Source: a virus. From it: DNA of 64,000 nucleotides. Where the stretch lies: positions 1 through 64,000 of the IMG/VR virus record IMGVR_UViG_3300042884_000193, one strand, 5' to 3'. A program made the position numbers and the translations under genes. Shown piece by piece: positions 1-64,000 of the stretch. Numbering within the stretch: the stretch's first letter is position 1; the number at the start of each line of letters is the position of its first letter. The notes beneath the pieces are model-generated. The model searched no databases, had not been told where the DNA came from, and saw only the letters and a program-made list of their open reading frames with translations.

Positions 1-2
1 AC

Positions 3-839
3 TGGACCATTACTAATGATGCATCTAAAGCAGATTTCTTTATTGGTCATAGTAATAATGTGAGTAGAGGTAATGCAGATCAACAAGTTCCTAATGCTCT
101 CGTAGCTAGCAATTGCTCTGTAATGAGGTATGATATGCCTGATGACTTTAGTAGAGAGAAGATAAAACTGAAAGGTGGTGTCTTTAATACTATTATGGAT
201 ACTGAGAACTGGATGGTATTCTCTAAAGCATATTACCGCTATTATGATTCTTGGTCACCCCTACATAATAATGAATGGACATATAACTTCCTGCATTCAA
301 GAACTGTAGAGATGTTATACCGCATACTATCTATGAAGACACCTGTTATAGATGAAGAGTTAATCTTTAATTCTATAGAGCGTGTCACCATAGATGAGTC
401 TGTATATCATACTCTATTTAGTATGTTTAACGCTGACATAGAAAACCGCAACGTTGCTGCAGAGATGTTATTCAATTGTAACTATGAGAATTCTATGTAT
501 TATATCTATAAGCTTTTCAAAGCTGAGTACTATACTATAACTAATAGTATGACTACTAATAATTATAATATTATGAATAGTAAATTAGATCTAAGTAGTC
601 TTAGACATAAAGATTATCCTGCTGCTATAAAACTATTCCTTAAGAAGGGTTGGTTAAATGAGGAGATATATGATAATCTTATTGCGGATACAATTGAAGA
701 TTGTGTTAAAGATAACCTGTCTGATGATGCAAGAAGGTTTGTAAAACTTACACCTACTTGGACCAGGACTTACCAAGAGTTTATGGAGGAAAATAAACCT
801 AAAGAGGAGCCTAAAACTGAAGCTCCATTACCATTTTAA
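3..839 (+). CDS. Hypothetical protein, 5'-truncated by the window edge; paralog of the downstream gene (BRCT-like N-terminal remnant plus helical C-domain)
   Basis: Frame is open from nt 3 (WTITNDASKADFFIGHSNNVSRG...), so the GTG at 60 is probably not the start. Segment TIDESVYHTLFSMFNADIENRNVAAEMLFNCNYENS aligns with VIDRDAFESLRTMLNSGDKDNHLVAMTIMAGCNYEKS in the next ORF. Ends ...APLPF. Confidence 0.75.
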   Translation, partial: WTITNDASKADFFIGHSNNVSRGNADQQVPNALVASNCSVMRYDMPDDFSREKIKLKGGVFNTIMDTENWMVFSKAYYRYYDSWSPLHNNEWTYNFLHSRTVEMLYRILSMKTPVIDEELIFNSIERVTIDESVYHTLFSMFNADIENRNVAAEMLFNCNYENSMYYIYKLFKAEYYTITNSMTTNNYNIMNSKLDLSSLRHKDYPAAIKLFLKKGWLNEEIYDNLIADTIEDCVKDNLSDDARRFVKLTPTWTRTYQEFMEENKPKEEPKTEAPLPF

Positions 840-841
840 TT

Positions 842-1966
842 ATGATACAAGAACAACTAACACTTACTGTAAGTAATAATGAGCTGGTACTTGAAGCTAG
901 CCGCGTACTAGTGGATGATAAAGGAAAATATCTATATTACCGCTGGAATGAACAGGAGTATCTAAAAGTATTTAAGCAGTCAACTGCTGATAAGAAATTA
1001 GATCTCACTAATGTAAAAACAATATACTTTGCACCTAAGTGCAGTATTCCTAGAGATAAGGCTAAGCCTTTCTTGGAGGAAAAGAAGATCAAGACTGTTA
1101 GAGATAGGGATACTGCAGATGTAATAATTGCATCTGTAGATTCTGTAGAGGCAGGTCTAGATACTAAACACCTATATCATGTAAAGACCTCTGATATAAT
1201 CCCATTTGTTAAAGGTTTTAGAACTGGTGCTGATATAGATAATCTTATAGTGCAATTATCTACCTATACTGGTAAAAATGTTATTATAAATAGATCTGTT
1301 GTTGAACCATTTTATATAAATAATCACATTAAGCCTACTAAAAATCTCTATGGTAATAGCTTAAATGGTAAATCATTTCAAAGTGGGGACTACTATGGTG
1401 AGTATATAACAACTGTAACAGATGACTTCTTACTATTTGGTGCAAACCTTAGTAATGTTTATTCACAAGAAGTATTTAATAATCTTATTGGTGACACTGT
1501 TATTGATAGAGATGCCTTTGAATCTTTGAGAACTATGCTAAATAGTGGGGATAAAGATAATCACCTAGTTGCTATGACCATTATGGCCGGATGTAACTAT
1601 GAGAAAAGCTTTGTCTATCTAGCATTACTCCTAGAAGAGTTTGGTAGAAACGCTATCTATAATCATAAGTATAGAAATACTGTAGCCTTTAAGTCTTTGA
1701 CTAACTGGATTGGTTATAACAAGTACCGCTGGGACAAAGATGCTATCCTAGACGTATCTATAGAGAAAGAGTTACTAACTCAAGAACTATTGGATACTGT
1801 TAAGGCTAGTGTATTAGGTGGGTCTAGAACTTATAGTGACAACTTTGAGGTTGTAGATATTAGATTAACTGCAGAGATGCAAATCAAGGTAGATAAACTT
1901 TTAAATAAACAAGATGATAGATTTCCAAGCGGAGGAGAACTTCTACAAGAAGAAGTTTCACTTTAG
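842..1966 (+). CDS. Hypothetical protein with BRCT-like segment
   Basis: 374 aa ORF. KTIYFAPKCSIPRDKAKPFLEEKKIKTVRDRDTADVIIAS resembles the BRCT beta-alpha-beta pattern. C-terminal half is paralogous to the upstream ORF. Confidence 0.7.
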   Translation: MIQEQLTLTVSNNELVLEASRVLVDDKGKYLYYRWNEQEYLKVFKQSTADKKLDLTNVKTIYFAPKCSIPRDKAKPFLEEKKIKTVRDRDTADVIIASVDSVEAGLDTKHLYHVKTSDIIPFVKGFRTGADIDNLIVQLSTYTGKNVIINRSVVEPFYINNHIKPTKNLYGNSLNGKSFQSGDYYGEYITTVTDDFLLFGANLSNVYSQEVFNNLIGDTVIDRDAFESLRTMLNSGDKDNHLVAMTIMAGCNYEKSFVYLALLLEEFGRNAIYNHKYRNTVAFKSLTNWIGYNKYRWDKDAILDVSIEKELLTQELLDTVKASVLGGSRTYSDNFEVVDIRLTAEMQIKVDKLLNKQDDRFPSGGELLQEEVSL

Positions 1967-2882
1967 TTATTCCGGGTTCAACAAATTATTGTTTGCCCCT
2001 AGTGCTTTTTACAAGCATTACATCTTAAACCAAAGAGAGGACAAGATGGAGCAGCACCTGATTGAAGGTAGCCTGCTTCATTGTCTTCTCCTAGAAGAGG
2101 ATAAGTTTCATGATAAGTATGTGGTGTCCCCGGTAAACTTACCGGGTGACAGCATTAAGAATGTTGTTGACAAGGTATTCACAAGAGCCTGGGCTAATAA
2201 CAATCTTGACTTATCTTTGGAGCAGAATGAGTTTGAGATCCTTGATACATTAAAGGAAATCAATCTGTATCAGAGTCTCAAGACTGATGCACAAAGAGTT
2301 GAGAAAGTAATAACTGACGCAAGTATAAGTTACTATAACTTCTTAACTACAAAGGGTGACAAGGCTGTTATAGACGAGGAAACCCTGAACAAAGTAAAAG
2401 GTTATGCTGAGATCGTAAGATCTAATGAGAAGATTACAAGCTTACTCAATATAGGGGGTCCCTTTAGTATGAGTGAGGTGCCATTTGTAATGGACACAAA
2501 GTATGCCTTTGGTCTTAGGGGTTTTGTAGATAATGTTAACATTGATCACGGTGCCAAAGTGATTTATATTAATGATCTCAAGACTAGTGGAAAACTATTA
2601 CAAGATTTCCCGGAGACCGTAGAGTATTATAAGTACTGGTTGCAAGCTGCAGTGTACTGTAAATTAGTAAGAGCTAACTATGGCTTAAGTAATTATCAGA
2701 TTAAGTTTCATTTCATAGTGGTTGACAAGCTCACCCAGTGTTATGCATTTGAAGTTAGTCAAGTAACTCTTAATAGCTGGATGGATAAGCTTGATGAGAT
2801 AATGAAAATTGCAGACTATCATTACACAAATAGAAAATTTGACTTACCTTATGAATATGAGGTTGGTAATGTAATTTTATAA
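1914..2882 (+). CDS. PD-(D/E)xK exonuclease (RecE/ExoVIII/Cas4-like)
   Basis: N-terminal FSYS, GSLLHCLLLE, catalytic E..RGFVD..INDLKTS and YWLQAAVY motifs. Confidence 0.85.
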   Translation: MIDFQAEENFYKKKFHFSYSGFNKLLFAPSAFYKHYILNQREDKMEQHLIEGSLLHCLLLEEDKFHDKYVVSPVNLPGDSIKNVVDKVFTRAWANNNLDLSLEQNEFEILDTLKEINLYQSLKTDAQRVEKVITDASISYYNFLTTKGDKAVIDEETLNKVKGYAEIVRSNEKITSLLNIGGPFSMSEVPFVMDTKYAFGLRGFVDNVNIDHGAKVIYINDLKTSGKLLQDFPETVEYYKYWLQAAVYCKLVRANYGLSNYQIKFHFIVVDKLTQCYAFEVSQVTLNSWMDKLDEIMKIADYHYTNRKFDLPYEYEVGNVIL

Positions 2883-2885
2883 TGT

Positions 2886-3437
2886 ATGATCAAAAATGTA
2901 TATGGTAAGTATTTTCAAAAGTCTAGGATATTCTTATATCCTGCATTAGACATACATGTGTCTAATTTTATGCCGTATCAGACATATGTTGCATGGGATA
3001 ATGAATTAGATCTCGATGCAAAGTTCTTAATCTGTGTGTTTGATTTACAGTCTACACCAGAATTTCATCAGTTTGAAAAAGCTCGCCTTATGAATCATGT
3101 ATTATTTGAGGATTATTATGAGCTGTCAAATGGAAGAGGTGCCTATATATTTCGGATGGCTGGCTTACCTATATGGGATGCCTTCATATCCGGCAACTAT
3201 AGCAAGTTCCCTGATGTATACAAGGACAAGATTATTAAATGTCACGGCATATCAACAGCTAACAAAGAGCATCTTGAAAGTTATTTGTATCCCGAAAAGT
3301 ATTATAGGGATTACGCAAGAGCTTTAGATATTGATGAATCTGTGCTGCAAGAGGTGGGGCAATTGTGTAGCCCACCAAATCTAAAGAAAGAAAAACTAAC
3401 TGTCTTAAAAAAAGAGTTGGATTTCTCAAACAAATAA
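2886..3437 (+). CDS. Hypothetical protein
   Basis: 183 aa ORF tightly packed in the operon. Confidence 0.75.
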   Translation: MIKNVYGKYFQKSRIFLYPALDIHVSNFMPYQTYVAWDNELDLDAKFLICVFDLQSTPEFHQFEKARLMNHVLFEDYYELSNGRGAYIFRMAGLPIWDAFISGNYSKFPDVYKDKIIKCHGISTANKEHLESYLYPEKYYRDYARALDIDESVLQEVGQLCSPPNLKKEKLTVLKKELDFSNK

Positions 3438-3446
3438 CTAAATTTG
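3417..3446 (+). promoter_or_regulatory. Candidate Bacteroidota sigmaA promoter (-33 TTG, -7 TAAATTTG)
   Basis: TAAATTTG at 3439-3446 matches the TAnnTTTG consensus; TTG lies 19 nt upstream; the box is 13 nt before the ATG at 3460. Confidence 0.5.
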
Positions 3447-3459
3447 TAAAAACCAAATA

Positions 3460-3858
3460 ATGATGAGTATAAATAAATCTATGATTTTGACCACAGGTCA
3501 ATGGAATAATCAAAAAACCTTTAAGTTAATGCCTGTTACACGTGAGTGTCCTTTCATTGAAGGTATTTATGACCCAAATGTTAAAGTATTAGCTATGATA
3601 AGCGATACTAAGAAGCAAGTATTTCACATGGTTCCTAAGATTGATCCAAATGGTGATCCAGAAAAGCGTAAAACTCTTGCTCAAGACGGTAACCCTTATA
3701 AACAAGAGCGCCGCACACTAGAAAGTTTCCAAGAATATTATATTGAGGAGCGTTCTGAGATTGAGGAGATGATCAAATTGTTTGCTATCAATGCAGACTC
3801 TTATGATTATACTGGATTTTTAGATGCTGCGCCAACTGAGGCTAACACCACCATCTAG
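3460..3858 (+). CDS. Hypothetical protein
   Basis: 132 aa ORF between a candidate promoter and a terminator. Confidence 0.75.
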   Translation: MMSINKSMILTTGQWNNQKTFKLMPVTRECPFIEGIYDPNVKVLAMISDTKKQVFHMVPKIDPNGDPEKRKTLAQDGNPYKQERRTLESFQEYYIEERSEIEEMIKLFAINADSYDYTGFLDAAPTEANTTI

Positions 3859-3878
3859 TAAATAAAAAAAGTTTATAC

Positions 3879-3907
3879 AAGGGAGGCATGTCCTCCCTTT
3901 ATTTTTT
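3879..3907 (+). terminator. Rho-independent terminator
   Basis: Stem AAGGGAGG / CCTCCCTT with CATGT loop, followed by TATTTTTT. Confidence 0.75.
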
Positions 3908-3919
3908 AAATGTAAATGT

Positions 3920-5914
3920 ATGAGCAAAAATTGGGTAATGGACTACGAGACCCTAATCAATTGTTTTGTTGCAGTTTTTACTGAGTACAAGACAGATGAG
4001 ACACATGTCTTTGTTATCCATAGTAGTCGTAATGATTTTACTGCTCTAGCAAGTTTTCTAAATGATAATATAGTAGAGGAACAATTCCATATTTCTTTTA
4101 ACGGTATTCACTTTGACTCTCAGATTACTGAGTATATGATACGTGACTATGACTGGTTAGAGAATATGCCCGCTGAAGAAATAGCACACTTGCTATATCT
4201 AAAAGCACAGGAGGTTATTGACCGCTCTAATGCTAATGAGTTTAGTGAGTTCTCTGAAAGAGACTTACATATCAAGCAGTTAGATGTTTTCAAGCTTAAC
4301 CACTGGGATAATCCTGCTAAAAGATCTAGTCTTAAATGGATTGAGTTCTCAATGGATTGGCACAATGTCCGAGACATGCCAATACACCATAGTACTTATA
4401 TCAATGACCAAGATCAAATAGATACTATTATAAGTTATTGCATCAATGACGTAGCTGCAACTAAGCGGATTATGGAACTGAGTAAAGATCAAATCATGCT
4501 CAGAAAATCTCTTACTGCAGAGTATAACATTAATCTTATGAGTGCTTCAGAGCCTAGGATATCTAAAGAGTTGTTCCTGTATTTCCTTTCTGAGAAAACA
4601 GGGATGAACAAGTATGATCTTAAGCAGATGAGGACAATCAGAGAAAGCATCAATGTAGGGGATATCATATTACCGTATATCAAGTTTAAACGTAAGGAGT
4701 TTATAAACATCCACGAGAAGTTTAAATCTCTAGTTATAAATACTAATGAGACTAAAGGTGGGTTCAAGTATTCTCTGACTCACAAAGGTGTTAAAACTGA
4801 TTATGGTTTGGGTGGTTTGCATGGTGCTACTAAGGCTGGTGTGTATGAAGCAGGTAATGGTATGATAATAATGACGTCTGACGTTACTAGTTTCTATCCT
4901 AACCTTGCTATCCGCAATGGCTGGTCACCTGCGCATATCCCGCAAGCAGAATTCTGTGAGCAGTATGAGTGGTTCTTTGATGAGAGAAAGAAGATTCCAA
5001 AGAAGGATCCAAAGAACTATGTATATAAGATTATACTTAACAGTACTTATGGTTTAAGTAATGACGAGAACTGTTTCTTGTATGATCCTGAATTCACTAT
5101 GCGCATCACTATCAACGGTCAGCTTAGTTTGACTATGTTATATGAGATGTTATCTGATGCTATACCTGGGAGTATTCCTCTCATGCAAAATACAGATGGT
5201 CTAGAAATGATGATACCTGCTAACATGCGTGAAGTTTATCTTGGCGTATGTACTAAGTGGGAGCAAATGACTAATCTGCAGCTTGAGCATGATGAATATT
5301 CCAGAATGATCATCGGAGATGTCAACAATTACATTGCAGTACTAAAGGATAAGAAGGTAACTAAAGAAGAGTGGGAAGAGCTTAAAGTTAAGAATCCCCA
5401 CTATGTATACAAACAGAACAATGATGTATATACTTACAATGCTACTAAGTGTAAAGGCCGGTTTGAGTTTAGCGATCTCGCTTTACATAAAAACAAGTCA
5501 TCACTTATAGTATCTAAGGCTATCTATTATTATTTTGTTCACAACATAGTACCTGAAGCTTATCTGCAACGCAATAGAAACATCTTTGATTATTGTATTG
5601 GTGTAAAGAAGAAAGGAGATTGGTTTTTTATGGAGACCTGTTTTGTAAAAGGCCAGAGAATAAACAATGAGCTGCAGAACGTGGTAAGATATTATGTATC
5701 AAATCATGGTTGCAAAATCATTAAGATTAATTCTGCTGATGGTCGAGAAATCCAAGCTGAGGCTGGTAAATGGATGCAGACTGTATTCAATGAGTATGTT
5801 AACAAGCCTTGGTTTTCCTATGATGTTAATGATGACTATTATCTTGAGAAGATCTATAAAGAGATAGAACACATTAACAAGAAAAATGCAAGTGCCCAAC
5901 TAAATTTATTTTAA
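3920..5914 (+). CDS. polB: Family B DNA polymerase with 3'-5' exonuclease (crAss-type)
   Basis: Exo motifs DYET, FNGIHFD and YCINDV; polymerase motifs SDVTSFYPN, KIILNSTYG and QNTDG; C-terminal QLNLF. Confidence 0.95.
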   Translation: MSKNWVMDYETLINCFVAVFTEYKTDETHVFVIHSSRNDFTALASFLNDNIVEEQFHISFNGIHFDSQITEYMIRDYDWLENMPAEEIAHLLYLKAQEVIDRSNANEFSEFSERDLHIKQLDVFKLNHWDNPAKRSSLKWIEFSMDWHNVRDMPIHHSTYINDQDQIDTIISYCINDVAATKRIMELSKDQIMLRKSLTAEYNINLMSASEPRISKELFLYFLSEKTGMNKYDLKQMRTIRESINVGDIILPYIKFKRKEFINIHEKFKSLVINTNETKGGFKYSLTHKGVKTDYGLGGLHGATKAGVYEAGNGMIIMTSDVTSFYPNLAIRNGWSPAHIPQAEFCEQYEWFFDERKKIPKKDPKNYVYKIILNSTYGLSNDENCFLYDPEFTMRITINGQLSLTMLYEMLSDAIPGSIPLMQNTDGLEMMIPANMREVYLGVCTKWEQMTNLQLEHDEYSRMIIGDVNNYIAVLKDKKVTKEEWEELKVKNPHYVYKQNNDVYTYNATKCKGRFEFSDLALHKNKSSLIVSKAIYYYFVHNIVPEAYLQRNRNIFDYCIGVKKKGDWFFMETCFVKGQRINNELQNVVRYYVSNHGCKIIKINSADGREIQAEAGKWMQTVFNEYVNKPWFSYDVNDDYYLEKIYKEIEHINKKNASAQLNLF

Positions 5915-5915
5915 A

Positions 5916-6896
5916 ATGAGTAAAAGAATTCCAACTGGTATAACCAGAGAGTACTTAGAAAGTATAGCCCTCCCTAACCACGGGGGGCGCTATACTCCTA
6001 TTAGCCACAAGTCTATTATAGATAAAGTTCATGAAGAACTTGTTACTCGTGGCTTTAATGTAGAATCAGAATTATACCGCGCAAGTATTGGCGGTAATGT
6101 TGCAAACGGTATATATATACTAGACCAGGGTACAGATCCTGATATGAAGATGATGTTTATCTGGGGTAACTCTTATGATAAGTCTATGAGATTTAAGTGT
6201 GGCATAGGTGTATACATACCAAAGACTGGTAACTATATCTTTGCTGGTGACCTATCTAGTTATGCTAGAAAGCATACAGGCAAAGCTGATGAAGAAGCTA
6301 TTTCTATGATTCAGACTCAACTTAATATGGCCAATGTTCATTATGCTGAGTTACTTGAATCAAGAGATGTGCTTATTAATCAGACGGCTAGCTTGCATAC
6401 TTATTCGCAATTAGTAGGTGAGATGTTTATTGAGAAGCAGTGTCTTAATAAAGAGCAAGCCTCTTCAGTAAGGGACCGTCTCCTTAATAAAGTTGTCCTA
6501 TTTGACAACATGGACCACACTAATGCGTGGAACTTCTACAACTGTGTAGCTACCGCATTACGCATGTCACATCCTAAGAACTGGTTTGAGGATCAATCAG
6601 AATGCCACAAAGTTATTAACAAATACTTTGCGTTAACTACTTTAACACAGATGGATTGCGATATGGAGTTTGTACAAGAACCTGTACAGGAGGAAGTACA
6701 ACCTACTAACCAACTAGACATCTTTGAAGTAATAGCTGAGATAACTAAGCCTAAGCTTACTAGTCCTACAGATGTTATAGAAGATGACTTAAGTCTTTTA
6801 GTGGAAGAAATTCAAGAAAAAGTTGTTGAGGAGAAGGTAGAATTCTTTAACTTTGACGGTGACGAATTACCCACATTTGATTTACCTGATTTATGA
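5916..6896 (+). CDS. DUF932/DUF945-like protein with acidic C-terminal tail
   Basis: YTPISH, NSYDKS, RKHTG and AWNFYNCVA motifs typical of DUF932-like proteins; acidic disordered tail. Confidence 0.7.
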   Translation: MSKRIPTGITREYLESIALPNHGGRYTPISHKSIIDKVHEELVTRGFNVESELYRASIGGNVANGIYILDQGTDPDMKMMFIWGNSYDKSMRFKCGIGVYIPKTGNYIFAGDLSSYARKHTGKADEEAISMIQTQLNMANVHYAELLESRDVLINQTASLHTYSQLVGEMFIEKQCLNKEQASSVRDRLLNKVVLFDNMDHTNAWNFYNCVATALRMSHPKNWFEDQSECHKVINKYFALTTLTQMDCDMEFVQEPVQEEVQPTNQLDIFEVIAEITKPKLTSPTDVIEDDLSLLVEEIQEKVVEEKVEFFNFDGDELPTFDLPDL

Positions 6897-7396
6897 CAAG
6901 AGAAGATTTTAGCAGAAGAGTAGAGAAGCGCATCGACCTGGTGCGCCAATCTCTACTAACTAAACATAAAGAGTACGCTAAAGATGATAATGTATTCAGA
7001 AACTTTGATGAAGCTGCGGGGGGATTATCCCTCCACAGCACATCAGCTGAAGTTCTCTGGAGCTATATGACTAAGCATTTAGTTTCTATTAAAGATATAG
7101 TATCTGATAATGTACCTGTTACAAATGAACTAGTGTCTGAAAAGATTGGAGATGTGATAAACTATCTTATCTTACTAGAGGCTATGTTAAATGAGAAAGG
7201 TGAAAGACACTGTAAGCTTAAAGAAGCATACGCTAAGCATAAGCTTTATAACAAATCTGTAGATAGATTGTCTATGTGGACTAGTGACTATACTAAGAAT
7301 ACAGATATGCTAGGCTTGGTAAACATGTCTAAGAATGGTACTGACCATGATATAGATAAAGTAAATTATAATAGTAACGGAGATAAAGGATATTAA
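6893..7396 (+). CDS. All-alpha NTP-pyrophosphatase-like protein (DUF1599/Nmad-like)
   Basis: KHKEYA..DVFRNF and EKIGDVINYLILL motifs; ATGA overlap with the upstream gene. Confidence 0.6.
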   Translation: MTREDFSRRVEKRIDLVRQSLLTKHKEYAKDDNVFRNFDEAAGGLSLHSTSAEVLWSYMTKHLVSIKDIVSDNVPVTNELVSEKIGDVINYLILLEAMLNEKGERHCKLKEAYAKHKLYNKSVDRLSMWTSDYTKNTDMLGLVNMSKNGTDHDIDKVNYNSNGDKGY

Positions 7397-7779
7397 TGAA
7401 GAAGTATATCAATATGGTAGCGGAGTTCCATACCGCGTTTAACATGCCTGATCCACAAGATTACAAACAACTAACACAAGAACAATATGAGTTACGTCAC
7501 AGGCTCTTGGAAGAAGAGAACAACGAGTACCTTGAAGCTTGCGGTGATGATGACCTTGTGGGTATTGCAGATGCTCTTGGTGACCAGCTTTATATCATTT
7601 ACGGGACTATTCTTAAGCATGGCTTACAAGACAGGATTGAAGAAGTCTTCACAGAAATCCATAGGTCCAACATGAGTAAGCTAGATGAAAATGGAAAACC
7701 CATCCTCAGAGAAGATGGGAAGATCCTTAAAGGTAAGAATTACTTTAAACCTAATATCACTAAGATACTAGGAGTTTAA
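7396..7779 (+). CDS. MazG-like nucleoside triphosphate pyrophosphohydrolase (DR2231/PRA-PH-like)
   Basis: VAEFH..F, LLEEENNEY, IADALGDQLY, EIHRSNMSK and REDGKILKG motifs. Confidence 0.9.
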   Translation: MKKYINMVAEFHTAFNMPDPQDYKQLTQEQYELRHRLLEEENNEYLEACGDDDLVGIADALGDQLYIIYGTILKHGLQDRIEEVFTEIHRSNMSKLDENGKPILREDGKILKGKNYFKPNITKILGV

Positions 7780-7913
7780 CCCTGACCTCTATAACTTTTC
7801 TTGTATAACTTACTAGTCTTTGATCGACTAGTTTTTGTTTTTGCAATAACCCCTGGGCGGCTAACTTTAGTACGCTTAGGGGAATTGCTTTTTATAGTTG
7901 CTACTTTTGCCAT
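7776..7913 (-). CDS. Small basic protein (45 aa, ends KKSYRGQG); not in the supplied track
   Basis: Manual translation MAKVATIKSNSPKRTKVSRPGVIAKTKTSRSKTSKLYKKSYRGQG*. Starts just downstream of the 7916 stop; its stop overlaps the convergent gene's stop (TTAA, 7776-7779). Confidence 0.75.
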   Translation of the reverse strand: MAKVATIKSNSPKRTKVSRPGVIAKTKTSRSKTSKLYKKSYRGQG

Positions 7914-7915
7914 AA

Positions 7916-8206
7916 TTATCCTAATTTTTCTGCGGCTGCTGCATCACCGCCGTTATACATTAAACTATCAATCATGTCTCTAAGCTTATAGATTTTTTGT
8001 ACAGAGGTTTCGCTAACAGTCTCTAAAAATTTAAAGTAAAGATCTTTATCTTTATCTTTGTTAAGCTTAAAGTTAGACTTGCCAATAGTAACTGTTAAAT
8101 CTGTTGCAGTATCCTTAGGTAAGTTATTTACAAGTACATTTAACTCAGTCATGTATGTCATGATTGTAGGCATATTCTTGATTAGAGTTTGGATATCATC
8201 TTTCAT
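7916..8206 (-). CDS. Hypothetical protein
   Basis: 96 aa ORF with a TAATG overlap to the upstream gene. Confidence 0.7.
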   Translation of the reverse strand: MKDDIQTLIKNMPTIMTYMTELNVLVNNLPKDTATDLTVTIGKSNFKLNKDKDKDLYFKFLETVSETSVQKIYKLRDMIDSLMYNGGDAAAAEKLG

Positions 8207-8547
8207 TATTTCTTACCTCCTTTGTTTAATTTTGTCTTATAGAAATTCTGAACTTGGTCCATAGCTGTAATAGCACCACCTCTTTTAGCTTCACCTGGTG
8301 CCATTTGTATTTGCATTGTATCAGGATTTATCCTAGGGCCAGGTGTTGTATTTGTTGGTGTTGTATCTGCTTTAATACGAGATTTAATTCTGGGCATATA
8401 TTCACGGGGAGTGGTAGGAACACCATAGAGAAGATCTAACATCTTTTGTTTCTGCTGGTTGACCTTAATCGGATCATATGCCGGAGTACTTATAGTATCC
8501 TCCGTCTCTCTTCCAGGTTGAGCTTTTGGTAATTTTTTCTTAGCCAT
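8206..8547 (-). CDS. Hypothetical disordered/basic protein with xGG motifs
   Basis: 113 aa; contains KKLPKAQPG, AKRGG and LNKGG. Confidence 0.7.
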   Translation of the reverse strand: MAKKKLPKAQPGRETEDTISTPAYDPIKVNQQKQKMLDLLYGVPTTPREYMPRIKSRIKADTTPTNTTPGPRINPDTMQIQMAPGEAKRGGAITAMDQVQNFYKTKLNKGGKK

Positions 8548-8562
8548 TGTTTTATGTTTTAT

Positions 8563-8709
8563 TTAAGATCCACAGTATAAACAGCCATCATCTGCGTCTT
8601 CGCTTTTGCCGGCTAATATGTTTTTGCACTCAGCATCTATTTGTTCCTCAGACCACTGAGGATGAAATGCTTTTACTTGAGCTTTAAGAAATTGATACTT
8701 GTTATCCAT
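8563..8709 (-). CDS. Small protein (48 aa) with C-terminal CxxC (CLYCGS); not in the supplied track
   Basis: Manual translation MDNKYQFLKAQVKAFHPQWSEEQIDAECKNILAGKSEDADDGCLYCGS*; TGATG coupling with the upstream ORF. Confidence 0.75.
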   Translation of the reverse strand: MDNKYQFLKAQVKAFHPQWSEEQIDAECKNILAGKSEDADDGCLYCGS

Positions 8710-8861
8710 CAACATCCTTTCTTCATACCCCCACCTCTTTTCATTGTTGGTTTTGCTTTTGCTGTACCACCTTTACTAAAGTGTGCTCCTGCTAATACGC
8801 GAGAGTTACTTGATTTAGCAGGCATTACAAATGCTGCTGTGTTTTTCTTTACCTTTGCCAT
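8709..8861 (-). CDS. Small basic protein (50 aa) with xGG motifs; not in the supplied track
   Basis: Manual translation MAKVKKNTAAFVMPAKSSNSRVLAGAHFSKGGTAKAKPTMKRGGGMKKGC*. Confidence 0.75.
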   Translation of the reverse strand: MAKVKKNTAAFVMPAKSSNSRVLAGAHFSKGGTAKAKPTMKRGGGMKKGC

Positions 8862-8873
8862 TGTATATATAAT

Positions 8874-9338
8874 TTAGTTTGTTATTATAAAGATACCTAA
8901 TAAAAATACGGATATTCCTCCAAAGATCCAATTATTTCTTCTAGAAGTATGCAGTTTACCCTGTGTTGTTTCTATTGAGTCTCTTGCTACTACCAAGTCT
9001 GATTGTAAAACAAAGTTTCTATCAAGGCACTCTGTTGTTCTTTGGTTTGCTGCATCCAGGTATCCACCCACTTTTTTGATCTCAAACTCCTTATCAAGAA
9101 TGCGGAGTTCATAGGTTTTAATGATCTGGTCTTTGCCTGCAATACTTTTCTGCAAGTAGTCATAGTCCACAATAGATTTAAGCAAGAACTCCTCTTGTTT
9201 ATCTGTGAAGAAGATACCTTTGGCACCATTATAATTAATTCTTTGGGGAGTAAGCTGCCCATATACGGTCACGCTGCTCATCATCTGCATTAGGGATAAT
9301 AGCAATAAGTATATCCCGATCACCTTTATCTTTGTCAT
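8874..9338 (-). CDS. Putative lysis accessory (spanin-like) protein: signal peptide, coiled coil, C-terminal TM helix
   Basis: Hydrophobic N-terminus ending VYG/Q, heptad-like middle, C-terminal WIFGGISVFLLGIFII; overlaps the upstream gene. Confidence 0.55.
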   Translation of the reverse strand: MTKIKVIGIYLLLLSLMQMMSSVTVYGQLTPQRINYNGAKGIFFTDKQEEFLLKSIVDYDYLQKSIAGKDQIIKTYELRILDKEFEIKKVGGYLDAANQRTTECLDRNFVLQSDLVVARDSIETTQGKLHTSRRNNWIFGGISVFLLGIFIITN

Positions 9339-9600
9339 CTTGTTTGTTTATAGTGTTTATACTGTTAACTCGTTGAATATCAACAATCTCCAAGCTGTCT
9401 TGTAGTATCTTAAGCTTTAAAGAATCTACTAAGATACTATCTCGTACATCACCAGCATATGCTTGACGCTTAAGATCCTCTATCTTAAGATCTTTTACCT
9501 TATTCTTATATTGTAATATTGCGATAGAGATTACAATAATTACAAGGGCTACTGCTACAGCTATATCGCTATACAGTTTCTTCAGTTGGCGTGTTGTCAT
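9235..9600 (-). CDS. Putative i-spanin-like membrane protein
   Basis: Likely start at ATG 9600 (MTTRQ...); N-terminal TM IAVAVALVIIVISIAIL followed by a coiled coil; lies downstream of the holin-like genes. Confidence 0.55.
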   Translation of the reverse strand: MTTRQLKKLYSDIAVAVALVIIVISIAILQYKNKVKDLKIEDLKRQAYAGDVRDSILVDSLKLKILQDSLEIVDIQRVNSINTINKQDDKDKGDRDILIAIIPNADDEQRDRIWAAYSPKN

Positions 9601-9874
9601 AGTTGATCTCAGGTTGTGGCTCAGGAGCCGGTTGTACTGGTGCTGGTACCTCTTTCCTTTTATCAAAAATCTTTTCAATAACCGTTAAGCCTAGTCCTCC
9701 ACCTGCTATTAGACATAGAGCGTCAAACATAAACTCCGGGGTGATATGATCATCATTACGGAAAGTAGCAACGTATGCTAAGATAATAATATTGAATAAT
9801 GTGAATGCAGATAAGACTCTCTTACTTGAGAGAGAAGACTCATTGCTAAATAGATCATAGAAAAACTTTTTCAT
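9569..9874 (-). CDS. Putative holin (2 TM)
   Basis: SSKRV followed by two hydrophobic helices and a charged/Pro-rich tail; within the lysis cluster. Confidence 0.6.
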   Translation of the reverse strand: MKKFFYDLFSNESSLSSKRVLSAFTLFNIIILAYVATFRNDDHITPEFMFDALCLIAGGGLGLTVIEKIFDKRKEVPAPVQPAPEPQPEINYDNTPTEETV

Positions 9875-10173
9875 ACTTGTGTTTTTTCTGCCTTCTGTGT
9901 ACCAAAGTAGTACGAGAAGATCATTAGGGTTAGTGTTTTTATTAAGTCAAATAACTCTTGGTTCTGGTGGCCACTCAGCAATGGCATTCCAAATGCTACT
10001 ACCTTATCTACTATAAATACTCCTACCAAAGATGCAAAGATTAATAAGATAAACCTTACTAATATGTCTTTGGTATCAGCTTTAAATAGTCTATTAATGT
10101 AGTAAACAAATAATGATATAAAGGCCATACCAAATATGACCCCAAATACCATTGTATTTCCGTGACTAAACAT
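9871..10173 (-). CDS. Putative holin-like membrane protein (3 TM)
   Basis: Three hydrophobic helices ending FSYYFG; directly downstream of the endolysin candidate. Confidence 0.55.
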   Translation of the reverse strand: MFSHGNTMVFGVIFGMAFISLFVYYINRLFKADTKDILVRFILLIFASLVGVFIVDKVVAFGMPLLSGHQNQELFDLIKTLTLMIFSYYFGTQKAEKTQV

Positions 10174-10718
10174 TAGAATTCTCTAAGTAAAGTGTAAGTA
10201 AATGCACTTTTAGCTGAATCTTCACAAGTTGTAATTAATGTAGCATATTGCTTAGGATCATTAAGTACTTGACATCCTGCTGACCATTTATCAATGATGC
10301 TAGATACAGCATTAGGATTAGCACGGTGTATGTTAATACCAAATAAACCGGTATCTTCTTTACCTTGCTCTTCTGCAGTATCATCTTTGTCACCATCACG
10401 GTATACAGTTACAGGTTTACGCTGCACTAATGCTTTGTATTTACCTTGGTGTAATCCTAATTGGTAAGCATCAACATATTGTCCTGGCTTTAACACTGCT
10501 GTACCTTTTGGATTTAGCAAGTTCTTCAACCAGTGTGTACCTGGATTAGTTGTTCCTGAGAATACATGCATCAATGGACCATTTACTAAGTAAAAGGTAT
10601 CATCAAACTTGTTCTTCTCATTTGCTTTAGACCTTACTCCTACAATATGTAGGGTTGGCCATTGGTAACCTAGTTCAGCAAACTTTGCTTCTAGTTCTGT
10701 GTAAGAGTATTTTTTCAT
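10173..10718 (-). CDS. Putative endolysin with L,D-transpeptidase (YkuD-like) catalytic motif
   Basis: GINIH-x(13)-SAGCQV His/Cys motif and TTNPG; adjacent to holin-like genes. Confidence 0.65.
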   Translation of the reverse strand: MKKYSYTELEAKFAELGYQWPTLHIVGVRSKANEKNKFDDTFYLVNGPLMHVFSGTTNPGTHWLKNLLNPKGTAVLKPGQYVDAYQLGLHQGKYKALVQRKPVTVYRDGDKDDTAEEQGKEDTGLFGINIHRANPNAVSSIIDKWSAGCQVLNDPKQYATLITTCEDSAKSAFTYTLLREF

Positions 10719-10734
10719 GTTGCTAATATATTAA

Positions 10735-13700
10735 TTAATTTCTTTTGTTTTCTATTCCTTTCTCATAAGAATTACCAAATGTAAGGTTGCTAAGTAAAAT
10801 ATCAAAAATACTTTGCTGAGCTTTCTTCTTCTCAATTTGTACAAAGTTTTTGATAGCTAAACCAGGCTCTACGTTGTTACCAGTAATACCTATAGCTTTC
10901 ATGGTATAGTTGATCATTTTAGATCCCCCTTCTTTCTGCCAGCTGTAAGGACCAATATCTCTTACATAGAATGCTGCATCATCTCCTGCAATTGTAGCAG
11001 GTAACATACCTAAGATTTTACTATATGCTTCAAAGGTGGTACCGTATACTGCAGATGTTAATGCTAACTTCTGAGTGTAGTCATCTAAACCTAAACCTGG
11101 GATTGGAATCCAAGCTTCAGCATCTGCTTTTGTTTTTAATAAAAGGTATAGGGCGTGATTGCCTAGCCATCCACCAAAGTCAAAGTCAGGGTTATCCTCA
11201 TCTGTAAATAAACCAGGTAATGGGCCACTGCGCTCTCTGATCTTATTGAACTTATCATCATCCCCCATATCAAAACCAAACAGTAATCTAATTAAGATAG
11301 AGTTGATAAGAATCTGAGCTGCCTCTGCCACCATACGCATAGTAGATTTTTTCTCTTCATCAGTCATAAACATAGCACCATTGCCTACATTTCTAACATT
11401 ACGCAAAATACCGGATAGAGCTTGAACATAGAATCCCATTTCACTGTCTCCTGTTCCAATATCATATCTCTCTTCTGGGCTCCAGAACTTACCTCTATGA
11501 GCAAAACGTTTTAATAAACCTCTAGTAAAATACTTTTGTAAGAATGTAATATAGCGATATGCAACATAACGGTTAGCTTCAGGCTGGTCAAACTTAGCAA
11601 ATGCTCCTTGGATGTTTGTAATAACTCCTTGTACTCGGTTTCTGAATTTTTTGAATTCCTCAGAGTTAGATATCTTAAGCTGCTCTATTTGATCTAAGTC
11701 ATTAGACTTTAGACGGTTAAGTTCTTTAATTCTATCTACTGTAACATCATACTTCTTAGCAATTTGATCTAGTGTTTCTCCAGGTAATACATCATGGGTT
11801 ACCTTCTCGTGTGAGTATTCTAGGTTAATACCATCTTTTAATTTAAGTTGACCATCTACTTTCTCCCAAGCATCAGCATAATTGATAGTTATAGGAACAC
11901 CATCTACAGTTCTTGTGATTTTCTTATGCTCCATCATTCCCCACAACACAGACAAAGAAGCTTGCATGTCAAGCCATTGACGAGTACTTGTTAACCAAGT
12001 CATCTCAGCTGCATCACGTGCAAGTGATCGAGTTAATGATCTGCCTAATGTTTTTTGGAAGTATCCTTGAGTAGGATCAAATGCCATAGAAACTTGAACA
12101 TCAAGAGATTTGTCTTTCTCATCAGCATATAAAGAAAAACTGATACTAGCCATTACACCACCAGATCTTGCTAAACCTCTTTGGTAACTAACTAAGTTAA
12201 GATACTTACCTGCAGCTGCTTCAATATTATTTTGCAACACGGCGTCAAAGTAATTGACAAGGGCACTATCTATATTTAATCCAAAGAATCCTAATGATGC
12301 TCTCTTAAATAGTTTATTAGTAAGATTGACAATCCATTTCTGAGATAATACTCCCGTGTTGTTTTGTCCTAAGAACATCCAGTCATAGAAGTTATCTATA
12401 GTTTTAGCTCTAATGTTTTCACGCTTACCGCCTCTGTTAAACCATTTACTTCTTGCACTACGCATCTTCTTATTCATATCCTCAATAGGCTGAATAGCGT
12501 TATATTGTCCAGTAAGTGGATCCCGCATTGCATTTTTAACTGCTTTCAGAATAGGGTTCATGTCCAGTAACTCCTTCTGTACTTCTAGTGAGTAAGCATA
12601 TCTTAAGATAGTAGAACTAAGCTCAAGAGATACATTTTGATGCTCTAAGTTAGAAATACCGTGTACAGGAATTCCATCACGGTCATCATCAAAAAAATCT
12701 CCTACGGATAATCTTCTTTGTGTTGTTGATACTATTCCTTGATCATAGTCATCTTTAGCATCCTTAAAGAAATCTCGTGCATTCTGGTACCATCTCTTAA
12801 TAAGATTTTCATCTTTACCAGTACGGAATCTCTCAACAGAACCTCCAACTAACCCACCTTCAATTCTAAATCTAGGTGCATCAAGATACATCTTAGAACC
12901 TTTAGGTTTTTTGTTTTGTGCATCAAGATACAACTCTGTAGTAGCTTGTATTAATTCAAATAAAGCTGGGTTGTTTTTCTTAATCTCATAGTACTGTTCA
13001 TTGATGAAAGGACTATCAGCCGGCGCATCTTCTTTAACACGTGGTAACCACTTGTATTTGTTATCTACGGTTTTACCTACAATCTTTTCAGTTCTCCATT
13101 TAGGATCTATATAACTACTATAGTAAGCATCACTAGGTGCAAATGGAATTGTAACATCTACACCTTCTGCGTTTACATAGGTAAGGGTCTCATAGTACTT
13201 TTCTTCTGTAGGCATTACTTCACGCCAAACATTTAGAGGTTCCCAAACTTCATAATTTGCTTTGGTAGTCTCATCTCTTTTAACTCCATTTACGTGGTTC
13301 TTTGCAAAGAATGCCGCAAACTTTTTAGAGTTTTTATAGAGCTCCTGCTCTTCTAGAGTACCATCTTTTTTACCTTGATGAGCTAACTCATCTATTATAT
13401 CTTTTCTTTCTAAGAGAATCTCAATGTTTTTTCTATTTACTGTTGTGCTATTTATCAGAGCTACAACACTATCTGTATCAAGTCCTTCTAATAATGCATT
13501 AAAAGTATTAAGGTACTGATCAGTAGCTTGCTTTACTCGTAATTGCTCAAGCTGCTGACGTATCATTCTAAGAGCTAACTTATCTGCTTTGCTAAGCGGA
13601 TCACCCGCCTGTTTTTTAGCATCTAAAGCTACCTTCTTATCCATGTCTTCTTTACTGATAAAAAGTCTATCCTTAGGATTATTTTTGTTATGCTGTAACT

Positions 13701-16700
13701 TAGAAACTATATCAGCATAGAAGTCAGCTTCTTCAGTAGTCAGACCATCATATCTTTTACCACCTCCGTATTTTTCTTCATTGATTCTTTGCTGAGCTTG
13801 TCTTACCTCATCTAAAATATCATCGGGTACATCTAATCCAAGTAACTCTCCAGTGTCTGGATCTCTGTATGCCTTGTTTACATTGCGGAGGAATATCTCA
13901 TCATCACTCATGGTTGAGCGCTTCTCCTCAGGAATTTTATCAAAGATTGCTTTTCTCTGCTCGAGTAACTCCTTTACCAGATCATCAAACTCTTTGGTAG
14001 TTCTTTTCTTTGTATTTTCTGTAAGGAACTGATCTACAGATTGCTTAAACTCATCACTTGCAGGATCAATATTTTTATTGATTAATCTCTGCATATAGTC
14101 AGTAATAGCAGTTTGGAAGGCTCCCTCATTCTTTACTTTAATTTTATACTGCCTCTTCTCATTCATCCACTCTCTAAGCAACTTAGCTTTAGTAAGAGGT
14201 TTGTTAGTATCTGTATCTACCTTAGGATCACCATTGATATATTTATCTGATGTTAACTCTGATATCTCTCTTAATATTTGTTTCTTTCTAGTGAGAACTT
14301 CCGTATATGCATTAGGATCATTGTAGAATGACTTATCTAAAGAGTTAATCTCTTGCCACTTCTTACTATACTCCTCTCTTGCTTCACGTCCTTCAGGTGT
14401 ACTATCTATTTTGATGTCTGGAGCATATACTCGAACATCAAAATCCATGTAGAAATACTTAAGCTCATAGTTAAATTTATCAGCTTTAGCTTGTCTAAGG
14501 TTATCCTTGTCTGCCTGTGTACCGCTTTTTTCAGCAATGTCAGCAAGCTCTTTAATATTTTTATCTTGAAGTGCTCTGAAGTATCTATAATTTTTATGTG
14601 GAGAAAGTATAGTCCATACAGGAAACTTAACTAAGTTACCGTTTTTATCATTCTCATAAGACTCATCTAAAAATGTAACAGCTTCTCCATACGCCGCAGG
14701 ATTTAATGATTTGTCTAGTCCATTTTCACGGAGCTTAGGTCCTATTATCTTATTGAATTTATCTTGGAACTTTGCAGTACGCAAGTCTACATCTGTCAAT
14801 CTATTTTTAACAAACATTGCAATACTTGACACAACCGGGTCTTGGTTGTGAAGGTAACTCTCTAAGAAACTATTTGCTTGGCTACCGTCTCCTAGTTTAC
14901 CTGATAAGATCATTTCAAACTTCTCTGGTGTTAAACGGATAGCTTCATACTTTGCTTTCCAATCTTCTTGCTGTCTGATGTAACCATCTTTTTTCTTACC
15001 GTCAGAAGCATCAATTCTCTTTTGGAGAATATCAATGATATTAGTATACTTCTCATCAATCTCGGCAGCCATAGGCATAAGTTGCTCATACAACACAGGT
15101 CCAATAGCTGCTCTATCTACACGGTTAATTGTCTTATTCAGCTGATCAACTTCATCTTGGATGTTTGATATAAGTGAGTATAGTGGTGAATTAGTTTTAA
15201 TATACGCCCCGGCAATCTGCGGGTTGTCTAACTCCTCTTTAATTACTCGTATATAACCAGTCCAGTAGTTTGCAAAACCTTTGTAGAATGTAAGAGCATA
15301 CATTGCCTCTACAGACTTCTCAGGTGTAACAGCATCTGCTGCTTTGTTTCTAGCATCCTCATTGATCCTTGTTACAATATTCTGAAGCTTGTATAAGTTA
15401 GTAGCAAATACCTCAGCTCTTACTGCAGCCTGACGCATTTCTGCTTCTACTGTTTCTGCTTCTCGATAGATTTTATCCGACTGAGCGTATAGGTTATTCT
15501 GAATTTCTCTAAGCTCATTATTACTGAATCTATCTTTAAGTAGGTTAGCAATCTCTTTTGTATAACCGTTGTCCTTTAATTTTTGTAAGTAATCCGCCGC
15601 CGAATTATATGTAAAGGTTACTTGTTTGGCAATGGTATTGCTATTTAATTTAAGTAAGTCTTCCACAACATCATTGCGGTTTTCCATGTAGTCAATAACA
15701 TCTTGCTCTGTAATATCTTCTGCTGTAATGTCAGCAATCTTTTTATTCAAGAGCATCTCTGCTAACTCGTTAATAGTGGTATCTAAACCAAGCTTATCCA
15801 ATCTTACTTTAGTATCACCTTTGCTAAACAGCTTACGTAAGAACTGTCTAATGCGGTATAGTATATTACCAATTGCTGTCTTAAACTGCGGCGTCTCTGT
15901 GTTACCCTCTGTTCTATTCTGAAATGCTTCAGTCATAGCTTTTACTATAACCTCATCATAAACCTTAGGAGAATCCTCAGACTCATTAGGCTTACTTGCT
16001 AGAACTTCATTGTATATAAGTTGCCCTTCTTGTGAAGAAAGCAAGTCGTCAATTAATGTGTTATATAACTTAGGGTTCTTTACGCGCAATGCTTTTACAA
16101 ACGGGTGAGAGAACTCGTGAAATGCCATTTGTGGTGTAACATTGTCACTAACAAAGTATGCAGCACCATTCCAAAAGAATGCGGGCTGGTTATTGTAAGG
16201 TTGATTAAGGTCTCTGTGAATCTGTTTAGCCTCTTCCACGGTAATAAAGTTAGCCTCAGCAGTATTGCCAAGGTTATCTATAAGGGTACCGATAAGAGCT
16301 CTTACTTGTTGGTTAGGTTTATTAGTTATAAACTCTGCTGCTGTATTCTGTAGACTTGACTCATTAGCTTTGAAGTTCTCATACTGTATGTATAGATCTA
16401 GCTCATTAACCATAACACCACTTGCATCACGGGTTACTCCCTCACTTAATATATTGTCTGTACTAAACAAAACTACATACGGACTATCAGAAAACATAGT
16501 ATAGTCTATACCCTTGTATCCTTTATCCCTAAGGAAGTCATAGAACTTAGCTTGGTTCTGTAATCCCTCAACGCCATCATCAAAAAGATCATACTGAATG
16601 CCAGTTTGGTTTTGGAACTCAGTTGTCATCTGACGGTATATTTTAGTATCACCGGCAAGCGTACCTGCTAAGTCAATTGTAACTCTTCTAACATTACTTC

Positions 16701-17016
16701 CATAATCCTGCGCCTCAGCCGCATCCATTGTAAAGTAATTTACACTGCGGTTGTCAAGCTCATTAAAACCTTGGAACATTGACACCGTCCTAACTGGAGT
16801 AATAAACTCAGACGCAATCTCAGGAAAGCGGCTTTGGTATTGAAGAACTTTAGAAAGATCCTCTTTCATAATAGATCTAACAACATCTTCTACTGGGCGT
16901 ACTACACCTCCTGATCTAAAGACAGCATCTTTTACTGCTTCAAATAAACCTACACCTTCAGTTTCAGACTTTAATTTTGCCCATTCCGGGCTGCTAGTAT
17001 CTACTCCGCAATACAT
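10735..17016 (-). CDS. Giant virion (ejection/cargo) protein: degenerate ART-PolyVal-like domain, zincin HExxH, LysM
   Basis: 2093 aa. NYFT..EAQDYG..GYKGI..YVVLF at ~16450-16790; HEFSH at 16105-16119; LysM HDVLPGETLDQIAKKYDVTVDRIKELN at ~11670-11800; adjacent to the vRNAP gene. Confidence 0.75.
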   Translation of the reverse strand: MYCGVDTSSPEWAKLKSETEGVGLFEAVKDAVFRSGGVVRPVEDVVRSIMKEDLSKVLQYQSRFPEIASEFITPVRTVSMFQGFNELDNRSVNYFTMDAAEAQDYGSNVRRVTIDLAGTLAGDTKIYRQMTTEFQNQTGIQYDLFDDGVEGLQNQAKFYDFLRDKGYKGIDYTMFSDSPYVVLFSTDNILSEGVTRDASGVMVNELDLYIQYENFKANESSLQNTAAEFITNKPNQQVRALIGTLIDNLGNTAEANFITVEEAKQIHRDLNQPYNNQPAFFWNGAAYFVSDNVTPQMAFHEFSHPFVKALRVKNPKLYNTLIDDLLSSQEGQLIYNEVLASKPNESEDSPKVYDEVIVKAMTEAFQNRTEGNTETPQFKTAIGNILYRIRQFLRKLFSKGDTKVRLDKLGLDTTINELAEMLLNKKIADITAEDITEQDVIDYMENRNDVVEDLLKLNSNTIAKQVTFTYNSAADYLQKLKDNGYTKEIANLLKDRFSNNELREIQNNLYAQSDKIYREAETVEAEMRQAAVRAEVFATNLYKLQNIVTRINEDARNKAADAVTPEKSVEAMYALTFYKGFANYWTGYIRVIKEELDNPQIAGAYIKTNSPLYSLISNIQDEVDQLNKTINRVDRAAIGPVLYEQLMPMAAEIDEKYTNIIDILQKRIDASDGKKKDGYIRQQEDWKAKYEAIRLTPEKFEMILSGKLGDGSQANSFLESYLHNQDPVVSSIAMFVKNRLTDVDLRTAKFQDKFNKIIGPKLRENGLDKSLNPAAYGEAVTFLDESYENDKNGNLVKFPVWTILSPHKNYRYFRALQDKNIKELADIAEKSGTQADKDNLRQAKADKFNYELKYFYMDFDVRVYAPDIKIDSTPEGREAREEYSKKWQEINSLDKSFYNDPNAYTEVLTRKKQILREISELTSDKYINGDPKVDTDTNKPLTKAKLLREWMNEKRQYKIKVKNEGAFQTAITDYMQRLINKNIDPASDEFKQSVDQFLTENTKKRTTKEFDDLVKELLEQRKAIFDKIPEEKRSTMSDDEIFLRNVNKAYRDPDTGELLGLDVPDDILDEVRQAQQRINEEKYGGGKRYDGLTTEEADFYADIVSKLQHNKNNPKDRLFISKEDMDKKVALDAKKQAGDPLSKADKLALRMIRQQLEQLRVKQATDQYLNTFNALLEGLDTDSVVALINSTTVNRKNIEILLERKDIIDELAHQGKKDGTLEEQELYKNSKKFAAFFAKNHVNGVKRDETTKANYEVWEPLNVWREVMPTEEKYYETLTYVNAEGVDVTIPFAPSDAYYSSYIDPKWRTEKIVGKTVDNKYKWLPRVKEDAPADSPFINEQYYEIKKNNPALFELIQATTELYLDAQNKKPKGSKMYLDAPRFRIEGGLVGGSVERFRTGKDENLIKRWYQNARDFFKDAKDDYDQGIVSTTQRRLSVGDFFDDDRDGIPVHGISNLEHQNVSLELSSTILRYAYSLEVQKELLDMNPILKAVKNAMRDPLTGQYNAIQPIEDMNKKMRSARSKWFNRGGKRENIRAKTIDNFYDWMFLGQNNTGVLSQKWIVNLTNKLFKRASLGFFGLNIDSALVNYFDAVLQNNIEAAAGKYLNLVSYQRGLARSGGVMASISFSLYADEKDKSLDVQVSMAFDPTQGYFQKTLGRSLTRSLARDAAEMTWLTSTRQWLDMQASLSVLWGMMEHKKITRTVDGVPITINYADAWEKVDGQLKLKDGINLEYSHEKVTHDVLPGETLDQIAKKYDVTVDRIKELNRLKSNDLDQIEQLKISNSEEFKKFRNRVQGVITNIQGAFAKFDQPEANRYVAYRYITFLQKYFTRGLLKRFAHRGKFWSPEERYDIGTGDSEMGFYVQALSGILRNVRNVGNGAMFMTDEEKKSTMRMVAEAAQILINSILIRLLFGFDMGDDDKFNKIRERSGPLPGLFTDEDNPDFDFGGWLGNHALYLLLKTKADAEAWIPIPGLGLDDYTQKLALTSAVYGTTFEAYSKILGMLPATIAGDDAAFYVRDIGPYSWQKEGGSKMINYTMKAIGITGNNVEPGLAIKNFVQIEKKKAQQSIFDILLSNLTFGNSYEKGIENKRN

Positions 17017-17021
17017 ATTTA

Positions 17022-20000
17022 TTAAGATTTAAAGCACGTTCTTTGTTCTATAATATCAAGCACCATATCATCTGTTATGTTAAGAGCTGGTGTAACATCT
17101 GGTTTATCAGTCTTTAGTACAGTGTCAGAGTTTGTATTTACAACTCCAAGTTGAGCTAGAGCTTCAGACAAATATAAGAAAGTTTTAGTGCCCTTAGCCT
17201 TAATTTTATTCATGGCTCCACCTGTGAAATCACTTGCTCCAATCATACCTTGACCTAGTCCAGTTTTAGGAGTAAAGATTCTAATAGATTCTCTTCTAAC
17301 ACCTTTGTCAACTAACTCCTGGATCTTATTTTTAATACGGGCTATGTCCTCATTGATCATCATAACATTGGTATCATAGCTTGCATCTGTGAAAGACGCA
17401 TCATTATTGTATACCATATTATAAGTTCTCATTGGTATCAAGTTATCAGTACCTACATCATTCAGGATACCCACAACATTATTAAAGGTAGACAAACTCC
17501 ACGCTGGGTTTGTAGTACCGTTGTATAGGAATATGTTTCCTTCTTCCTGGCTAGCAAATACTTTCTTAATATCGGCACTAACTAAGTTATTGATACTATA
17601 CTTGTTTCCAGCAGAGAAGGTAACGGCACTTTCTTTTATACCCGTTGCTTTAGAGTTAGTCTGTGCACCCATTTTGTTGAAGGTACCATCTACCATGTAA
17701 GATCTAAATTGACGGCGAGACTTAAAGCTAGATTTACTGTTAGCCTGTTGGAACCTAGTTATATATTCTCGTATAATATTTTTCTTAGTCTTACCACTAG
17801 CAGCCTGAACAGCTTCTTCTAACACAGGATTTAAGTTTCCTTTGTCTACAAATTGCCATAATGCATTCTCACCTTTACCAGAAATACCAGTTGCAAGTAA
17901 AACAACTGTCGGTAGACGGCTAAAGAATTTAGCAATAGCTTCTTTCTCTTGGTAAGGAATGTTTAATCTTATACTTGTAGGATTAGATAACTCTTTGAAG
18001 TTCTGATAAAGCTTTTCTTTAAGTGGCTTTGAAGGTCTACGGGTCTTTAAGATAAGAACATTAGCTCCTGAAAATAAACCTTTACCGATTGCAGATGCTC
18101 TTAGCAGATCTACCAATGGGTACATTTCCTGAAGGGTAGGGTACTTTAACTTAAGTGCTTCAAATTGCATAGCATAGCTAGCCTCCCCATTAGGAATACC
18201 TCTAAATAACTTATAAATATTAAATACTTGATCTAAAGTCCTATCTCTTAAAATTTCTTCATAGACCTCACGCATAGCTGCGGCGCCTTCTTTTTCTGCA
18301 GGAATAAGTGCTGGACCTAAAACTTTGTTTAGTTGCTCTAGTTCATTAGCTGTAGCAGCTGCTGCACTTATTATATTAACTTTTTTATGAGCTCCTTGTG
18401 ATAAGAAAGTTCTTAGTTGCTGAGCACTAGGGTTAAGCAAGTAAGGTATTTTTCTTGAGTTAATTATCTCAATTGCTCTCTTAGTCTTAGTAGCATCAGC
18501 CACACCATATATAACACATGCATCAGCAAGCTCAATGTTTAAACGTAATACATTTTTAGGATCGGTTCCCTTAATGTTAAATCCAGCAAGATCATTTAGA
18601 TTTTCACCGGTTCCTGTATAACCATCAAGTTGATAACCAAATCTATCCGCAAGGTCCATTGTAAGCCTACCTATACCAGCACTACCGTCTGTGATTAATT
18701 GCTTAACCTCAAGTGGAGCATTTAATGTAAGTGAGTTCTGAGCACGCAACTCTTTTTTCTTCTGAATAAGTCTAGTTTTAAATTCAGGAGTAGTAATTAA
18801 TTGATCAACATCTGTGATTGATCTTAATATCTCTCTGTTCAGAATAAAGTTTTGATACTCCTTCTCAGTAGAGAAAAGATCAGTATCTATTTTAGCGGTA
18901 CGTACCTGCTCATTACTTATGTCTTGATGGTTAGCTACAAGAGTTGCATAGTTATTCTTTATAGACTCCTTTGATACATAAAGAATACCATTTAATACAT
19001 AGGCACCAAATGATTTAAGACCAGCTGCCTCAGCTACAGGTAATTTATTATTTACCGCAAGACCTTTGAATTCTTTTATAGTATCAATGTCTACATCATT
19101 TAAATAGTTCTGCAATAAGAACTGAATATATTGATTTTTAAGTTCATTGAGGGTAACTTCCATGTCATCATAAGTGTTCTTATCAATGCTTTTGATTGAG
19201 GACCACTCAGCTATAAGTATGTCATTGAAATCTTTATCTTCTCTTACTCCAAATAAACCACCTATTAAGTCTTTAGCAACATCTGCAATACGGAATGATG
19301 ATATAACAGAGTTATTAATCATGTGGTCAAGACCTTCAGGATTAAATCTTGCATCTTCAAGCATACCTTTAGCCAACAAATCTTTCTGCATAGTAGCAAA
19401 TAGTCTAGACTCTTTCTTAACGTCAAAGTTTGTATTTCTTTTAAGTTCTGCTAGTGCTTTACCAACGTCCTCCATCTCAAAAAAATGGAATAATACAGCA
19501 TAGTCCTCTGGTCCATATTCAGTGCTCTTATTTAAGATTTTTTTATTCAGGGTATCCTTGTTAAATAGACTCTCTGTATTGTAGTTATCTATAAGCTCAC
19601 GACCAAAAGTATAGGTCAAGTTTCCTAAGCTATACTTACCAGAACTCTCTTTTGTTCCGGTTTTAGGATCAATACTTAATGGTTCTAATTCTAAAGCTTT
19701 AAGTAGATCTATAGGATAGTCAAGTGTATTTTTTGCATTCTCAGAAATCAACATGTCTTTACGAGACTTTACACGGAAGAAGTTAGCATTCTCAGGTGCA
19801 ATGTTGCTAAGGAATGCAAACGGACTCTTAAGTATAGACATGCGTCTTACATACTCACGTATAATAGGCTGATTAACAAAGGCTGCTACATCTTCAAGAG
19901 CAACACCTGCTTGAAGCATTGCAATCATAACCGGCGCCACAGTCTTAACACCATTTAAATAAAAGATCCATGCATCTTTCTCAACGTCTACCCAACCATT

Positions 20001-23000
20001 AAGCAATTCTTCAAGTTGGTTTACAATCTTCTTGTAGTTGTTTTTACCACGTAATGCTGCTAATGATACTACAGGAACACCATCTAGTATCAAGTAGTTG
20101 TGGTCAAACTCAATAGTAAACATGCGCTTTTGTGATGACTTACCTTCAGTCTTGTACTCTCTATTTAGGTAGAGGTTAGCTTGGTTCATCATAGCATCCC
20201 CTGTAATACTTACAGCACCAATACCCAAAGATTGAAAACCTACACTATTCTCACTTAACTTTTTAATGTTATGTAAGATTTCAAAGATACGAGTAGGGCT
20301 AGTAGTCTTACCAATAGTACCATCTGCACGCAACTTATGATTATAGGTCATAACGTATTGCTCATATTTCTTAGCAATTGGTAATGCCGTTTGAGTTGTA
20401 ACAGGTCTGACAAAGTCAGAATAAGACATCAGGTCAAGTAAACCTTTAACAGAGTTTAAGAATTCATTCTCTACTCCTCTCATTCCTTTATCAGCCATAT
20501 ACACCTTTTCAGTAAGTGCGGCTTTAGCTACAGCGTATACTTGTTTCTGCTTTGGTTTAAGTGAGGCAATACCATCTTCCTCAACCAAATCAAGTATTTT
20601 ATTAAGGTACTTGATATCCAGTTTGAGGTCAGGCGAAAGAGTTTTCATTTCCTCAATATAGTTTTTATCAAACTCTCTTTGGAATGAAATGTTAGGGAAG
20701 TAACTAACCTGCTTATCTGTATCAAAGTCAGTACCTGATTTACCTACAACTTCCATAGGAAGAACTATAATAGGTCCCGCATTTTCATCAAGGAATTCAT
20801 ATACCTGTAAGTACTCAATAAAGTTTTCTTTAGCTGTAGGGATACGTACAGTAACTATAGTAATAAGATCCTCATACTTGGCTAACCATGACTCTTCTCT
20901 AATTAATTGATTAAGAGCTTGCAATCTTGTAATAGGTGCTTCACTTTCAGCTACTCTCTGGGTAGTCTCTTCCATCATAAGTAACTTCTTGAAGTCACCA
21001 TTTATACCCATTTTAGCTCCGGCTTTTGTAAAGTGACCGTCTTCTGTTATGTTATAAAACGGTAAGTCACCAGTACCTAGATACTTGAGTCTCTCTTCTT
21101 CAGTAGCATATCTAAGTTTCTTTTCTGCATAGTTTCTGGTAAATCCAGAGTTACTTACTTGTACCAACTGATCACCTTTAATTTTAGGTTTAATGAGTGA
21201 TTTATTAATCATGCTCATTAAAAGCTTTTCTATATCATCTGCACCAAAGCTCAAACTTAAATCACTATTGATTTTACCAGTCTTTGGATCATAAGATATG
21301 TCATTTATTATATGGCTTGGTAAACCGAGAACAGCTAGTTGATTTCTCAAAAACTCAACCATGCCTTTAGCATTATTGGTTTTATTGCCTTCTTCGTCTA
21401 TTACACCAAATCTTTTATATAGCTTTTCAGTATTAGCTGCAACAAGAGACAACAATGCTTTTTTGTAGCGATTAACTGCCACATACTTTGGTGACTCTTT
21501 CTCTTTTTGATTTTCCGTTAACTCACTCCAAGCTTTAATTCTATCAACAGGTTTACCATCAAACTTAAAGTCAACAGGTACACCATACTCATCCATATTA
21601 TTAATGATGGCTTTTCTCATCTGTGTAGCAAGGTTTGTCTTGCCTTTGTACTTGTCTGAGATTTCAGCCTGCTTCTTAAAATACTGTAAGAATAAAGTGT
21701 TAGGTGTGAATCTATAGTTCTCATCAACAAGAGCCAACTCTCTATTTTCTATATCGGAATAGAAAAGATCTGTTTTACCATTATTAGTGAAATGCATAAG
21801 CTTGCTACCTGATTCATATGTAGCAATATCCATATTCTGCTCTACCATTTTGTTATGAAGTACATTTAATTCTGTACCTTCAATAACATTAGGGATCAAT
21901 GGGAAGATCTCAAACTTAAGAAGTGCATTTAAAGGTAATCCGGTTCCTGATAAAGGACCATCATATTGCATCTTAAGGATAGGGAATATCTGTAAAAGAT
22001 CTGATCTAGATTCTGTAATGTACTCCTTCTTAAGTATCTTTTTATAAAGTGCTTCTTGCTCAGGGCTCCATTGATCAAGTTGATCACATAGACCTCTATA
22101 GAAGTCAAATGCTGCCCAACCTTGACCATCTCCCTCTTTCATATTACCATAGGCTTCATCAACCATTTCAGTAATTTCTGCAGTAAGCTGCTCCCTCAAA
22201 ACTGCTTGTTCCTCCTCACTAGCATCCTTATACATATCTAGTGCTTCAAGTGCTGCCATGTCATCACCCAAAATACTATTCAATATCATATCATAGTATA
22301 TTGACTTAATCTTAGCTTCTTTAAAAACAGCAAAAGTTGCTTGTTGACTGAATGGTTTAATAAATGTCGGCTCAACACCTACATACTTTACGCCATTATA
22401 AGTATAGTCAGCAAACCATGGAGAATCAACGTATGGCTTACTTAAGAAATCATTTAAATAGTCAAGACGCTCCTTACTAAGTATTGGGAATTTACCAGAT
22501 GATTGTGCTGGGGCATTACGTTTATGGAATTCATCTGACGCATTGTTAAATTGCGCAGCATCACCATGTATAATAACAGTAGTTTCTATATTATGTATGA
22601 GTGAGTTTGTCACATAAGCCAGCAATGCGGCTTGGTAAGCATCTTGGTCACTAACTTCTGATCTTATACCATTAGACAAAGCCTCATTCCTAACTGTATT
22701 AATAACATTAGGATCAATAAAAGGATTCTCATTAGGGTATAGCTTTGCTATGTCACCAATAAGAGCATTCTGCGTATTGGAGTATTGTCTGATCAAATAG
22801 CTTCTGATATCTTTTATTACATTGTCTGCAATGTCACCACCTTCTTCAGATTCTCTAAAGGCTATATCAGCCATAAGAGCATCTAGGCTTTCTCCAGATA
22901 AACCGTATAGTTTATCCTTTGTGGCATCAGTAAAAATATCATCAAATAAAGTAAATACTGTACCTCTATCATAGAAGGTATTTTTACCATCGTTTGCTAA

Positions 23001-26000
23001 TGCTTCAGGTGAGTTAGGGTTTTCTTTTAACCAGTTGATTCTATCTAATTCCGCAGCAGCATATCCTACAAAAATATTAACAACTTTATCTAATCCTCTT
23101 CCTTTAACAGCTGAATTACTAATAAACTCAGCCGGCGAAACATAAAACTTTCTGGTATTTGATTTTAGAATAACAGATGTAGGTTTACCCGCAGAACGAG
23201 TACCTTCACTAACACCTTTTAAAATTACAGTGATAAAGTCTTGTTGAAGTTTACTGTAATCATCAAGATCAATGTTAGCAAGACCCTCACCAATACCATC
23301 TTTAATAACAGCAGTTCCACCTAAAAGAGTAATATCAAGTCTAGCTTTTGTATCTACAAATGCCGATGCACGCTTTCTCTCACCCTCAATGCTATTGAAG
23401 TTAAAGAGGTCATTCATAAGAACTAATCTCTTAACCCAAGGGTTTCTTCTATAGTCAAACTCACTAAGATGTGGTTGAGCTATAGTCTCACCATAGGTAT
23501 CAAAGCTATTCAGACCTCTTATTTTAACAGTAAGTGTACTGTTTCTCATAAACTCAGATTGAGCATTTCCATCAGGGCGTAAAGCCATGAAGTCAGATCT
23601 GTCCTCTGTGTATTTAAGATGCAGTCCTTGGATATTACTATATATAGTAGCAAGGCTTTTACCATCCTTTTGTTTAGGATTAACAACAGCATCTATACTT
23701 GAGACAAATTTTACATTATTCTCAATTAAGAATTCTAGATTGTTTAAAAAGTCTTTAACACGGCCGGTATTAAAGCGACCATTACTTTGAAGTCTTTCTC
23801 TTACTTGAGGTTTGTTAATTATATTAATCCCTAAAGCATGGAAAAATTCAATCTCACGTCCAAGATAATTGTTTTGGAACTCATCTAATACAGCTTGAAC
23901 ATCAAGTTGGTTAGGTGCTCCAATAGTTTCTTTAATATAAGGATGATTTTTAACCTGTTGGAAGTAATCATCCCAGTCTCTAGCTGCAGCTTTAGAGCTA
24001 CTTGATGCTACACCAAAGGTAGCACCACCAGATGTAAATGTTTCTTTTTTAGTTTCCTCTTCTTTAGTCCCAATTAACTCAATAGTAAGAGCTTCTATAG
24101 GAGTTCTTATGTAATTGAAGTCAGTTACAAAGCTAGCCCACATCTTAGATACCCAAGGGTTTCTAGTCTCAGGGTCACCTAACTTTTTCAAAAGCTGGAA
24201 TAAAAACGGAAAGTCTCCCGCTTGACTAGCTAACTGTGATCTAAATACAGACTCACTTGGATCTAAGTTATCTAAAACTTGAGATAGTTTGTTCCATACA
24301 TAGTCAAAGTCTACAAGCTTGGGAAATCCTAAATAGTCTTTCTCATACTCATACTCAGTTTCTCCAGTCTTAGTATTGACTTTTGGATCCTCGTACTTCT
24401 GAGTCTTGCTGTTATACTTAGGTTGTAGTAAACTCTCTACTAAGTAAATAGTTCTAGCATGTGCTTGCTCATAGATGGTATTCTCATTACCTGTAAGGTC
24501 ATATGTCTTGTTCTTTTCAGCAACAAACACAGTCTCATCTAGATCATCTTCTTGATCTAGCATTTTCTGATAAGCTAAGAATGATCCATTATCTTCATAG
24601 TGTTTAACAAATCCATAGGTCTCTGACATATTATCTACGTCCCCGAAATTGTCAACTGTTGTTTTAAGAATATAAATCTGATGTTCAAGAGTAGCAAGCT
24701 TCATTTGATACTCATCATATCTAGGATTAGATGCATCAAGATTAAGATCTTTTATTGCTTTGTACTCATTAGCAATAGCATTAAGTCTTTTTGTAAATGC
24801 ATTTTTAATAAACTTGTAAGTCTCTTTCTTAGAGTCTATAAGTAATTTTTGTGTATAAGCGCTTGTGTTAGAGTCAGCATTAAGCTTATCAATAAGACTT
24901 GATATAACAGAATTAGCTGATAGCATGACCATATCGGTCTCTGAATCATTTAAAACAGCATCACCCGTCGCAGAAATAATACTCTTTTCAAGTATCTCAG
25001 ATGAGACATTGGCATTATCAGCAGTGTATTTAGAGATATCACCAAGAGCAAGCTTTTGGAAGATCTCATTAATCAACGGTAATGATGTATCATAAGTAAG
25101 TACATCCTTGTAGGTTGCACCTCTTCTAAATAGCTTCTGAATAAAATCAAATATCTTTTTAAAAATGCTACGTGCAGCTCTACGCTCAATCTCCACTTTA
25201 CCATTAGAGATCATATAAGCACGAAACTCCTCTGCCAAGTATTCATCTAACTCTCTTTCTGTAGCTTCTCCAAATGTTTTAGTCTGGCCTTTATATGTAG
25301 TAAACTTCTCGGTTGCTTTATTAACAGCAAGCTCTTTATATAAACTATTTCTTTGATTACGAGTCAAGAACTTTTGAGTAAATCCGTGATAAGCCTCGTG
25401 GAAAATATCAATCTTATCAGAACCGGCATAAAGATTAATAGCATTTCTTGTCCAGGTTGCAACTGCTTTAGAGTTAACAACATTGAACAATACATTTATC
25501 TTGAAGTGCTTATTCAAACCTGTCTGATTGTACCACTCTTCTACTAGTTCGACTTGCTCTTTAAACTCTTCTTCTGATGCAAACTCATTTTTGTTAAGCA
25601 CCTTTTGTGCAAATGCTTTCTCAAGACCTTTTCTTTTGATTTGGTTGAACAAGTCATCCTCATCTTCAATGCTGTCATCAGCTGGACTAAAGAAGTCAGG
25701 AATAGCACCAAAGTCAATATTACTAGTTTCTACTGCAGGTTGTTCTCCAATTTTAATATTTTGATCAGCTTTGATAGAAAAAGTAATATATGGGTTCTTA
25801 CCTCTGATTTTTCCTTCAGCATCCAAACCAGCCTGTACACTGAAGTTATCTTTAATCCACTCACTATAATCTAAGTTGGTTGGTACAATAGCATAGCGAC
25901 CACTGCCATCATCTTGTAAAGTATAATCAAAAAATTGAGTAGGATCTACAAGTTTCTTCTTATCTATATTAAGAATAACTTTCTTATTATTTCTTAGAGG

Positions 26001-27560
26001 TGTCGTAAGGTAATTCTTAATAGCCGCGATTGTTTGTTCTTTAGTAAGAGTTTGTCTTCCGGTAGTACCAAGAGTAACATTGTATTGATCATCTTCTACC
26101 TTAGTTACAGTAAACTCATTAGGCATTGTGTAAATAAAGTTCTTGATTAGTTTCTGCTTATCAAGTGTTTTAATAGTCTCAGACTCTGGATCATTCTGGT
26201 AGTATGTATCTTCTACTAAAGTTCTGGCAATTAAATCAACATACTTTGCAGGTACGCCATAGTTAAATAGATCAACAGTTCTATTGTTTCTTAATACTAA
26301 TTCAGCATTAGCAATTCTATTTACCTGACGAACCTCCACAGTTCTTACAATAAAAGGCTGACCATCTAAATTAATGTCACGGATTGGTGTCACCTTCTGA
26401 ATCTTGGTATCTATAAAACCTTCAGATACCCCAGTAATTTCATTTACAATAAAATGTTCTTTATGATTTTGGTTGACATAATCATTTATCTTTTCAGCAA
26501 GAGCTGTTTCAGAAGCATATCTATCCTTGAACAATATTTCTTCTGCTGATATTTCCTCATCAGTAACCGTTTGTCCTTGTAACTCTTTATTATAGATATA
26601 TCTTTTAAGATGGCTCTTTGTAGCTTCTTCTATGGACTGATATGTCTGTCTAAGCTCTCCTTTATATTTAGTCTGTCGCTTTCTGAATCTATAGTAAATT
26701 GCTTTACCTTTTTGTTCAGATGTTACATTATACTTAGCATCAAAGAAAAGAGGCTCCCCTAAAGAATTGGTAATCACTTGAACCTTATCAAAGTTTTCTT
26801 GATACTCCGGTGAACCAAATCTTTCATAAATTGAATCTGCAGGTAGTGCACCTAACCATTTAGTAGTTAAATAAATAGGTATTGATGTACCAGGCAAATA
26901 GACTTTACCATCTACAGTGTTGGCATAAGGTATTGAAGATGCAATGTGGCTGATAAAACCAGTATAAAATCTTTTATTAATATCTTCTTTTTCAGCAGGT
27001 TTATTTGTAGTAGGGTCAGTATAAGTCATTTCACTATTCATCATAGTGCTAAGTACTGTAAACGGCTTAGCCTCATAAGTAACGGCTGCTTTGATTAAAG
27101 CTACATAGTCATTAGTAAGACCTACTTCCTGAAAAGTTACAACCTGCTCAACTGCAGCATTAATAGCTGCAACATCCGGCTTTGGTTTAGACTGTAAAAC
27201 TACATCAGATAATACACGACTAACAGCCTCACCCATTGTCTCACCTGCTTGTGGAGTAATTGAACCAAAGGTTTCAGTCAGCTTAGCTAACTCAATGAAA
27301 TCCAATCCATTAGCGGCTAAGTAACCAAATAGAGGAACACTTGATCCAGCAGCCATTGCTACTGTTTTTGGTAGGTTCTTTACGATGTCAGCTGCCTTTC
27401 CCTCAAGACTTGGATCTTCCTTAATCTCATTACTTACCTCATCATAGACTTGCCCAATGTAATTACGCAAATTAAAAGGTTGACCAGCCTCCTTAACTAT
27501 AAGGAGATCAGCTTGTACCTTTTTAAAAAAATCTTCAGGTTTTTGTATCGGACAACTCAT
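17022..27560 (-). CDS. crAss-type virion RNA polymerase (double-psi beta-barrel), fused to an N-terminal zincin and C-terminal SLOG-like and macro-like domains
   Basis: 3512 aa. Catalytic GTDFDTDK (DFDTD at 20715-20729), upstream VRIPT and EGDGQG motifs, HEAYH at 25386-25400 followed by EYLAEEF. Confidence 0.9.
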   Translation of the reverse strand: MSCPIQKPEDFFKKVQADLLIVKEAGQPFNLRNYIGQVYDEVSNEIKEDPSLEGKAADIVKNLPKTVAMAAGSSVPLFGYLAANGLDFIELAKLTETFGSITPQAGETMGEAVSRVLSDVVLQSKPKPDVAAINAAVEQVVTFQEVGLTNDYVALIKAAVTYEAKPFTVLSTMMNSEMTYTDPTTNKPAEKEDINKRFYTGFISHIASSIPYANTVDGKVYLPGTSIPIYLTTKWLGALPADSIYERFGSPEYQENFDKVQVITNSLGEPLFFDAKYNVTSEQKGKAIYYRFRKRQTKYKGELRQTYQSIEEATKSHLKRYIYNKELQGQTVTDEEISAEEILFKDRYASETALAEKINDYVNQNHKEHFIVNEITGVSEGFIDTKIQKVTPIRDINLDGQPFIVRTVEVRQVNRIANAELVLRNNRTVDLFNYGVPAKYVDLIARTLVEDTYYQNDPESETIKTLDKQKLIKNFIYTMPNEFTVTKVEDDQYNVTLGTTGRQTLTKEQTIAAIKNYLTTPLRNNKKVILNIDKKKLVDPTQFFDYTLQDDGSGRYAIVPTNLDYSEWIKDNFSVQAGLDAEGKIRGKNPYITFSIKADQNIKIGEQPAVETSNIDFGAIPDFFSPADDSIEDEDDLFNQIKRKGLEKAFAQKVLNKNEFASEEEFKEQVELVEEWYNQTGLNKHFKINVLFNVVNSKAVATWTRNAINLYAGSDKIDIFHEAYHGFTQKFLTRNQRNSLYKELAVNKATEKFTTYKGQTKTFGEATERELDEYLAEEFRAYMISNGKVEIERRAARSIFKKIFDFIQKLFRRGATYKDVLTYDTSLPLINEIFQKLALGDISKYTADNANVSSEILEKSIISATGDAVLNDSETDMVMLSANSVISSLIDKLNADSNTSAYTQKLLIDSKKETYKFIKNAFTKRLNAIANEYKAIKDLNLDASNPRYDEYQMKLATLEHQIYILKTTVDNFGDVDNMSETYGFVKHYEDNGSFLAYQKMLDQEDDLDETVFVAEKNKTYDLTGNENTIYEQAHARTIYLVESLLQPKYNSKTQKYEDPKVNTKTGETEYEYEKDYLGFPKLVDFDYVWNKLSQVLDNLDPSESVFRSQLASQAGDFPFLFQLLKKLGDPETRNPWVSKMWASFVTDFNYIRTPIEALTIELIGTKEEETKKETFTSGGATFGVASSSSKAAARDWDDYFQQVKNHPYIKETIGAPNQLDVQAVLDEFQNNYLGREIEFFHALGINIINKPQVRERLQSNGRFNTGRVKDFLNNLEFLIENNVKFVSSIDAVVNPKQKDGKSLATIYSNIQGLHLKYTEDRSDFMALRPDGNAQSEFMRNSTLTVKIRGLNSFDTYGETIAQPHLSEFDYRRNPWVKRLVLMNDLFNFNSIEGERKRASAFVDTKARLDITLLGGTAVIKDGIGEGLANIDLDDYSKLQQDFITVILKGVSEGTRSAGKPTSVILKSNTRKFYVSPAEFISNSAVKGRGLDKVVNIFVGYAAAELDRINWLKENPNSPEALANDGKNTFYDRGTVFTLFDDIFTDATKDKLYGLSGESLDALMADIAFRESEEGGDIADNVIKDIRSYLIRQYSNTQNALIGDIAKLYPNENPFIDPNVINTVRNEALSNGIRSEVSDQDAYQAALLAYVTNSLIHNIETTVIIHGDAAQFNNASDEFHKRNAPAQSSGKFPILSKERLDYLNDFLSKPYVDSPWFADYTYNGVKYVGVEPTFIKPFSQQATFAVFKEAKIKSIYYDMILNSILGDDMAALEALDMYKDASEEEQAVLREQLTAEITEMVDEAYGNMKEGDGQGWAAFDFYRGLCDQLDQWSPEQEALYKKILKKEYITESRSDLLQIFPILKMQYDGPLSGTGLPLNALLKFEIFPLIPNVIEGTELNVLHNKMVEQNMDIATYESGSKLMHFTNNGKTDLFYSDIENRELALVDENYRFTPNTLFLQYFKKQAEISDKYKGKTNLATQMRKAIINNMDEYGVPVDFKFDGKPVDRIKAWSELTENQKEKESPKYVAVNRYKKALLSLVAANTEKLYKRFGVIDEEGNKTNNAKGMVEFLRNQLAVLGLPSHIINDISYDPKTGKINSDLSLSFGADDIEKLLMSMINKSLIKPKIKGDQLVQVSNSGFTRNYAEKKLRYATEEERLKYLGTGDLPFYNITEDGHFTKAGAKMGINGDFKKLLMMEETTQRVAESEAPITRLQALNQLIREESWLAKYEDLITIVTVRIPTAKENFIEYLQVYEFLDENAGPIIVLPMEVVGKSGTDFDTDKQVSYFPNISFQREFDKNYIEEMKTLSPDLKLDIKYLNKILDLVEEDGIASLKPKQKQVYAVAKAALTEKVYMADKGMRGVENEFLNSVKGLLDLMSYSDFVRPVTTQTALPIAKKYEQYVMTYNHKLRADGTIGKTTSPTRIFEILHNIKKLSENSVGFQSLGIGAVSITGDAMMNQANLYLNREYKTEGKSSQKRMFTIEFDHNYLILDGVPVVSLAALRGKNNYKKIVNQLEELLNGWVDVEKDAWIFYLNGVKTVAPVMIAMLQAGVALEDVAAFVNQPIIREYVRRMSILKSPFAFLSNIAPENANFFRVKSRKDMLISENAKNTLDYPIDLLKALELEPLSIDPKTGTKESSGKYSLGNLTYTFGRELIDNYNTESLFNKDTLNKKILNKSTEYGPEDYAVLFHFFEMEDVGKALAELKRNTNFDVKKESRLFATMQKDLLAKGMLEDARFNPEGLDHMINNSVISSFRIADVAKDLIGGLFGVREDKDFNDILIAEWSSIKSIDKNTYDDMEVTLNELKNQYIQFLLQNYLNDVDIDTIKEFKGLAVNNKLPVAEAAGLKSFGAYVLNGILYVSKESIKNNYATLVANHQDISNEQVRTAKIDTDLFSTEKEYQNFILNREILRSITDVDQLITTPEFKTRLIQKKKELRAQNSLTLNAPLEVKQLITDGSAGIGRLTMDLADRFGYQLDGYTGTGENLNDLAGFNIKGTDPKNVLRLNIELADACVIYGVADATKTKRAIEIINSRKIPYLLNPSAQQLRTFLSQGAHKKVNIISAAAATANELEQLNKVLGPALIPAEKEGAAAMREVYEEILRDRTLDQVFNIYKLFRGIPNGEASYAMQFEALKLKYPTLQEMYPLVDLLRASAIGKGLFSGANVLILKTRRPSKPLKEKLYQNFKELSNPTSIRLNIPYQEKEAIAKFFSRLPTVVLLATGISGKGENALWQFVDKGNLNPVLEEAVQAASGKTKKNIIREYITRFQQANSKSSFKSRRQFRSYMVDGTFNKMGAQTNSKATGIKESAVTFSAGNKYSINNLVSADIKKVFASQEEGNIFLYNGTTNPAWSLSTFNNVVGILNDVGTDNLIPMRTYNMVYNNDASFTDASYDTNVMMINEDIARIKNKIQELVDKGVRRESIRIFTPKTGLGQGMIGASDFTGGAMNKIKAKGTKTFLYLSEALAQLGVVNTNSDTVLKTDKPDVTPALNITDDMVLDIIEQRTCFKS

Positions 27561-27563
27561 TGT

Positions 27564-29111
27564 TTAACATCTAAGGGTTTTAATAAAATCATATCCAAAT
27601 TTACGCAAATTATCCATGTGTTCCATAACATCTTTAACAGCTTTAGCAACAGCCTCAGGATTGCTAAAGAACTTATCCATTACTGAATCACTTTCAGCAA
27701 TAATCTCAGTATACTCATCACTAACGTTTACAAAGTTAGGAGCAGTATCTCTTAACGGGAAGTACTCAGTCAGGATATCTTCTCTTTTCATAAGCATAAT
27801 ACCACCATTGGTTATAACGGTAAAGTTATCTCCATTACTTTTTACAACCATTCCTGTTACACCATCAGTTGATACAAAGTAAGAACCTTCATTAAGGTTC
27901 TCATTACCTATTACCTCATCAAATGGAGTACTTCTTGTTTCATATAAGTTAGTTAAAAACTGGAGTGTCACACCATTATCCTGGTATTCTTTTAAATTAT
28001 TAAAGTAGTCTAATAGCAAACCATTATATGTGCCACTTGTTTCATCAAAGGTTTTAGCTTTATCAAATAGACCTTCAACAGCAACTTGTGATCTAGTTTT
28101 AGATACAACTGGTTGAACTCCAGTATCTTGTGCTTTTTTCTCTTGTTCTAACTTTAATAGTCTTGCTGCTAGGGCATCTGAATTAGCACTTCTAGACTGA
28201 GCAGTCTCACGAGGACTAGGTAGCGCAGCAATAGACAATGACCCATTGCTCTGTATCAAAACAGGTTCTCCATTAGCATCTAATGCCTTGTTTATCTGTG
28301 ATGGGTTTAATACTTGGCTACGATCAAAAGTTACTACAAACCCATCAGAACTAGCGCTTTCTGAATAGATACCCAGGTAGCCTTTACTTTTAACATATTT
28401 AAAAAACTCATTCTGTATAGCAGCTATATTACCTTGTTTGACTATACGTGGATCTAAAGGTTCAGCTTTTTTAAGTATCCTGGTTCTGTAAATGTCCTTA
28501 AGTTCTCCCTGTGTTTTATTCAGGGTAATGTAAGTTCCACCACGATATTCATTATATGAATCTATATCTCTTTGTACAGCTGATCTTTCCGTACCCTCTT
28601 TATACACTTTTATATTTCCAACCATAGTACCATTGTTAGACTCAAGAGATCTAACAAACTCTTCTGGTGTTACATTAAATTTAGTTGGAATTGTTCTCTG
28701 AGTAGTGGGTATTCTAAGGTCTATTTTATTTTTTGTACCGCGCTCAAAATCTATAGCAAGTTCTCGATATTCTTCAGAAGCTGCTAGAAGATATTTACCT
28801 CGTGTATCAACAAATTGACTTGAGTCATAGTCTTCAGAAAAAGTCTCAGGCGCAGCTTGTGTAAAATAACTAAACTCACTATTGCTATACTTAGCGTCTG
28901 TTGAGTAAACACGTCTTACAGCACTCCACCCATTTGTTAAATTATTAGCTGCACGTGTATAAACTTTAAAGTAATCACGCTTTGCAGCAGGTGCATTATT
29001 GTCATATGCACGTAGCAAATCAAGATAAAGCTCAGATGGTTTACCGTTTGGTGCTGCAAAGTTTACAGGATTACCATTATCATCGTATATAAGGGCGCAG
29101 TTTACTGACAT
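27564..29111 (-). CDS. Virion cargo protein with degenerate ART-PolyVal-like domain
   Basis: 515 aa; APNGKPSELY N-terminus; SYFT, KGYLGI, VVTFDRSQV and LDANGEP motifs; Cys at both termini. Confidence 0.65.
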   Translation of the reverse strand: MSVNCALIYDDNGNPVNFAAPNGKPSELYLDLLRAYDNNAPAAKRDYFKVYTRAANNLTNGWSAVRRVYSTDAKYSNSEFSYFTQAAPETFSEDYDSSQFVDTRGKYLLAASEEYRELAIDFERGTKNKIDLRIPTTQRTIPTKFNVTPEEFVRSLESNNGTMVGNIKVYKEGTERSAVQRDIDSYNEYRGGTYITLNKTQGELKDIYRTRILKKAEPLDPRIVKQGNIAAIQNEFFKYVKSKGYLGIYSESASSDGFVVTFDRSQVLNPSQINKALDANGEPVLIQSNGSLSIAALPSPRETAQSRSANSDALAARLLKLEQEKKAQDTGVQPVVSKTRSQVAVEGLFDKAKTFDETSGTYNGLLLDYFNNLKEYQDNGVTLQFLTNLYETRSTPFDEVIGNENLNEGSYFVSTDGVTGMVVKSNGDNFTVITNGGIMLMKREDILTEYFPLRDTAPNFVNVSDEYTEIIAESDSVMDKFFSNPEAVAKAVKDVMEHMDNLRKFGYDFIKTLRC

Positions 29112-32100
29112 GATTTTGTTTTTTCTTGAGCTACGTTATTTATTTCTTCTTCAGAAGGATTAATATCAGAAAGCTGGATAACCTTTTGTGTACTAGATAC
29201 CGAAATAATCAAAGCACTTCCTGCATTAGGATGTATTTTATTGAAGCCATCCCACTGGTCACTCTTAAGTACTCCATTTTTAGATGCAGGTTTTGCACTA
29301 AATGAGCCGGCATCAAATGCACCAATTGTGAGGTCTTCCGGTTTTACCTGAAACTGCTGCATGATATTCTCACCCTCCTGCTTAATAGCGTTGATACTTC
29401 CTGTAAACTCTCTAACAATTGTATTACCCTTCTGATCTTTAAAGATAAAGATAACAGTTGATCCAGAGAAGCGGCTATATAAATCTTTACCATTAGCCTT
29501 TTTACTAAAGGTAAAGCTATAAGCCTTATCACCAGATTTAGTTGTTAAACAGTAAGCTTTATCATATAAGTTAACTTGAGAGTTAAAATCAATATCTCCA
29601 AATTTCCATTGGATTAATTTAGTAATTGCATTATCATCAGCAGTTAGCTCAGAAGCTAATTTAAATTGCATATTAACAACATCTTCTCCATCTTGTCTAG
29701 GCCTAAATTTAAATACCGGAACATAATCTGTTGGTTTAACATCATATGTACCTATACGAGATTTGAAATTATTCTTTGCTTCATTAAACTTAGTAACTGT
29801 TGTATAACGACTTAGGTCACCTCCTGTATTATCCATAATGTAGAAGTGGGCTACACCAACAGTGTTATCATATGTAGTTTGACCTACACGATCTCTTGTA
29901 CTGTTACTGGCTCCTGTAATATACTCAAATCCTACATCATTAAACCACTGATTACGGTACATCATAATACTATCTAGTAACTGTTTTCCAGGTCCTATAG
30001 CGCCTTGACTATCAGCAAGCCTTCCTAAGTTTTGGAAGTAAGTATTTTGTCTGATATACTCAAGTTTATTATTTGATTCTATGATTGCTTTTGCATCAGA
30101 TAACATTTCATAGTTAACAGCCTCCTCTTTAACAGCTGCAATATCATAGATACCATACTTAATTAAACCTCTGTACATGGTTTGCTTATAAGAATCAGAT
30201 ATAGGTAGTATTGACATAGTATTATCTATAACATTGACCATACTCCATACAGGTCTTTCAGCCATTTCTTCACCTATCTCAGCTTCAGTATTTCCGCTAA
30301 AGTCAAATCCAGCCACACCTGTATATGTAGAAAGGGCAATCATTAACCCAATGGTCATCTTCTTGAGTTTTCTAATTATACGGCTGATGATACCATCCTT
30401 TTTTGTTCTAGGTGCTTTATCAGCTTCAGTTTTACTTCTAGCAAAGTTTGCAGTATTCAAATAGTTAAGAACTGCATTTTTAATACTAGTTACAACATCA
30501 GTTATAGATTTACCCTCTTCATCAGCAATCTCTTGTAGATCTTCAGCTGAAGCCTCCTCAGCAATAAATACATCAATAGGTTGGGCTATTCTATTTAGTA
30601 AGAAAGTAACTGGGTCCATACCTGAAGCCATAGCATCACCTAAAACATCAAGCGGCGTCTGTAATGTGTTATTGATAAACTCTTCATAAAGAGCATCAGA
30701 CATTAACAAACCATCTTGTATTTTGATAAATGACTTAGTCTTGTTATAAGTTACACGTCCTGCAGAGTCTTTGAAAAGAACCATTTCCTTAGCTAGGCTT
30801 TGGAACTGAGCTTGAATCTCAGGAGACAACCTAGATATAAAAGATCTGAATGGTGTATTAGTCAAATACTGAATAACAAGTTCCTGTGCAGGATTCTTAT
30901 CAAACATGTAATTAATTTTCTCAATATATACGCCTACATTAGGGTCACCTCCTGCCTTACTTATTTCTTGCAGAACAGGGCGTAGTATATTTATAAGAGA
31001 CTGTGCCTGAGCATTGTAATCTTTGTCAGATTTAGGCCCAGTCCTATCCATATACATGTGAAGAATTCTATGTAGCGTATTCTCCATAGTACTTCTATTC
31101 TCTAATAGAACATTGTCGCCACGCTTGGTACCTAATGCTTCTAAGTTAAGAATAGTATTTGCATCAATAGTCATTCCTTGCTCAGCAAAGAACTTTACAA
31201 AACCATACTGGGTTAATTGTTCTACTACAAAGTCTGCAAGTATCTCACGAGTATTATCTACCACTTGCGGTTTAGTAGATGACATCTCAGGAGTTCCTGC
31301 ATTAGGCTGTACACCTCTCTTGACTCTTCTGGCTCCAACAGTCTTACTTGCTTTAATTAAAATTTGCTTAAGTTTTCTTAGATACTTCTGAATTGAATCT
31401 AATACTTTAGCTAGTTTCTCTTTAAGCTTACCGCCAGTTTTCTTATATGCTCTACGTAATTTCTCATAGTTGTTCTCTAAAGCTTGTGGCATTCTAGAGT
31501 AAGACTTTTTCATAGCATCACGGACAGAACCTAATGCATCTTTAATACTTTGCATTGTTTCTTTAGCAAGCTCTGAAAATGGAGGAGTTTTACCTTCATT
31601 AGCACGACGCTGAGCCTCATCCATCTCTTGTTCTACCTCTCTAGAAGTATCATCAATTCTTGATTCACCTTCTTTAACATCATCACTATCCTCAGGGTTG
31701 CTATTGATTTCCTCATCTACTTCTTCCTCTTCTGTCTTTATAGACTCACCCCCAGAAACAAATTTTTTAAATCCCTCTTTGTCTTGTTTAGTTCCCAGTA
31801 TGTAAATTTGTTCAGGCTCAAATACAACTAAAAATGGGCTATCCTGATCTCTAATTCTACCTTTATTAGTTAATGCATTATAGTTATTATCTAATAACCA
31901 CTGTACGTCTTCCTTAGAAATGCTTACTAAATCAATTTCTTTTTGGTCTTTATTTCTTTTTTCTACCTGCTTAACATTATCATAGGGTCTAACATTTACA
32001 AGGGCACTATAAACTTTTTTATTTTTATCTTTGAAAATAAACTTTTTAGTATATCCTTCCGCCTCTGTTTTATTATAAGCAAAATAAATCCCCTCTTTGG

Positions 32101-35100
32101 TATTGAAGTCATTTTTCTTATAACCTTCTTCTCCGGGTTTATAAAATCTTCCTAAATTTTCTATTCCGATATTTCCTCCATGATAAACAATATTTTTTTC
32201 TTGGCTATCCGGAAATATAGTAGTAAGGTATTGAGAGTATTGTTGCAGAGTCCCGATAGATGCTAATTCAAGATCAGCATCAAATAATTCTTTAACACCG
32301 CCTTTTATTTCTTCTGTCTTCTCTGGTTCTGCTTTAGTAGTAGTTGTTGTTGTTCTTCCTAATAAAGGTTCAAACTGTTTTGTTTGTTTATTATAAACTT
32401 CTACATCTTTAGCTTTTACAACCTCATTTTCTTTAAAGTTTGCTTGATTAACTCTAATAGTTTCAGTAGTGTCTTTATCTCCGTACCAGTTTTTATTATT
32501 TCCCTTAGTCCAATACTTAGTATTTTTATTACCACCTCTTTGTTTACCCTCTCTTGAAAATACACCACCACTTTCTATAATTGCATCTATTTCTGTTTGT
32601 GAGAGTGTACGATAATTATAACCTTCTTCCGATATATGGTCATCAGCAGATGCTTCACCTAATTGCAGATTACTTTCAAATACTCTATTTGTAAATCCTT
32701 CTGGTGTAATTACTTCTTTAGTAGTAGTTGTAGTTGCAGGTCCGGCTTTTTTCTTAAGTACTGGAAGTTGAATGTTAACTGTGTTGTTAGCTTGATTATA
32801 TGAAACACGAGCATTAGGCATAAGAGCTAATATCTCTTCTTTTATTTTATTAAACTCTTCTCTATTTGCAACAGTTATTGGATTATATAAGTCTTCTTTC
32901 TCTTGCTGACTCTTGGCATTTCTAAGACCTTCTTTTGAAGCAGCATTTAAACTAATACTGCTCATTACAGGATTACCACTAGCATCTGTAAGAATTTCAT
33001 ATTCTCTATTTAGTTGTTGAGCATAAAGCTTAAGACCTTCTAATGATATATTAGTTGATTCAGTATACTCATGATCTACAGGAAGTCTAGACTGAACTTC
33101 AGATAGCATAGTTTTAAATGCTTCTTTGTTACCAGACTCATTTGATATTTTAGATGTCCATCTGTTTGTGGGCTTATCATTTACATATAATCTGACATAG
33201 CCTACATAATCATTATCACTTGTTCCTGACATGATAACATCCACAACACCACTTATAGGATTGGTATACACAGCCATTCCAATTCCATTTACCTCTGTAT
33301 ATGCAGATATTTTAGATCGTCTTCTTTCTAATTCTGCTTCTAGCTCCTGAGCTTTTTGCTCATCTTTCTCTACAAGACGAGCTTTTTTTATTTCATTTTC
33401 TAATACAGATTCAGAGTCACCAATAGCTTGCGCAAAATTGGAAGTTTCTGGAAACATCTCGGTATCTCTATTAGCCTGTACATCTGTAGTAGTTTCTGTA
33501 TCCATTGGTACAACTAGAGGTACAAACTCTTCTGTTGTTGTACCTCCTGAAGCAGCTAGTTCTGCATTGTATTTAGTGTCTAACCATTTTTGACCTTCAG
33601 CATAACTGTCAAAAGTTTTTTGTTCTCCATAGTTATTTACAATATATACATTCTGGCCAACCGGTCTTATGTTATCTAACTCGTTATAATCAAAAGGTCT
33701 TACATGTGTAAAAGTAAATCTATTTCTTTCATAGGAAGATTGACTTCCTGGCTCTAATGAATAGCTTATTTTTTTTCTTCTTTCTATATCATCAATTTGA
33801 GCTTGTATAGCTGGATCAGTTGTTGTTGACTCCGCAACAGGTACTTCAAGCTTTGCTTTAACCTCAGCTTGAATAGCATCTAACTTATTCTGGATTACTC
33901 TTAGGTTATTGATAAGCTGTATTACATTAGGCTTTGTATTCTCATCAATAGGTATACTAAGTGTAGCAGAAGCAGCATAAGGCTTTGGATCTATAATAGT
34001 ACCATCAGCTTTGACCTGACCATTAAGATAGAATATAAAATCTATAGGACTATCAAGATAAGTATCCATATCCTCTCTTCTGATAATGCTGAAACCATCC
34101 ATTGTTACAACGGTAAAGTCACCAGGTTTACCTGAAGAGAAAGGCATGTTTTCTTGATTACCAAAGAAGTCAGCTAATGTTAGATTACCGAGCTCATTTA
34201 GCATTGAGTTTATCAATTGAACTTGGGTTATAGCGACAGCAGATTTCTGAGATATAGCTTTATCAATTGCTTCTTTATATGCTTGATAGATCTCATCTTG
34301 ACGTGGCGTCAATGATCCTGCTTCTACGGCAACTTTGATATCTAGTAGAATCTGATCTGATACCGGCTCATTATTTTTAAATGCACGGTATGCGTCATCT
34401 GTAATAATCTCAGGTGTAATACTTACTGATCCAGATCCTCCTTGTGATTGACCAGGAGTTTGTGCTTGACCTCCACCAGTGCGACCAGTTGTAATATTAA
34501 ACTGATCAATAACATATGCAGCAAAAGGATTAGTAGTTACAAATGTCTCAAAGTCATCTGGTGTTTCTCCTGTAGCTTGTTGTTGAGGTAAGTATGTATT
34601 AGTATATACATTCTGAAGACTAGTAACAAGATCAGTAAGAGCCATAATCTCTTTTATATCTGTCTGCTGGGTAATAGGTACACCTCCTGGTTGACTGTTG
34701 CCACCGGTTGTGCCGCCTTGTCCAGACATATTACTTCCAGAGGTACCTTGCTTATCAAATGTATGAGCTGTTAAGTTAATTACCTCATCCAATAAGCTGT
34801 CATTCTTTGAAGGATTAATTCTAAAGATTTTGCTTAAGAAATCAAATAATGCTTTCTTAAACTCAGACCACATAGATATAGGTGTAGACTTAGGACCATT
34901 ATAGGTTATGTTTTGAAGTATTGCTTGGAATGTACCATTAGTCAATGCCTCTGCAACAAAGGTGCGCACATCATCTAAACCAATTGGTAAGATAGATGTT
35001 TTAGATGTCTTATAGTATTCAGATTTAGCTAAGTTTAATAACTGAGTCATCTGTAACTCAAATTGCTCATTCTCATCTATCTGACGGTTAACTAAGTATT

Positions 35101-38100
35101 GTAATGCACCGTTTAAGATAAGTGACTCTAATCTTAGAGTACCACCAATATAATCTGATGATGCAAAACGAGCATCAACTACAATACCACCAGTATCACT
35201 AAACCTTACAGGTACTGTAGCATTTTTAACAAAACGTATTTGGATCTTGTCTGATACAAGGTTCATAAGCTTCTTAGCTAAGAACTTATCATACTTACCA
35301 GCAAAGCCACTTATACTTACAGCCTTTAATATCTCCTGCAAAGAAACAGATTGATCAAACTGATCAATGTCCAGGTTAAACTGTGCATAGATCTGTTTTA
35401 ATATTCTTTTATCTGTAGCATCTTTGTCTAGTCTATTCAAAGAGAACTCATCTTGAAATTCAGATATGGTTTTACCACTTAAAGTTTTACCAGTAGATCT
35501 TTCAAAGTTATCTATCTCTTGAAGAACCTCTTTGTACTTTGGGTGGTTATGGTCAATAGTTTCCATATTCTCCGCATCTACAAACTCGTCTGGTAAAATA
35601 CCATCATCCTCAAATGCTTTAACAAATCTAGGATCAAAGAATATCTTCTTATTTATTAAGTTATTAAGAAATGCATTTAAGTCATTCTTGTGCTGAAGTG
35701 CATCCCAAATCTTTTCTCTTTGTAGCTTGCTATTTTTATGTACAAACTCAAGGGCCTCTTTAATTCTACCGTGGTGTATATTAAAACCTTCTGGATCATG
35801 TAGTCTATTCAATGCATCAACAGCATTACCTAGATCTGATCCATGTTGCATCATTTCTACTAAGTTGTTAAATGCCTTGTCAATGTTCTCATCAAGAACC
35901 ATATCTTTATTTACTCCGGCCTTAAACTTAAGTAAAGTATAAAAAGAATTGCGTAAATCGGTAATAGCGTTCTCTATATCAACAGTTACAGGATCCACAA
36001 TATCACCAGTAACAGGATCTCTTTGGATCTTATCTCTATTTTTAGCATAGTCTACAGCTGCCGATTTTAATTTATCTGTAACTATATCATATGTTGCTAA
36101 GTAATTTTTATAGTGTGCTAACTCAGTATCAATTTCCGCAAGCTTTTTAGCAGCCTCATCTGATGTTGCAGCAGCCTCAGCATATACAAGTCTTTCTTTA
36201 GCTAGTAAATCTACCTCTGTAGCAATTCCTCCACGGGTCATCATGTTTGTAAATGCGATACCCGACATTGATTGTAGGGGTTTGCTCTTAGAAGCTCTTG
36301 CTGTAATTTCAGAAATATAATCTTGAGCAGTTACAAGTTTAGTCTTCATTAATGCCATGTCAAATCTTACATCCTCAAATGCAATGTATTTGTACATCTC
36401 ATCTTCAAACTTCTCTTTGTCCTTTACTTGATCATACTGCCAAGGATTATAATGATTTTTTAAGCTTTGAGCTTCCTCAAAACTTTGTTTCATCATATCT
36501 ACTTTTTCAATAGAATTTGTAAGTCTATCTCTTAAACTTTTATTATCACCTTCTGCTTCTAGTTTTACACCAGGGAAAGCAGCCTGAAGATCTTTGTCCT
36601 CTAAGTTTAAGAACTCACTTAATGTATCTTTTAATAAATCAGTTTGACCGGACTTAAATAAAGTATGTAATTTTTTAAATAGCGCAAGATCTTGTGCCTC
36701 TAATTGAGAATGGGCAGATCCCGCATTACGACCCATCATCATAAAATCGGAGAAGCTTACCTGATGCGCTAGGTCACTGTCTATCATATTAAAGAAAGCC
36801 TGTGGGTTTGTATCCATTACAGCTACAACCTCCATAAAATCTTTCTTGAATTCAGCTCTTTGTTTTTTTACATTACTATATGTTTTATCTATGCCTAATT
36901 TATCAGCAACTATTGCAGGCGCTGTCTGTGTGGCAAAGTTTAAGGCTTGTCCATATTTACCCATAACACTACCAATAGCAAAACCACTAATAAATGTCTC
37001 TAAACCTTGTGCTGTAAATTGTTCATCTAATCCTTTTTGAAAGGATGCACGCATTCCAGCAGACTGAGCTAACTCAGGAGTTAAATATAATTTTGTATAG
37101 TAATCTTTATATCCCGTAGAAATCATCTCCTGATAGTTTTCTTGAAGACCTTCAGGGGCACCCGCAATAAACATATTCTTTACACGGCTAGGTGATGTTT
37201 GTAGTATGTGCTTATAGTATAATCTTGAGTTCTTAGCAAAAGGATTAAGCCTGCTTAATCCAGCTTTAAATCCTGTTTCAAGGATCACTGTTTTACCACC
37301 ATCTCTCACGGCCTTACCACCCACAGCTGCACCAACATTAAGCAACCTATCAGATGCTCTACCAATACCTCTAAACATATTGTTTAGAGTAATCTTATTA
37401 GTGTAAAAAATTATAGGTGCATTTGCTTTTGTTGTGGCGGCTCCTGCAGTTGTAGCAAGTTCATTTAATCTATTAATCTCTTGATCAGTAAGATTTCCTT
37501 TTTGTTTAGTTACTTCATTAATAATATCATTTTGCACCATACCTCCTTCAAGACGAGACTCTGACATTGCCATGTTTATTTCAGAGGCATCTCTGAAAAA
37601 CTCCCCAAATATAGTACGACCTTGTGCAATTGCAGTCATTGTTTTTCCTGCTCTTACTCCTTTAATTGCGTCAAGTCCTAGTCTAGTACTTCTAAAAAAA
37701 GGATTAGCAAAAGCATTAAGTGTTTTAGCAGTACCTACAGCTGCAAATCTAGCAGCTTGATAAAAGTCTTTTGCTCTATTTACAGTTTTTATTGTACGCA
37801 TTAATTCAGAACCTGTAGATAAAGTTCTACTAAGCTGCATTAAATTTCTACCCATTCGGGGTAGTGTAAATTCTGAAAGTGATCCTCTTGATGCTGTAGT
37901 AAGAGCTGCTAATGCAACTTCTTCTGCAGCAAATTCAGTAATAGCTCCTAATGAATATTGCAATGAACCAAATATATTTGCAGCGCTTCCCCAAAAACCT
38001 TCACGATCAGAGTGCATTAGATCTAATTGATCTGCAAAAAGTTGTGCAGCATAAGGATCTGTATCTTTATTCCATTCTACCCAGCTCGATGCTTGGTCAG

Positions 38101-38632
38101 CCATACCCCGACCAAATAATTCCATATTAGCAGCTGTCTGAAAATCATCCCATCCTGTAGTGTATTGTAAATAATAGTCATTATTATTTCTATATGGGTG
38201 AAAACCCACATCATCAAACTCATTATGATTATACCATTTTGCAAATCTTCTTCCATCAACATTAGCTCCATATATTCTATCTCCTGCCATGTGATAGTTT
38301 GTAGGACTAGACCATTGTTCTGATGCAATCATTTGAGCACCTGCTCCTTCAGCAAATGCCATAGATGACGTAGGTTTAGGTTGCGGTCCTCCATCAAAAC
38401 CAGCAGCCAAAACAGGAGAGTTCTCTTTAAATTTATCAGATGCAGCTTTTACCTCAGAATCAATTACTGTAACTAAAGGAGGAACATTACTAGATTCAGC
38501 AATATCCATCATATTGGGTGTATCTTCTAAAGCTAAATTGTTAAGCATATTAGCAGATTCAGATACAGGAATATTTGCATTCATATCAAAAGCCTCTTGA
38601 TTAAATGCCTCAGATTGTAAGTTTTCTGCCAT
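29102..38632 (-). CDS. Giant polyvalent virion ejection protein (degenerate zincins, GNAT-like, two ART-like modules, TM)
   Basis: 3176 aa; IVYHG..GIYFA..VVFEPEQI ART-PolyVal at ~31760-32310; Thr-run linkers; hydrophobic helices. Confidence 0.75.
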   Translation of the reverse strand: MAENLQSEAFNQEAFDMNANIPVSESANMLNNLALEDTPNMMDIAESSNVPPLVTVIDSEVKAASDKFKENSPVLAAGFDGGPQPKPTSSMAFAEGAGAQMIASEQWSSPTNYHMAGDRIYGANVDGRRFAKWYNHNEFDDVGFHPYRNNNDYYLQYTTGWDDFQTAANMELFGRGMADQASSWVEWNKDTDPYAAQLFADQLDLMHSDREGFWGSAANIFGSLQYSLGAITEFAAEEVALAALTTASRGSLSEFTLPRMGRNLMQLSRTLSTGSELMRTIKTVNRAKDFYQAARFAAVGTAKTLNAFANPFFRSTRLGLDAIKGVRAGKTMTAIAQGRTIFGEFFRDASEINMAMSESRLEGGMVQNDIINEVTKQKGNLTDQEINRLNELATTAGAATTKANAPIIFYTNKITLNNMFRGIGRASDRLLNVGAAVGGKAVRDGGKTVILETGFKAGLSRLNPFAKNSRLYYKHILQTSPSRVKNMFIAGAPEGLQENYQEMISTGYKDYYTKLYLTPELAQSAGMRASFQKGLDEQFTAQGLETFISGFAIGSVMGKYGQALNFATQTAPAIVADKLGIDKTYSNVKKQRAEFKKDFMEVVAVMDTNPQAFFNMIDSDLAHQVSFSDFMMMGRNAGSAHSQLEAQDLALFKKLHTLFKSGQTDLLKDTLSEFLNLEDKDLQAAFPGVKLEAEGDNKSLRDRLTNSIEKVDMMKQSFEEAQSLKNHYNPWQYDQVKDKEKFEDEMYKYIAFEDVRFDMALMKTKLVTAQDYISEITARASKSKPLQSMSGIAFTNMMTRGGIATEVDLLAKERLVYAEAAATSDEAAKKLAEIDTELAHYKNYLATYDIVTDKLKSAAVDYAKNRDKIQRDPVTGDIVDPVTVDIENAITDLRNSFYTLLKFKAGVNKDMVLDENIDKAFNNLVEMMQHGSDLGNAVDALNRLHDPEGFNIHHGRIKEALEFVHKNSKLQREKIWDALQHKNDLNAFLNNLINKKIFFDPRFVKAFEDDGILPDEFVDAENMETIDHNHPKYKEVLQEIDNFERSTGKTLSGKTISEFQDEFSLNRLDKDATDKRILKQIYAQFNLDIDQFDQSVSLQEILKAVSISGFAGKYDKFLAKKLMNLVSDKIQIRFVKNATVPVRFSDTGGIVVDARFASSDYIGGTLRLESLILNGALQYLVNRQIDENEQFELQMTQLLNLAKSEYYKTSKTSILPIGLDDVRTFVAEALTNGTFQAILQNITYNGPKSTPISMWSEFKKALFDFLSKIFRINPSKNDSLLDEVINLTAHTFDKQGTSGSNMSGQGGTTGGNSQPGGVPITQQTDIKEIMALTDLVTSLQNVYTNTYLPQQQATGETPDDFETFVTTNPFAAYVIDQFNITTGRTGGGQAQTPGQSQGGSGSVSITPEIITDDAYRAFKNNEPVSDQILLDIKVAVEAGSLTPRQDEIYQAYKEAIDKAISQKSAVAITQVQLINSMLNELGNLTLADFFGNQENMPFSSGKPGDFTVVTMDGFSIIRREDMDTYLDSPIDFIFYLNGQVKADGTIIDPKPYAASATLSIPIDENTKPNVIQLINNLRVIQNKLDAIQAEVKAKLEVPVAESTTTDPAIQAQIDDIERRKKISYSLEPGSQSSYERNRFTFTHVRPFDYNELDNIRPVGQNVYIVNNYGEQKTFDSYAEGQKWLDTKYNAELAASGGTTTEEFVPLVVPMDTETTTDVQANRDTEMFPETSNFAQAIGDSESVLENEIKKARLVEKDEQKAQELEAELERRRSKISAYTEVNGIGMAVYTNPISGVVDVIMSGTSDNDYVGYVRLYVNDKPTNRWTSKISNESGNKEAFKTMLSEVQSRLPVDHEYTESTNISLEGLKLYAQQLNREYEILTDASGNPVMSSISLNAASKEGLRNAKSQQEKEDLYNPITVANREEFNKIKEEILALMPNARVSYNQANNTVNIQLPVLKKKAGPATTTTTKEVITPEGFTNRVFESNLQLGEASADDHISEEGYNYRTLSQTEIDAIIESGGVFSREGKQRGGNKNTKYWTKGNNKNWYGDKDTTETIRVNQANFKENEVVKAKDVEVYNKQTKQFEPLLGRTTTTTTKAEPEKTEEIKGGVKELFDADLELASIGTLQQYSQYLTTIFPDSQEKNIVYHGGNIGIENLGRFYKPGEEGYKKNDFNTKEGIYFAYNKTEAEGYTKKFIFKDKNKKVYSALVNVRPYDNVKQVEKRNKDQKEIDLVSISKEDVQWLLDNNYNALTNKGRIRDQDSPFLVVFEPEQIYILGTKQDKEGFKKFVSGGESIKTEEEEVDEEINSNPEDSDDVKEGESRIDDTSREVEQEMDEAQRRANEGKTPPFSELAKETMQSIKDALGSVRDAMKKSYSRMPQALENNYEKLRRAYKKTGGKLKEKLAKVLDSIQKYLRKLKQILIKASKTVGARRVKRGVQPNAGTPEMSSTKPQVVDNTREILADFVVEQLTQYGFVKFFAEQGMTIDANTILNLEALGTKRGDNVLLENRSTMENTLHRILHMYMDRTGPKSDKDYNAQAQSLINILRPVLQEISKAGGDPNVGVYIEKINYMFDKNPAQELVIQYLTNTPFRSFISRLSPEIQAQFQSLAKEMVLFKDSAGRVTYNKTKSFIKIQDGLLMSDALYEEFINNTLQTPLDVLGDAMASGMDPVTFLLNRIAQPIDVFIAEEASAEDLQEIADEEGKSITDVVTSIKNAVLNYLNTANFARSKTEADKAPRTKKDGIISRIIRKLKKMTIGLMIALSTYTGVAGFDFSGNTEAEIGEEMAERPVWSMVNVIDNTMSILPISDSYKQTMYRGLIKYGIYDIAAVKEEAVNYEMLSDAKAIIESNNKLEYIRQNTYFQNLGRLADSQGAIGPGKQLLDSIMMYRNQWFNDVGFEYITGASNSTRDRVGQTTYDNTVGVAHFYIMDNTGGDLSRYTTVTKFNEAKNNFKSRIGTYDVKPTDYVPVFKFRPRQDGEDVVNMQFKLASELTADDNAITKLIQWKFGDIDFNSQVNLYDKAYCLTTKSGDKAYSFTFSKKANGKDLYSRFSGSTVIFIFKDQKGNTIVREFTGSINAIKQEGENIMQQFQVKPEDLTIGAFDAGSFSAKPASKNGVLKSDQWDGFNKIHPNAGSALIISVSSTQKVIQLSDINPSEEEINNVAQEKTKSCQ

Positions 38633-41600
38633 TATTTTTTTCTTGGTGGATTAGAACGGTAGTCATTGATAATCACTCTATTTAACTGAGACAATGTTTT
38701 TTCTGTAGTATCTCTTATAAGAGTTAAATTCTCACCAACACCTATCTCACGATATACATTTGTATGGGGTACAATTTTTCCTTGTGAAGGATCATATGCA
38801 TTATAAGCACCTGAAACTAAAACATTAGTACTGTTTGGTACAGGACTAAAAGTTATTTTTCCTGCATATGTGCCTTGCATAGGGTTATTGTAATCAACTT
38901 CATAAGTATTACCACCTCTAACATAATTACCTAGTTGATCTCCTTTTCTCAATTCTTTAATTAATTGAGTATTAGCTTGAGATGCTGGCATAATAACAGT
39001 ATATATTTCATCATCTTTTTTAGATGTCGCGGCAATTGCAGCTTGTTCTTCTTCTGTTAAATTTTTACCAGCTTCTCCCGACTGAGTTCTTGATGCAATG
39101 TAACCACCGTTTAATGAAAACTCAAATGACACATAATCCTTACTACCTAAAGTAACAAGACGTGTAGTCATTCCTCCTCTCGGTCTTTGTAAATCTTTTG
39201 AAGTCCATTTAGAGTCAAAGTCATTTATATCTTCAATAAAGTGTTTAAGAGCATCTGCCCCTATAGTGCTATTATCTTTTGATAGCATGTCAGATATAGT
39301 TTCATATGATGATAACTTACCTGGTAAAATTTTAACACCCTTAGGATCGACTGCAACAGCTTCTTGATAATTTCTATAAGCATCTCTAACGTGAGCCATT
39401 CCAGGACCTGCATAATTTGCAGCATCAGAATGTGAGTAATAAGGAATTGATACAATACCTCCTCCTGCTTTTTGAGTATCCATTCCTGGAAAAATTTGTT
39501 TTAAATCAGTAGAGGCATTATAGGATCGTTTATAGTTTTGAGTATAAAGCTCAAAAAATTCAGCATACTTGTCATCCCTATCTATCCAGTCTTGTGCATT
39601 TTCTTTTGATATATTAGTACCATCTGAGTTTACAATTCTTTCTGGTTGAGCCCAACCTAAAAGAGAACCCTTATTACCATAACCGGAACGCACATAGTTT
39701 AAAGTATATTCCTGTACCTTATCATCAAACTCAATAGATTTCATTCTTTGAGCATAATAATTTTTACCTTTTTCAACAGCCTTATCCCAAAGATCACCAG
39801 CATTTGTAGAAGCACTCCACGTATCTAAATTAAGATCTGTATAACCACCTCTTAATTTTCTGTATTCTTCATTAACTACAGCTTGTGACTCAAGCAAAAT
39901 GCCCTGTTGCGTATATCTTGTTGTTTCATAATCAACTACATATGAATTTTTATCCTTATCAAAACGCATATATTTACGCACAATGTGATCATTAGCATCT
40001 GTGATATTTTTATTAGCATTTTCAGGTCTATACTGTTCTTCTCTTTGCTTTTCTTTGTACCGGTCCCACCATTTATTTATGGATTCTTGTTTCTTTTCTG
40101 GAGATAACTTTAAATAAACTGGATTTTGTAGCCAATTTTGTATTAGCTCACTGCCATACTCATCAGTTAATCTACTATTATTAGCACCTCCTTTTTCAGC
40201 AGCAGTTATAGTATATGCTAGTTTAGATACTTTTTCATTATTAGCAGCTAAATCCTTCTCCATTTGGTCTTGGTTGACAATTGGAATTTTGAGTGCTGAT
40301 ATTTTAGCAAATATATCACCCTCATCACCTCTTCCTAATTTATTAGCTTTAAGAAGTGCAGCTGCAGCTGGGTTATCAAATGCTGCCATTACTTGATCGA
40401 TACCTTTCATACCCTTTGGTTGTTTATCTTTTTGCCAACTTGGTAACTTATATCTGTAGTAATCCTCTATTTGAGATCCTGGTAAATTAATTAATCTAGT
40501 TCTCCAGTCTCCTTTATCATCATTTGTAACACCCAATAGATCAGCAATAACTGATTTTGCTATTAAAGCTTGACTAGGATTATCACCTTTAGCAATATTA
40601 ACCAGTAAGGCTAAGGAACTTGTATACACAAGTCTTAATTGTTCTTTAGGATTTCCCGCATCTTTAATAGCATCTTCCGCCAATAATTGTGTACCATATC
40701 TCCAGTCAGATTCACCGCCGGCAGTTATATCAAATAAATTTCCATCAGTTCCTCCTTCTGGAGTCATCGGACCTGTTGGATCATTAGGATCTGCACCATT
40801 AACACCATTATTTCCTTTAACTTCACCTTTGGCTATTGCCAACTTCATATCATTCTGAGCTCTAAGATTTTCTTTGGCAATGTCCATCCCAAAGTCAAGT
40901 TGCATTTTTGCAGCATCTAATTGAGATTGCAACATCATTTTAGATCTATCTAAAGCAGCATCATATGCGGATTTTGCATACGGGTTTACCTCAAGATCTA
41001 CACTCTCATAAGCACTCGCAAATGCTACAGATGTATCATATAATGTTTTAGATAGTATGTCTCTTGATACAGCGGCATCAATCTTATTTCTTAAAGCACT
41101 AATGTTATTTACATCAAGTACTTCAGGATCTGTAATGCTTAATGTTTCATTATGATACTTAGCTGCATTATTTTCTACTGCAATCTGCTCGTCATTTAAA
41201 CCAAGTGCTTTATTTAATTCATCTTCAGGATTAATAAATATACCTTTATCTATAGCATCTTTAACAACGGTATTAGATGCTGTAAGTTGATCTCTATTAG
41301 ATTCAGCTTGAAGTTTTTGTTGTCTTGCAAAGTCATTAAGCTGAGTTGTCATATCATTTAAGTACGCAAGTTCAGCCTGTTGGGGATCACCACTACCAGA
41401 ATTTTGAGCAACATAATCCTTTCTTTTTAGGTATGCTTGGGTACGCATAAGTTCTTGGACTTTTGGATCAGAACCATAACTTTGCAATAAATAATTATAT
41501 AGGGGTGATACAATGGGGGCACCACCTTTAGTTTTTACTATCCATTTACCATCTGAAGAAAAACTTACTTTCTCAACATCTTCAAAACCCATCTTCTTAA

Positions 41601-42150
41601 GATCATTCATTGCATTTTTAGCAACATTAACATAAGAAGTATAAGTAGGTTTACCATATTGACGAGCTTGATCAGCTGATGCTTTAGAGAAATCTTGAGC
41701 CCAATAATTTAAAGCTCTTACACCACCTTCCCAATATTCTTCCCCACCACAATCCTTAGGATCAATACAGTTTTTAAGTCTTTCAGCTTTAGCTAACTCT
41801 TGCTGGTATTGACCAGTACGCATCATATCATAATTAATATCTTCATCATCAATTAATGGCTGAAATATTTTAGCAGCTGCGTTAACATTTTGCTCTAATG
41901 ATAAGTCAAGGGTAGATACTTTTTGAATACCACTCTGGATCTTTTTAAAGAACTCATCTCTACGCTGTGAGCTCTCCTGTCTTAGGACCGGAGCATTTAA
42001 TAATGATGCATAGAGATTGTTTACCTGATTGTAACCTTGGTCATACTGATACTGCTTAGTTTGCAGCATATTACCAAAGAAATTAAGGTCAGGTTGATAC
42101 GGTTGTATCTCTGGAAGAAACTGTGATATACCTTGGAGAAAAGCTGTCAT
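38632..42150 (-). CDS. Large virion cargo/ejection protein
   Basis: 1172 aa helical protein beginning with a PYQPDLNF..KQ.QYD N-terminus, in the crAss-like cargo position. Confidence 0.65.
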   Translation of the reverse strand: MTAFLQGISQFLPEIQPYQPDLNFFGNMLQTKQYQYDQGYNQVNNLYASLLNAPVLRQESSQRRDEFFKKIQSGIQKVSTLDLSLEQNVNAAAKIFQPLIDDEDINYDMMRTGQYQQELAKAERLKNCIDPKDCGGEEYWEGGVRALNYWAQDFSKASADQARQYGKPTYTSYVNVAKNAMNDLKKMGFEDVEKVSFSSDGKWIVKTKGGAPIVSPLYNYLLQSYGSDPKVQELMRTQAYLKRKDYVAQNSGSGDPQQAELAYLNDMTTQLNDFARQQKLQAESNRDQLTASNTVVKDAIDKGIFINPEDELNKALGLNDEQIAVENNAAKYHNETLSITDPEVLDVNNISALRNKIDAAVSRDILSKTLYDTSVAFASAYESVDLEVNPYAKSAYDAALDRSKMMLQSQLDAAKMQLDFGMDIAKENLRAQNDMKLAIAKGEVKGNNGVNGADPNDPTGPMTPEGGTDGNLFDITAGGESDWRYGTQLLAEDAIKDAGNPKEQLRLVYTSSLALLVNIAKGDNPSQALIAKSVIADLLGVTNDDKGDWRTRLINLPGSQIEDYYRYKLPSWQKDKQPKGMKGIDQVMAAFDNPAAAALLKANKLGRGDEGDIFAKISALKIPIVNQDQMEKDLAANNEKVSKLAYTITAAEKGGANNSRLTDEYGSELIQNWLQNPVYLKLSPEKKQESINKWWDRYKEKQREEQYRPENANKNITDANDHIVRKYMRFDKDKNSYVVDYETTRYTQQGILLESQAVVNEEYRKLRGGYTDLNLDTWSASTNAGDLWDKAVEKGKNYYAQRMKSIEFDDKVQEYTLNYVRSGYGNKGSLLGWAQPERIVNSDGTNISKENAQDWIDRDDKYAEFFELYTQNYKRSYNASTDLKQIFPGMDTQKAGGGIVSIPYYSHSDAANYAGPGMAHVRDAYRNYQEAVAVDPKGVKILPGKLSSYETISDMLSKDNSTIGADALKHFIEDINDFDSKWTSKDLQRPRGGMTTRLVTLGSKDYVSFEFSLNGGYIASRTQSGEAGKNLTEEEQAAIAATSKKDDEIYTVIMPASQANTQLIKELRKGDQLGNYVRGGNTYEVDYNNPMQGTYAGKITFSPVPNSTNVLVSGAYNAYDPSQGKIVPHTNVYREIGVGENLTLIRDTTEKTLSQLNRVIINDYRSNPPRKK

Positions 42151-42206
42151 AATTATGTTATAAAAGTATTACAAAAGATTTAGATTTACTAAACCTCATA
42201 AATTTA

Positions 42207-45200
42207 TTAGGATTCCTCCTCGTATGGATTATAGTTATTTGGCTTTACAGTAGGGCTTGTATATACATTAGCAGCGGAAGCTCCAGGATACACCTGCATC
42301 ATCTGAGCAAGCATTGCTGTATTTAGAGCCTCTTTTGTTTTAGGTGTATTAGACCCTGTACCTTTGTAGTACGCTGATAATAAACCAGTCAACTCCTCAT
42401 TAGATAAACTTGAATACTTAGGATTCTTTCTTGCTGCTGCATATTGATCTAAAATAGTAGGCATTGAACTTGTAGCTTCTCCTGTTGGGGATTTACCATT
42501 AATCTGAGACATATATCCACCAGCCTCAGGATGTATCCAAAATTGATCACCATATACAGAATTAAGATTTTGAGTTTTCATCATATTGGTAACTCCTGCT
42601 ACTGTATTTCTAAGTAGGTTATTTAACTTAATCTGCTTATTCTTATCATAGATAGCCTTAGATCCTACTACATTAGTATAGTAATCAGCATCAGCCGCAG
42701 CTTGTAACTGGTCTCTTTGTTGAGCACCTTGGAAGTTAGCAGCCTCAGCAGCATTAGAGTATCCAATATTTCTTGCATCTACTTCTGATGCGTTCTGTGC
42801 AGCCTGATCCATAAGTTGTCCCATAAGACCTGATGAAATAGATGCTGCGGCACCTGGAGATTTTGCAAAAGCATTAACCCCCTCAGTCATACCACGTACC
42901 ATTCCTGATGCTACTTGATCCCTGTATATAGGTGATTCAAATTGTGGTGTCATATATGCATTCTGTGGTAAGCGTTGGCGTATTGGCATATACCGATTTA
43001 CCGGTTGCAATGCAGATGCTGCAATATTAAGTTGATCTTGTAACCAAGGTTTAGGTCCAGGTTGTCTGTAAGGAGTAATATCATTGTCTACTTCAATATC
43101 TCCAGCTTCTCCTGGAATGATTTCTTCATCGGGACCAAACTCAGTCATCTCTAATGATGGATCCATATTAATCAAATCATACTGACCTGAAGTAGTATTT
43201 GTATTATAGGAGTCAGCGGGACTTATCATTCCTGCTGCTGCAGATCCAGCAATATATTCATCGCCATAACCACGTTGTCCAATATCAAAAGGTTTTAATT
43301 TAGTTTGTAGTTCGGGAGCAAGATTTGCTTTATCAAACATTAAATCTTTATAGCCTATGTAGGCCATTTGCTCTGCAGCATTAGCTAAACGCTTATCAGC
43401 TCCTTCCTCATAGGGTACACCAATCTCCTTAGCTTTGTTATATAATGTTTTATTAGTAATATCCTTACCATCAGCATCAGTAGCATTATTACTACCTTTT
43501 ACATCAAAACCATGAGCCCAAAGTGCTAAGTTTCTTTTTTGATGTCTTAAGTGAATTTTGACTAACTCATCATCAGTCATATTTTTTATAGCATTTTTAT
43601 TAGATATGCCATAAGTACCTTTATAGTTTGCATCTTTATCAGCAGCAGCTCTAATTTTATCAGCAAATGCTTTTTTAATAGCAGGATCCTGGAAAGTATC
43701 CTCAAGCATTTGATACATGCCTGCAAACTTATCACTACCATTAAATACTTTAGCTTTATCAGAACCTTTGTATGCAGGGTATTTACCTGCAGTTTCTTTA
43801 AAATTAAAGTACTTACCATCAGCTCCCTTTACAAAGACTTTACTCTTATCTGTGGCCTCCCTGTATTCTTTTTCTTTACGGGCATTAAAGGTAGCATCAT
43901 CCTCATCTTCTTTTCTCTCAATAATAATAGCGCCCTCTGGTATATTATATTTAGTAATTACTTTATCGGGTGTTTTTGTTTTAGTTCTTCTTACAACATT
44001 AGGGTTGTTAACATCATAACCACCACCCCCGCCGCCATTATTATTATCACTACCGCTATCATTAATAAAACCTAAGTTAGGCTCCGTTGTTTCATAGATA
44101 TTACCATCAGCGTCCTCATATATATATAGGCCTTTTCTTCTGCTATATGTTTGCTTAACAATATTATCAGGATCAAATTTGTTACGACCTTTTTTAGCAT
44201 AAGGTATAAATCTGCCTAACTTGTCAGCAGCTCCACCTTTTGCAAATACTTGCATTCCATATTGAGCCATCATTTCCATATCAGCTGGCATCTCCTCAGG
44301 CATTTGCTCAGGCATTCCTTCTGGCATCTGTTGAGACATAGCCATTTCAGCTCCCATCTCATCAGGCATTTGTTGAGCAGAAGGGTCCATTCCTTCAGGA
44401 CTACCTTGTTGCATTTGTTCAACCACCTGAGATATAAGTTGCATTACTTGATCCTGAGGCATACCAATTTGCACAAAGATTTGTGCTACTGCTTGAGGAG
44501 GAACACCTTGCTCTAATAAAGCAGCAACAACTTCTTCAGGTTGTGCACCTTGTTGTAATGCTTGTGCTACTTGTGCCATCATCTGTTCCATTTGTCCACC
44601 ACCTCCACCTTGTGGTTGAGGAGGTCCTTGTGGGGGCATACCTTCTGGAGGCATACCTTGTGGCATCTCTTGCGGCATTCCCTGAGGCATTTGTTGCATC
44701 ATTGCTTCTGGTGGCATCATTCCTGGACCACCTTCTTGACGACGGATAAATCTATTTAATCCGCCACCTCTTGAAAATACTTGATAACCTAACATAGCTT
44801 GAGGCATTGCATTTGGATCATTTACTTGTTGTGCCATTTGCTCAGCCATTTGAGCTGATTCGGCATCTGGCATATTTTGTTGATCAGGATTAGCAGTCAT
44901 GTTTTGATCAAACTGTGCAGCCTGCTCTTGGTCTACTTGAGCCATAGAGTTTATCATGTCCTGATAAAAAGGAAGATCCTTTATTGACATAGCCGGAATT
45001 TCCATAGCTTGTCTATCAAGACTTAATGCAGCAATTGCTGGTTCAGCAATCTTAGGTATCTCATCATTCTTCTTGGACTCTTGAGCAATAGCCAACATAC
45101 CAAGTTTCTTTGTCTTGTTCTTTATATTTGCAATAAGGGTATCCATTGTCATTTTATCCTTAGTCTCCGTAGGATCCATAAGGTTAGCAATGTCTTTATT

Positions 45201-45641
45201 AATATCATACTTCTTTGCAATATCTGCAAATGTGTAACCACCCTTACGATCAGGTAAACCAAAGTATGCAAGAATACCCGCATCCATATCTTTAGTTTTC
45301 TTATTACCACCTAACTTAAAGTCTTTACCATGAAAGTCACTGAAGATAAAAGTCTCTGGTGGAACATTAAGAGGAACACCGCCCGCATTGTGACGAGGTC
45401 CGTTAATTTTATATTGAGTTAAAAAACCTGTTGCTTTATCAATTACTGCAGCAGTTTCCCCACCCTCAGCTTCAATATTAGCGTCCTCACGCTTTACCTT
45501 TTTAATACTATCTCTAAACTCCAAACTAGGATCAGCTAGATCACTTGTTATAAATGAGGGAGCTGCTTGATAATAATCAAGGTATGAGTTACCGCCTTTT
45601 TTAGCTTGAGGTAATTTTTTAATTTTAACTTTACGTATCAT
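42207..45641 (-). CDS. Cargo protein (crAss cargo-protein-1-like N-domain) with Q/M/P-rich low-complexity region
   Basis: 1144 aa; ANIEAEGGET..GPRHNAGGVP..IFSD motif; multiple xGG motifs. Confidence 0.65.
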   Translation of the reverse strand: MIRKVKIKKLPQAKKGGNSYLDYYQAAPSFITSDLADPSLEFRDSIKKVKREDANIEAEGGETAAVIDKATGFLTQYKINGPRHNAGGVPLNVPPETFIFSDFHGKDFKLGGNKKTKDMDAGILAYFGLPDRKGGYTFADIAKKYDINKDIANLMDPTETKDKMTMDTLIANIKNKTKKLGMLAIAQESKKNDEIPKIAEPAIAALSLDRQAMEIPAMSIKDLPFYQDMINSMAQVDQEQAAQFDQNMTANPDQQNMPDAESAQMAEQMAQQVNDPNAMPQAMLGYQVFSRGGGLNRFIRRQEGGPGMMPPEAMMQQMPQGMPQEMPQGMPPEGMPPQGPPQPQGGGGGQMEQMMAQVAQALQQGAQPEEVVAALLEQGVPPQAVAQIFVQIGMPQDQVMQLISQVVEQMQQGSPEGMDPSAQQMPDEMGAEMAMSQQMPEGMPEQMPEEMPADMEMMAQYGMQVFAKGGAADKLGRFIPYAKKGRNKFDPDNIVKQTYSRRKGLYIYEDADGNIYETTEPNLGFINDSGSDNNNGGGGGGYDVNNPNVVRRTKTKTPDKVITKYNIPEGAIIIERKEDEDDATFNARKEKEYREATDKSKVFVKGADGKYFNFKETAGKYPAYKGSDKAKVFNGSDKFAGMYQMLEDTFQDPAIKKAFADKIRAAADKDANYKGTYGISNKNAIKNMTDDELVKIHLRHQKRNLALWAHGFDVKGSNNATDADGKDITNKTLYNKAKEIGVPYEEGADKRLANAAEQMAYIGYKDLMFDKANLAPELQTKLKPFDIGQRGYGDEYIAGSAAAGMISPADSYNTNTTSGQYDLINMDPSLEMTEFGPDEEIIPGEAGDIEVDNDITPYRQPGPKPWLQDQLNIAASALQPVNRYMPIRQRLPQNAYMTPQFESPIYRDQVASGMVRGMTEGVNAFAKSPGAAASISSGLMGQLMDQAAQNASEVDARNIGYSNAAEAANFQGAQQRDQLQAAADADYYTNVVGSKAIYDKNKQIKLNNLLRNTVAGVTNMMKTQNLNSVYGDQFWIHPEAGGYMSQINGKSPTGEATSSMPTILDQYAAARKNPKYSSLSNEELTGLLSAYYKGTGSNTPKTKEALNTAMLAQMMQVYPGASAANVYTSPTVKPNNYNPYEEES
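44270..44730 (-). repeat. Low-complexity coding repeats (MPxx tetrapeptides)
   Basis: QQMPQGMPQEMPQGMPPEGMPPQ and QQMPEGMPEQMPEEMPADM; GGCAT recurs about every 12 nt on the + strand. Confidence 0.8.
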
Positions 45642-45652
45642 GTAATTAGTTA

Positions 45653-48028
45653 TTAATCTTCATATTCAATTTCACCACCGTTGCTGATAATATCATCTAT
45701 CATATCTTGTGTAAGATAGATTGAACCACCTACTTGTAATCTAGGCATTTGCATACCTCTTTGAGCAAATGCTCTTAATGGACCACTGCTGAACTGAACA
45801 GGAGATCCCGCTAAACCACCTCCCTCAGGAGCTCCTGTAAATGTATTATAACCAAGGCGATCAGCATCTCTTACATCTGGTGATGCAGACTCCGTGTTCT
45901 CTGGCATAAATGCATTTCTCATAGCTAGATCAGCATTTCTTTTCTCCTTACGATTAAAGAAAGGTGTCGCAATATTAGCAATACCTGAGTTAATAAGATT
46001 AAGTGTAGGTATTGCGTTAAATGGATTTTTAACTTTACCACTACCTGTAGCTGTTACACTTTTCTCAACCTCACGTTCCCCCATCGCATAGCTATTTTCT
46101 TTATTGGTACCATTAATATTAAGAGTTTGATCCTGAGAACCTACCATAAGTGGATTATCTGTCTTAGCTCCAATGAAATCAAAAAATGATTTTTTATCTG
46201 TTGCTTTACCAGGTTGGAATGGCCCAGTTGATGGACCAGGTCCACCAAAAATATCGGGTATACCAAAAGTACTAGGTCCATAATCACCTTTAAAACTTGG
46301 TAGTTGTGAGCCACCCATTTTCTTTTCACCCAAGTATTGTTTGCGCATATAAGAATGCCAACTTTCTTCCGTATCTGGATTTTTATTAGGTTGTCCTTTT
46401 ATCGGATAACTAACTCTTTGTTTATCATCTGCTGGTGGATTTACAGGTGGTTCATCCTTAGAGGGATCTACTTGTGGTTCTGTTTGTTTAGGTAAGTTAT
46501 TAATATCTATCTGCATTGATGTTCCAGGTATAGTGATCATACCTGATCCTGAGCCTGGTGCTGGTATATTTTTCATACCACTTCTATCAATAGGTCTTTC
46601 AGACTCTATCATAGCAGCTTCATTTTTAAGGAATTTTCTACCCATCCCTCTTAGATTTTTTCTATTAGGATCAATACCAGCTTCATTTAATAACTCACGA
46701 CGCTCACCCCTTGAAATATTTTGCCATAGATCAGGGCTTAGTTGATCAGTTTGCATTAAACCTCCTCCTGGAGATTTTGCATTTTGCGCATATACTTTTT
46801 CATTTGATGCTTTCTCCCAGTCATAGTTATCAAATACTGACTGACCTTCAGGAAGAACTGTTATACTTGTATCATAGTTTCTAGTATCAAACATTTTACC
46901 TATTCCTATTTTATCTAGAAGTTTCCCGGCTACTGTTGGATTTGCTGTAACAGATTTTTGAATTCTATCATAGTCACCACTATCTAAAGCTTCTTGAAGT
47001 TTTTGGCTAAACCCCTGATCATATTTAACACTGTCCTCATCTAAATCAAATTGCCTACCTTGACGTAATCCCATATAGTCAGCTAAACCCATTTCAGGAG
47101 CTGCCATTTGAGTTGTGGTAAATGGAGCATAGTTTCTTCCTGTAAGCATCTCAGGAGATGCACCAGGACCACTTAAGTCTGTGCCAGGCATCTTTAATCC
47201 TTGCATTATAGGATAGTTACTTATAAAAGAAAGATCGGGTGGTCCACCAAAAGATGGCACTTGATTATTTTTAAACGCCTCTCCTACTTGACTATAGTAG
47301 TTATTATACAACTCAGGTAATATCGCATTAAGCTGCTCATTTGTCAATTCACTAATGTCTGAAACATTAGCTTGTTGCATAATTTGATTTTGAGATTCTT
47401 GCGGTAAGCCTGCAAACAATTGTGATTGCCATGTCTGTCCATCAATCTGATATTTATGTAAGCTGGTCTTTCCGCCTTTTTGTTTTATTACACCACTAGT
47501 TTGATTTGTACCATCTGGAATGTACTCAGGTGATGATACACCAATAGACCAGTCATTTGGTGCAACTTGTTCTTGTTGAGTTGCAGCAGCTTCTTCTTTA
47601 TCCTTTGCTTCTTTTGCTGCTTTTTCTTGTGCTGACATATATTGATAATATGCAGGCGCAACAAAAGTATCAACTAAAGTTTGACCAATATTTTGTAAAC
47701 TGTTTGTCTTATATTTTTCAGCTGCTGTTACAAACAACTCGGGATGAGCTACTTTAGGATTTTCTAAACCAGGATAGCCATAAGGAGCTTGCCAAGGAAT
47801 TTGCCCTCTAACTTCAGCAGTCATCAAATTACCCATAGGCATTTGCTGAGGAAACTCAGGAACATGATTTTGTTCTAAGTATCCTTGAGCAGAAGCTACA
47901 AACTTCTGTATTTCTTCTTGAAGCTTTTTATTTTGAGCATCTTTTTTATTCTCGGTAACTCCTTTTACAAAGTTATCAAGACGCTGTTTAAAAAAGCCAT
48001 CTGGTTTTGTTATTGGTTTTATGCTCAT
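45653..48028 (-). CDS. Putative cargo protein, largely disordered, with xGG motifs
   Basis: 791 aa rich in Pro/Gly/Gln; contains KQKGG, KKMGG and LQVGG. Confidence 0.7.
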   Translation of the reverse strand: MSIKPITKPDGFFKQRLDNFVKGVTENKKDAQNKKLQEEIQKFVASAQGYLEQNHVPEFPQQMPMGNLMTAEVRGQIPWQAPYGYPGLENPKVAHPELFVTAAEKYKTNSLQNIGQTLVDTFVAPAYYQYMSAQEKAAKEAKDKEEAAATQQEQVAPNDWSIGVSSPEYIPDGTNQTSGVIKQKGGKTSLHKYQIDGQTWQSQLFAGLPQESQNQIMQQANVSDISELTNEQLNAILPELYNNYYSQVGEAFKNNQVPSFGGPPDLSFISNYPIMQGLKMPGTDLSGPGASPEMLTGRNYAPFTTTQMAAPEMGLADYMGLRQGRQFDLDEDSVKYDQGFSQKLQEALDSGDYDRIQKSVTANPTVAGKLLDKIGIGKMFDTRNYDTSITVLPEGQSVFDNYDWEKASNEKVYAQNAKSPGGGLMQTDQLSPDLWQNISRGERRELLNEAGIDPNRKNLRGMGRKFLKNEAAMIESERPIDRSGMKNIPAPGSGSGMITIPGTSMQIDINNLPKQTEPQVDPSKDEPPVNPPADDKQRVSYPIKGQPNKNPDTEESWHSYMRKQYLGEKKMGGSQLPSFKGDYGPSTFGIPDIFGGPGPSTGPFQPGKATDKKSFFDFIGAKTDNPLMVGSQDQTLNINGTNKENSYAMGEREVEKSVTATGSGKVKNPFNAIPTLNLINSGIANIATPFFNRKEKRNADLAMRNAFMPENTESASPDVRDADRLGYNTFTGAPEGGGLAGSPVQFSSGPLRAFAQRGMQMPRLQVGGSIYLTQDMIDDIISNGGEIEYED

Positions 48029-48234
48029 TATCCGTAATGTGAAAGGTCTTGTTTCATTTTAGTAAAGAGGTCTGCGCCAAGTTTCATCTTAGGCAGATCT
48101 TGAGGCATTGTGTACTGACCCATTGGGTTGTACATAGCTGGTCCTCCTTCTTGCATAAAGAAGTATCTTCTATCATAAGTTCCTCCCTCGGACATTACAA
48201 TAGGGACACCAAAAAGGTTCTCGTAGTTATACAT
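48028..48234 (-). CDS. Small protein with tandem M-x-EGG motifs
   Basis: 68 aa; MSEGG, MQEGG and PKMKLG; TAATG coupling to the next gene. Confidence 0.6.
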   Translation of the reverse strand: MYNYENLFGVPIVMSEGGTYDRRYFFMQEGGPAMYNPMGQYTMPQDLPKMKLGADLFTKMKQDLSHYG

Positions 48235-48266
48235 ACAGCTAAGTTACATTATATTGTTAAGATACT

Positions 48267-48278
48267 CAAATTTAGTTA
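48267..48278 (-). promoter_or_regulatory. Candidate TAnnTTTG promoter element
   Basis: TAACTAAATTTG on the - strand, identical to the 12-mer at 3435-3446 (+). Confidence 0.35.
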
Positions 48279-51200
48279 GTTTTCCTAGAGTTTGTCCATG
48301 CTGCTTCAAAGTAATTGTCTAGTGATTTATGATCTCTTGGTTTAGCAGTACCTCCTAATTTTTTAACAGAATTAGTTAACGTAGAAATTTCACCCTCAAG
48401 GTTATATAAGTTAAGTAACTCATCTGGTGTAAGATTTTCAAAACCTCTTCCAACAAGACTGGCAAATTCTTTTCGTGCAGCATCTAATCTTTTAGTAGCT
48501 TCAGCTCCTGTTAATTGTACAGCTGGTTTAGAAACTGCAGAATTTGATCTATACAGTGGGTGTTTTTCAGGTATGCGATCAAATGCATTAAAATGTTCTC
48601 TTAGTTTTTCAATAACCAGATCTGGATTTTGATATGATATTCCTTGTGCGGGTTTTGAAACATCATAAATATCTACAACATTTTTTGTATCATTGTATCT
48701 AAAGTTACCTCTAAGATTATCAACATCTAAGAAAAACCCCCTAGACATTAAATCTCGTGCATCTGCTTCTAATTTATTTAGGACTTCTTCTTTTGTGAGG
48801 TTTTGGAATTTTCCGGTTCTATTTAAATTTGGCATTATTTCAATAAGACCGCTGCCATCTTTATGTGCTCTTTTAACAACAGCTATATTATCACCTATAA
48901 CACCTTCAAAAGATTTTAGTAAATCGTCAACGTTATCTGTTTTAAATGTCTGACCTACTTTGATAACATGACCTGGATCATCAGCTAATTCAAAAACCAT
49001 ACCTTCAGCACCATTACCAAGACTTCTACCTAAAGGAGAGTTAGGTTGTATATTTTGTTCTTCTAACAAAGTTCTAAACTCTTTTGCTTGGTCTCTGCCT
49101 ATTCCCCAGGCATCAGAAAAATTGCTACGTGTATCAAAAGGACTACCTTTAATTTTAGCTCTTCCTATATCAGTTAAATCCTCAGCTAATTTATATTGCG
49201 CACTCCATCTATTATTATAGGCTTTCCAATAATCAGCAAATTGAGCAAGATCTATATCATCTGCTTTTCCACCAGTAAGAGTTACAAAGTTTTCAAGCAT
49301 TTTAGCTTCTGCATCAGCCTTTACTTTACCTATTAAAGGATCCCAATTTAATTTAGATGCATCTTTTATTTCTCTATACCCCATTAAAAAATTAGGTTTC
49401 GCTTTATAAGCAGTGTAATTTCTTTCAGAGTCTGCTAGGAATGCTTCTTTTCCTTTTCCTACTATTTTACTTTCTGCATTTGCAATATCAAATGCTAAAG
49501 GATTATATTTATAAATATTACTTACAAAATTATTTGTTGCATTCATTGCAGGTTTTGCAAGCTCATATCCTGCTTTTAATACAGGAGCTGCAAAAGGTGC
49601 TATTTCTAAAGCAGTTATTAAATTTTCAGCAAAAGCATTTGCATAATCAAGGGGATTACCCGTATCATTAGCATGTCGCCAAGGTTCGAGAGCTTGACCG
49701 CTTTGTATAGTTTTTAAACCATGTACTCCAAATCCGTAAGTTAAAGCATTACCTGCATTAAGCCAAGGAACAGCTTTTGGAGCTGCATTTAGAAGTTGTC
49801 TTCCACCAGCTACTGTAGCTTGAACAAGTGGTGATGATGCCGCTGCACCATATACCAATTCTCCAAGTCCTGCTAAGCCTGCTTCTCCAAGAGCAACAGG
49901 AGCCATTAATAAACTTTCAAAAATAGGAACACTTGGTAAACCTGCTGGATCATTAATAGGGGCACGTCTGAAGTTTTTTATATCTTTTTTTCTCTGTTCT
50001 TCTTCTACCTTTTCTTTATCAAACCTGCTTCTTCCTTCTTGTAGATCTATAATAGAAGCAAGTTCAGGGCTAATCTTTTTTTCTTCTATCTTCTCATACT
50101 CCGGTATTTGATCTGCAGGAATACCTTTAGCAATTCTTTGTTGACGAATTACATCAGGTACTCTAGCATAACCTTTCCTACCCCAATTAGATGCTTCATA
50201 TTCTTTTACTGAATTCCACCCCATAGCTTGAGCTCGCCTATTAAGTTCCATATTTTCAGCAACAGATTTACTAGAATCATAGCTAAAATCAAAGTCACCA
50301 CCTTCTTCTGCTTTAGGTAGCTCACCTCCTTCCTTTAGAGGTTTTATAATAAGATTGTTAAGACCATTTTCCTTACTGCTACCAATAACTTTAAAACCTT
50401 TAGGTATATTACCCATTATTTCTTTTTCTGAAATTGCACCACTATTAAGCCCTGTTTTAGGATTCCAGATAAAAGGTATTCTTTTATCACTATACGGCAT
50501 TCCGGCAAAGTTACTTCCTAAACCTTTGGTATATCTACTAGGGACAACAAGTCTTGTATTTCCAAAAGCGCTTAGGTCACCTGCTCCTGGAGTACCCACA
50601 CTCCAAGTTCTAATAGTTTTTTCGGTAGGAGTATTAAATACATCTCCTGCTTTTAGTCCTTCAAGTAATTTATTTTCTGCTGATCCACGTTCATAATAAC
50701 CAAGAATTCTAGAAATAGGGTAATCAGCTTTACTAAAATCAGTAGCGCCGGATCTTGTAAAGTCTTCCATTTGTGCCCATTCTTCAGGAGTTAATTTCAT
50801 ACCCTTACCAAATTTATCTAATAATCCAGCTTGAGCATCAGTATAAGTCTTTGGTATATAGCCTGAAGATTTAATTGGAAAATTAGGTCTTTCAACTTTC
50901 CATGCTGGAAAACCAAAATCTGTTAAACGAGAATTTCCTGTAGCAACTTTGTTATAAACTTTTCCTGCACTTTTAACTAAGGGTCCTGCAGTCATTCTTG
51001 CAGAGTTTATGGCCATTCCCAAAGGTTTTACGATAGGGGCCGCCTCCAGTGCCTCCGAGGCCATATTAATTAAACCTTCTTTAGTTGTCCATGACTCAGG
51101 TTGAAGTGCAGCATTAGACAATCTATAAGCAGCATTTGCATAAAAAAAAGGATTAGCATATTGAGTTACATCTGAAAAGGCATCTCCATCTTCCCTATAC

Positions 51201-52528
51201 CCATAGTTACCAAGATTACCTTGAGGAATATATCCATATTTCATTGCATGCCCAGCAGCTTCTATAGGATTACTTAAAGCATAATAAATTTGATTAACAG
51301 TTTCCTGGGCAGGAGTTGTTCTTTTAGCGGTGAGTGTATCATGTCTATTTAATTTTTCATATGCTTCACGTTCTTTTTCTGCTTTAATACGTGCCTCTTC
51401 TGCTCTCACCTCAGCTAAAATCTGCGGACCAGTTTTACCTTCCCATTCTAAAGGAGGTTTGAACGTATTAGCAGGCATAGTAGATTCTGCTACAGCAAAT
51501 CCTGATATTAAATCCTGATTCATCTTTTTTATATCAGCTTTTAAAGAAGATGAAGAAGTAGTAGTTTTTGATTTTGCTTTAGGAGGTAGTGTAGAATACC
51601 CAGGTATACCTTCCATTACTTGTTGATCCCAAGTTTGTTGTTTTGGTTGAGCTTTAATTATACCTATACCCGTTCCTTGTCCTTTAGTAAAGTGAGTTTT
51701 CTCTGGCTGCCATGCCCAACCTGATGCTTCATACTCACCAACAGAGTTATGACCAGCTGCTTCAGCTCTTCTATTAAGCTCAGCATTTTCTTTAGGGCTT
51801 TTTCTCCAATCGTAACTAGGTTTAAAATTAGGATTAGAAAATTGACCCTCAATTTGCATCCTATGTAAAGGACCACCTTGTTTTTTTCTTTCTACATAAC
51901 GCATTCTCTGTATCTCAGGATCAAATATTAAGTTTTGATTTTTACCGCCCCAGTTGCGATCATTACTTAACATAAAGTCCTTATACTCCATCCAACCTGT
52001 ATCGCCAGGTTTATTCTCTCCTGGAATATGTGACTTTAACCAAACACCTGTATTAGGGTTAGTGCTAAAACCATGATAATAACCATCACCAGGATCCGGT
52101 TGCCATTGAGGATAATTTGCTAAAGCCTCTTCAAAATTCTTAGGTTTACCTAAGGCATCCCACATGCCATAGTGATCATATTGTCTAGGATTTCCATATT
52201 GCCACTCAGCATCAGGTCTTCTATTCTCAGGTGCAGTTTCACTATATTTTAAAAACGCTTCATAATCATTAGGTAGTCCTTGTTGAGCTTGAGGTAACTT
52301 CTCTTCTATAACACCTACAGCTCCTGGAAATGTATAGCTAGGTACACCCGGTATCATGGTAATAGGATTACCATACATATCATTTGGATATACGGGTGTA
52401 GCCTTTACATGTTTTTTAACACCGGTCATTGTAAGGTTAGAACTTGGTACATATAGTTTATCCAAGTTCTTATCCTTGCTGTTTTCTTTGTAACCGGTTG
52501 TGCTAACCTTTAATTTCCGTGCTGCCAT
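48272..52528 (-). CDS. Polyvalent virion protein with an ADP-ribosyltransferase (R-S-E/VIP2-like) domain and a C-terminal protein kinase-like domain
   Basis: 1418 aa. ART: ISR..GDVF..RTWS..SEKEI..FKV (~50340-50800). Kinase: LGNGAEGMVF..VIKV..IMPNL..LDVDNLRGNF..DIYD (~48590-49040). Contains an internal 34 aa repeat. Confidence 0.7.
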   Translation of the reverse strand: MAARKLKVSTTGYKENSKDKNLDKLYVPSSNLTMTGVKKHVKATPVYPNDMYGNPITMIPGVPSYTFPGAVGVIEEKLPQAQQGLPNDYEAFLKYSETAPENRRPDAEWQYGNPRQYDHYGMWDALGKPKNFEEALANYPQWQPDPGDGYYHGFSTNPNTGVWLKSHIPGENKPGDTGWMEYKDFMLSNDRNWGGKNQNLIFDPEIQRMRYVERKKQGGPLHRMQIEGQFSNPNFKPSYDWRKSPKENAELNRRAEAAGHNSVGEYEASGWAWQPEKTHFTKGQGTGIGIIKAQPKQQTWDQQVMEGIPGYSTLPPKAKSKTTTSSSSLKADIKKMNQDLISGFAVAESTMPANTFKPPLEWEGKTGPQILAEVRAEEARIKAEKEREAYEKLNRHDTLTAKRTTPAQETVNQIYYALSNPIEAAGHAMKYGYIPQGNLGNYGYREDGDAFSDVTQYANPFFYANAAYRLSNAALQPESWTTKEGLINMASEALEAAPIVKPLGMAINSARMTAGPLVKSAGKVYNKVATGNSRLTDFGFPAWKVERPNFPIKSSGYIPKTYTDAQAGLLDKFGKGMKLTPEEWAQMEDFTRSGATDFSKADYPISRILGYYERGSAENKLLEGLKAGDVFNTPTEKTIRTWSVGTPGAGDLSAFGNTRLVVPSRYTKGLGSNFAGMPYSDKRIPFIWNPKTGLNSGAISEKEIMGNIPKGFKVIGSSKENGLNNLIIKPLKEGGELPKAEEGGDFDFSYDSSKSVAENMELNRRAQAMGWNSVKEYEASNWGRKGYARVPDVIRQQRIAKGIPADQIPEYEKIEEKKISPELASIIDLQEGRSRFDKEKVEEEQRKKDIKNFRRAPINDPAGLPSVPIFESLLMAPVALGEAGLAGLGELVYGAAASSPLVQATVAGGRQLLNAAPKAVPWLNAGNALTYGFGVHGLKTIQSGQALEPWRHANDTGNPLDYANAFAENLITALEIAPFAAPVLKAGYELAKPAMNATNNFVSNIYKYNPLAFDIANAESKIVGKGKEAFLADSERNYTAYKAKPNFLMGYREIKDASKLNWDPLIGKVKADAEAKMLENFVTLTGGKADDIDLAQFADYWKAYNNRWSAQYKLAEDLTDIGRAKIKGSPFDTRSNFSDAWGIGRDQAKEFRTLLEEQNIQPNSPLGRSLGNGAEGMVFELADDPGHVIKVGQTFKTDNVDDLLKSFEGVIGDNIAVVKRAHKDGSGLIEIMPNLNRTGKFQNLTKEEVLNKLEADARDLMSRGFFLDVDNLRGNFRYNDTKNVVDIYDVSKPAQGISYQNPDLVIEKLREHFNAFDRIPEKHPLYRSNSAVSKPAVQLTGAEATKRLDAARKEFASLVGRGFENLTPDELLNLYNLEGEISTLTNSVKKLGGTAKPRDHKSLDNYFEAAWTNSRKTN
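50183..50284 (-). repeat. 34 aa internal repeat, copy 2
   Basis: SYDSSKSVAENMELNRRAQAMGWNSVKEYEASNW. Confidence 0.85.
51716..51817 (-). repeat. 34 aa internal repeat, copy 1
   Basis: SYDWRKSPKENAELNRRAEAAGHNSVGEYEASGW. Confidence 0.85.
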
Positions 52529-55500
52529 TATCTAGGTGAGTAAAGAAGTTTATTGTTTGTAATTTTAAGAGTCATCAACATTTCCCTTGGTGCCTGCTTA
52601 ATCAACAATACGTGATTAGAGTAGTGACGGAATTTCTTCCTCTGTAAAGGAGGCTTTTGATAATTCATATTATTAGCATTCAAGGTTCTAATGTAGCCAT
52701 TTTCTTGAGTATCCCAAATAGGTTGTTGTACAAGTACTCCACCCACTTGATACTCACCACGATCATTAGTAATATCCCAGAATTGGTTGAATCTATATTT
52801 GTTCTCCTCTTTAGAGAATATGATATCTATACTATTAAAGTTAATAATAGGATAGCTAATCATTGCAAATGGATTATTCTTAGGCTTAATAAATAGGTTT
52901 AATAATCCAGATACCTGCTCCGTATTAAATACAACAGCCTGATCAAAGTTTCCATCTAGTATATGAAATTGGTCAATACCATTAGCTGCTACTTTATAAC
53001 ACTCTAGCATATATTCAAGGCTTCTTGTGGTATTTACTATCTGTCCTGTTTGAGCTATATACTCTACTTCAAATGAGTAGTCTAGACCATAGAAGTTACA
53101 ATATAAATCCCAGCGATAGTTATGTCTCCAAATATCTTTACCTTTAGTACTATAAAAGTCAATAGGTGCTGACATAGTTAAATCAGGATGCCAGTCGTGG
53201 AATGATACCCAATACTTTTGTTTAGGGTCATAGCTTACAGTCCAAGAGGCATCTTCAAAATACAAAGGATCACCTAGATAGATATTAGTACGTACAGGTT
53301 TTCCATTTATAATGGGGTAGAATATATTGTCACTTATATAGGTTATAGGATTAGGTGCATCTTCACGTAACTTATAATCCTTCTTACAGAAATATACAAC
53401 TTGGTCTTGGTTATCAAATATTGTTTGACAGCCGATACCTATTACTGGATTATCTGTTAAAGCAAATGTAGGGAAGTCTTGTAATAGACGGTAAGGTAAG
53501 TAATAAGCAAACCACCATTTCAGTCCAGCATTTGATATTTCCTCTAAGCCCTCACCGTATGCAAAGACTTTTCCTTGGCTCTGACTCATCCAATATAATC
53601 CAAATGGTGTTGTAGTTACTGACCATTTATTTTGACAAGCTCCATATTGGAATGCATTCTCTGTATTAGATATACTTTGAGGATCTGTAGAGAACAGACC
53701 TCCATCACCTAATATAATTTTAGTATTAAGCTCTGTTTGAAGAACATCCTGACCAGCATAAAGCAATGGACTAGCATCTTTAAATAACACAGCAAATCCT
53801 GTTTTGTTAACAGGCTTAATCATCAAAGGTCTGTTAGCGTAATCTACATAGTTCATTGCTAAGAAAATATTCCAAGTATCTTTTGGAGCATCATTTTTAA
53901 ATGGCAATGAGTATATAATCCTATTAGGCATATATGTAAAACATGATGCTGATACTGCTGGATTATAATACGGAAATTGCATTTGACCCCATGAGTTGAA
54001 ATTAGACATTAGATAACTTACTCCTAATGAATAATCATACTTATAGTAATTACCAAACTTGATAATCTGTGTATCAAACATTTGAGCTAAGTCTGTATAT
54101 GTATACTCATCGTAATGTCTGCGGGCTGGTTCATTATCCCAGTCGCGGCATGCTAGATTAATCTCAGACTCAACATAGAAATCTCTAACACTTGAATTAA
54201 ACAAATACATATATGCATCTTTTAATCCAAATACAAAGTTTGCAGCATTGAAACCAGAGCCAAATCCTCCCATATTTTCGGGATCAGCAGCATCATCAAT
54301 TGCAGCCTGATCTACTGTAATACTAGTAGTTGTTGTTGTTTGTGTAATGTACGGGGGACAACCATCGCAACCAGGTTGAAATCCTCCGGCTGTGTAAACA
54401 CCATTGTCCCAATAAGCAGGATTGGGAACTGTCTCAGTTGTTGTCGTTGATGATGTATTAGCAAGATCTGGTGATTCTATACCATTACCACCTTGAATTT
54501 CAGTAATTCCAGCAAATGGATTTCCTCCAACTCCCCTATCTAAGTGGTGTAAGTTACTAGGTATCTCCCATGCGTCAGGATGTATAAGATTTTGGAACAC
54601 AGATGATATAAAGCCAGAAACCTCAAACTCAGTAAAGTCAGCCCAATATCTAGGGAAACCTAACATATAATAATTAGCATAGTTAAACTCAGTGCCATCA
54701 GGTACATTATACAACCAGTCCCTAAAATAAAAGAAAGTATTCTTTTCGGTATAGCGTCCTACATAAGTATCGCCACCAAATAATACAGGACTTGTAAATC
54801 TAGTATTAGTATTTGTAAGGGGAATATTATTATTAACTATTATCTTACAAGGTATAGGTATTTGTCTAACTCCATTTAATTGCCCATATTGATTTACGAG
54901 TCTTACTTTAAGACCGGCATAAAAACATGATGCTGATGTCCCAAACTCTGGAAGAGGGCTATTATCATGATCCCAATCAGATGAAGAAACAGCAGAACCA
55001 AAATGACTACCAATAGTTTGTGCAGTATTGTCTAGTATATTAGGGTTATTTACTGCTGCTGTAACATGTAGAGCTACTGTCCTATGTCTGTTTAGATTAT
55101 TTATTTTATAGTAAGTTCCGTTATCTGTAAAGAAGTTTTGTACACTGGGATCTAAATACATAGACTTATCAATGTATCTTCTTGTATTGCCATAAATAGC
55201 GTTACCTGTCCAATGATGATGTAGGTTACCATGACTTAAATATCTCCAAGCATATTGACGATATTTAACTAAAGCTTTAATAAGATCTATAGCCACATTC
55301 ATACCTTGGCTAAAGTATTGAGCTGTTAATACAAGCCCTGTTGCAATACGTAAAAATTTAGGTAATGATTGCAGATCTGTATTTTCATTTTCTTTCTTAT
55401 ACCTATTTCCCTGATAACCAGCCACCTGTGCAACTTCGGAAGCCAAATAGGCAACTGCCATATTCATCGGGCTATCTAACTGAGGACCTCCTACTGATGC

Positions 55501-57855
55501 AGATGCTAAGTTTAAAAAAGAGCTACCTGCGATATTTAAAGGTATAACTGTACCACTTTGTAATGCTGCAATTAGTCCACTATTATAAGCATTTAAAGAA
55601 GCAGTGCCTTCTACAGATTCTTTTTTCTTACCTGCTATATGAACAACAATTGCTTCAGCGATACCCGTTAAACATGCTACAATAAATGCTAAGTCAGTAA
55701 GTAACTTATGTCTAGGATGTCCAGGAACAGGTCTAAACTTACCCCTTACATTATAACCAAACTCATCAGAATTTTGAGATATCTCTGTATAGATTTTAAG
55801 TTCTGTTGGGGATAAGTAAGGATTTCTAAAGTTAGTTTCTGGTGAGTGAAATGTAAAAAGATTTTGGCTATAAAATTTTATATCAGATGCTGATGTAGTT
55901 ACACCAGGCCCATAAAAATAAATTTCATTAGTATCATTAACACCCCCATTAGTTTCGTCATTAACAATAGCAGGATCTACATATAATGGATTAAAAGGAT
56001 AGTTTTGAAATAAACCAATTGTAGTAGGCTCACTTGAGCCATCTACATCACTAACATTTTGTAACTTATAAGTACGCATGTTATTAATGATACCTTTTGC
56101 AAGTACTGTTTTATTACCTACACGAGTACCTCTTAATATTTCATAGCCTACAATACTAGGTATTATGTTACCATAATTATCTACAGGTGGTTTTATATTA
56201 TCAAAAGTAACACCTAGCAATCTTATATATTGAGCTTTACCTAATGAGTCAGTTCTAACATGTGTGTAGCTATCATTTATCACACCGTTAGCTGGTCCGT
56301 TAAATGTGTTAAGTAAATCGGCTGGCATCTTATGGTGTCGTATCGGCTTACCACAAAGATCATAATCAAAACTATTAGTAGTTCCACCAATGTTTACTCC
56401 TGTATCAGGATCTGTATATGTAGCATTCCAGATATTGGGTTTATTATCTGGATAAATCTCAGATGATTCCCAGTAACCCATATCACCTTGAGCAATTACT
56501 ACACCTCCATCAGGTAGTGTATAGTTAGTTGGTGTAAAGGTTGCTGTATTATATACCTCCCATCTTTTAGGTATATAGGGCTCCATAGGATCCCCAGCTT
56601 CAATAGCATCAATATTATTTACAACAAAGTCTTGTCCTGTTGCAATATTATATTCTATAAAAGGCTTACGCGCGCGACCCGGTATATGATAAGATGAACT
56701 TGTCTCGCCCGTATCATACACCCACCTAATCCAAAAAGCATATTGCTCATCACGCATATATCCAACATTGGTTCCTGCTTTTTCATAGTAGGTATGTGGG
56801 TACTCGGTCATTACCCACTGTGTTGAAATCTGATTTGCTAAAGGTTGATAGTTGAAATCAAATCTTCCTGTAGGTGCAATTCTAAATAAATACTCAGAGC
56901 TTGCTGCCATTGTATCTGATTTCTCATAAGGAAAGTTTCTATATGGTATTAGGGCCAATGGTATAGAGGGTAAAGACTCCTCTAAATTATCTATTGACAC
57001 ATATTTTGTACGAGTACTATAAGTACCAAATCTTTTAGCTGAACTATTAGCAGCCACCATCCTAACTACAACAAGTTCAAACTCATCATAGTTATCTTGA
57101 TCTAAGTTACTAAAGGTAATATCTAAAGATCCTTGTAAGTTATCGTGATTAAATACAGCAACAACATTACTTGGAGAAAAATAATCAGTAGCCTTTACTC
57201 CATTTATAGTATATGCGATTACAACAAAGTAAGATCCATTAAGTAATGTCCCTCCAGTTGTTCCAATATCCATTGACATACAAGGTGAATGCGCATGTGA
57301 TATAAGTCTTATTGCATCACAGTCTAATTGATTTGTAGGTGTGCATATAATACAACTATCAATAGTAGTACAGTTTTGGATATACGGAACATTATCTACA
57401 TTTAAAGATCTATCAGGATTTAATCCGTCTGCCCAGTATAATTGCCAGCTGCAATCAAAATTAAGTTTAGCAGCTCCAGTAATAAGATTACTTTGACTAA
57501 AACTTAAGCAATCATCATTAACAACTTTTATATAAGCATCAGTATCTCCACATTTTGCAGTATCAAAAAGACCAACCTCAGAATGAATATTATCTGTAGA
57601 GAAAATACCCCAAGTGGTATCGTGCATATATACAGCACCAATAACAGTATAAGGAGCAGAAGCACATAACAAGGTAGCCTGCTCAGTACTCAAGGTACCT
57701 AACTGTCCCTCATTTGTATTGTTTACAGCATTACGCGCATGTGACCACGCCCCTTCGGGAAAGAACACTTCATCATAGTCTTTAGTAAGACCTTTATTAA
57801 ATGTACTTGTATTAACTTCTGATCCTGCATTTGAAGGGCCTTCTTTCTTTGCCAT
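52528..57855 (-). CDS. Tail stabilisation/muzzle protein (crAss-type, beta-propeller rich)
   Basis: 1775 aa; FNKGLTKD N-terminus; GYMRDEQYAF, FGGDTYV and WTVSY..WVSFHDW motifs; downstream of the ring proteins. Confidence 0.8.
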   Translation of the reverse strand: MAKKEGPSNAGSEVNTSTFNKGLTKDYDEVFFPEGAWSHARNAVNNTNEGQLGTLSTEQATLLCASAPYTVIGAVYMHDTTWGIFSTDNIHSEVGLFDTAKCGDTDAYIKVVNDDCLSFSQSNLITGAAKLNFDCSWQLYWADGLNPDRSLNVDNVPYIQNCTTIDSCIICTPTNQLDCDAIRLISHAHSPCMSMDIGTTGGTLLNGSYFVVIAYTINGVKATDYFSPSNVVAVFNHDNLQGSLDITFSNLDQDNYDEFELVVVRMVAANSSAKRFGTYSTRTKYVSIDNLEESLPSIPLALIPYRNFPYEKSDTMAASSEYLFRIAPTGRFDFNYQPLANQISTQWVMTEYPHTYYEKAGTNVGYMRDEQYAFWIRWVYDTGETSSSYHIPGRARKPFIEYNIATGQDFVVNNIDAIEAGDPMEPYIPKRWEVYNTATFTPTNYTLPDGGVVIAQGDMGYWESSEIYPDNKPNIWNATYTDPDTGVNIGGTTNSFDYDLCGKPIRHHKMPADLLNTFNGPANGVINDSYTHVRTDSLGKAQYIRLLGVTFDNIKPPVDNYGNIIPSIVGYEILRGTRVGNKTVLAKGIINNMRTYKLQNVSDVDGSSEPTTIGLFQNYPFNPLYVDPAIVNDETNGGVNDTNEIYFYGPGVTTSASDIKFYSQNLFTFHSPETNFRNPYLSPTELKIYTEISQNSDEFGYNVRGKFRPVPGHPRHKLLTDLAFIVACLTGIAEAIVVHIAGKKKESVEGTASLNAYNSGLIAALQSGTVIPLNIAGSSFLNLASASVGGPQLDSPMNMAVAYLASEVAQVAGYQGNRYKKENENTDLQSLPKFLRIATGLVLTAQYFSQGMNVAIDLIKALVKYRQYAWRYLSHGNLHHHWTGNAIYGNTRRYIDKSMYLDPSVQNFFTDNGTYYKINNLNRHRTVALHVTAAVNNPNILDNTAQTIGSHFGSAVSSSDWDHDNSPLPEFGTSASCFYAGLKVRLVNQYGQLNGVRQIPIPCKIIVNNNIPLTNTNTRFTSPVLFGGDTYVGRYTEKNTFFYFRDWLYNVPDGTEFNYANYYMLGFPRYWADFTEFEVSGFISSVFQNLIHPDAWEIPSNLHHLDRGVGGNPFAGITEIQGGNGIESPDLANTSSTTTTETVPNPAYWDNGVYTAGGFQPGCDGCPPYITQTTTTTSITVDQAAIDDAADPENMGGFGSGFNAANFVFGLKDAYMYLFNSSVRDFYVESEINLACRDWDNEPARRHYDEYTYTDLAQMFDTQIIKFGNYYKYDYSLGVSYLMSNFNSWGQMQFPYYNPAVSASCFTYMPNRIIYSLPFKNDAPKDTWNIFLAMNYVDYANRPLMIKPVNKTGFAVLFKDASPLLYAGQDVLQTELNTKIILGDGGLFSTDPQSISNTENAFQYGACQNKWSVTTTPFGLYWMSQSQGKVFAYGEGLEEISNAGLKWWFAYYLPYRLLQDFPTFALTDNPVIGIGCQTIFDNQDQVVYFCKKDYKLREDAPNPITYISDNIFYPIINGKPVRTNIYLGDPLYFEDASWTVSYDPKQKYWVSFHDWHPDLTMSAPIDFYSTKGKDIWRHNYRWDLYCNFYGLDYSFEVEYIAQTGQIVNTTRSLEYMLECYKVAANGIDQFHILDGNFDQAVVFNTEQVSGLLNLFIKPKNNPFAMISYPIINFNSIDIIFSKEENKYRFNQFWDITNDRGEYQVGGVLVQQPIWDTQENGYIRTLNANNMNYQKPPLQRKKFRHYSNHVLLIKQAPREMLMTLKITNNKLLYSPR

Positions 57856-57857
57856 AC

Positions 57858-58760
57858 TTAAACTGCATTATTAATATTATAGTCAATCGGATAAAAATAT
57901 GACTTGAACATGTCATAGTATTTACCATACATAGCCTTACGATTCATAGCCCAAACTTTCTGCATCTCAGAGAAGTTAGGAGTATTAACTACCGATAGTG
58001 CATTATTACGCGCAGCTCTAAATTCAGTAGCAATTAGTTGATACTGAACTGTCACATTTTCTCCCATAAGAAGTAATGTCTCATAGATTTTCTTTTTAAG
58101 GGCATACTCGTAGTACTCATTTAAAAAAGGGTGATCTGGTACCATTAACTCTCCATCCTCATTCTCCATATTTCCTTGATAGTTGATATAGATGTTACCC
58201 TCTTGGAAGCTTGTCCAAATAAAATTATCTTTTATGTAGGCGTCATCAGAAGAGTACATCTGGAGATTAGGGCAATCACAGTCAATAAACTGAGAATTTT
58301 TAAACCTAATAGGAAACATAGATTTGTAATGACGTGTAGTTGTATTGACAACTTGAATAAGCTGGTAATCATTTCCACATTTTGTTAGGCATACTGGTGT
58401 ATTTGTAGTGTTTACTTGAGAACACAAGTTACCTTCAACCCAATCTCTATATTCAGGAACTACTTGTTGAATCTGAGTACCTTGAGGATTTACAATAGTA
58501 CTCGTATACTCACCACAAATAAGAGCAAAGTTCATTACAAAGAAGTCATCAGGAAGTCTAACCTTTCCTTTAACAACTTCTAAAACTTTTTCTTTAGTGT
58601 GATATATACGTAGACCTAAATCATAGTTAGCTTTAATTGCAATTTTGACAAGCGTAGCAGGCTCAATTTTGTTCTCCAATGACGCAGTTGGAAGATCCAC
58701 TCGGACATCTTCCAAAAGTTGCTCAAAAGTCCTATATTTAAGAGTGTAGTTATAGTTCAT
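57858..58760 (-). CDS. Tail ring/tubular protein
   Basis: 300 aa; VRLPDDF..G.IYINY..VPD..YYEY pattern; crAss-like synteny. Confidence 0.65.
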   Translation of the reverse strand: MNYNYTLKYRTFEQLLEDVRVDLPTASLENKIEPATLVKIAIKANYDLGLRIYHTKEKVLEVVKGKVRLPDDFFVMNFALICGEYTSTIVNPQGTQIQQVVPEYRDWVEGNLCSQVNTTNTPVCLTKCGNDYQLIQVVNTTTRHYKSMFPIRFKNSQFIDCDCPNLQMYSSDDAYIKDNFIWTSFQEGNIYINYQGNMENEDGELMVPDHPFLNEYYEYALKKKIYETLLLMGENVTVQYQLIATEFRAARNNALSVVNTPNFSEMQKVWAMNRKAMYGKYYDMFKSYFYPIDYNINNAV

Positions 58761-59431
58761 GTTCTGATAATGTTTTGTTTGTCATCTTGAGCACTGTCCG
58801 CTGGCATTTGAGCTGTTGTAAAGAATCCTGATACAACCTGCTGCTCAATCTCCATAAATAGATATTCAGGTAATGCTAGTTGTTGATCTTGTCTTATAGA
58901 ACATTCTGAATTTGCATCACAAGTAAATAAAGTAACATCATCTTCAAATATACCTTCAACCTTTGCAGCATCCCAATCTACATTAGGAAAATACAAATAA
59001 CCATTGAGGTACCAAAAATACTTAGTCTTATTGTATCTAAATTTGGTAGTCTTAGTCATTGCTGTATATTGAGCAGGGTCTGTTTTATATACAAAGAATG
59101 ACCCGTCAACAGAAGTCACACTCCTAAGCAATGGGCCATAGGTACCTTCCATAAGGTTAGGTAACTTTTCTCTAGTGCGTTTTATTATTACTCCGGACTG
59201 AACATCGCAGCATGCCTCAACCTTGTCTATCTCAATAAGCTCGACGCAAGGCAAAGTTTTAAATATACTGTTATACTTAAGCAGTTGATTCAGTGAATCT
59301 TGTCGCTTAAGATAAAATTTTGCAGCCTTTGTTATAAGACTGAATAAGAGTCTATCAGTAATAAAAGCATCTTGAGTAAGACCTTTTATTAATGAGCGGA
59401 CCCTTGATATGCTTTCTCCTACTGTAGTCAT
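58757..59431 (-). CDS. Tail ring/tubular protein
   Basis: 224 aa; LPCVEL..RTREKLP..YLNGYLY..EGIFED pattern; crAss-like synteny. Confidence 0.7.
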   Translation of the reverse strand: MTTVGESISRVRSLIKGLTQDAFITDRLLFSLITKAAKFYLKRQDSLNQLLKYNSIFKTLPCVELIEIDKVEACCDVQSGVIIKRTREKLPNLMEGTYGPLLRSVTSVDGSFFVYKTDPAQYTAMTKTTKFRYNKTKYFWYLNGYLYFPNVDWDAAKVEGIFEDDVTLFTCDANSECSIRQDQQLALPEYLFMEIEQQVVSGFFTTAQMPADSAQDDKQNIIRT

Positions 59432-59433
59432 AG

Positions 59434-60015
59434 TTAAAATTCAAATTCATTATATGTTGAAATATCTTGTTCTTTAAGCTCAGAGAAAACAAAAGGCTTT
59501 GTTCTATTTGATATTAAAGCTGATACATTATCGCGTCTGCCTATGGTTACATAGGTCTTCCAGTTATTCTTAAACTCAGCAGAAAAGGTTCTCTTAAACT
59601 GTCTAATTGGAGTAAACCCCCACATAGAATAGTCTTTCATTGTACCCTTCTGCGTATAGTTGGTATAAAATATTTTAGCCAATGCCCCATCTGACTCCCA
59701 ATTCTTTCTTGCTACAGCTCCATCATCATTATGATAACTATAATAAGTCTTATAGTTATTACCATCATTGATGCAAGTAGCGCCAAATAACATTCCCAAA
59801 TGCTCCGGAAGCTTAATACCATCTCGGGTAGTAATAACAGTTTTCCAGATCTCTTCAGAATGATGCATTATAATTTCTTTAAACTCCTTGTACTCAAGGT
59901 CTTTGTATTTAGGGAACTTGTTAATGAATTCTTTAAACATGTCTATGTTCAAAGTAGTTATAACATTCTTCCTAAATCTAGGTCCTTTTATATCAGGTCT
60001 TTGGTTATTACTCAT
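59434..60015 (-). CDS. IHF/HU-like protein of the crAss structural module
   Basis: 193 aa; IKLPEHLG..F.P.RQFKR pattern; position upstream of the ring genes. Confidence 0.55.
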   Translation of the reverse strand: MSNNQRPDIKGPRFRKNVITTLNIDMFKEFINKFPKYKDLEYKEFKEIIMHHSEEIWKTVITTRDGIKLPEHLGMLFGATCINDGNNYKTYYSYHNDDGAVARKNWESDGALAKIFYTNYTQKGTMKDYSMWGFTPIRQFKRTFSAEFKNNWKTYVTIGRRDNVSALISNRTKPFVFSELKEQDISTYNEFEF

Positions 60016-60088
60016 AACGTATACTACAATTTACAAAATTTCTTTCAGGTTTGAAAGATAATACATAATTGATTACTAGACAAGTAGT

Positions 60089-60116
60089 AGAAAGCCCCCA
60101 AGTTGTACTTGAGGGC
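60089..60116 (-). terminator. Candidate intrinsic terminator
   Basis: - strand GCCCTCAAGT-ACA-ACTTGGGGGC (one G:U pair) followed by a short TTTCT tract, in an intergenic gap. Confidence 0.5.
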
Positions 60117-60153
60117 CCCCTGGTTTAGTCACGAATAAACCAACAAACGTAGA

Positions 60154-60699
60154 CTATAATACAGGTAATGTCTTTATCATAATAAGCGCACTAATAGAAG
60201 TATCGCCATCACAATCTGTTCTCACTCTAAAATAATAGTTAGTATTAGAGTTTAAAAGAGTAAGTGTAAAAGTAGGAGTTGTTAAAGTAGGTGAGGTTGT
60301 ATATACCCCTTCTACAGTTCCATAATCTACAGTATAACTTTCTGCTCCTGTATCTTCCCAATTAAGTATGATAGCTGTTGTACCTACATAACTAGGATGT
60401 ATATTGATTGGAGGAAGACAGTTAGGATCAACACTTTGTGCTGACATTGCTTGGTAAGCATTTTCTAGTGAAGCTCCTGCAGGTAATGCTGGGTAAGAGT
60501 CACCACCTGCTAATAATTCTCCAAAGTTAATGATGCTATAGTTACCATGTTTTACACAAGTGTCTTGGATAGTCTCATAGCACGGAGTTGGATCCGGGCA
60601 TTTAATATCAGGAGGACATGTATATACAGGTGCAGTTGTAAGGGGGAGATCCTTACAACCGCATGATGTATTTGTAGATTGACAAGTTGAACAAGCCAT
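60154..60699 (-). CDS. Cys-rich virion protein with C-terminal fibronectin type III domain
   Basis: ILNW..YTVDY..LTLLNSNTNYYFRVRTDC is an FN3 signature; Cys-rich N-terminus. Confidence 0.75.
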   Translation of the reverse strand: MACSTCQSTNTSCGCKDLPLTTAPVYTCPPDIKCPDPTPCYETIQDTCVKHGNYSIINFGELLAGGDSYPALPAGASLENAYQAMSAQSVDPNCLPPINIHPSYVGTTAIILNWEDTGAESYTVDYGTVEGVYTTSPTLTTPTFTLTLLNSNTNYYFRVRTDCDGDTSISALIMIKTLPVL

Positions 60700-60704
60700 T
60701 TTAG

Positions 60705-62207
60705 TTAGGGTTTAGTAGTTACTGAGGTAAATGGACAATCTGTAATTGTTGATCCAATAATTACTCTCATGCGAATTTGATAATTAGTAGCTGCTACAAG
60801 ACCTGTTATTTGTCCAAGTACAGGACCTACTGCAGGATTTATAGAAGATACTGTGGTTACAATTGCAGTTTGAGCTGAATTCCAACACTCAAGCATGTAC
60901 GTAACAGGACTTGATAATGGATTAGCAAACACATAATCAATATAAGTAACGTCTGCAGAGTAAGTTACAGATGGACAAAGTGCACTATTCACAATTGAAT
61001 AATTTAAAGATTGGCTACACTTTAAACCAGCTATTGTATCATCCATACATAAGTTAAGACTTACGGTATAGTCAGTATAAGCATTTAAAGATGTTGCGGT
61101 TATATTAATTGGAACAGGTGCTCCATTAATATTAGATGCAACATTAATTTGTGTAGTATAGGCATTACCATATGCATCGGTTATTGTTATGTAACAACCT
61201 GCTGCATAGCAATCTGTAAATGATCCAATAGAACCAGTTAGATCAACAAGGATACTTGGTGATGTGTAAGATGCTGTCATAGTTACATCAACATCATCGC
61301 AGCTTGGTGTGCAGCATGTAGTAACTACATTGTATACTGCATTACGCATATCACAAATAGTAATCCACATATTGTTGATTGCATCTGCCATAGTGTTATA
61401 ACTACCTGCCAATACCCATCCTGGCAAACTACCCATGTTAACGGATGTGTTAGTTAGGGAAGGTGATGTATCTAAGTTTATACACTCTTGTGAAATGGCT
61501 GAATAAATCTGAGAAGGTGTACCTGTAGAGTTTTGAAGAGCACAGAATGTAGTCTCAAGGTTCTCTACAAAATCACTAATATCAATATTAGTTCCAGCAG
61601 TTAAACAACTAGTAGGAATTGTAATAGGGGGGTATACGGGATTACAAGGATCACAAGCTTCAATTATTATCAATCTATCATTGATATCTGTTACTGTATT
61701 TGTTAGGGCCGTTAAGCTGCTTGCAATAGAGCAAACTCTTGATCCAATTGCTGCAGCATAATCTGCAATAGACATTTCTACAACAAGATTACCAAATCCA
61801 TCAGTATATTGAAAACAAGAAGCAATTGGAACTAAACAGCTCATTGATTCTTGACAATTGGTTACAGGAACTTCTCCAGGAACTAAAGATTTACTTGTAC
61901 CTGTAGTAGTGGATGTTCCTGTTGTAAGTGCACAAAGTTGATCTAAGATAAACTGAATAAGATCATGAATATTCTCAGGCTTTGGACAAATAGGTGAGAA
62001 ACACGTTAAGTCAAAACCAGGATTGGTAAGACTTAGTTGCTCAGCTAATGTGCATATCTCTATTGCTACCTTATAAGTAACATCAGAAATACTATCTCCT
62101 CTGCATAATGTAATGCATGGAATATCCGGTCCCTGCCAGATTACGCAGTTACTTGAAACAGGATTACATCCTGCTTGAGTATTAGTTGGTTGAATAGGAA
62201 GTGCCAT
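60705..62207 (-). CDS. Cys-rich tail fibre/appendage-like protein with coiled coil and C-terminal FN3-like domains
   Basis: SSNCVIWQGPDIPCI.LC.GD N-terminus; coiled coil SLTALTNTVTDINDRL; GLVAATNYQIRM. Confidence 0.65.
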   Translation of the reverse strand: MALPIQPTNTQAGCNPVSSNCVIWQGPDIPCITLCRGDSISDVTYKVAIEICTLAEQLSLTNPGFDLTCFSPICPKPENIHDLIQFILDQLCALTTGTSTTTGTSKSLVPGEVPVTNCQESMSCLVPIASCFQYTDGFGNLVVEMSIADYAAAIGSRVCSIASSLTALTNTVTDINDRLIIIEACDPCNPVYPPITIPTSCLTAGTNIDISDFVENLETTFCALQNSTGTPSQIYSAISQECINLDTSPSLTNTSVNMGSLPGWVLAGSYNTMADAINNMWITICDMRNAVYNVVTTCCTPSCDDVDVTMTASYTSPSILVDLTGSIGSFTDCYAAGCYITITDAYGNAYTTQINVASNINGAPVPINITATSLNAYTDYTVSLNLCMDDTIAGLKCSQSLNYSIVNSALCPSVTYSADVTYIDYVFANPLSSPVTYMLECWNSAQTAIVTTVSSINPAVGPVLGQITGLVAATNYQIRMRVIIGSTITDCPFTSVTTKP

Positions 62208-62244
62208 ATATATAATTTACTGTTTTTTTATCTATTATCAAAAT

Positions 62245-63999
62245 TTATCCTCCGCATAATAAGCATGGCAAAACACCATCTTCTAAAACTATACTTGTAA
62301 TATTTGCTGAGGTCATAGTATATGTTTGAAAAGTAGGATCGGAACCAGCAACTATTGTAAATCCAATTGCCCATAAACAATTACCATTATAATTAAATAC
62401 GTATGCAGAAAAAGGATCCAGGCTATCTAAAATATTATAATCAAGTACCAGATTAAATTGAGGACAAAGATTAGCACCTCCGCTAGGGGCACTCCCATCA
62501 AGACACTGTGTGCAACCAAAAGTACCTGGATCAACTCCATACGCTCCTACTGTAAATGTATAAGTTATAGGTGGAGGTGGTGGTATAAAAGGATTACCTG
62601 AAGGTTCTGGACAAATAACTGGAACAACAGGTGTTGTTATTATACAGGCTGTAGGATCATTGATAACAGCTAAGTCTGATAAATTCTTTTTAATCCATAA
62701 TCTTTCTAGGTTAATACCATCGCATTGATTACTTATACCATACTTTAACTCTTTAAACAGTCTGTAGTAACCATCTGCAAATCTTATGTTAGCCGTTATA
62801 TCACACTGACTCTGCTGGATCTGATAAAACTTTCTATCAGGCTTAGGAATAACTCTTGTATACTTTATAGGAGCTGGATCTGGTGCTGGAAGACAGCACT
62901 CACAGTCTTTAAATATTTGAAGAACTCCTTCCTCATCTACGTATATAGTAAGATTACTAATTGCTTGATCATCAAAAGGAATTTCTGCTACTTTCCAACA
63001 ACTTCTTGGATCTGTATCTTGTGTTATTTTAACAACCTGCTCAAGTTCTGCAGGTTCTGCAAACTGAGAATTATAAGTATAAAGAATATCTAAAGGATCT
63101 AAACAATTAGTCAACTCATAAACAGGAGGTGGGCCAGGTAATTGACTTGCACAATCTGGACAAGTTCCAAAATTATTTAGTATTGTTATTGCTTGAGGTG
63201 AATCACCTGATTGTTCTACTACTAACCAACAAGTATTCGGATAACCTGCAATATAAAGAACTTGGCCTACGTATCCTGATATACCTGGTGTTAAAGCTAC
63301 CGTTGTGTATTGTGTTTGCTCTAGTGCTATACAGTCCCTTATAGCATAAATAGTCGGAGGTGGATCACATGCTGCGCAGTTTGCAACCGAGATAATATTA
63401 GAATATACCACATGTATTGTATTACTACAATCCTCTGATTCTGTTACATAAAAACAAGAACCATCAATATTAACAAAACCGTCAAGGTAAGATGAGAATT
63501 CAGTATTAGATGCAATTAAAATATCACCTGTTTGACCACAGGGTGTTAATACATAACAAGTTACATCAGCTACAGAACTTGTCATTGCAAGTACTGACTT
63601 CTGGTATGTGTCAGATACAGATGCCGTAAATGTAGTTAAATTAACTTGTTCTAATCTATAGATGGTTTCATCAGCGTCACTGTTAAAAAATCCAACTGGG
63701 GCACCACTTGTAGTAAATCCTTGAAAAAGGGTTGATCCTGATTTAGAGTCAATTGTTGTAGGGGGTATCATACCTACTGTATTTATCCAACTAGCACCTG
63801 CATTGTAAGAATACAATACATTACCATTACCTGCAGAAGCAATTAAAATATTATCACTTGACCAAGCTAGATTAGTATACTTAGGTGATTTGCCCATAGC
63901 AGCAACGGTTGTACCAAAGTACTGGACCATAGTAAAACCTAATCCACCATCTGTTGATCTAAATATTTTTCTTTTTGTAGTTACTATAATAGTAGATGC
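62245..63999 (-). CDS. Cys-rich virion protein with BNR/Asp-box repeats, 5'-truncated by the window edge
   Basis: Frame is open to the edge (..IFRSTDGGLGFTMVQY..); second box YSYNAGASW; repeated C..C..C modules. Confidence 0.7.
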   Translation of the reverse strand, partial: ASTIIVTTKRKIFRSTDGGLGFTMVQYFGTTVAAMGKSPKYTNLAWSSDNILIASAGNGNVLYSYNAGASWINTVGMIPPTTIDSKSGSTLFQGFTTSGAPVGFFNSDADETIYRLEQVNLTTFTASVSDTYQKSVLAMTSSVADVTCYVLTPCGQTGDILIASNTEFSSYLDGFVNIDGSCFYVTESEDCSNTIHVVYSNIISVANCAACDPPPTIYAIRDCIALEQTQYTTVALTPGISGYVGQVLYIAGYPNTCWLVVEQSGDSPQAITILNNFGTCPDCASQLPGPPPVYELTNCLDPLDILYTYNSQFAEPAELEQVVKITQDTDPRSCWKVAEIPFDDQAISNLTIYVDEEGVLQIFKDCECCLPAPDPAPIKYTRVIPKPDRKFYQIQQSQCDITANIRFADGYYRLFKELKYGISNQCDGINLERLWIKKNLSDLAVINDPTACIITTPVVPVICPEPSGNPFIPPPPPITYTFTVGAYGVDPGTFGCTQCLDGSAPSGGANLCPQFNLVLDYNILDSLDPFSAYVFNYNGNCLWAIGFTIVAGSDPTFQTYTMTSANITSIVLEDGVLPCLLCGG

Positions 64000-64000
64000 A

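Follow-up and report, generated by a model that had tools for sequence, protein, structure and literature searches.

Paired terminal cysteines suggest an end-to-end disulfide tether between the giant cargo proteins of a crAss-like phage

We found that four consecutive giant proteins that a crAss-like phage probably packs and injects, its RNA polymerase among them, are almost free of cysteine except for one at each end that faces the next protein. This arrangement suggests, from sequence alone, an end-to-end disulfide tether joining the four proteins into one thread. The window analysed is a stretch of 64,000 nucleotides (positions 1 to 64,000 of the IMG/VR record IMGVR_UViG_3300042884_000193), from a divergent crAss-like phage whose genome record is 119.6 kb with terminal repeats. 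An earlier note, made from the sequence only, had counted by eye about 2, 2, 4 and 1 Cys in proteins of 3176, 515, 3512 and 2093 aa, with Cys at all six junction-facing termini and none at the two outer ends. That observation is confirmed exactly. The note had further proposed that the proteins are linked C-to-N through disulfides or metal bridges into one train of roughly 9300 aa, packaged in fixed stoichiometry, threaded through the tail in a set order and released by the reducing cytoplasm. This interpretation is only partly supported: the comparative evidence strongly favors a junction-specific role for the terminal cysteines, while the bond in crassviruses and the packaging, threading and release steps remain inferences, and a metal bridge is not excluded.

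The four genes are all on the minus strand. The first member of the train (29102-38632, 3176 aa) begins MAENL without Cys near its N-terminus and ends KTKSCQ, with Cys at position 3175, the second-last residue (TGT codon at 29108-29110), and an internal Cys at 3028. The second member (27564-29111, 515 aa) has only Cys5 (MSVNC, TGC at 29097-29099) and Cys515, its last residue (TLRC, TGT at 27567-27569), and is separated by a 3-nt spacer from the gene of the third member, the predicted virion RNA polymerase (vRNAP; 17022-27560, 3512 aa). The vRNAP carries Cys3 (MSC, TGT at 27552-27554) and Cys3509, the fourth residue from the end (RTCFKS, TGC at 17034-17036), plus the non-conserved Cys1825 and Cys3015. 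The fourth and last member (10735-17016, 2093 aa) has a single Cys at position 3 (MYC, TGC at 17008-17010) and ends ENKRN with no Cys at the C-terminus. Six of the nine Cys therefore sit within 6 residues of the six junction-facing ends. The four proteins hold 9 Cys in 9296 aa (0.097 %), against 128 in 10,908 aa (1.17 %) for the other 20 listed ORFs of the window. With random placement, the chance that 6 or more of 9 Cys fall in the 36 junction-facing terminal positions is 2.8e-13. Upstream, at 38632-52528 on the minus strand, lie four further Cys-poor and presumably cargo proteins of 1172 aa (Cys128 and Cys134 only), 1144 aa, 791 aa and 1418 aa (0 Cys each). None of them matched a PHROG family and none has a terminal Cys, so they lie outside the train.

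The block can be assigned to the RNA-polymerase cargo of Crassvirales. A tblastn search matched the 3512 aa protein to phi14:2 g066 (E 5e-10) and to the crAss002 RNAP, and the protein carries the motif DFDTD at 2278 as well as HEAYH at 721. It is flanked by giant co-oriented genes, and the downstream 2093 aa protein has a zincin-type motif, HEFSH, at residue 300 (consensus VxHEFxHPL among its relatives) and a LysM domain at 1742-1774. Other searches on function gave little. The first protein showed a weak ART-PolyVal hit below the Pfam cut-off, the 515 aa protein had no Pfam or PHROG match, and PHROGs and Pfam gave nothing for the first protein, the 515 aa protein or the vRNAP beyond sub-threshold hits. 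A phmmer search of the PDB with the vRNAP returned only chance-level hits. The 515 aa protein belongs to a rare family: a pattern scan of IMG/VR, a tblastn search of INPHARED and a blastp search among the ORFs of the 159 loci described below found no relative, a search for homologous proteins gave 2 hits and a full-library phmmer search gave 3. The 4 of 4 relatives found keep both terminal Cys as their only Cys.

To determine whether the terminal cysteines are conserved, we examined 95 vRNAP homologues at 22-97 % identity. Of these, 94 have a Cys within 10 residues of the C-terminus, 77 have one within 10 residues of the N-terminus, and 64 have these two and no other, with 228 Cys overall in 357,909 aa. 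One homologue (P0076) has 33 Cys. Of the 18 homologues lacking an N-terminal Cys, 12 carry long N-terminal extensions and the other 6 look like truncated or mis-started calls. In an alignment of 28 sequences C3 and C3509 are invariant, alongside the catalytic D2278, D2280 and D2282. Cys is the only invariant column both in an alignment of the vRNAP C-terminus and in one of the N-terminus of the next protein (44 rows each).

We next looked at 159 IMG/VR loci and scored the unique junctions between consecutive ORFs of 300 aa or more. Cys was found on both sides of 193 junctions, on neither side of 238, on the C-terminal side only of 3 and on the N-terminal side only of 23 (Fisher p about 1e-97), although relatedness among the sequences inflates this and all our other counts. 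By our reading, most of the 23 N-terminal-only cases, which make up the bulk of the 26 discordant junctions out of 457, are a Cys-rich gene that follows the train; this reading by eye left out loci L111-L132, which the counts include. In 154 unique trains totalling 968,988 aa (0.053 % Cys), 414 of 516 Cys (80 %) are junction-terminal, at positions 3-6 from the N-terminus or 1-10 from the C-terminus, and both TGT (346) and TGC (68) are used. Only 2 of 116 complete trains had four members as in the window.

One could argue that the pattern is a by-product of nucleotide constraints at gene junctions, such as overlapping start and stop codons or coupling signals, or of gene-calling. Indeed, in the window the TGT of Cys3175 overlaps the ATG (29111-29109) of the 515 aa gene (tcATGTcagTAA), so that this one Cys could result from the overlap. 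Such an overlap is nevertheless found at only 3 of the 193 Cys-Cys junctions, both Cys codons are used and the positions vary. Cultured phages argue against this explanation as well. In phi14:2, Cys is found in gp67 at 1797 of 1797, in gp66 at 3 and 2179 and in gp65 at 3; in crAss001, Cys is found in gp47 at 2339 of 2341, in gp50 at 5, 1334 and 2404 and in gp49 at 5. The three crAss001 proteins have masses of 262.5, 276.9 and 154.5 kDa, about 690 kDa together. The proteins of both phages are annotated as virion proteins by MS (annotation notes for phi14:2; PMC10172136 for crAss001). In crAss001, gp47 is encoded on the opposite strand from gp50 and gp49 and its gene is not next to gp50, so the rule follows the proteins and not gene adjacency. 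A by-product of gene overlap is thus already contradicted. Both phages share with the window the homologous vRNAP with a DFDxD motif flanked by giant proteins, a last protein with a zincin motif, and the same Cys rule. They differ in that the window has a fourth member, the 515 aa protein, between the first protein and the vRNAP, and in that its proteins are much larger.

The earlier note had proposed asking whether the pattern follows gene fissions and fusions, and it does: the pair is absent where proteins are fused and present where a module is split off. In 80 loci of a second clade, the vRNAP ORF of about 3,800-5,250 aa has no N-terminal Cys and is preceded directly by a Cys-free protein of about 900 aa, which we read as the first protein fused to the vRNAP. 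In such apparently fused crAss polyproteins continuity comes from peptide bonds, whereas in the window it would come from reversible disulfides. The 583 aa protein of locus L030 (Cys at 4 and 581) matches residues 1-563 of the 2352 aa last protein of locus L022, which has no Cys there. The 534 aa protein of L156 (Cys at 3, 366 and 534) matches residues 4-543 of the last protein of L075, whose only Cys is at 5. One module occurs inside the vRNAP C-terminus (L043), inside the last protein (L069), or free with Cys at both ends (L076, 655 aa, Cys at 3 and 655). In L105 the last protein is split around a GIY-YIG-like ORF into 421 aa (Cys at 3 and 420) and 1739 aa (Cys at 3). Two apparent fissions without Cys (L079, 1613 + 789 aa; L137, 2512 + 1653 aa, with overlapping frames) look like frameshifts or assembly errors.

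These observations also bear on the possibility that the terminal Cys mark recognition or processing sites, for example for packaging or for the zincin-type protease domains, with no link between chains. HExxH motifs do lie in the vRNAP and in the last protein, and the phi14:2 preprint suggests that fused polyproteins are cleaved and that the gp65 protease may activate the RNAP (10.1101/2020.03.07.982082). However, fused forms have no Cys at the internal boundaries where cleavage would be needed, and separately encoded proteins need no cleavage site at their ends. We consider this explanation very unlikely.

We found one precedent in print. Cryo-EM of cyanopodophage A4 (Anabaena phage A-4L; PNAS 2025, PMC12002296) shows a disulfide in the virion between Cys1715 of gp27 (1717 aa) and Cys5 of gp26 (1114 aa), the products of consecutive genes for large ejection proteins, and in the A-4L record each is that protein's only Cys. 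The window has the same placement of Cys, within a few residues of the C-terminus of one Cys-poor protein and at about position 5 of the next. The pair is kept in the 3 further Saffermanviridae that we checked out of 20 matching records, namely Pf-WMP3, Pf-WMP4 and TR020. The A4 bond is one link between two proteins of a 42 kb T7-like cyanophage, described as stabilising a folded ring. It involves no vRNAP, and the passages describing it do not generalise it, present a chain or discuss fusion and fission. The precedent is an analogy: BLASTP gave no hit to A4 gp26 or gp27 below E 0.04, phmmer against PDB chains found only LysM proteins, and fold searches were uninformative: with a model of 700 residues at pLDDT 67.9, Foldseek against the PDB gave no match at E 0.001 or better and a wide VIA-align search gave only generic helical matches (best Z 8.9). 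Our literature searches, which did not extend to supplements, found no paper stating the terminal-Cys rule for crass-like phages, and the word cysteine was absent from the passages searched in both the phi14:2 and the crAss001 papers.

Disulfides do form in crassvirus particles, in the crAss001 tail and the gp57 dimer (PMC10172136), a study that ran reduced and non-reduced virion samples in LC-MS/MS. No disulfide between cargo proteins has been reported for any crassvirus; the crAss001 atlas describes tail and capsid disulfides but the cargo was unresolved, and its extended tables of disulfides and MS data, of which we saw only the legends, could bear on the claim. By comparison, in the ejection proteins of Schitoviridae (N4 gp50, DEV gp71-gp73), which include a giant virion RNA polymerase and companions, Cys is essentially absent, ends included. 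This suppression has been ascribed to passage through the periplasm, which holds disulfide-forming enzymes (PMC11445570). In the window internal Cys are nearly absent as well, but one Cys is kept at each junction-facing end.

Taken together, we favor with moderate confidence the hypothesis of head-to-tail disulfide tethers. In this view the proteins have been purged of cysteine, as ejected phage proteins often are, while selection keeps exactly one cysteine on each side of every break between consecutive polypeptides. In the virion, the C-terminal Cys of one protein would form a disulfide with the N-terminal Cys (position 3-6) of the next, giving the chain 3176 aa - 515 aa - vRNAP - 2093 aa. 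Because the bonds would sit within a few residues of the ends, the product would be nearly linear and could therefore pass a narrow portal and tail channel like one unfolded polypeptide, without branches or loops, and be separated again by reduction in the host cytoplasm. What our analysis establishes is the pattern, its conservation and its tracking of fusions and fissions. That such a bond exists in virions has been shown in another phage family only, while the bond in crassviruses, the presence of the window's proteins in the virion, fixed stoichiometry, ordered N-to-C threading and reductive release are inferred. The hypothesis does not explain the oxidant or the timing, as virions assemble in a reducing cytoplasm and many hosts are anaerobes. 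Co-folding of the C-terminal 250 aa of the vRNAP with the N-terminal 700 aa of the 2093 aa protein scored 0.04 against a mark of 0.32, with the partner's own fold uncertain, and counts neither for nor against binding.

Alternatively, the terminal cysteines may form disulfides homotypically, with the same end of a second copy, or with a portal, tail or capsid protein, yielding dimers or anchors rather than a heterochain. Sequence alone cannot separate heterotypic from homotypic bonds: the Cys parity also fits same-site pairing, and crAss001 uses inter-subunit disulfides elsewhere in the particle. In one genome (L104) two junctions carry near-identical tail and head motifs (KKCKG/MGVCPNIKLP and AKCKG/MATCPNINLP), which argues against strict pairing specificity and shows that the flanking sequence need not encode a unique partner. 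This alternative does not, however, explain why the first protein lacks an N-terminal Cys and the last a C-terminal one. Of 116 complete trains, 7 have an outer N-terminal Cys and 4 an outer C-terminal Cys, and by our reading all 11 sit at locus edges or at mis-called starts. Nor does it explain why the pair vanishes on fusion and appears on fission, and the A4 structure shows the heterotypic C-to-N bond. We regard it as unlikely.

It is similarly unlikely, though conceivable, that the thiols are not bonded in the capsid and are oxidised only after ejection, for example by the host periplasmic Dsb system, locking the ejected proteins into a trans-envelope assembly. The periplasmic explanation of Cys suppression and the reducing cytoplasm in which virions assemble are consistent with this idea, but in A4 the bond is seen inside the mature capsid and a vRNAP has to act in the cytoplasm. 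Another unlikely possibility is that the paired cysteines bridge a metal ion or cofactor, or are simply buried contact residues of a non-covalent docking motif. Short conserved motifs do flank the Cys, such as MxxCPNxxxP heads and EDPFKC tails. Nevertheless, two thiols are too few for a usual Zn site and no conserved His, Cys or Asp partner is seen next to them. We also rejected split inteins or chemistry resembling native chemical ligation, since no intein or Hint family is found among the Pfam hits at E 0.01 or better for the four proteins and Cys at 1-10 residues from the ends leave no room for intein halves, an N-intein with its catalytic Cys at the start being about 100 aa. Lipoprotein-type N-terminal Cys were rejected because, judged by eye, no signal peptide or lipobox precedes the Cys at position 3-6.

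A conserved, sequence-readable covalent tether would give a concrete and testable mechanism for how podophages push megadalton protein cargo through a narrow tail in the right order, and both phi14:2 and crAss001 can be cultured. In its broadest form, which we consider possible but less likely than not, the RNA-polymerase cargo across Crassvirales is a split polyprotein. Separately translated giant proteins would be stitched end to end by single terminal disulfides into one linear thread, of about 9,300 residues in this phage, pulled N-to-C through the tail in a fixed order and stoichiometry and then unzipped by host thiol reductases. Evolution could then move the chain breaks freely as long as each new break gains a Cys pair, and the same device in cyanopodophages of another family would make it a possible general solution for ejecting very long cargo. 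Such a tether would explain why these proteins tolerate fission, fusion and module shuffling, and would give annotators a simple rule for recognising the members and the order of the cargo train in uncultured crass-like genomes. It would also link the Cys depletion of ejected proteins to a positive function for the few cysteines that remain.

The first 64 kb of the 119,556-bp virus record, which has direct terminal repeats, contain four co-oriented genes on the minus strand encoding proteins of 3176, 515, 3512 and 2093 aa. The genes are packed tightly, being separated successively by a 10-nt overlap, a 3-nt spacer and a 5-nt spacer. The 3512 aa protein (17022-27560, minus strand) is the crAss-type virion RNA polymerase (vRNAP): by tblastn it matches phi14:2 g066, annotated as 'Catalytic RNA polymerase subunit', and the crAss002 and IAS RNAPs at 22-28% identity, and it carries DFDTD at residue 2278. 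At residue 721, in its N-terminal third, lies a HExxH motif (HEAYH; consensus YHEAWHGF) that is near-invariant across 28 homologues. This is a second zincin-type motif in the block, since the 2093 aa protein has a zincin-type HEFSH motif at residue 300 together with a LysM domain, in agreement with the zincin-like protease domain described in gp65 of phi14:2 (10.1101/2020.03.07.982082). Searches for known families gave no assignment for the 3176 and 515 aa proteins; the 3176 aa protein (29102-38632, minus strand) showed only a weak match to the Pfam family ART-PolyVal at residues 2148-2276 (E 4.6e-5, 24.6 bits, below the 31.2-bit cut-off).

An earlier note had claimed that these four proteins are almost free of cysteine apart from one at each end that faces the next protein, and every statement of that observation was confirmed. 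We found Cys at positions 3028 and 3175 of the 3176 aa protein, 5 and 515 of the 515 aa protein, 3, 1825, 3015 and 3509 of the vRNAP, and 3 of the 2093 aa protein. All six junction-facing ends have a Cys within 6 residues while the two outer ends have none. The four proteins hold 9 Cys in 9296 aa (0.097%), compared to 1.17% for the other listed ORFs of the window, and random placement would give this terminal concentration with a probability of 2.8e-13. One of the six could be a by-product of overlapping genes because the TGT codon of Cys3175 shares bases with the next ATG, but this is the case for only 3 of 193 comparable junctions in relatives.

The 1172 aa protein just upstream of this block (38632-42150, minus strand) has exactly two Cys, at 128 and 134, and the same spacing recurs in the corresponding protein of about 1000 aa in several of the IMG/VR loci described below: L006, L020, L042 and L056 (128 and 134), L066 (128 and 133) and L074 (127 and 133). 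For comparison, crAss001 gp45 has Cys at 390 and 398 and phi14:2 gp69 at 369 and 378. This may be a conserved local disulfide or a metal site in another cargo protein. Three consecutive large proteins of 1144, 791 and 1418 aa (42207-52528, minus strand) contain no Cys at all, match no PHROG family, and are presumably further ejected cargo. In sharp contrast to the cargo block, three proteins at 60154-63930 (minus strand) are very rich in Cys, with 10 of 181, 28 of 500 and 25 of 561 residues (4.5-5.6%).

To estimate how widely the terminal cysteines are kept, we searched a protein database with the vRNAP and obtained 95 homologues of 1987-5548 aa, which together hold 228 Cys in 357,909 aa. Of these, 94 have a Cys within 10 residues of the C-terminus, 77 have one within 10 residues of the N-terminus, and 64 have exactly these two and no other. 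The exceptions include one homologue without a C-terminal Cys (P0037), one with 33 Cys (P0076) and one with 8 (P0026). Among the 18 that lack an N-terminal Cys, 12 (P0077 and P0085-P0095) carry about 900-1700 extra N-terminal residues, while the other 6 look like truncated or mis-started calls. In a 28-sequence alignment C3 and C3509 are invariant, like the catalytic aspartates. In alignments of 44 rows each, Cys is the only invariant column both in the last 250 aa of the vRNAP and in the first 700 aa of the next protein.

Two scans of IMG/VR gave 79 and 80 related loci (given L numbers here), in which plus-strand ORFs were called from the first ATG. In the first clade, the protein upstream of the vRNAP has no N-terminal Cys and one Cys near its C-terminus, the vRNAP has one at each end, and the downstream protein has one at position 3-6 and none at its C-terminus. 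Over all consecutive ORF pairs of 300 aa or more, we found 193 unique junctions with Cys on both sides, 238 with Cys on neither side, 3 with Cys on the C-terminal side only and 23 with Cys on the N-terminal side only (Fisher's test, p about 1e-97, which is not a true probability because the sequences are related). By our reading, most of the 23 junctions with Cys only on the N-terminal side involve a gene that follows the train in many second-clade loci (among L083-L156, for example L083:28830-32102) and starts with a conserved Cys-rich head (MNVTCSAEPCPV.., Cys at 5, 10 and 18, often also at 28 and 49). One of the 3 with Cys only on the C-terminal side is a mis-called start (L054).

In 154 unique trains, 414 of 516 Cys (80%) are junction-terminal and the overall Cys content is 0.053%. 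Both codons occur (TGT 346, TGC 68). The N-terminal Cys sit at positions 3-6 and never at position 2, while the C-terminal Cys sit 1-10 residues from the end, most often at the last residue. Of 116 complete trains, 63 have two members, 47 have three, 2 have four and 4 have one. Eleven of the 116 have a Cys at an outer end, and by our reading all eleven sit at locus edges, at a mis-called start, or next to an inserted unrelated gene. The additional member found in the window follows the same pattern: the four relatives of the 515 aa protein (92, 74, 27 and 26% identity) all have exactly two Cys, at position 4 or 5 and at the last or second-last residue.

The pattern is also found in cultured phages. 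In phi14:2, gp67 has its only Cys as the last residue, gp66 has Cys at 3 and 2179 only, and gp65 has its only Cys at 3. In crAss001, gp47 has Cys at 2339 of 2341 residues, gp50 at 5, 1334 and 2404, and gp49 at 5. In this phage gp47 is encoded on the strand opposite to gp50 and gp49, and the rule therefore belongs to the proteins and not to adjacent gene ends. An origin of the pattern as a by-product of nucleotide constraints is contradicted by this arrangement, by the use of both Cys codons at varying positions, and by the rarity of the codon overlap.

We addressed the question of whether the cysteines follow gene fusions and fissions, a test that had been proposed before the analysis. In the second clade the vRNAP ORF is about 3,800-5,250 aa, starts without Cys, and has a Cys-free protein of about 900 aa directly upstream. 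The zincin motif lies about 900 residues further in than in the window. We read this as the first protein fused to the vRNAP, with no Cys pair at the former boundary. Conversely, the 583 aa protein of L030, with Cys at 4 and 581, aligns with residues 1-563 of the 2352 aa last protein of L022, whose Cys are at 4 and 1647, and the 534 aa protein of L156, with Cys at 3, 366 and 534, aligns with residues 4-543 of the last protein of L075, whose only Cys is at 5. One module of about 450 aa lies inside the vRNAP C-terminus in L043 (residues 3401-3851; Cys only at 3 and 4029), inside the N-terminal part of the last protein in L069 (residues 235-651; Cys only at 3), and stands free in L076 as a 655 aa protein with Cys at 3 and 655. 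Modules cross the junctions freely. In L105 the last protein is split into 421 aa (Cys at 3 and 420) and 1739 aa (Cys at 3) around an ORF with a GIY-YIG-like motif (L105:24313-25016), and both new ends carry Cys. In L104 the fused vRNAP is split into 2015 aa (Cys at 2013) and 2149 aa (Cys at 4 and 2147), and the new tail and head resemble the existing junction of that genome.

Depletion of Cys in ejected proteins is established for Schitoviridae, where the proteins have essentially no Cys at all, and is ascribed to passage through the periplasm (PMC11445570). The crAss001 atlas (PMC10172136), whose MS methods include reduced and non-reduced samples, reports disulfides in the tail and in the gp57 dimer. 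It treats gp47, gp49 and gp50 as unresolved capsid cargo that must partly unfold to leave, and proposes N-to-C ejection for gp45; the word 'cysteine' does not occur in its text. The phi14:2 preprint mentions neither cysteine nor disulfide but notes that the three proteins are fused in some phages. A disulfide between consecutive ejection proteins has been seen by cryo-EM in cyanopodophage A4, joining Cys1715 of gp27 to Cys5 of gp26 (PMC12002296). In the A-4L record, gp27 (1717 aa) and gp26 (1114 aa) each have a single Cys, at exactly those positions. The pair is kept at about 25% identity in Pf-WMP3, Pf-WMP4 and TR020, the 3 examined of the 18 records below 60% identity. We found no sequence homology between these proteins and those of the window, and fold searches with a 700-residue model gave only generic helical matches. 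This kind of link is known from one structure in another phage family, while our literature searches found no published order-wide, multi-link rule in Crassvirales that tracks chain breaks. Such a rule is directly testable in two cultured phages.

The interpretation offered in the earlier note, that the proteins are covalently linked C-to-N into a single train that could be threaded in a set order and released by reduction, is partly supported. While the pattern, its conservation and its behaviour on fusion and fission come directly from the sequences, the bond itself, the time and oxidant of its formation, ordered threading and reductive release are all inferred. Co-folding gave no answer. 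Alternatively, and less probably, the cysteines may bond homotypically or with other partners, may be oxidised only after ejection, may form a metal or non-covalent contact, or may be processing signals.

The most economical reading is a head-to-tail disulfide tether at each junction. Such a tether would explain the polarity of the pattern, with no Cys at the outer ends, as well as the purge of all other Cys, which would avoid mispairing, branches and loops. It would also explain the closeness of the Cys to the chain ends, giving a nearly linear product that could be threaded like a single chain, and the behaviour on fusion and fission. In short, the cysteines of these cargo proteins mark polypeptide breaks, not particular domains.
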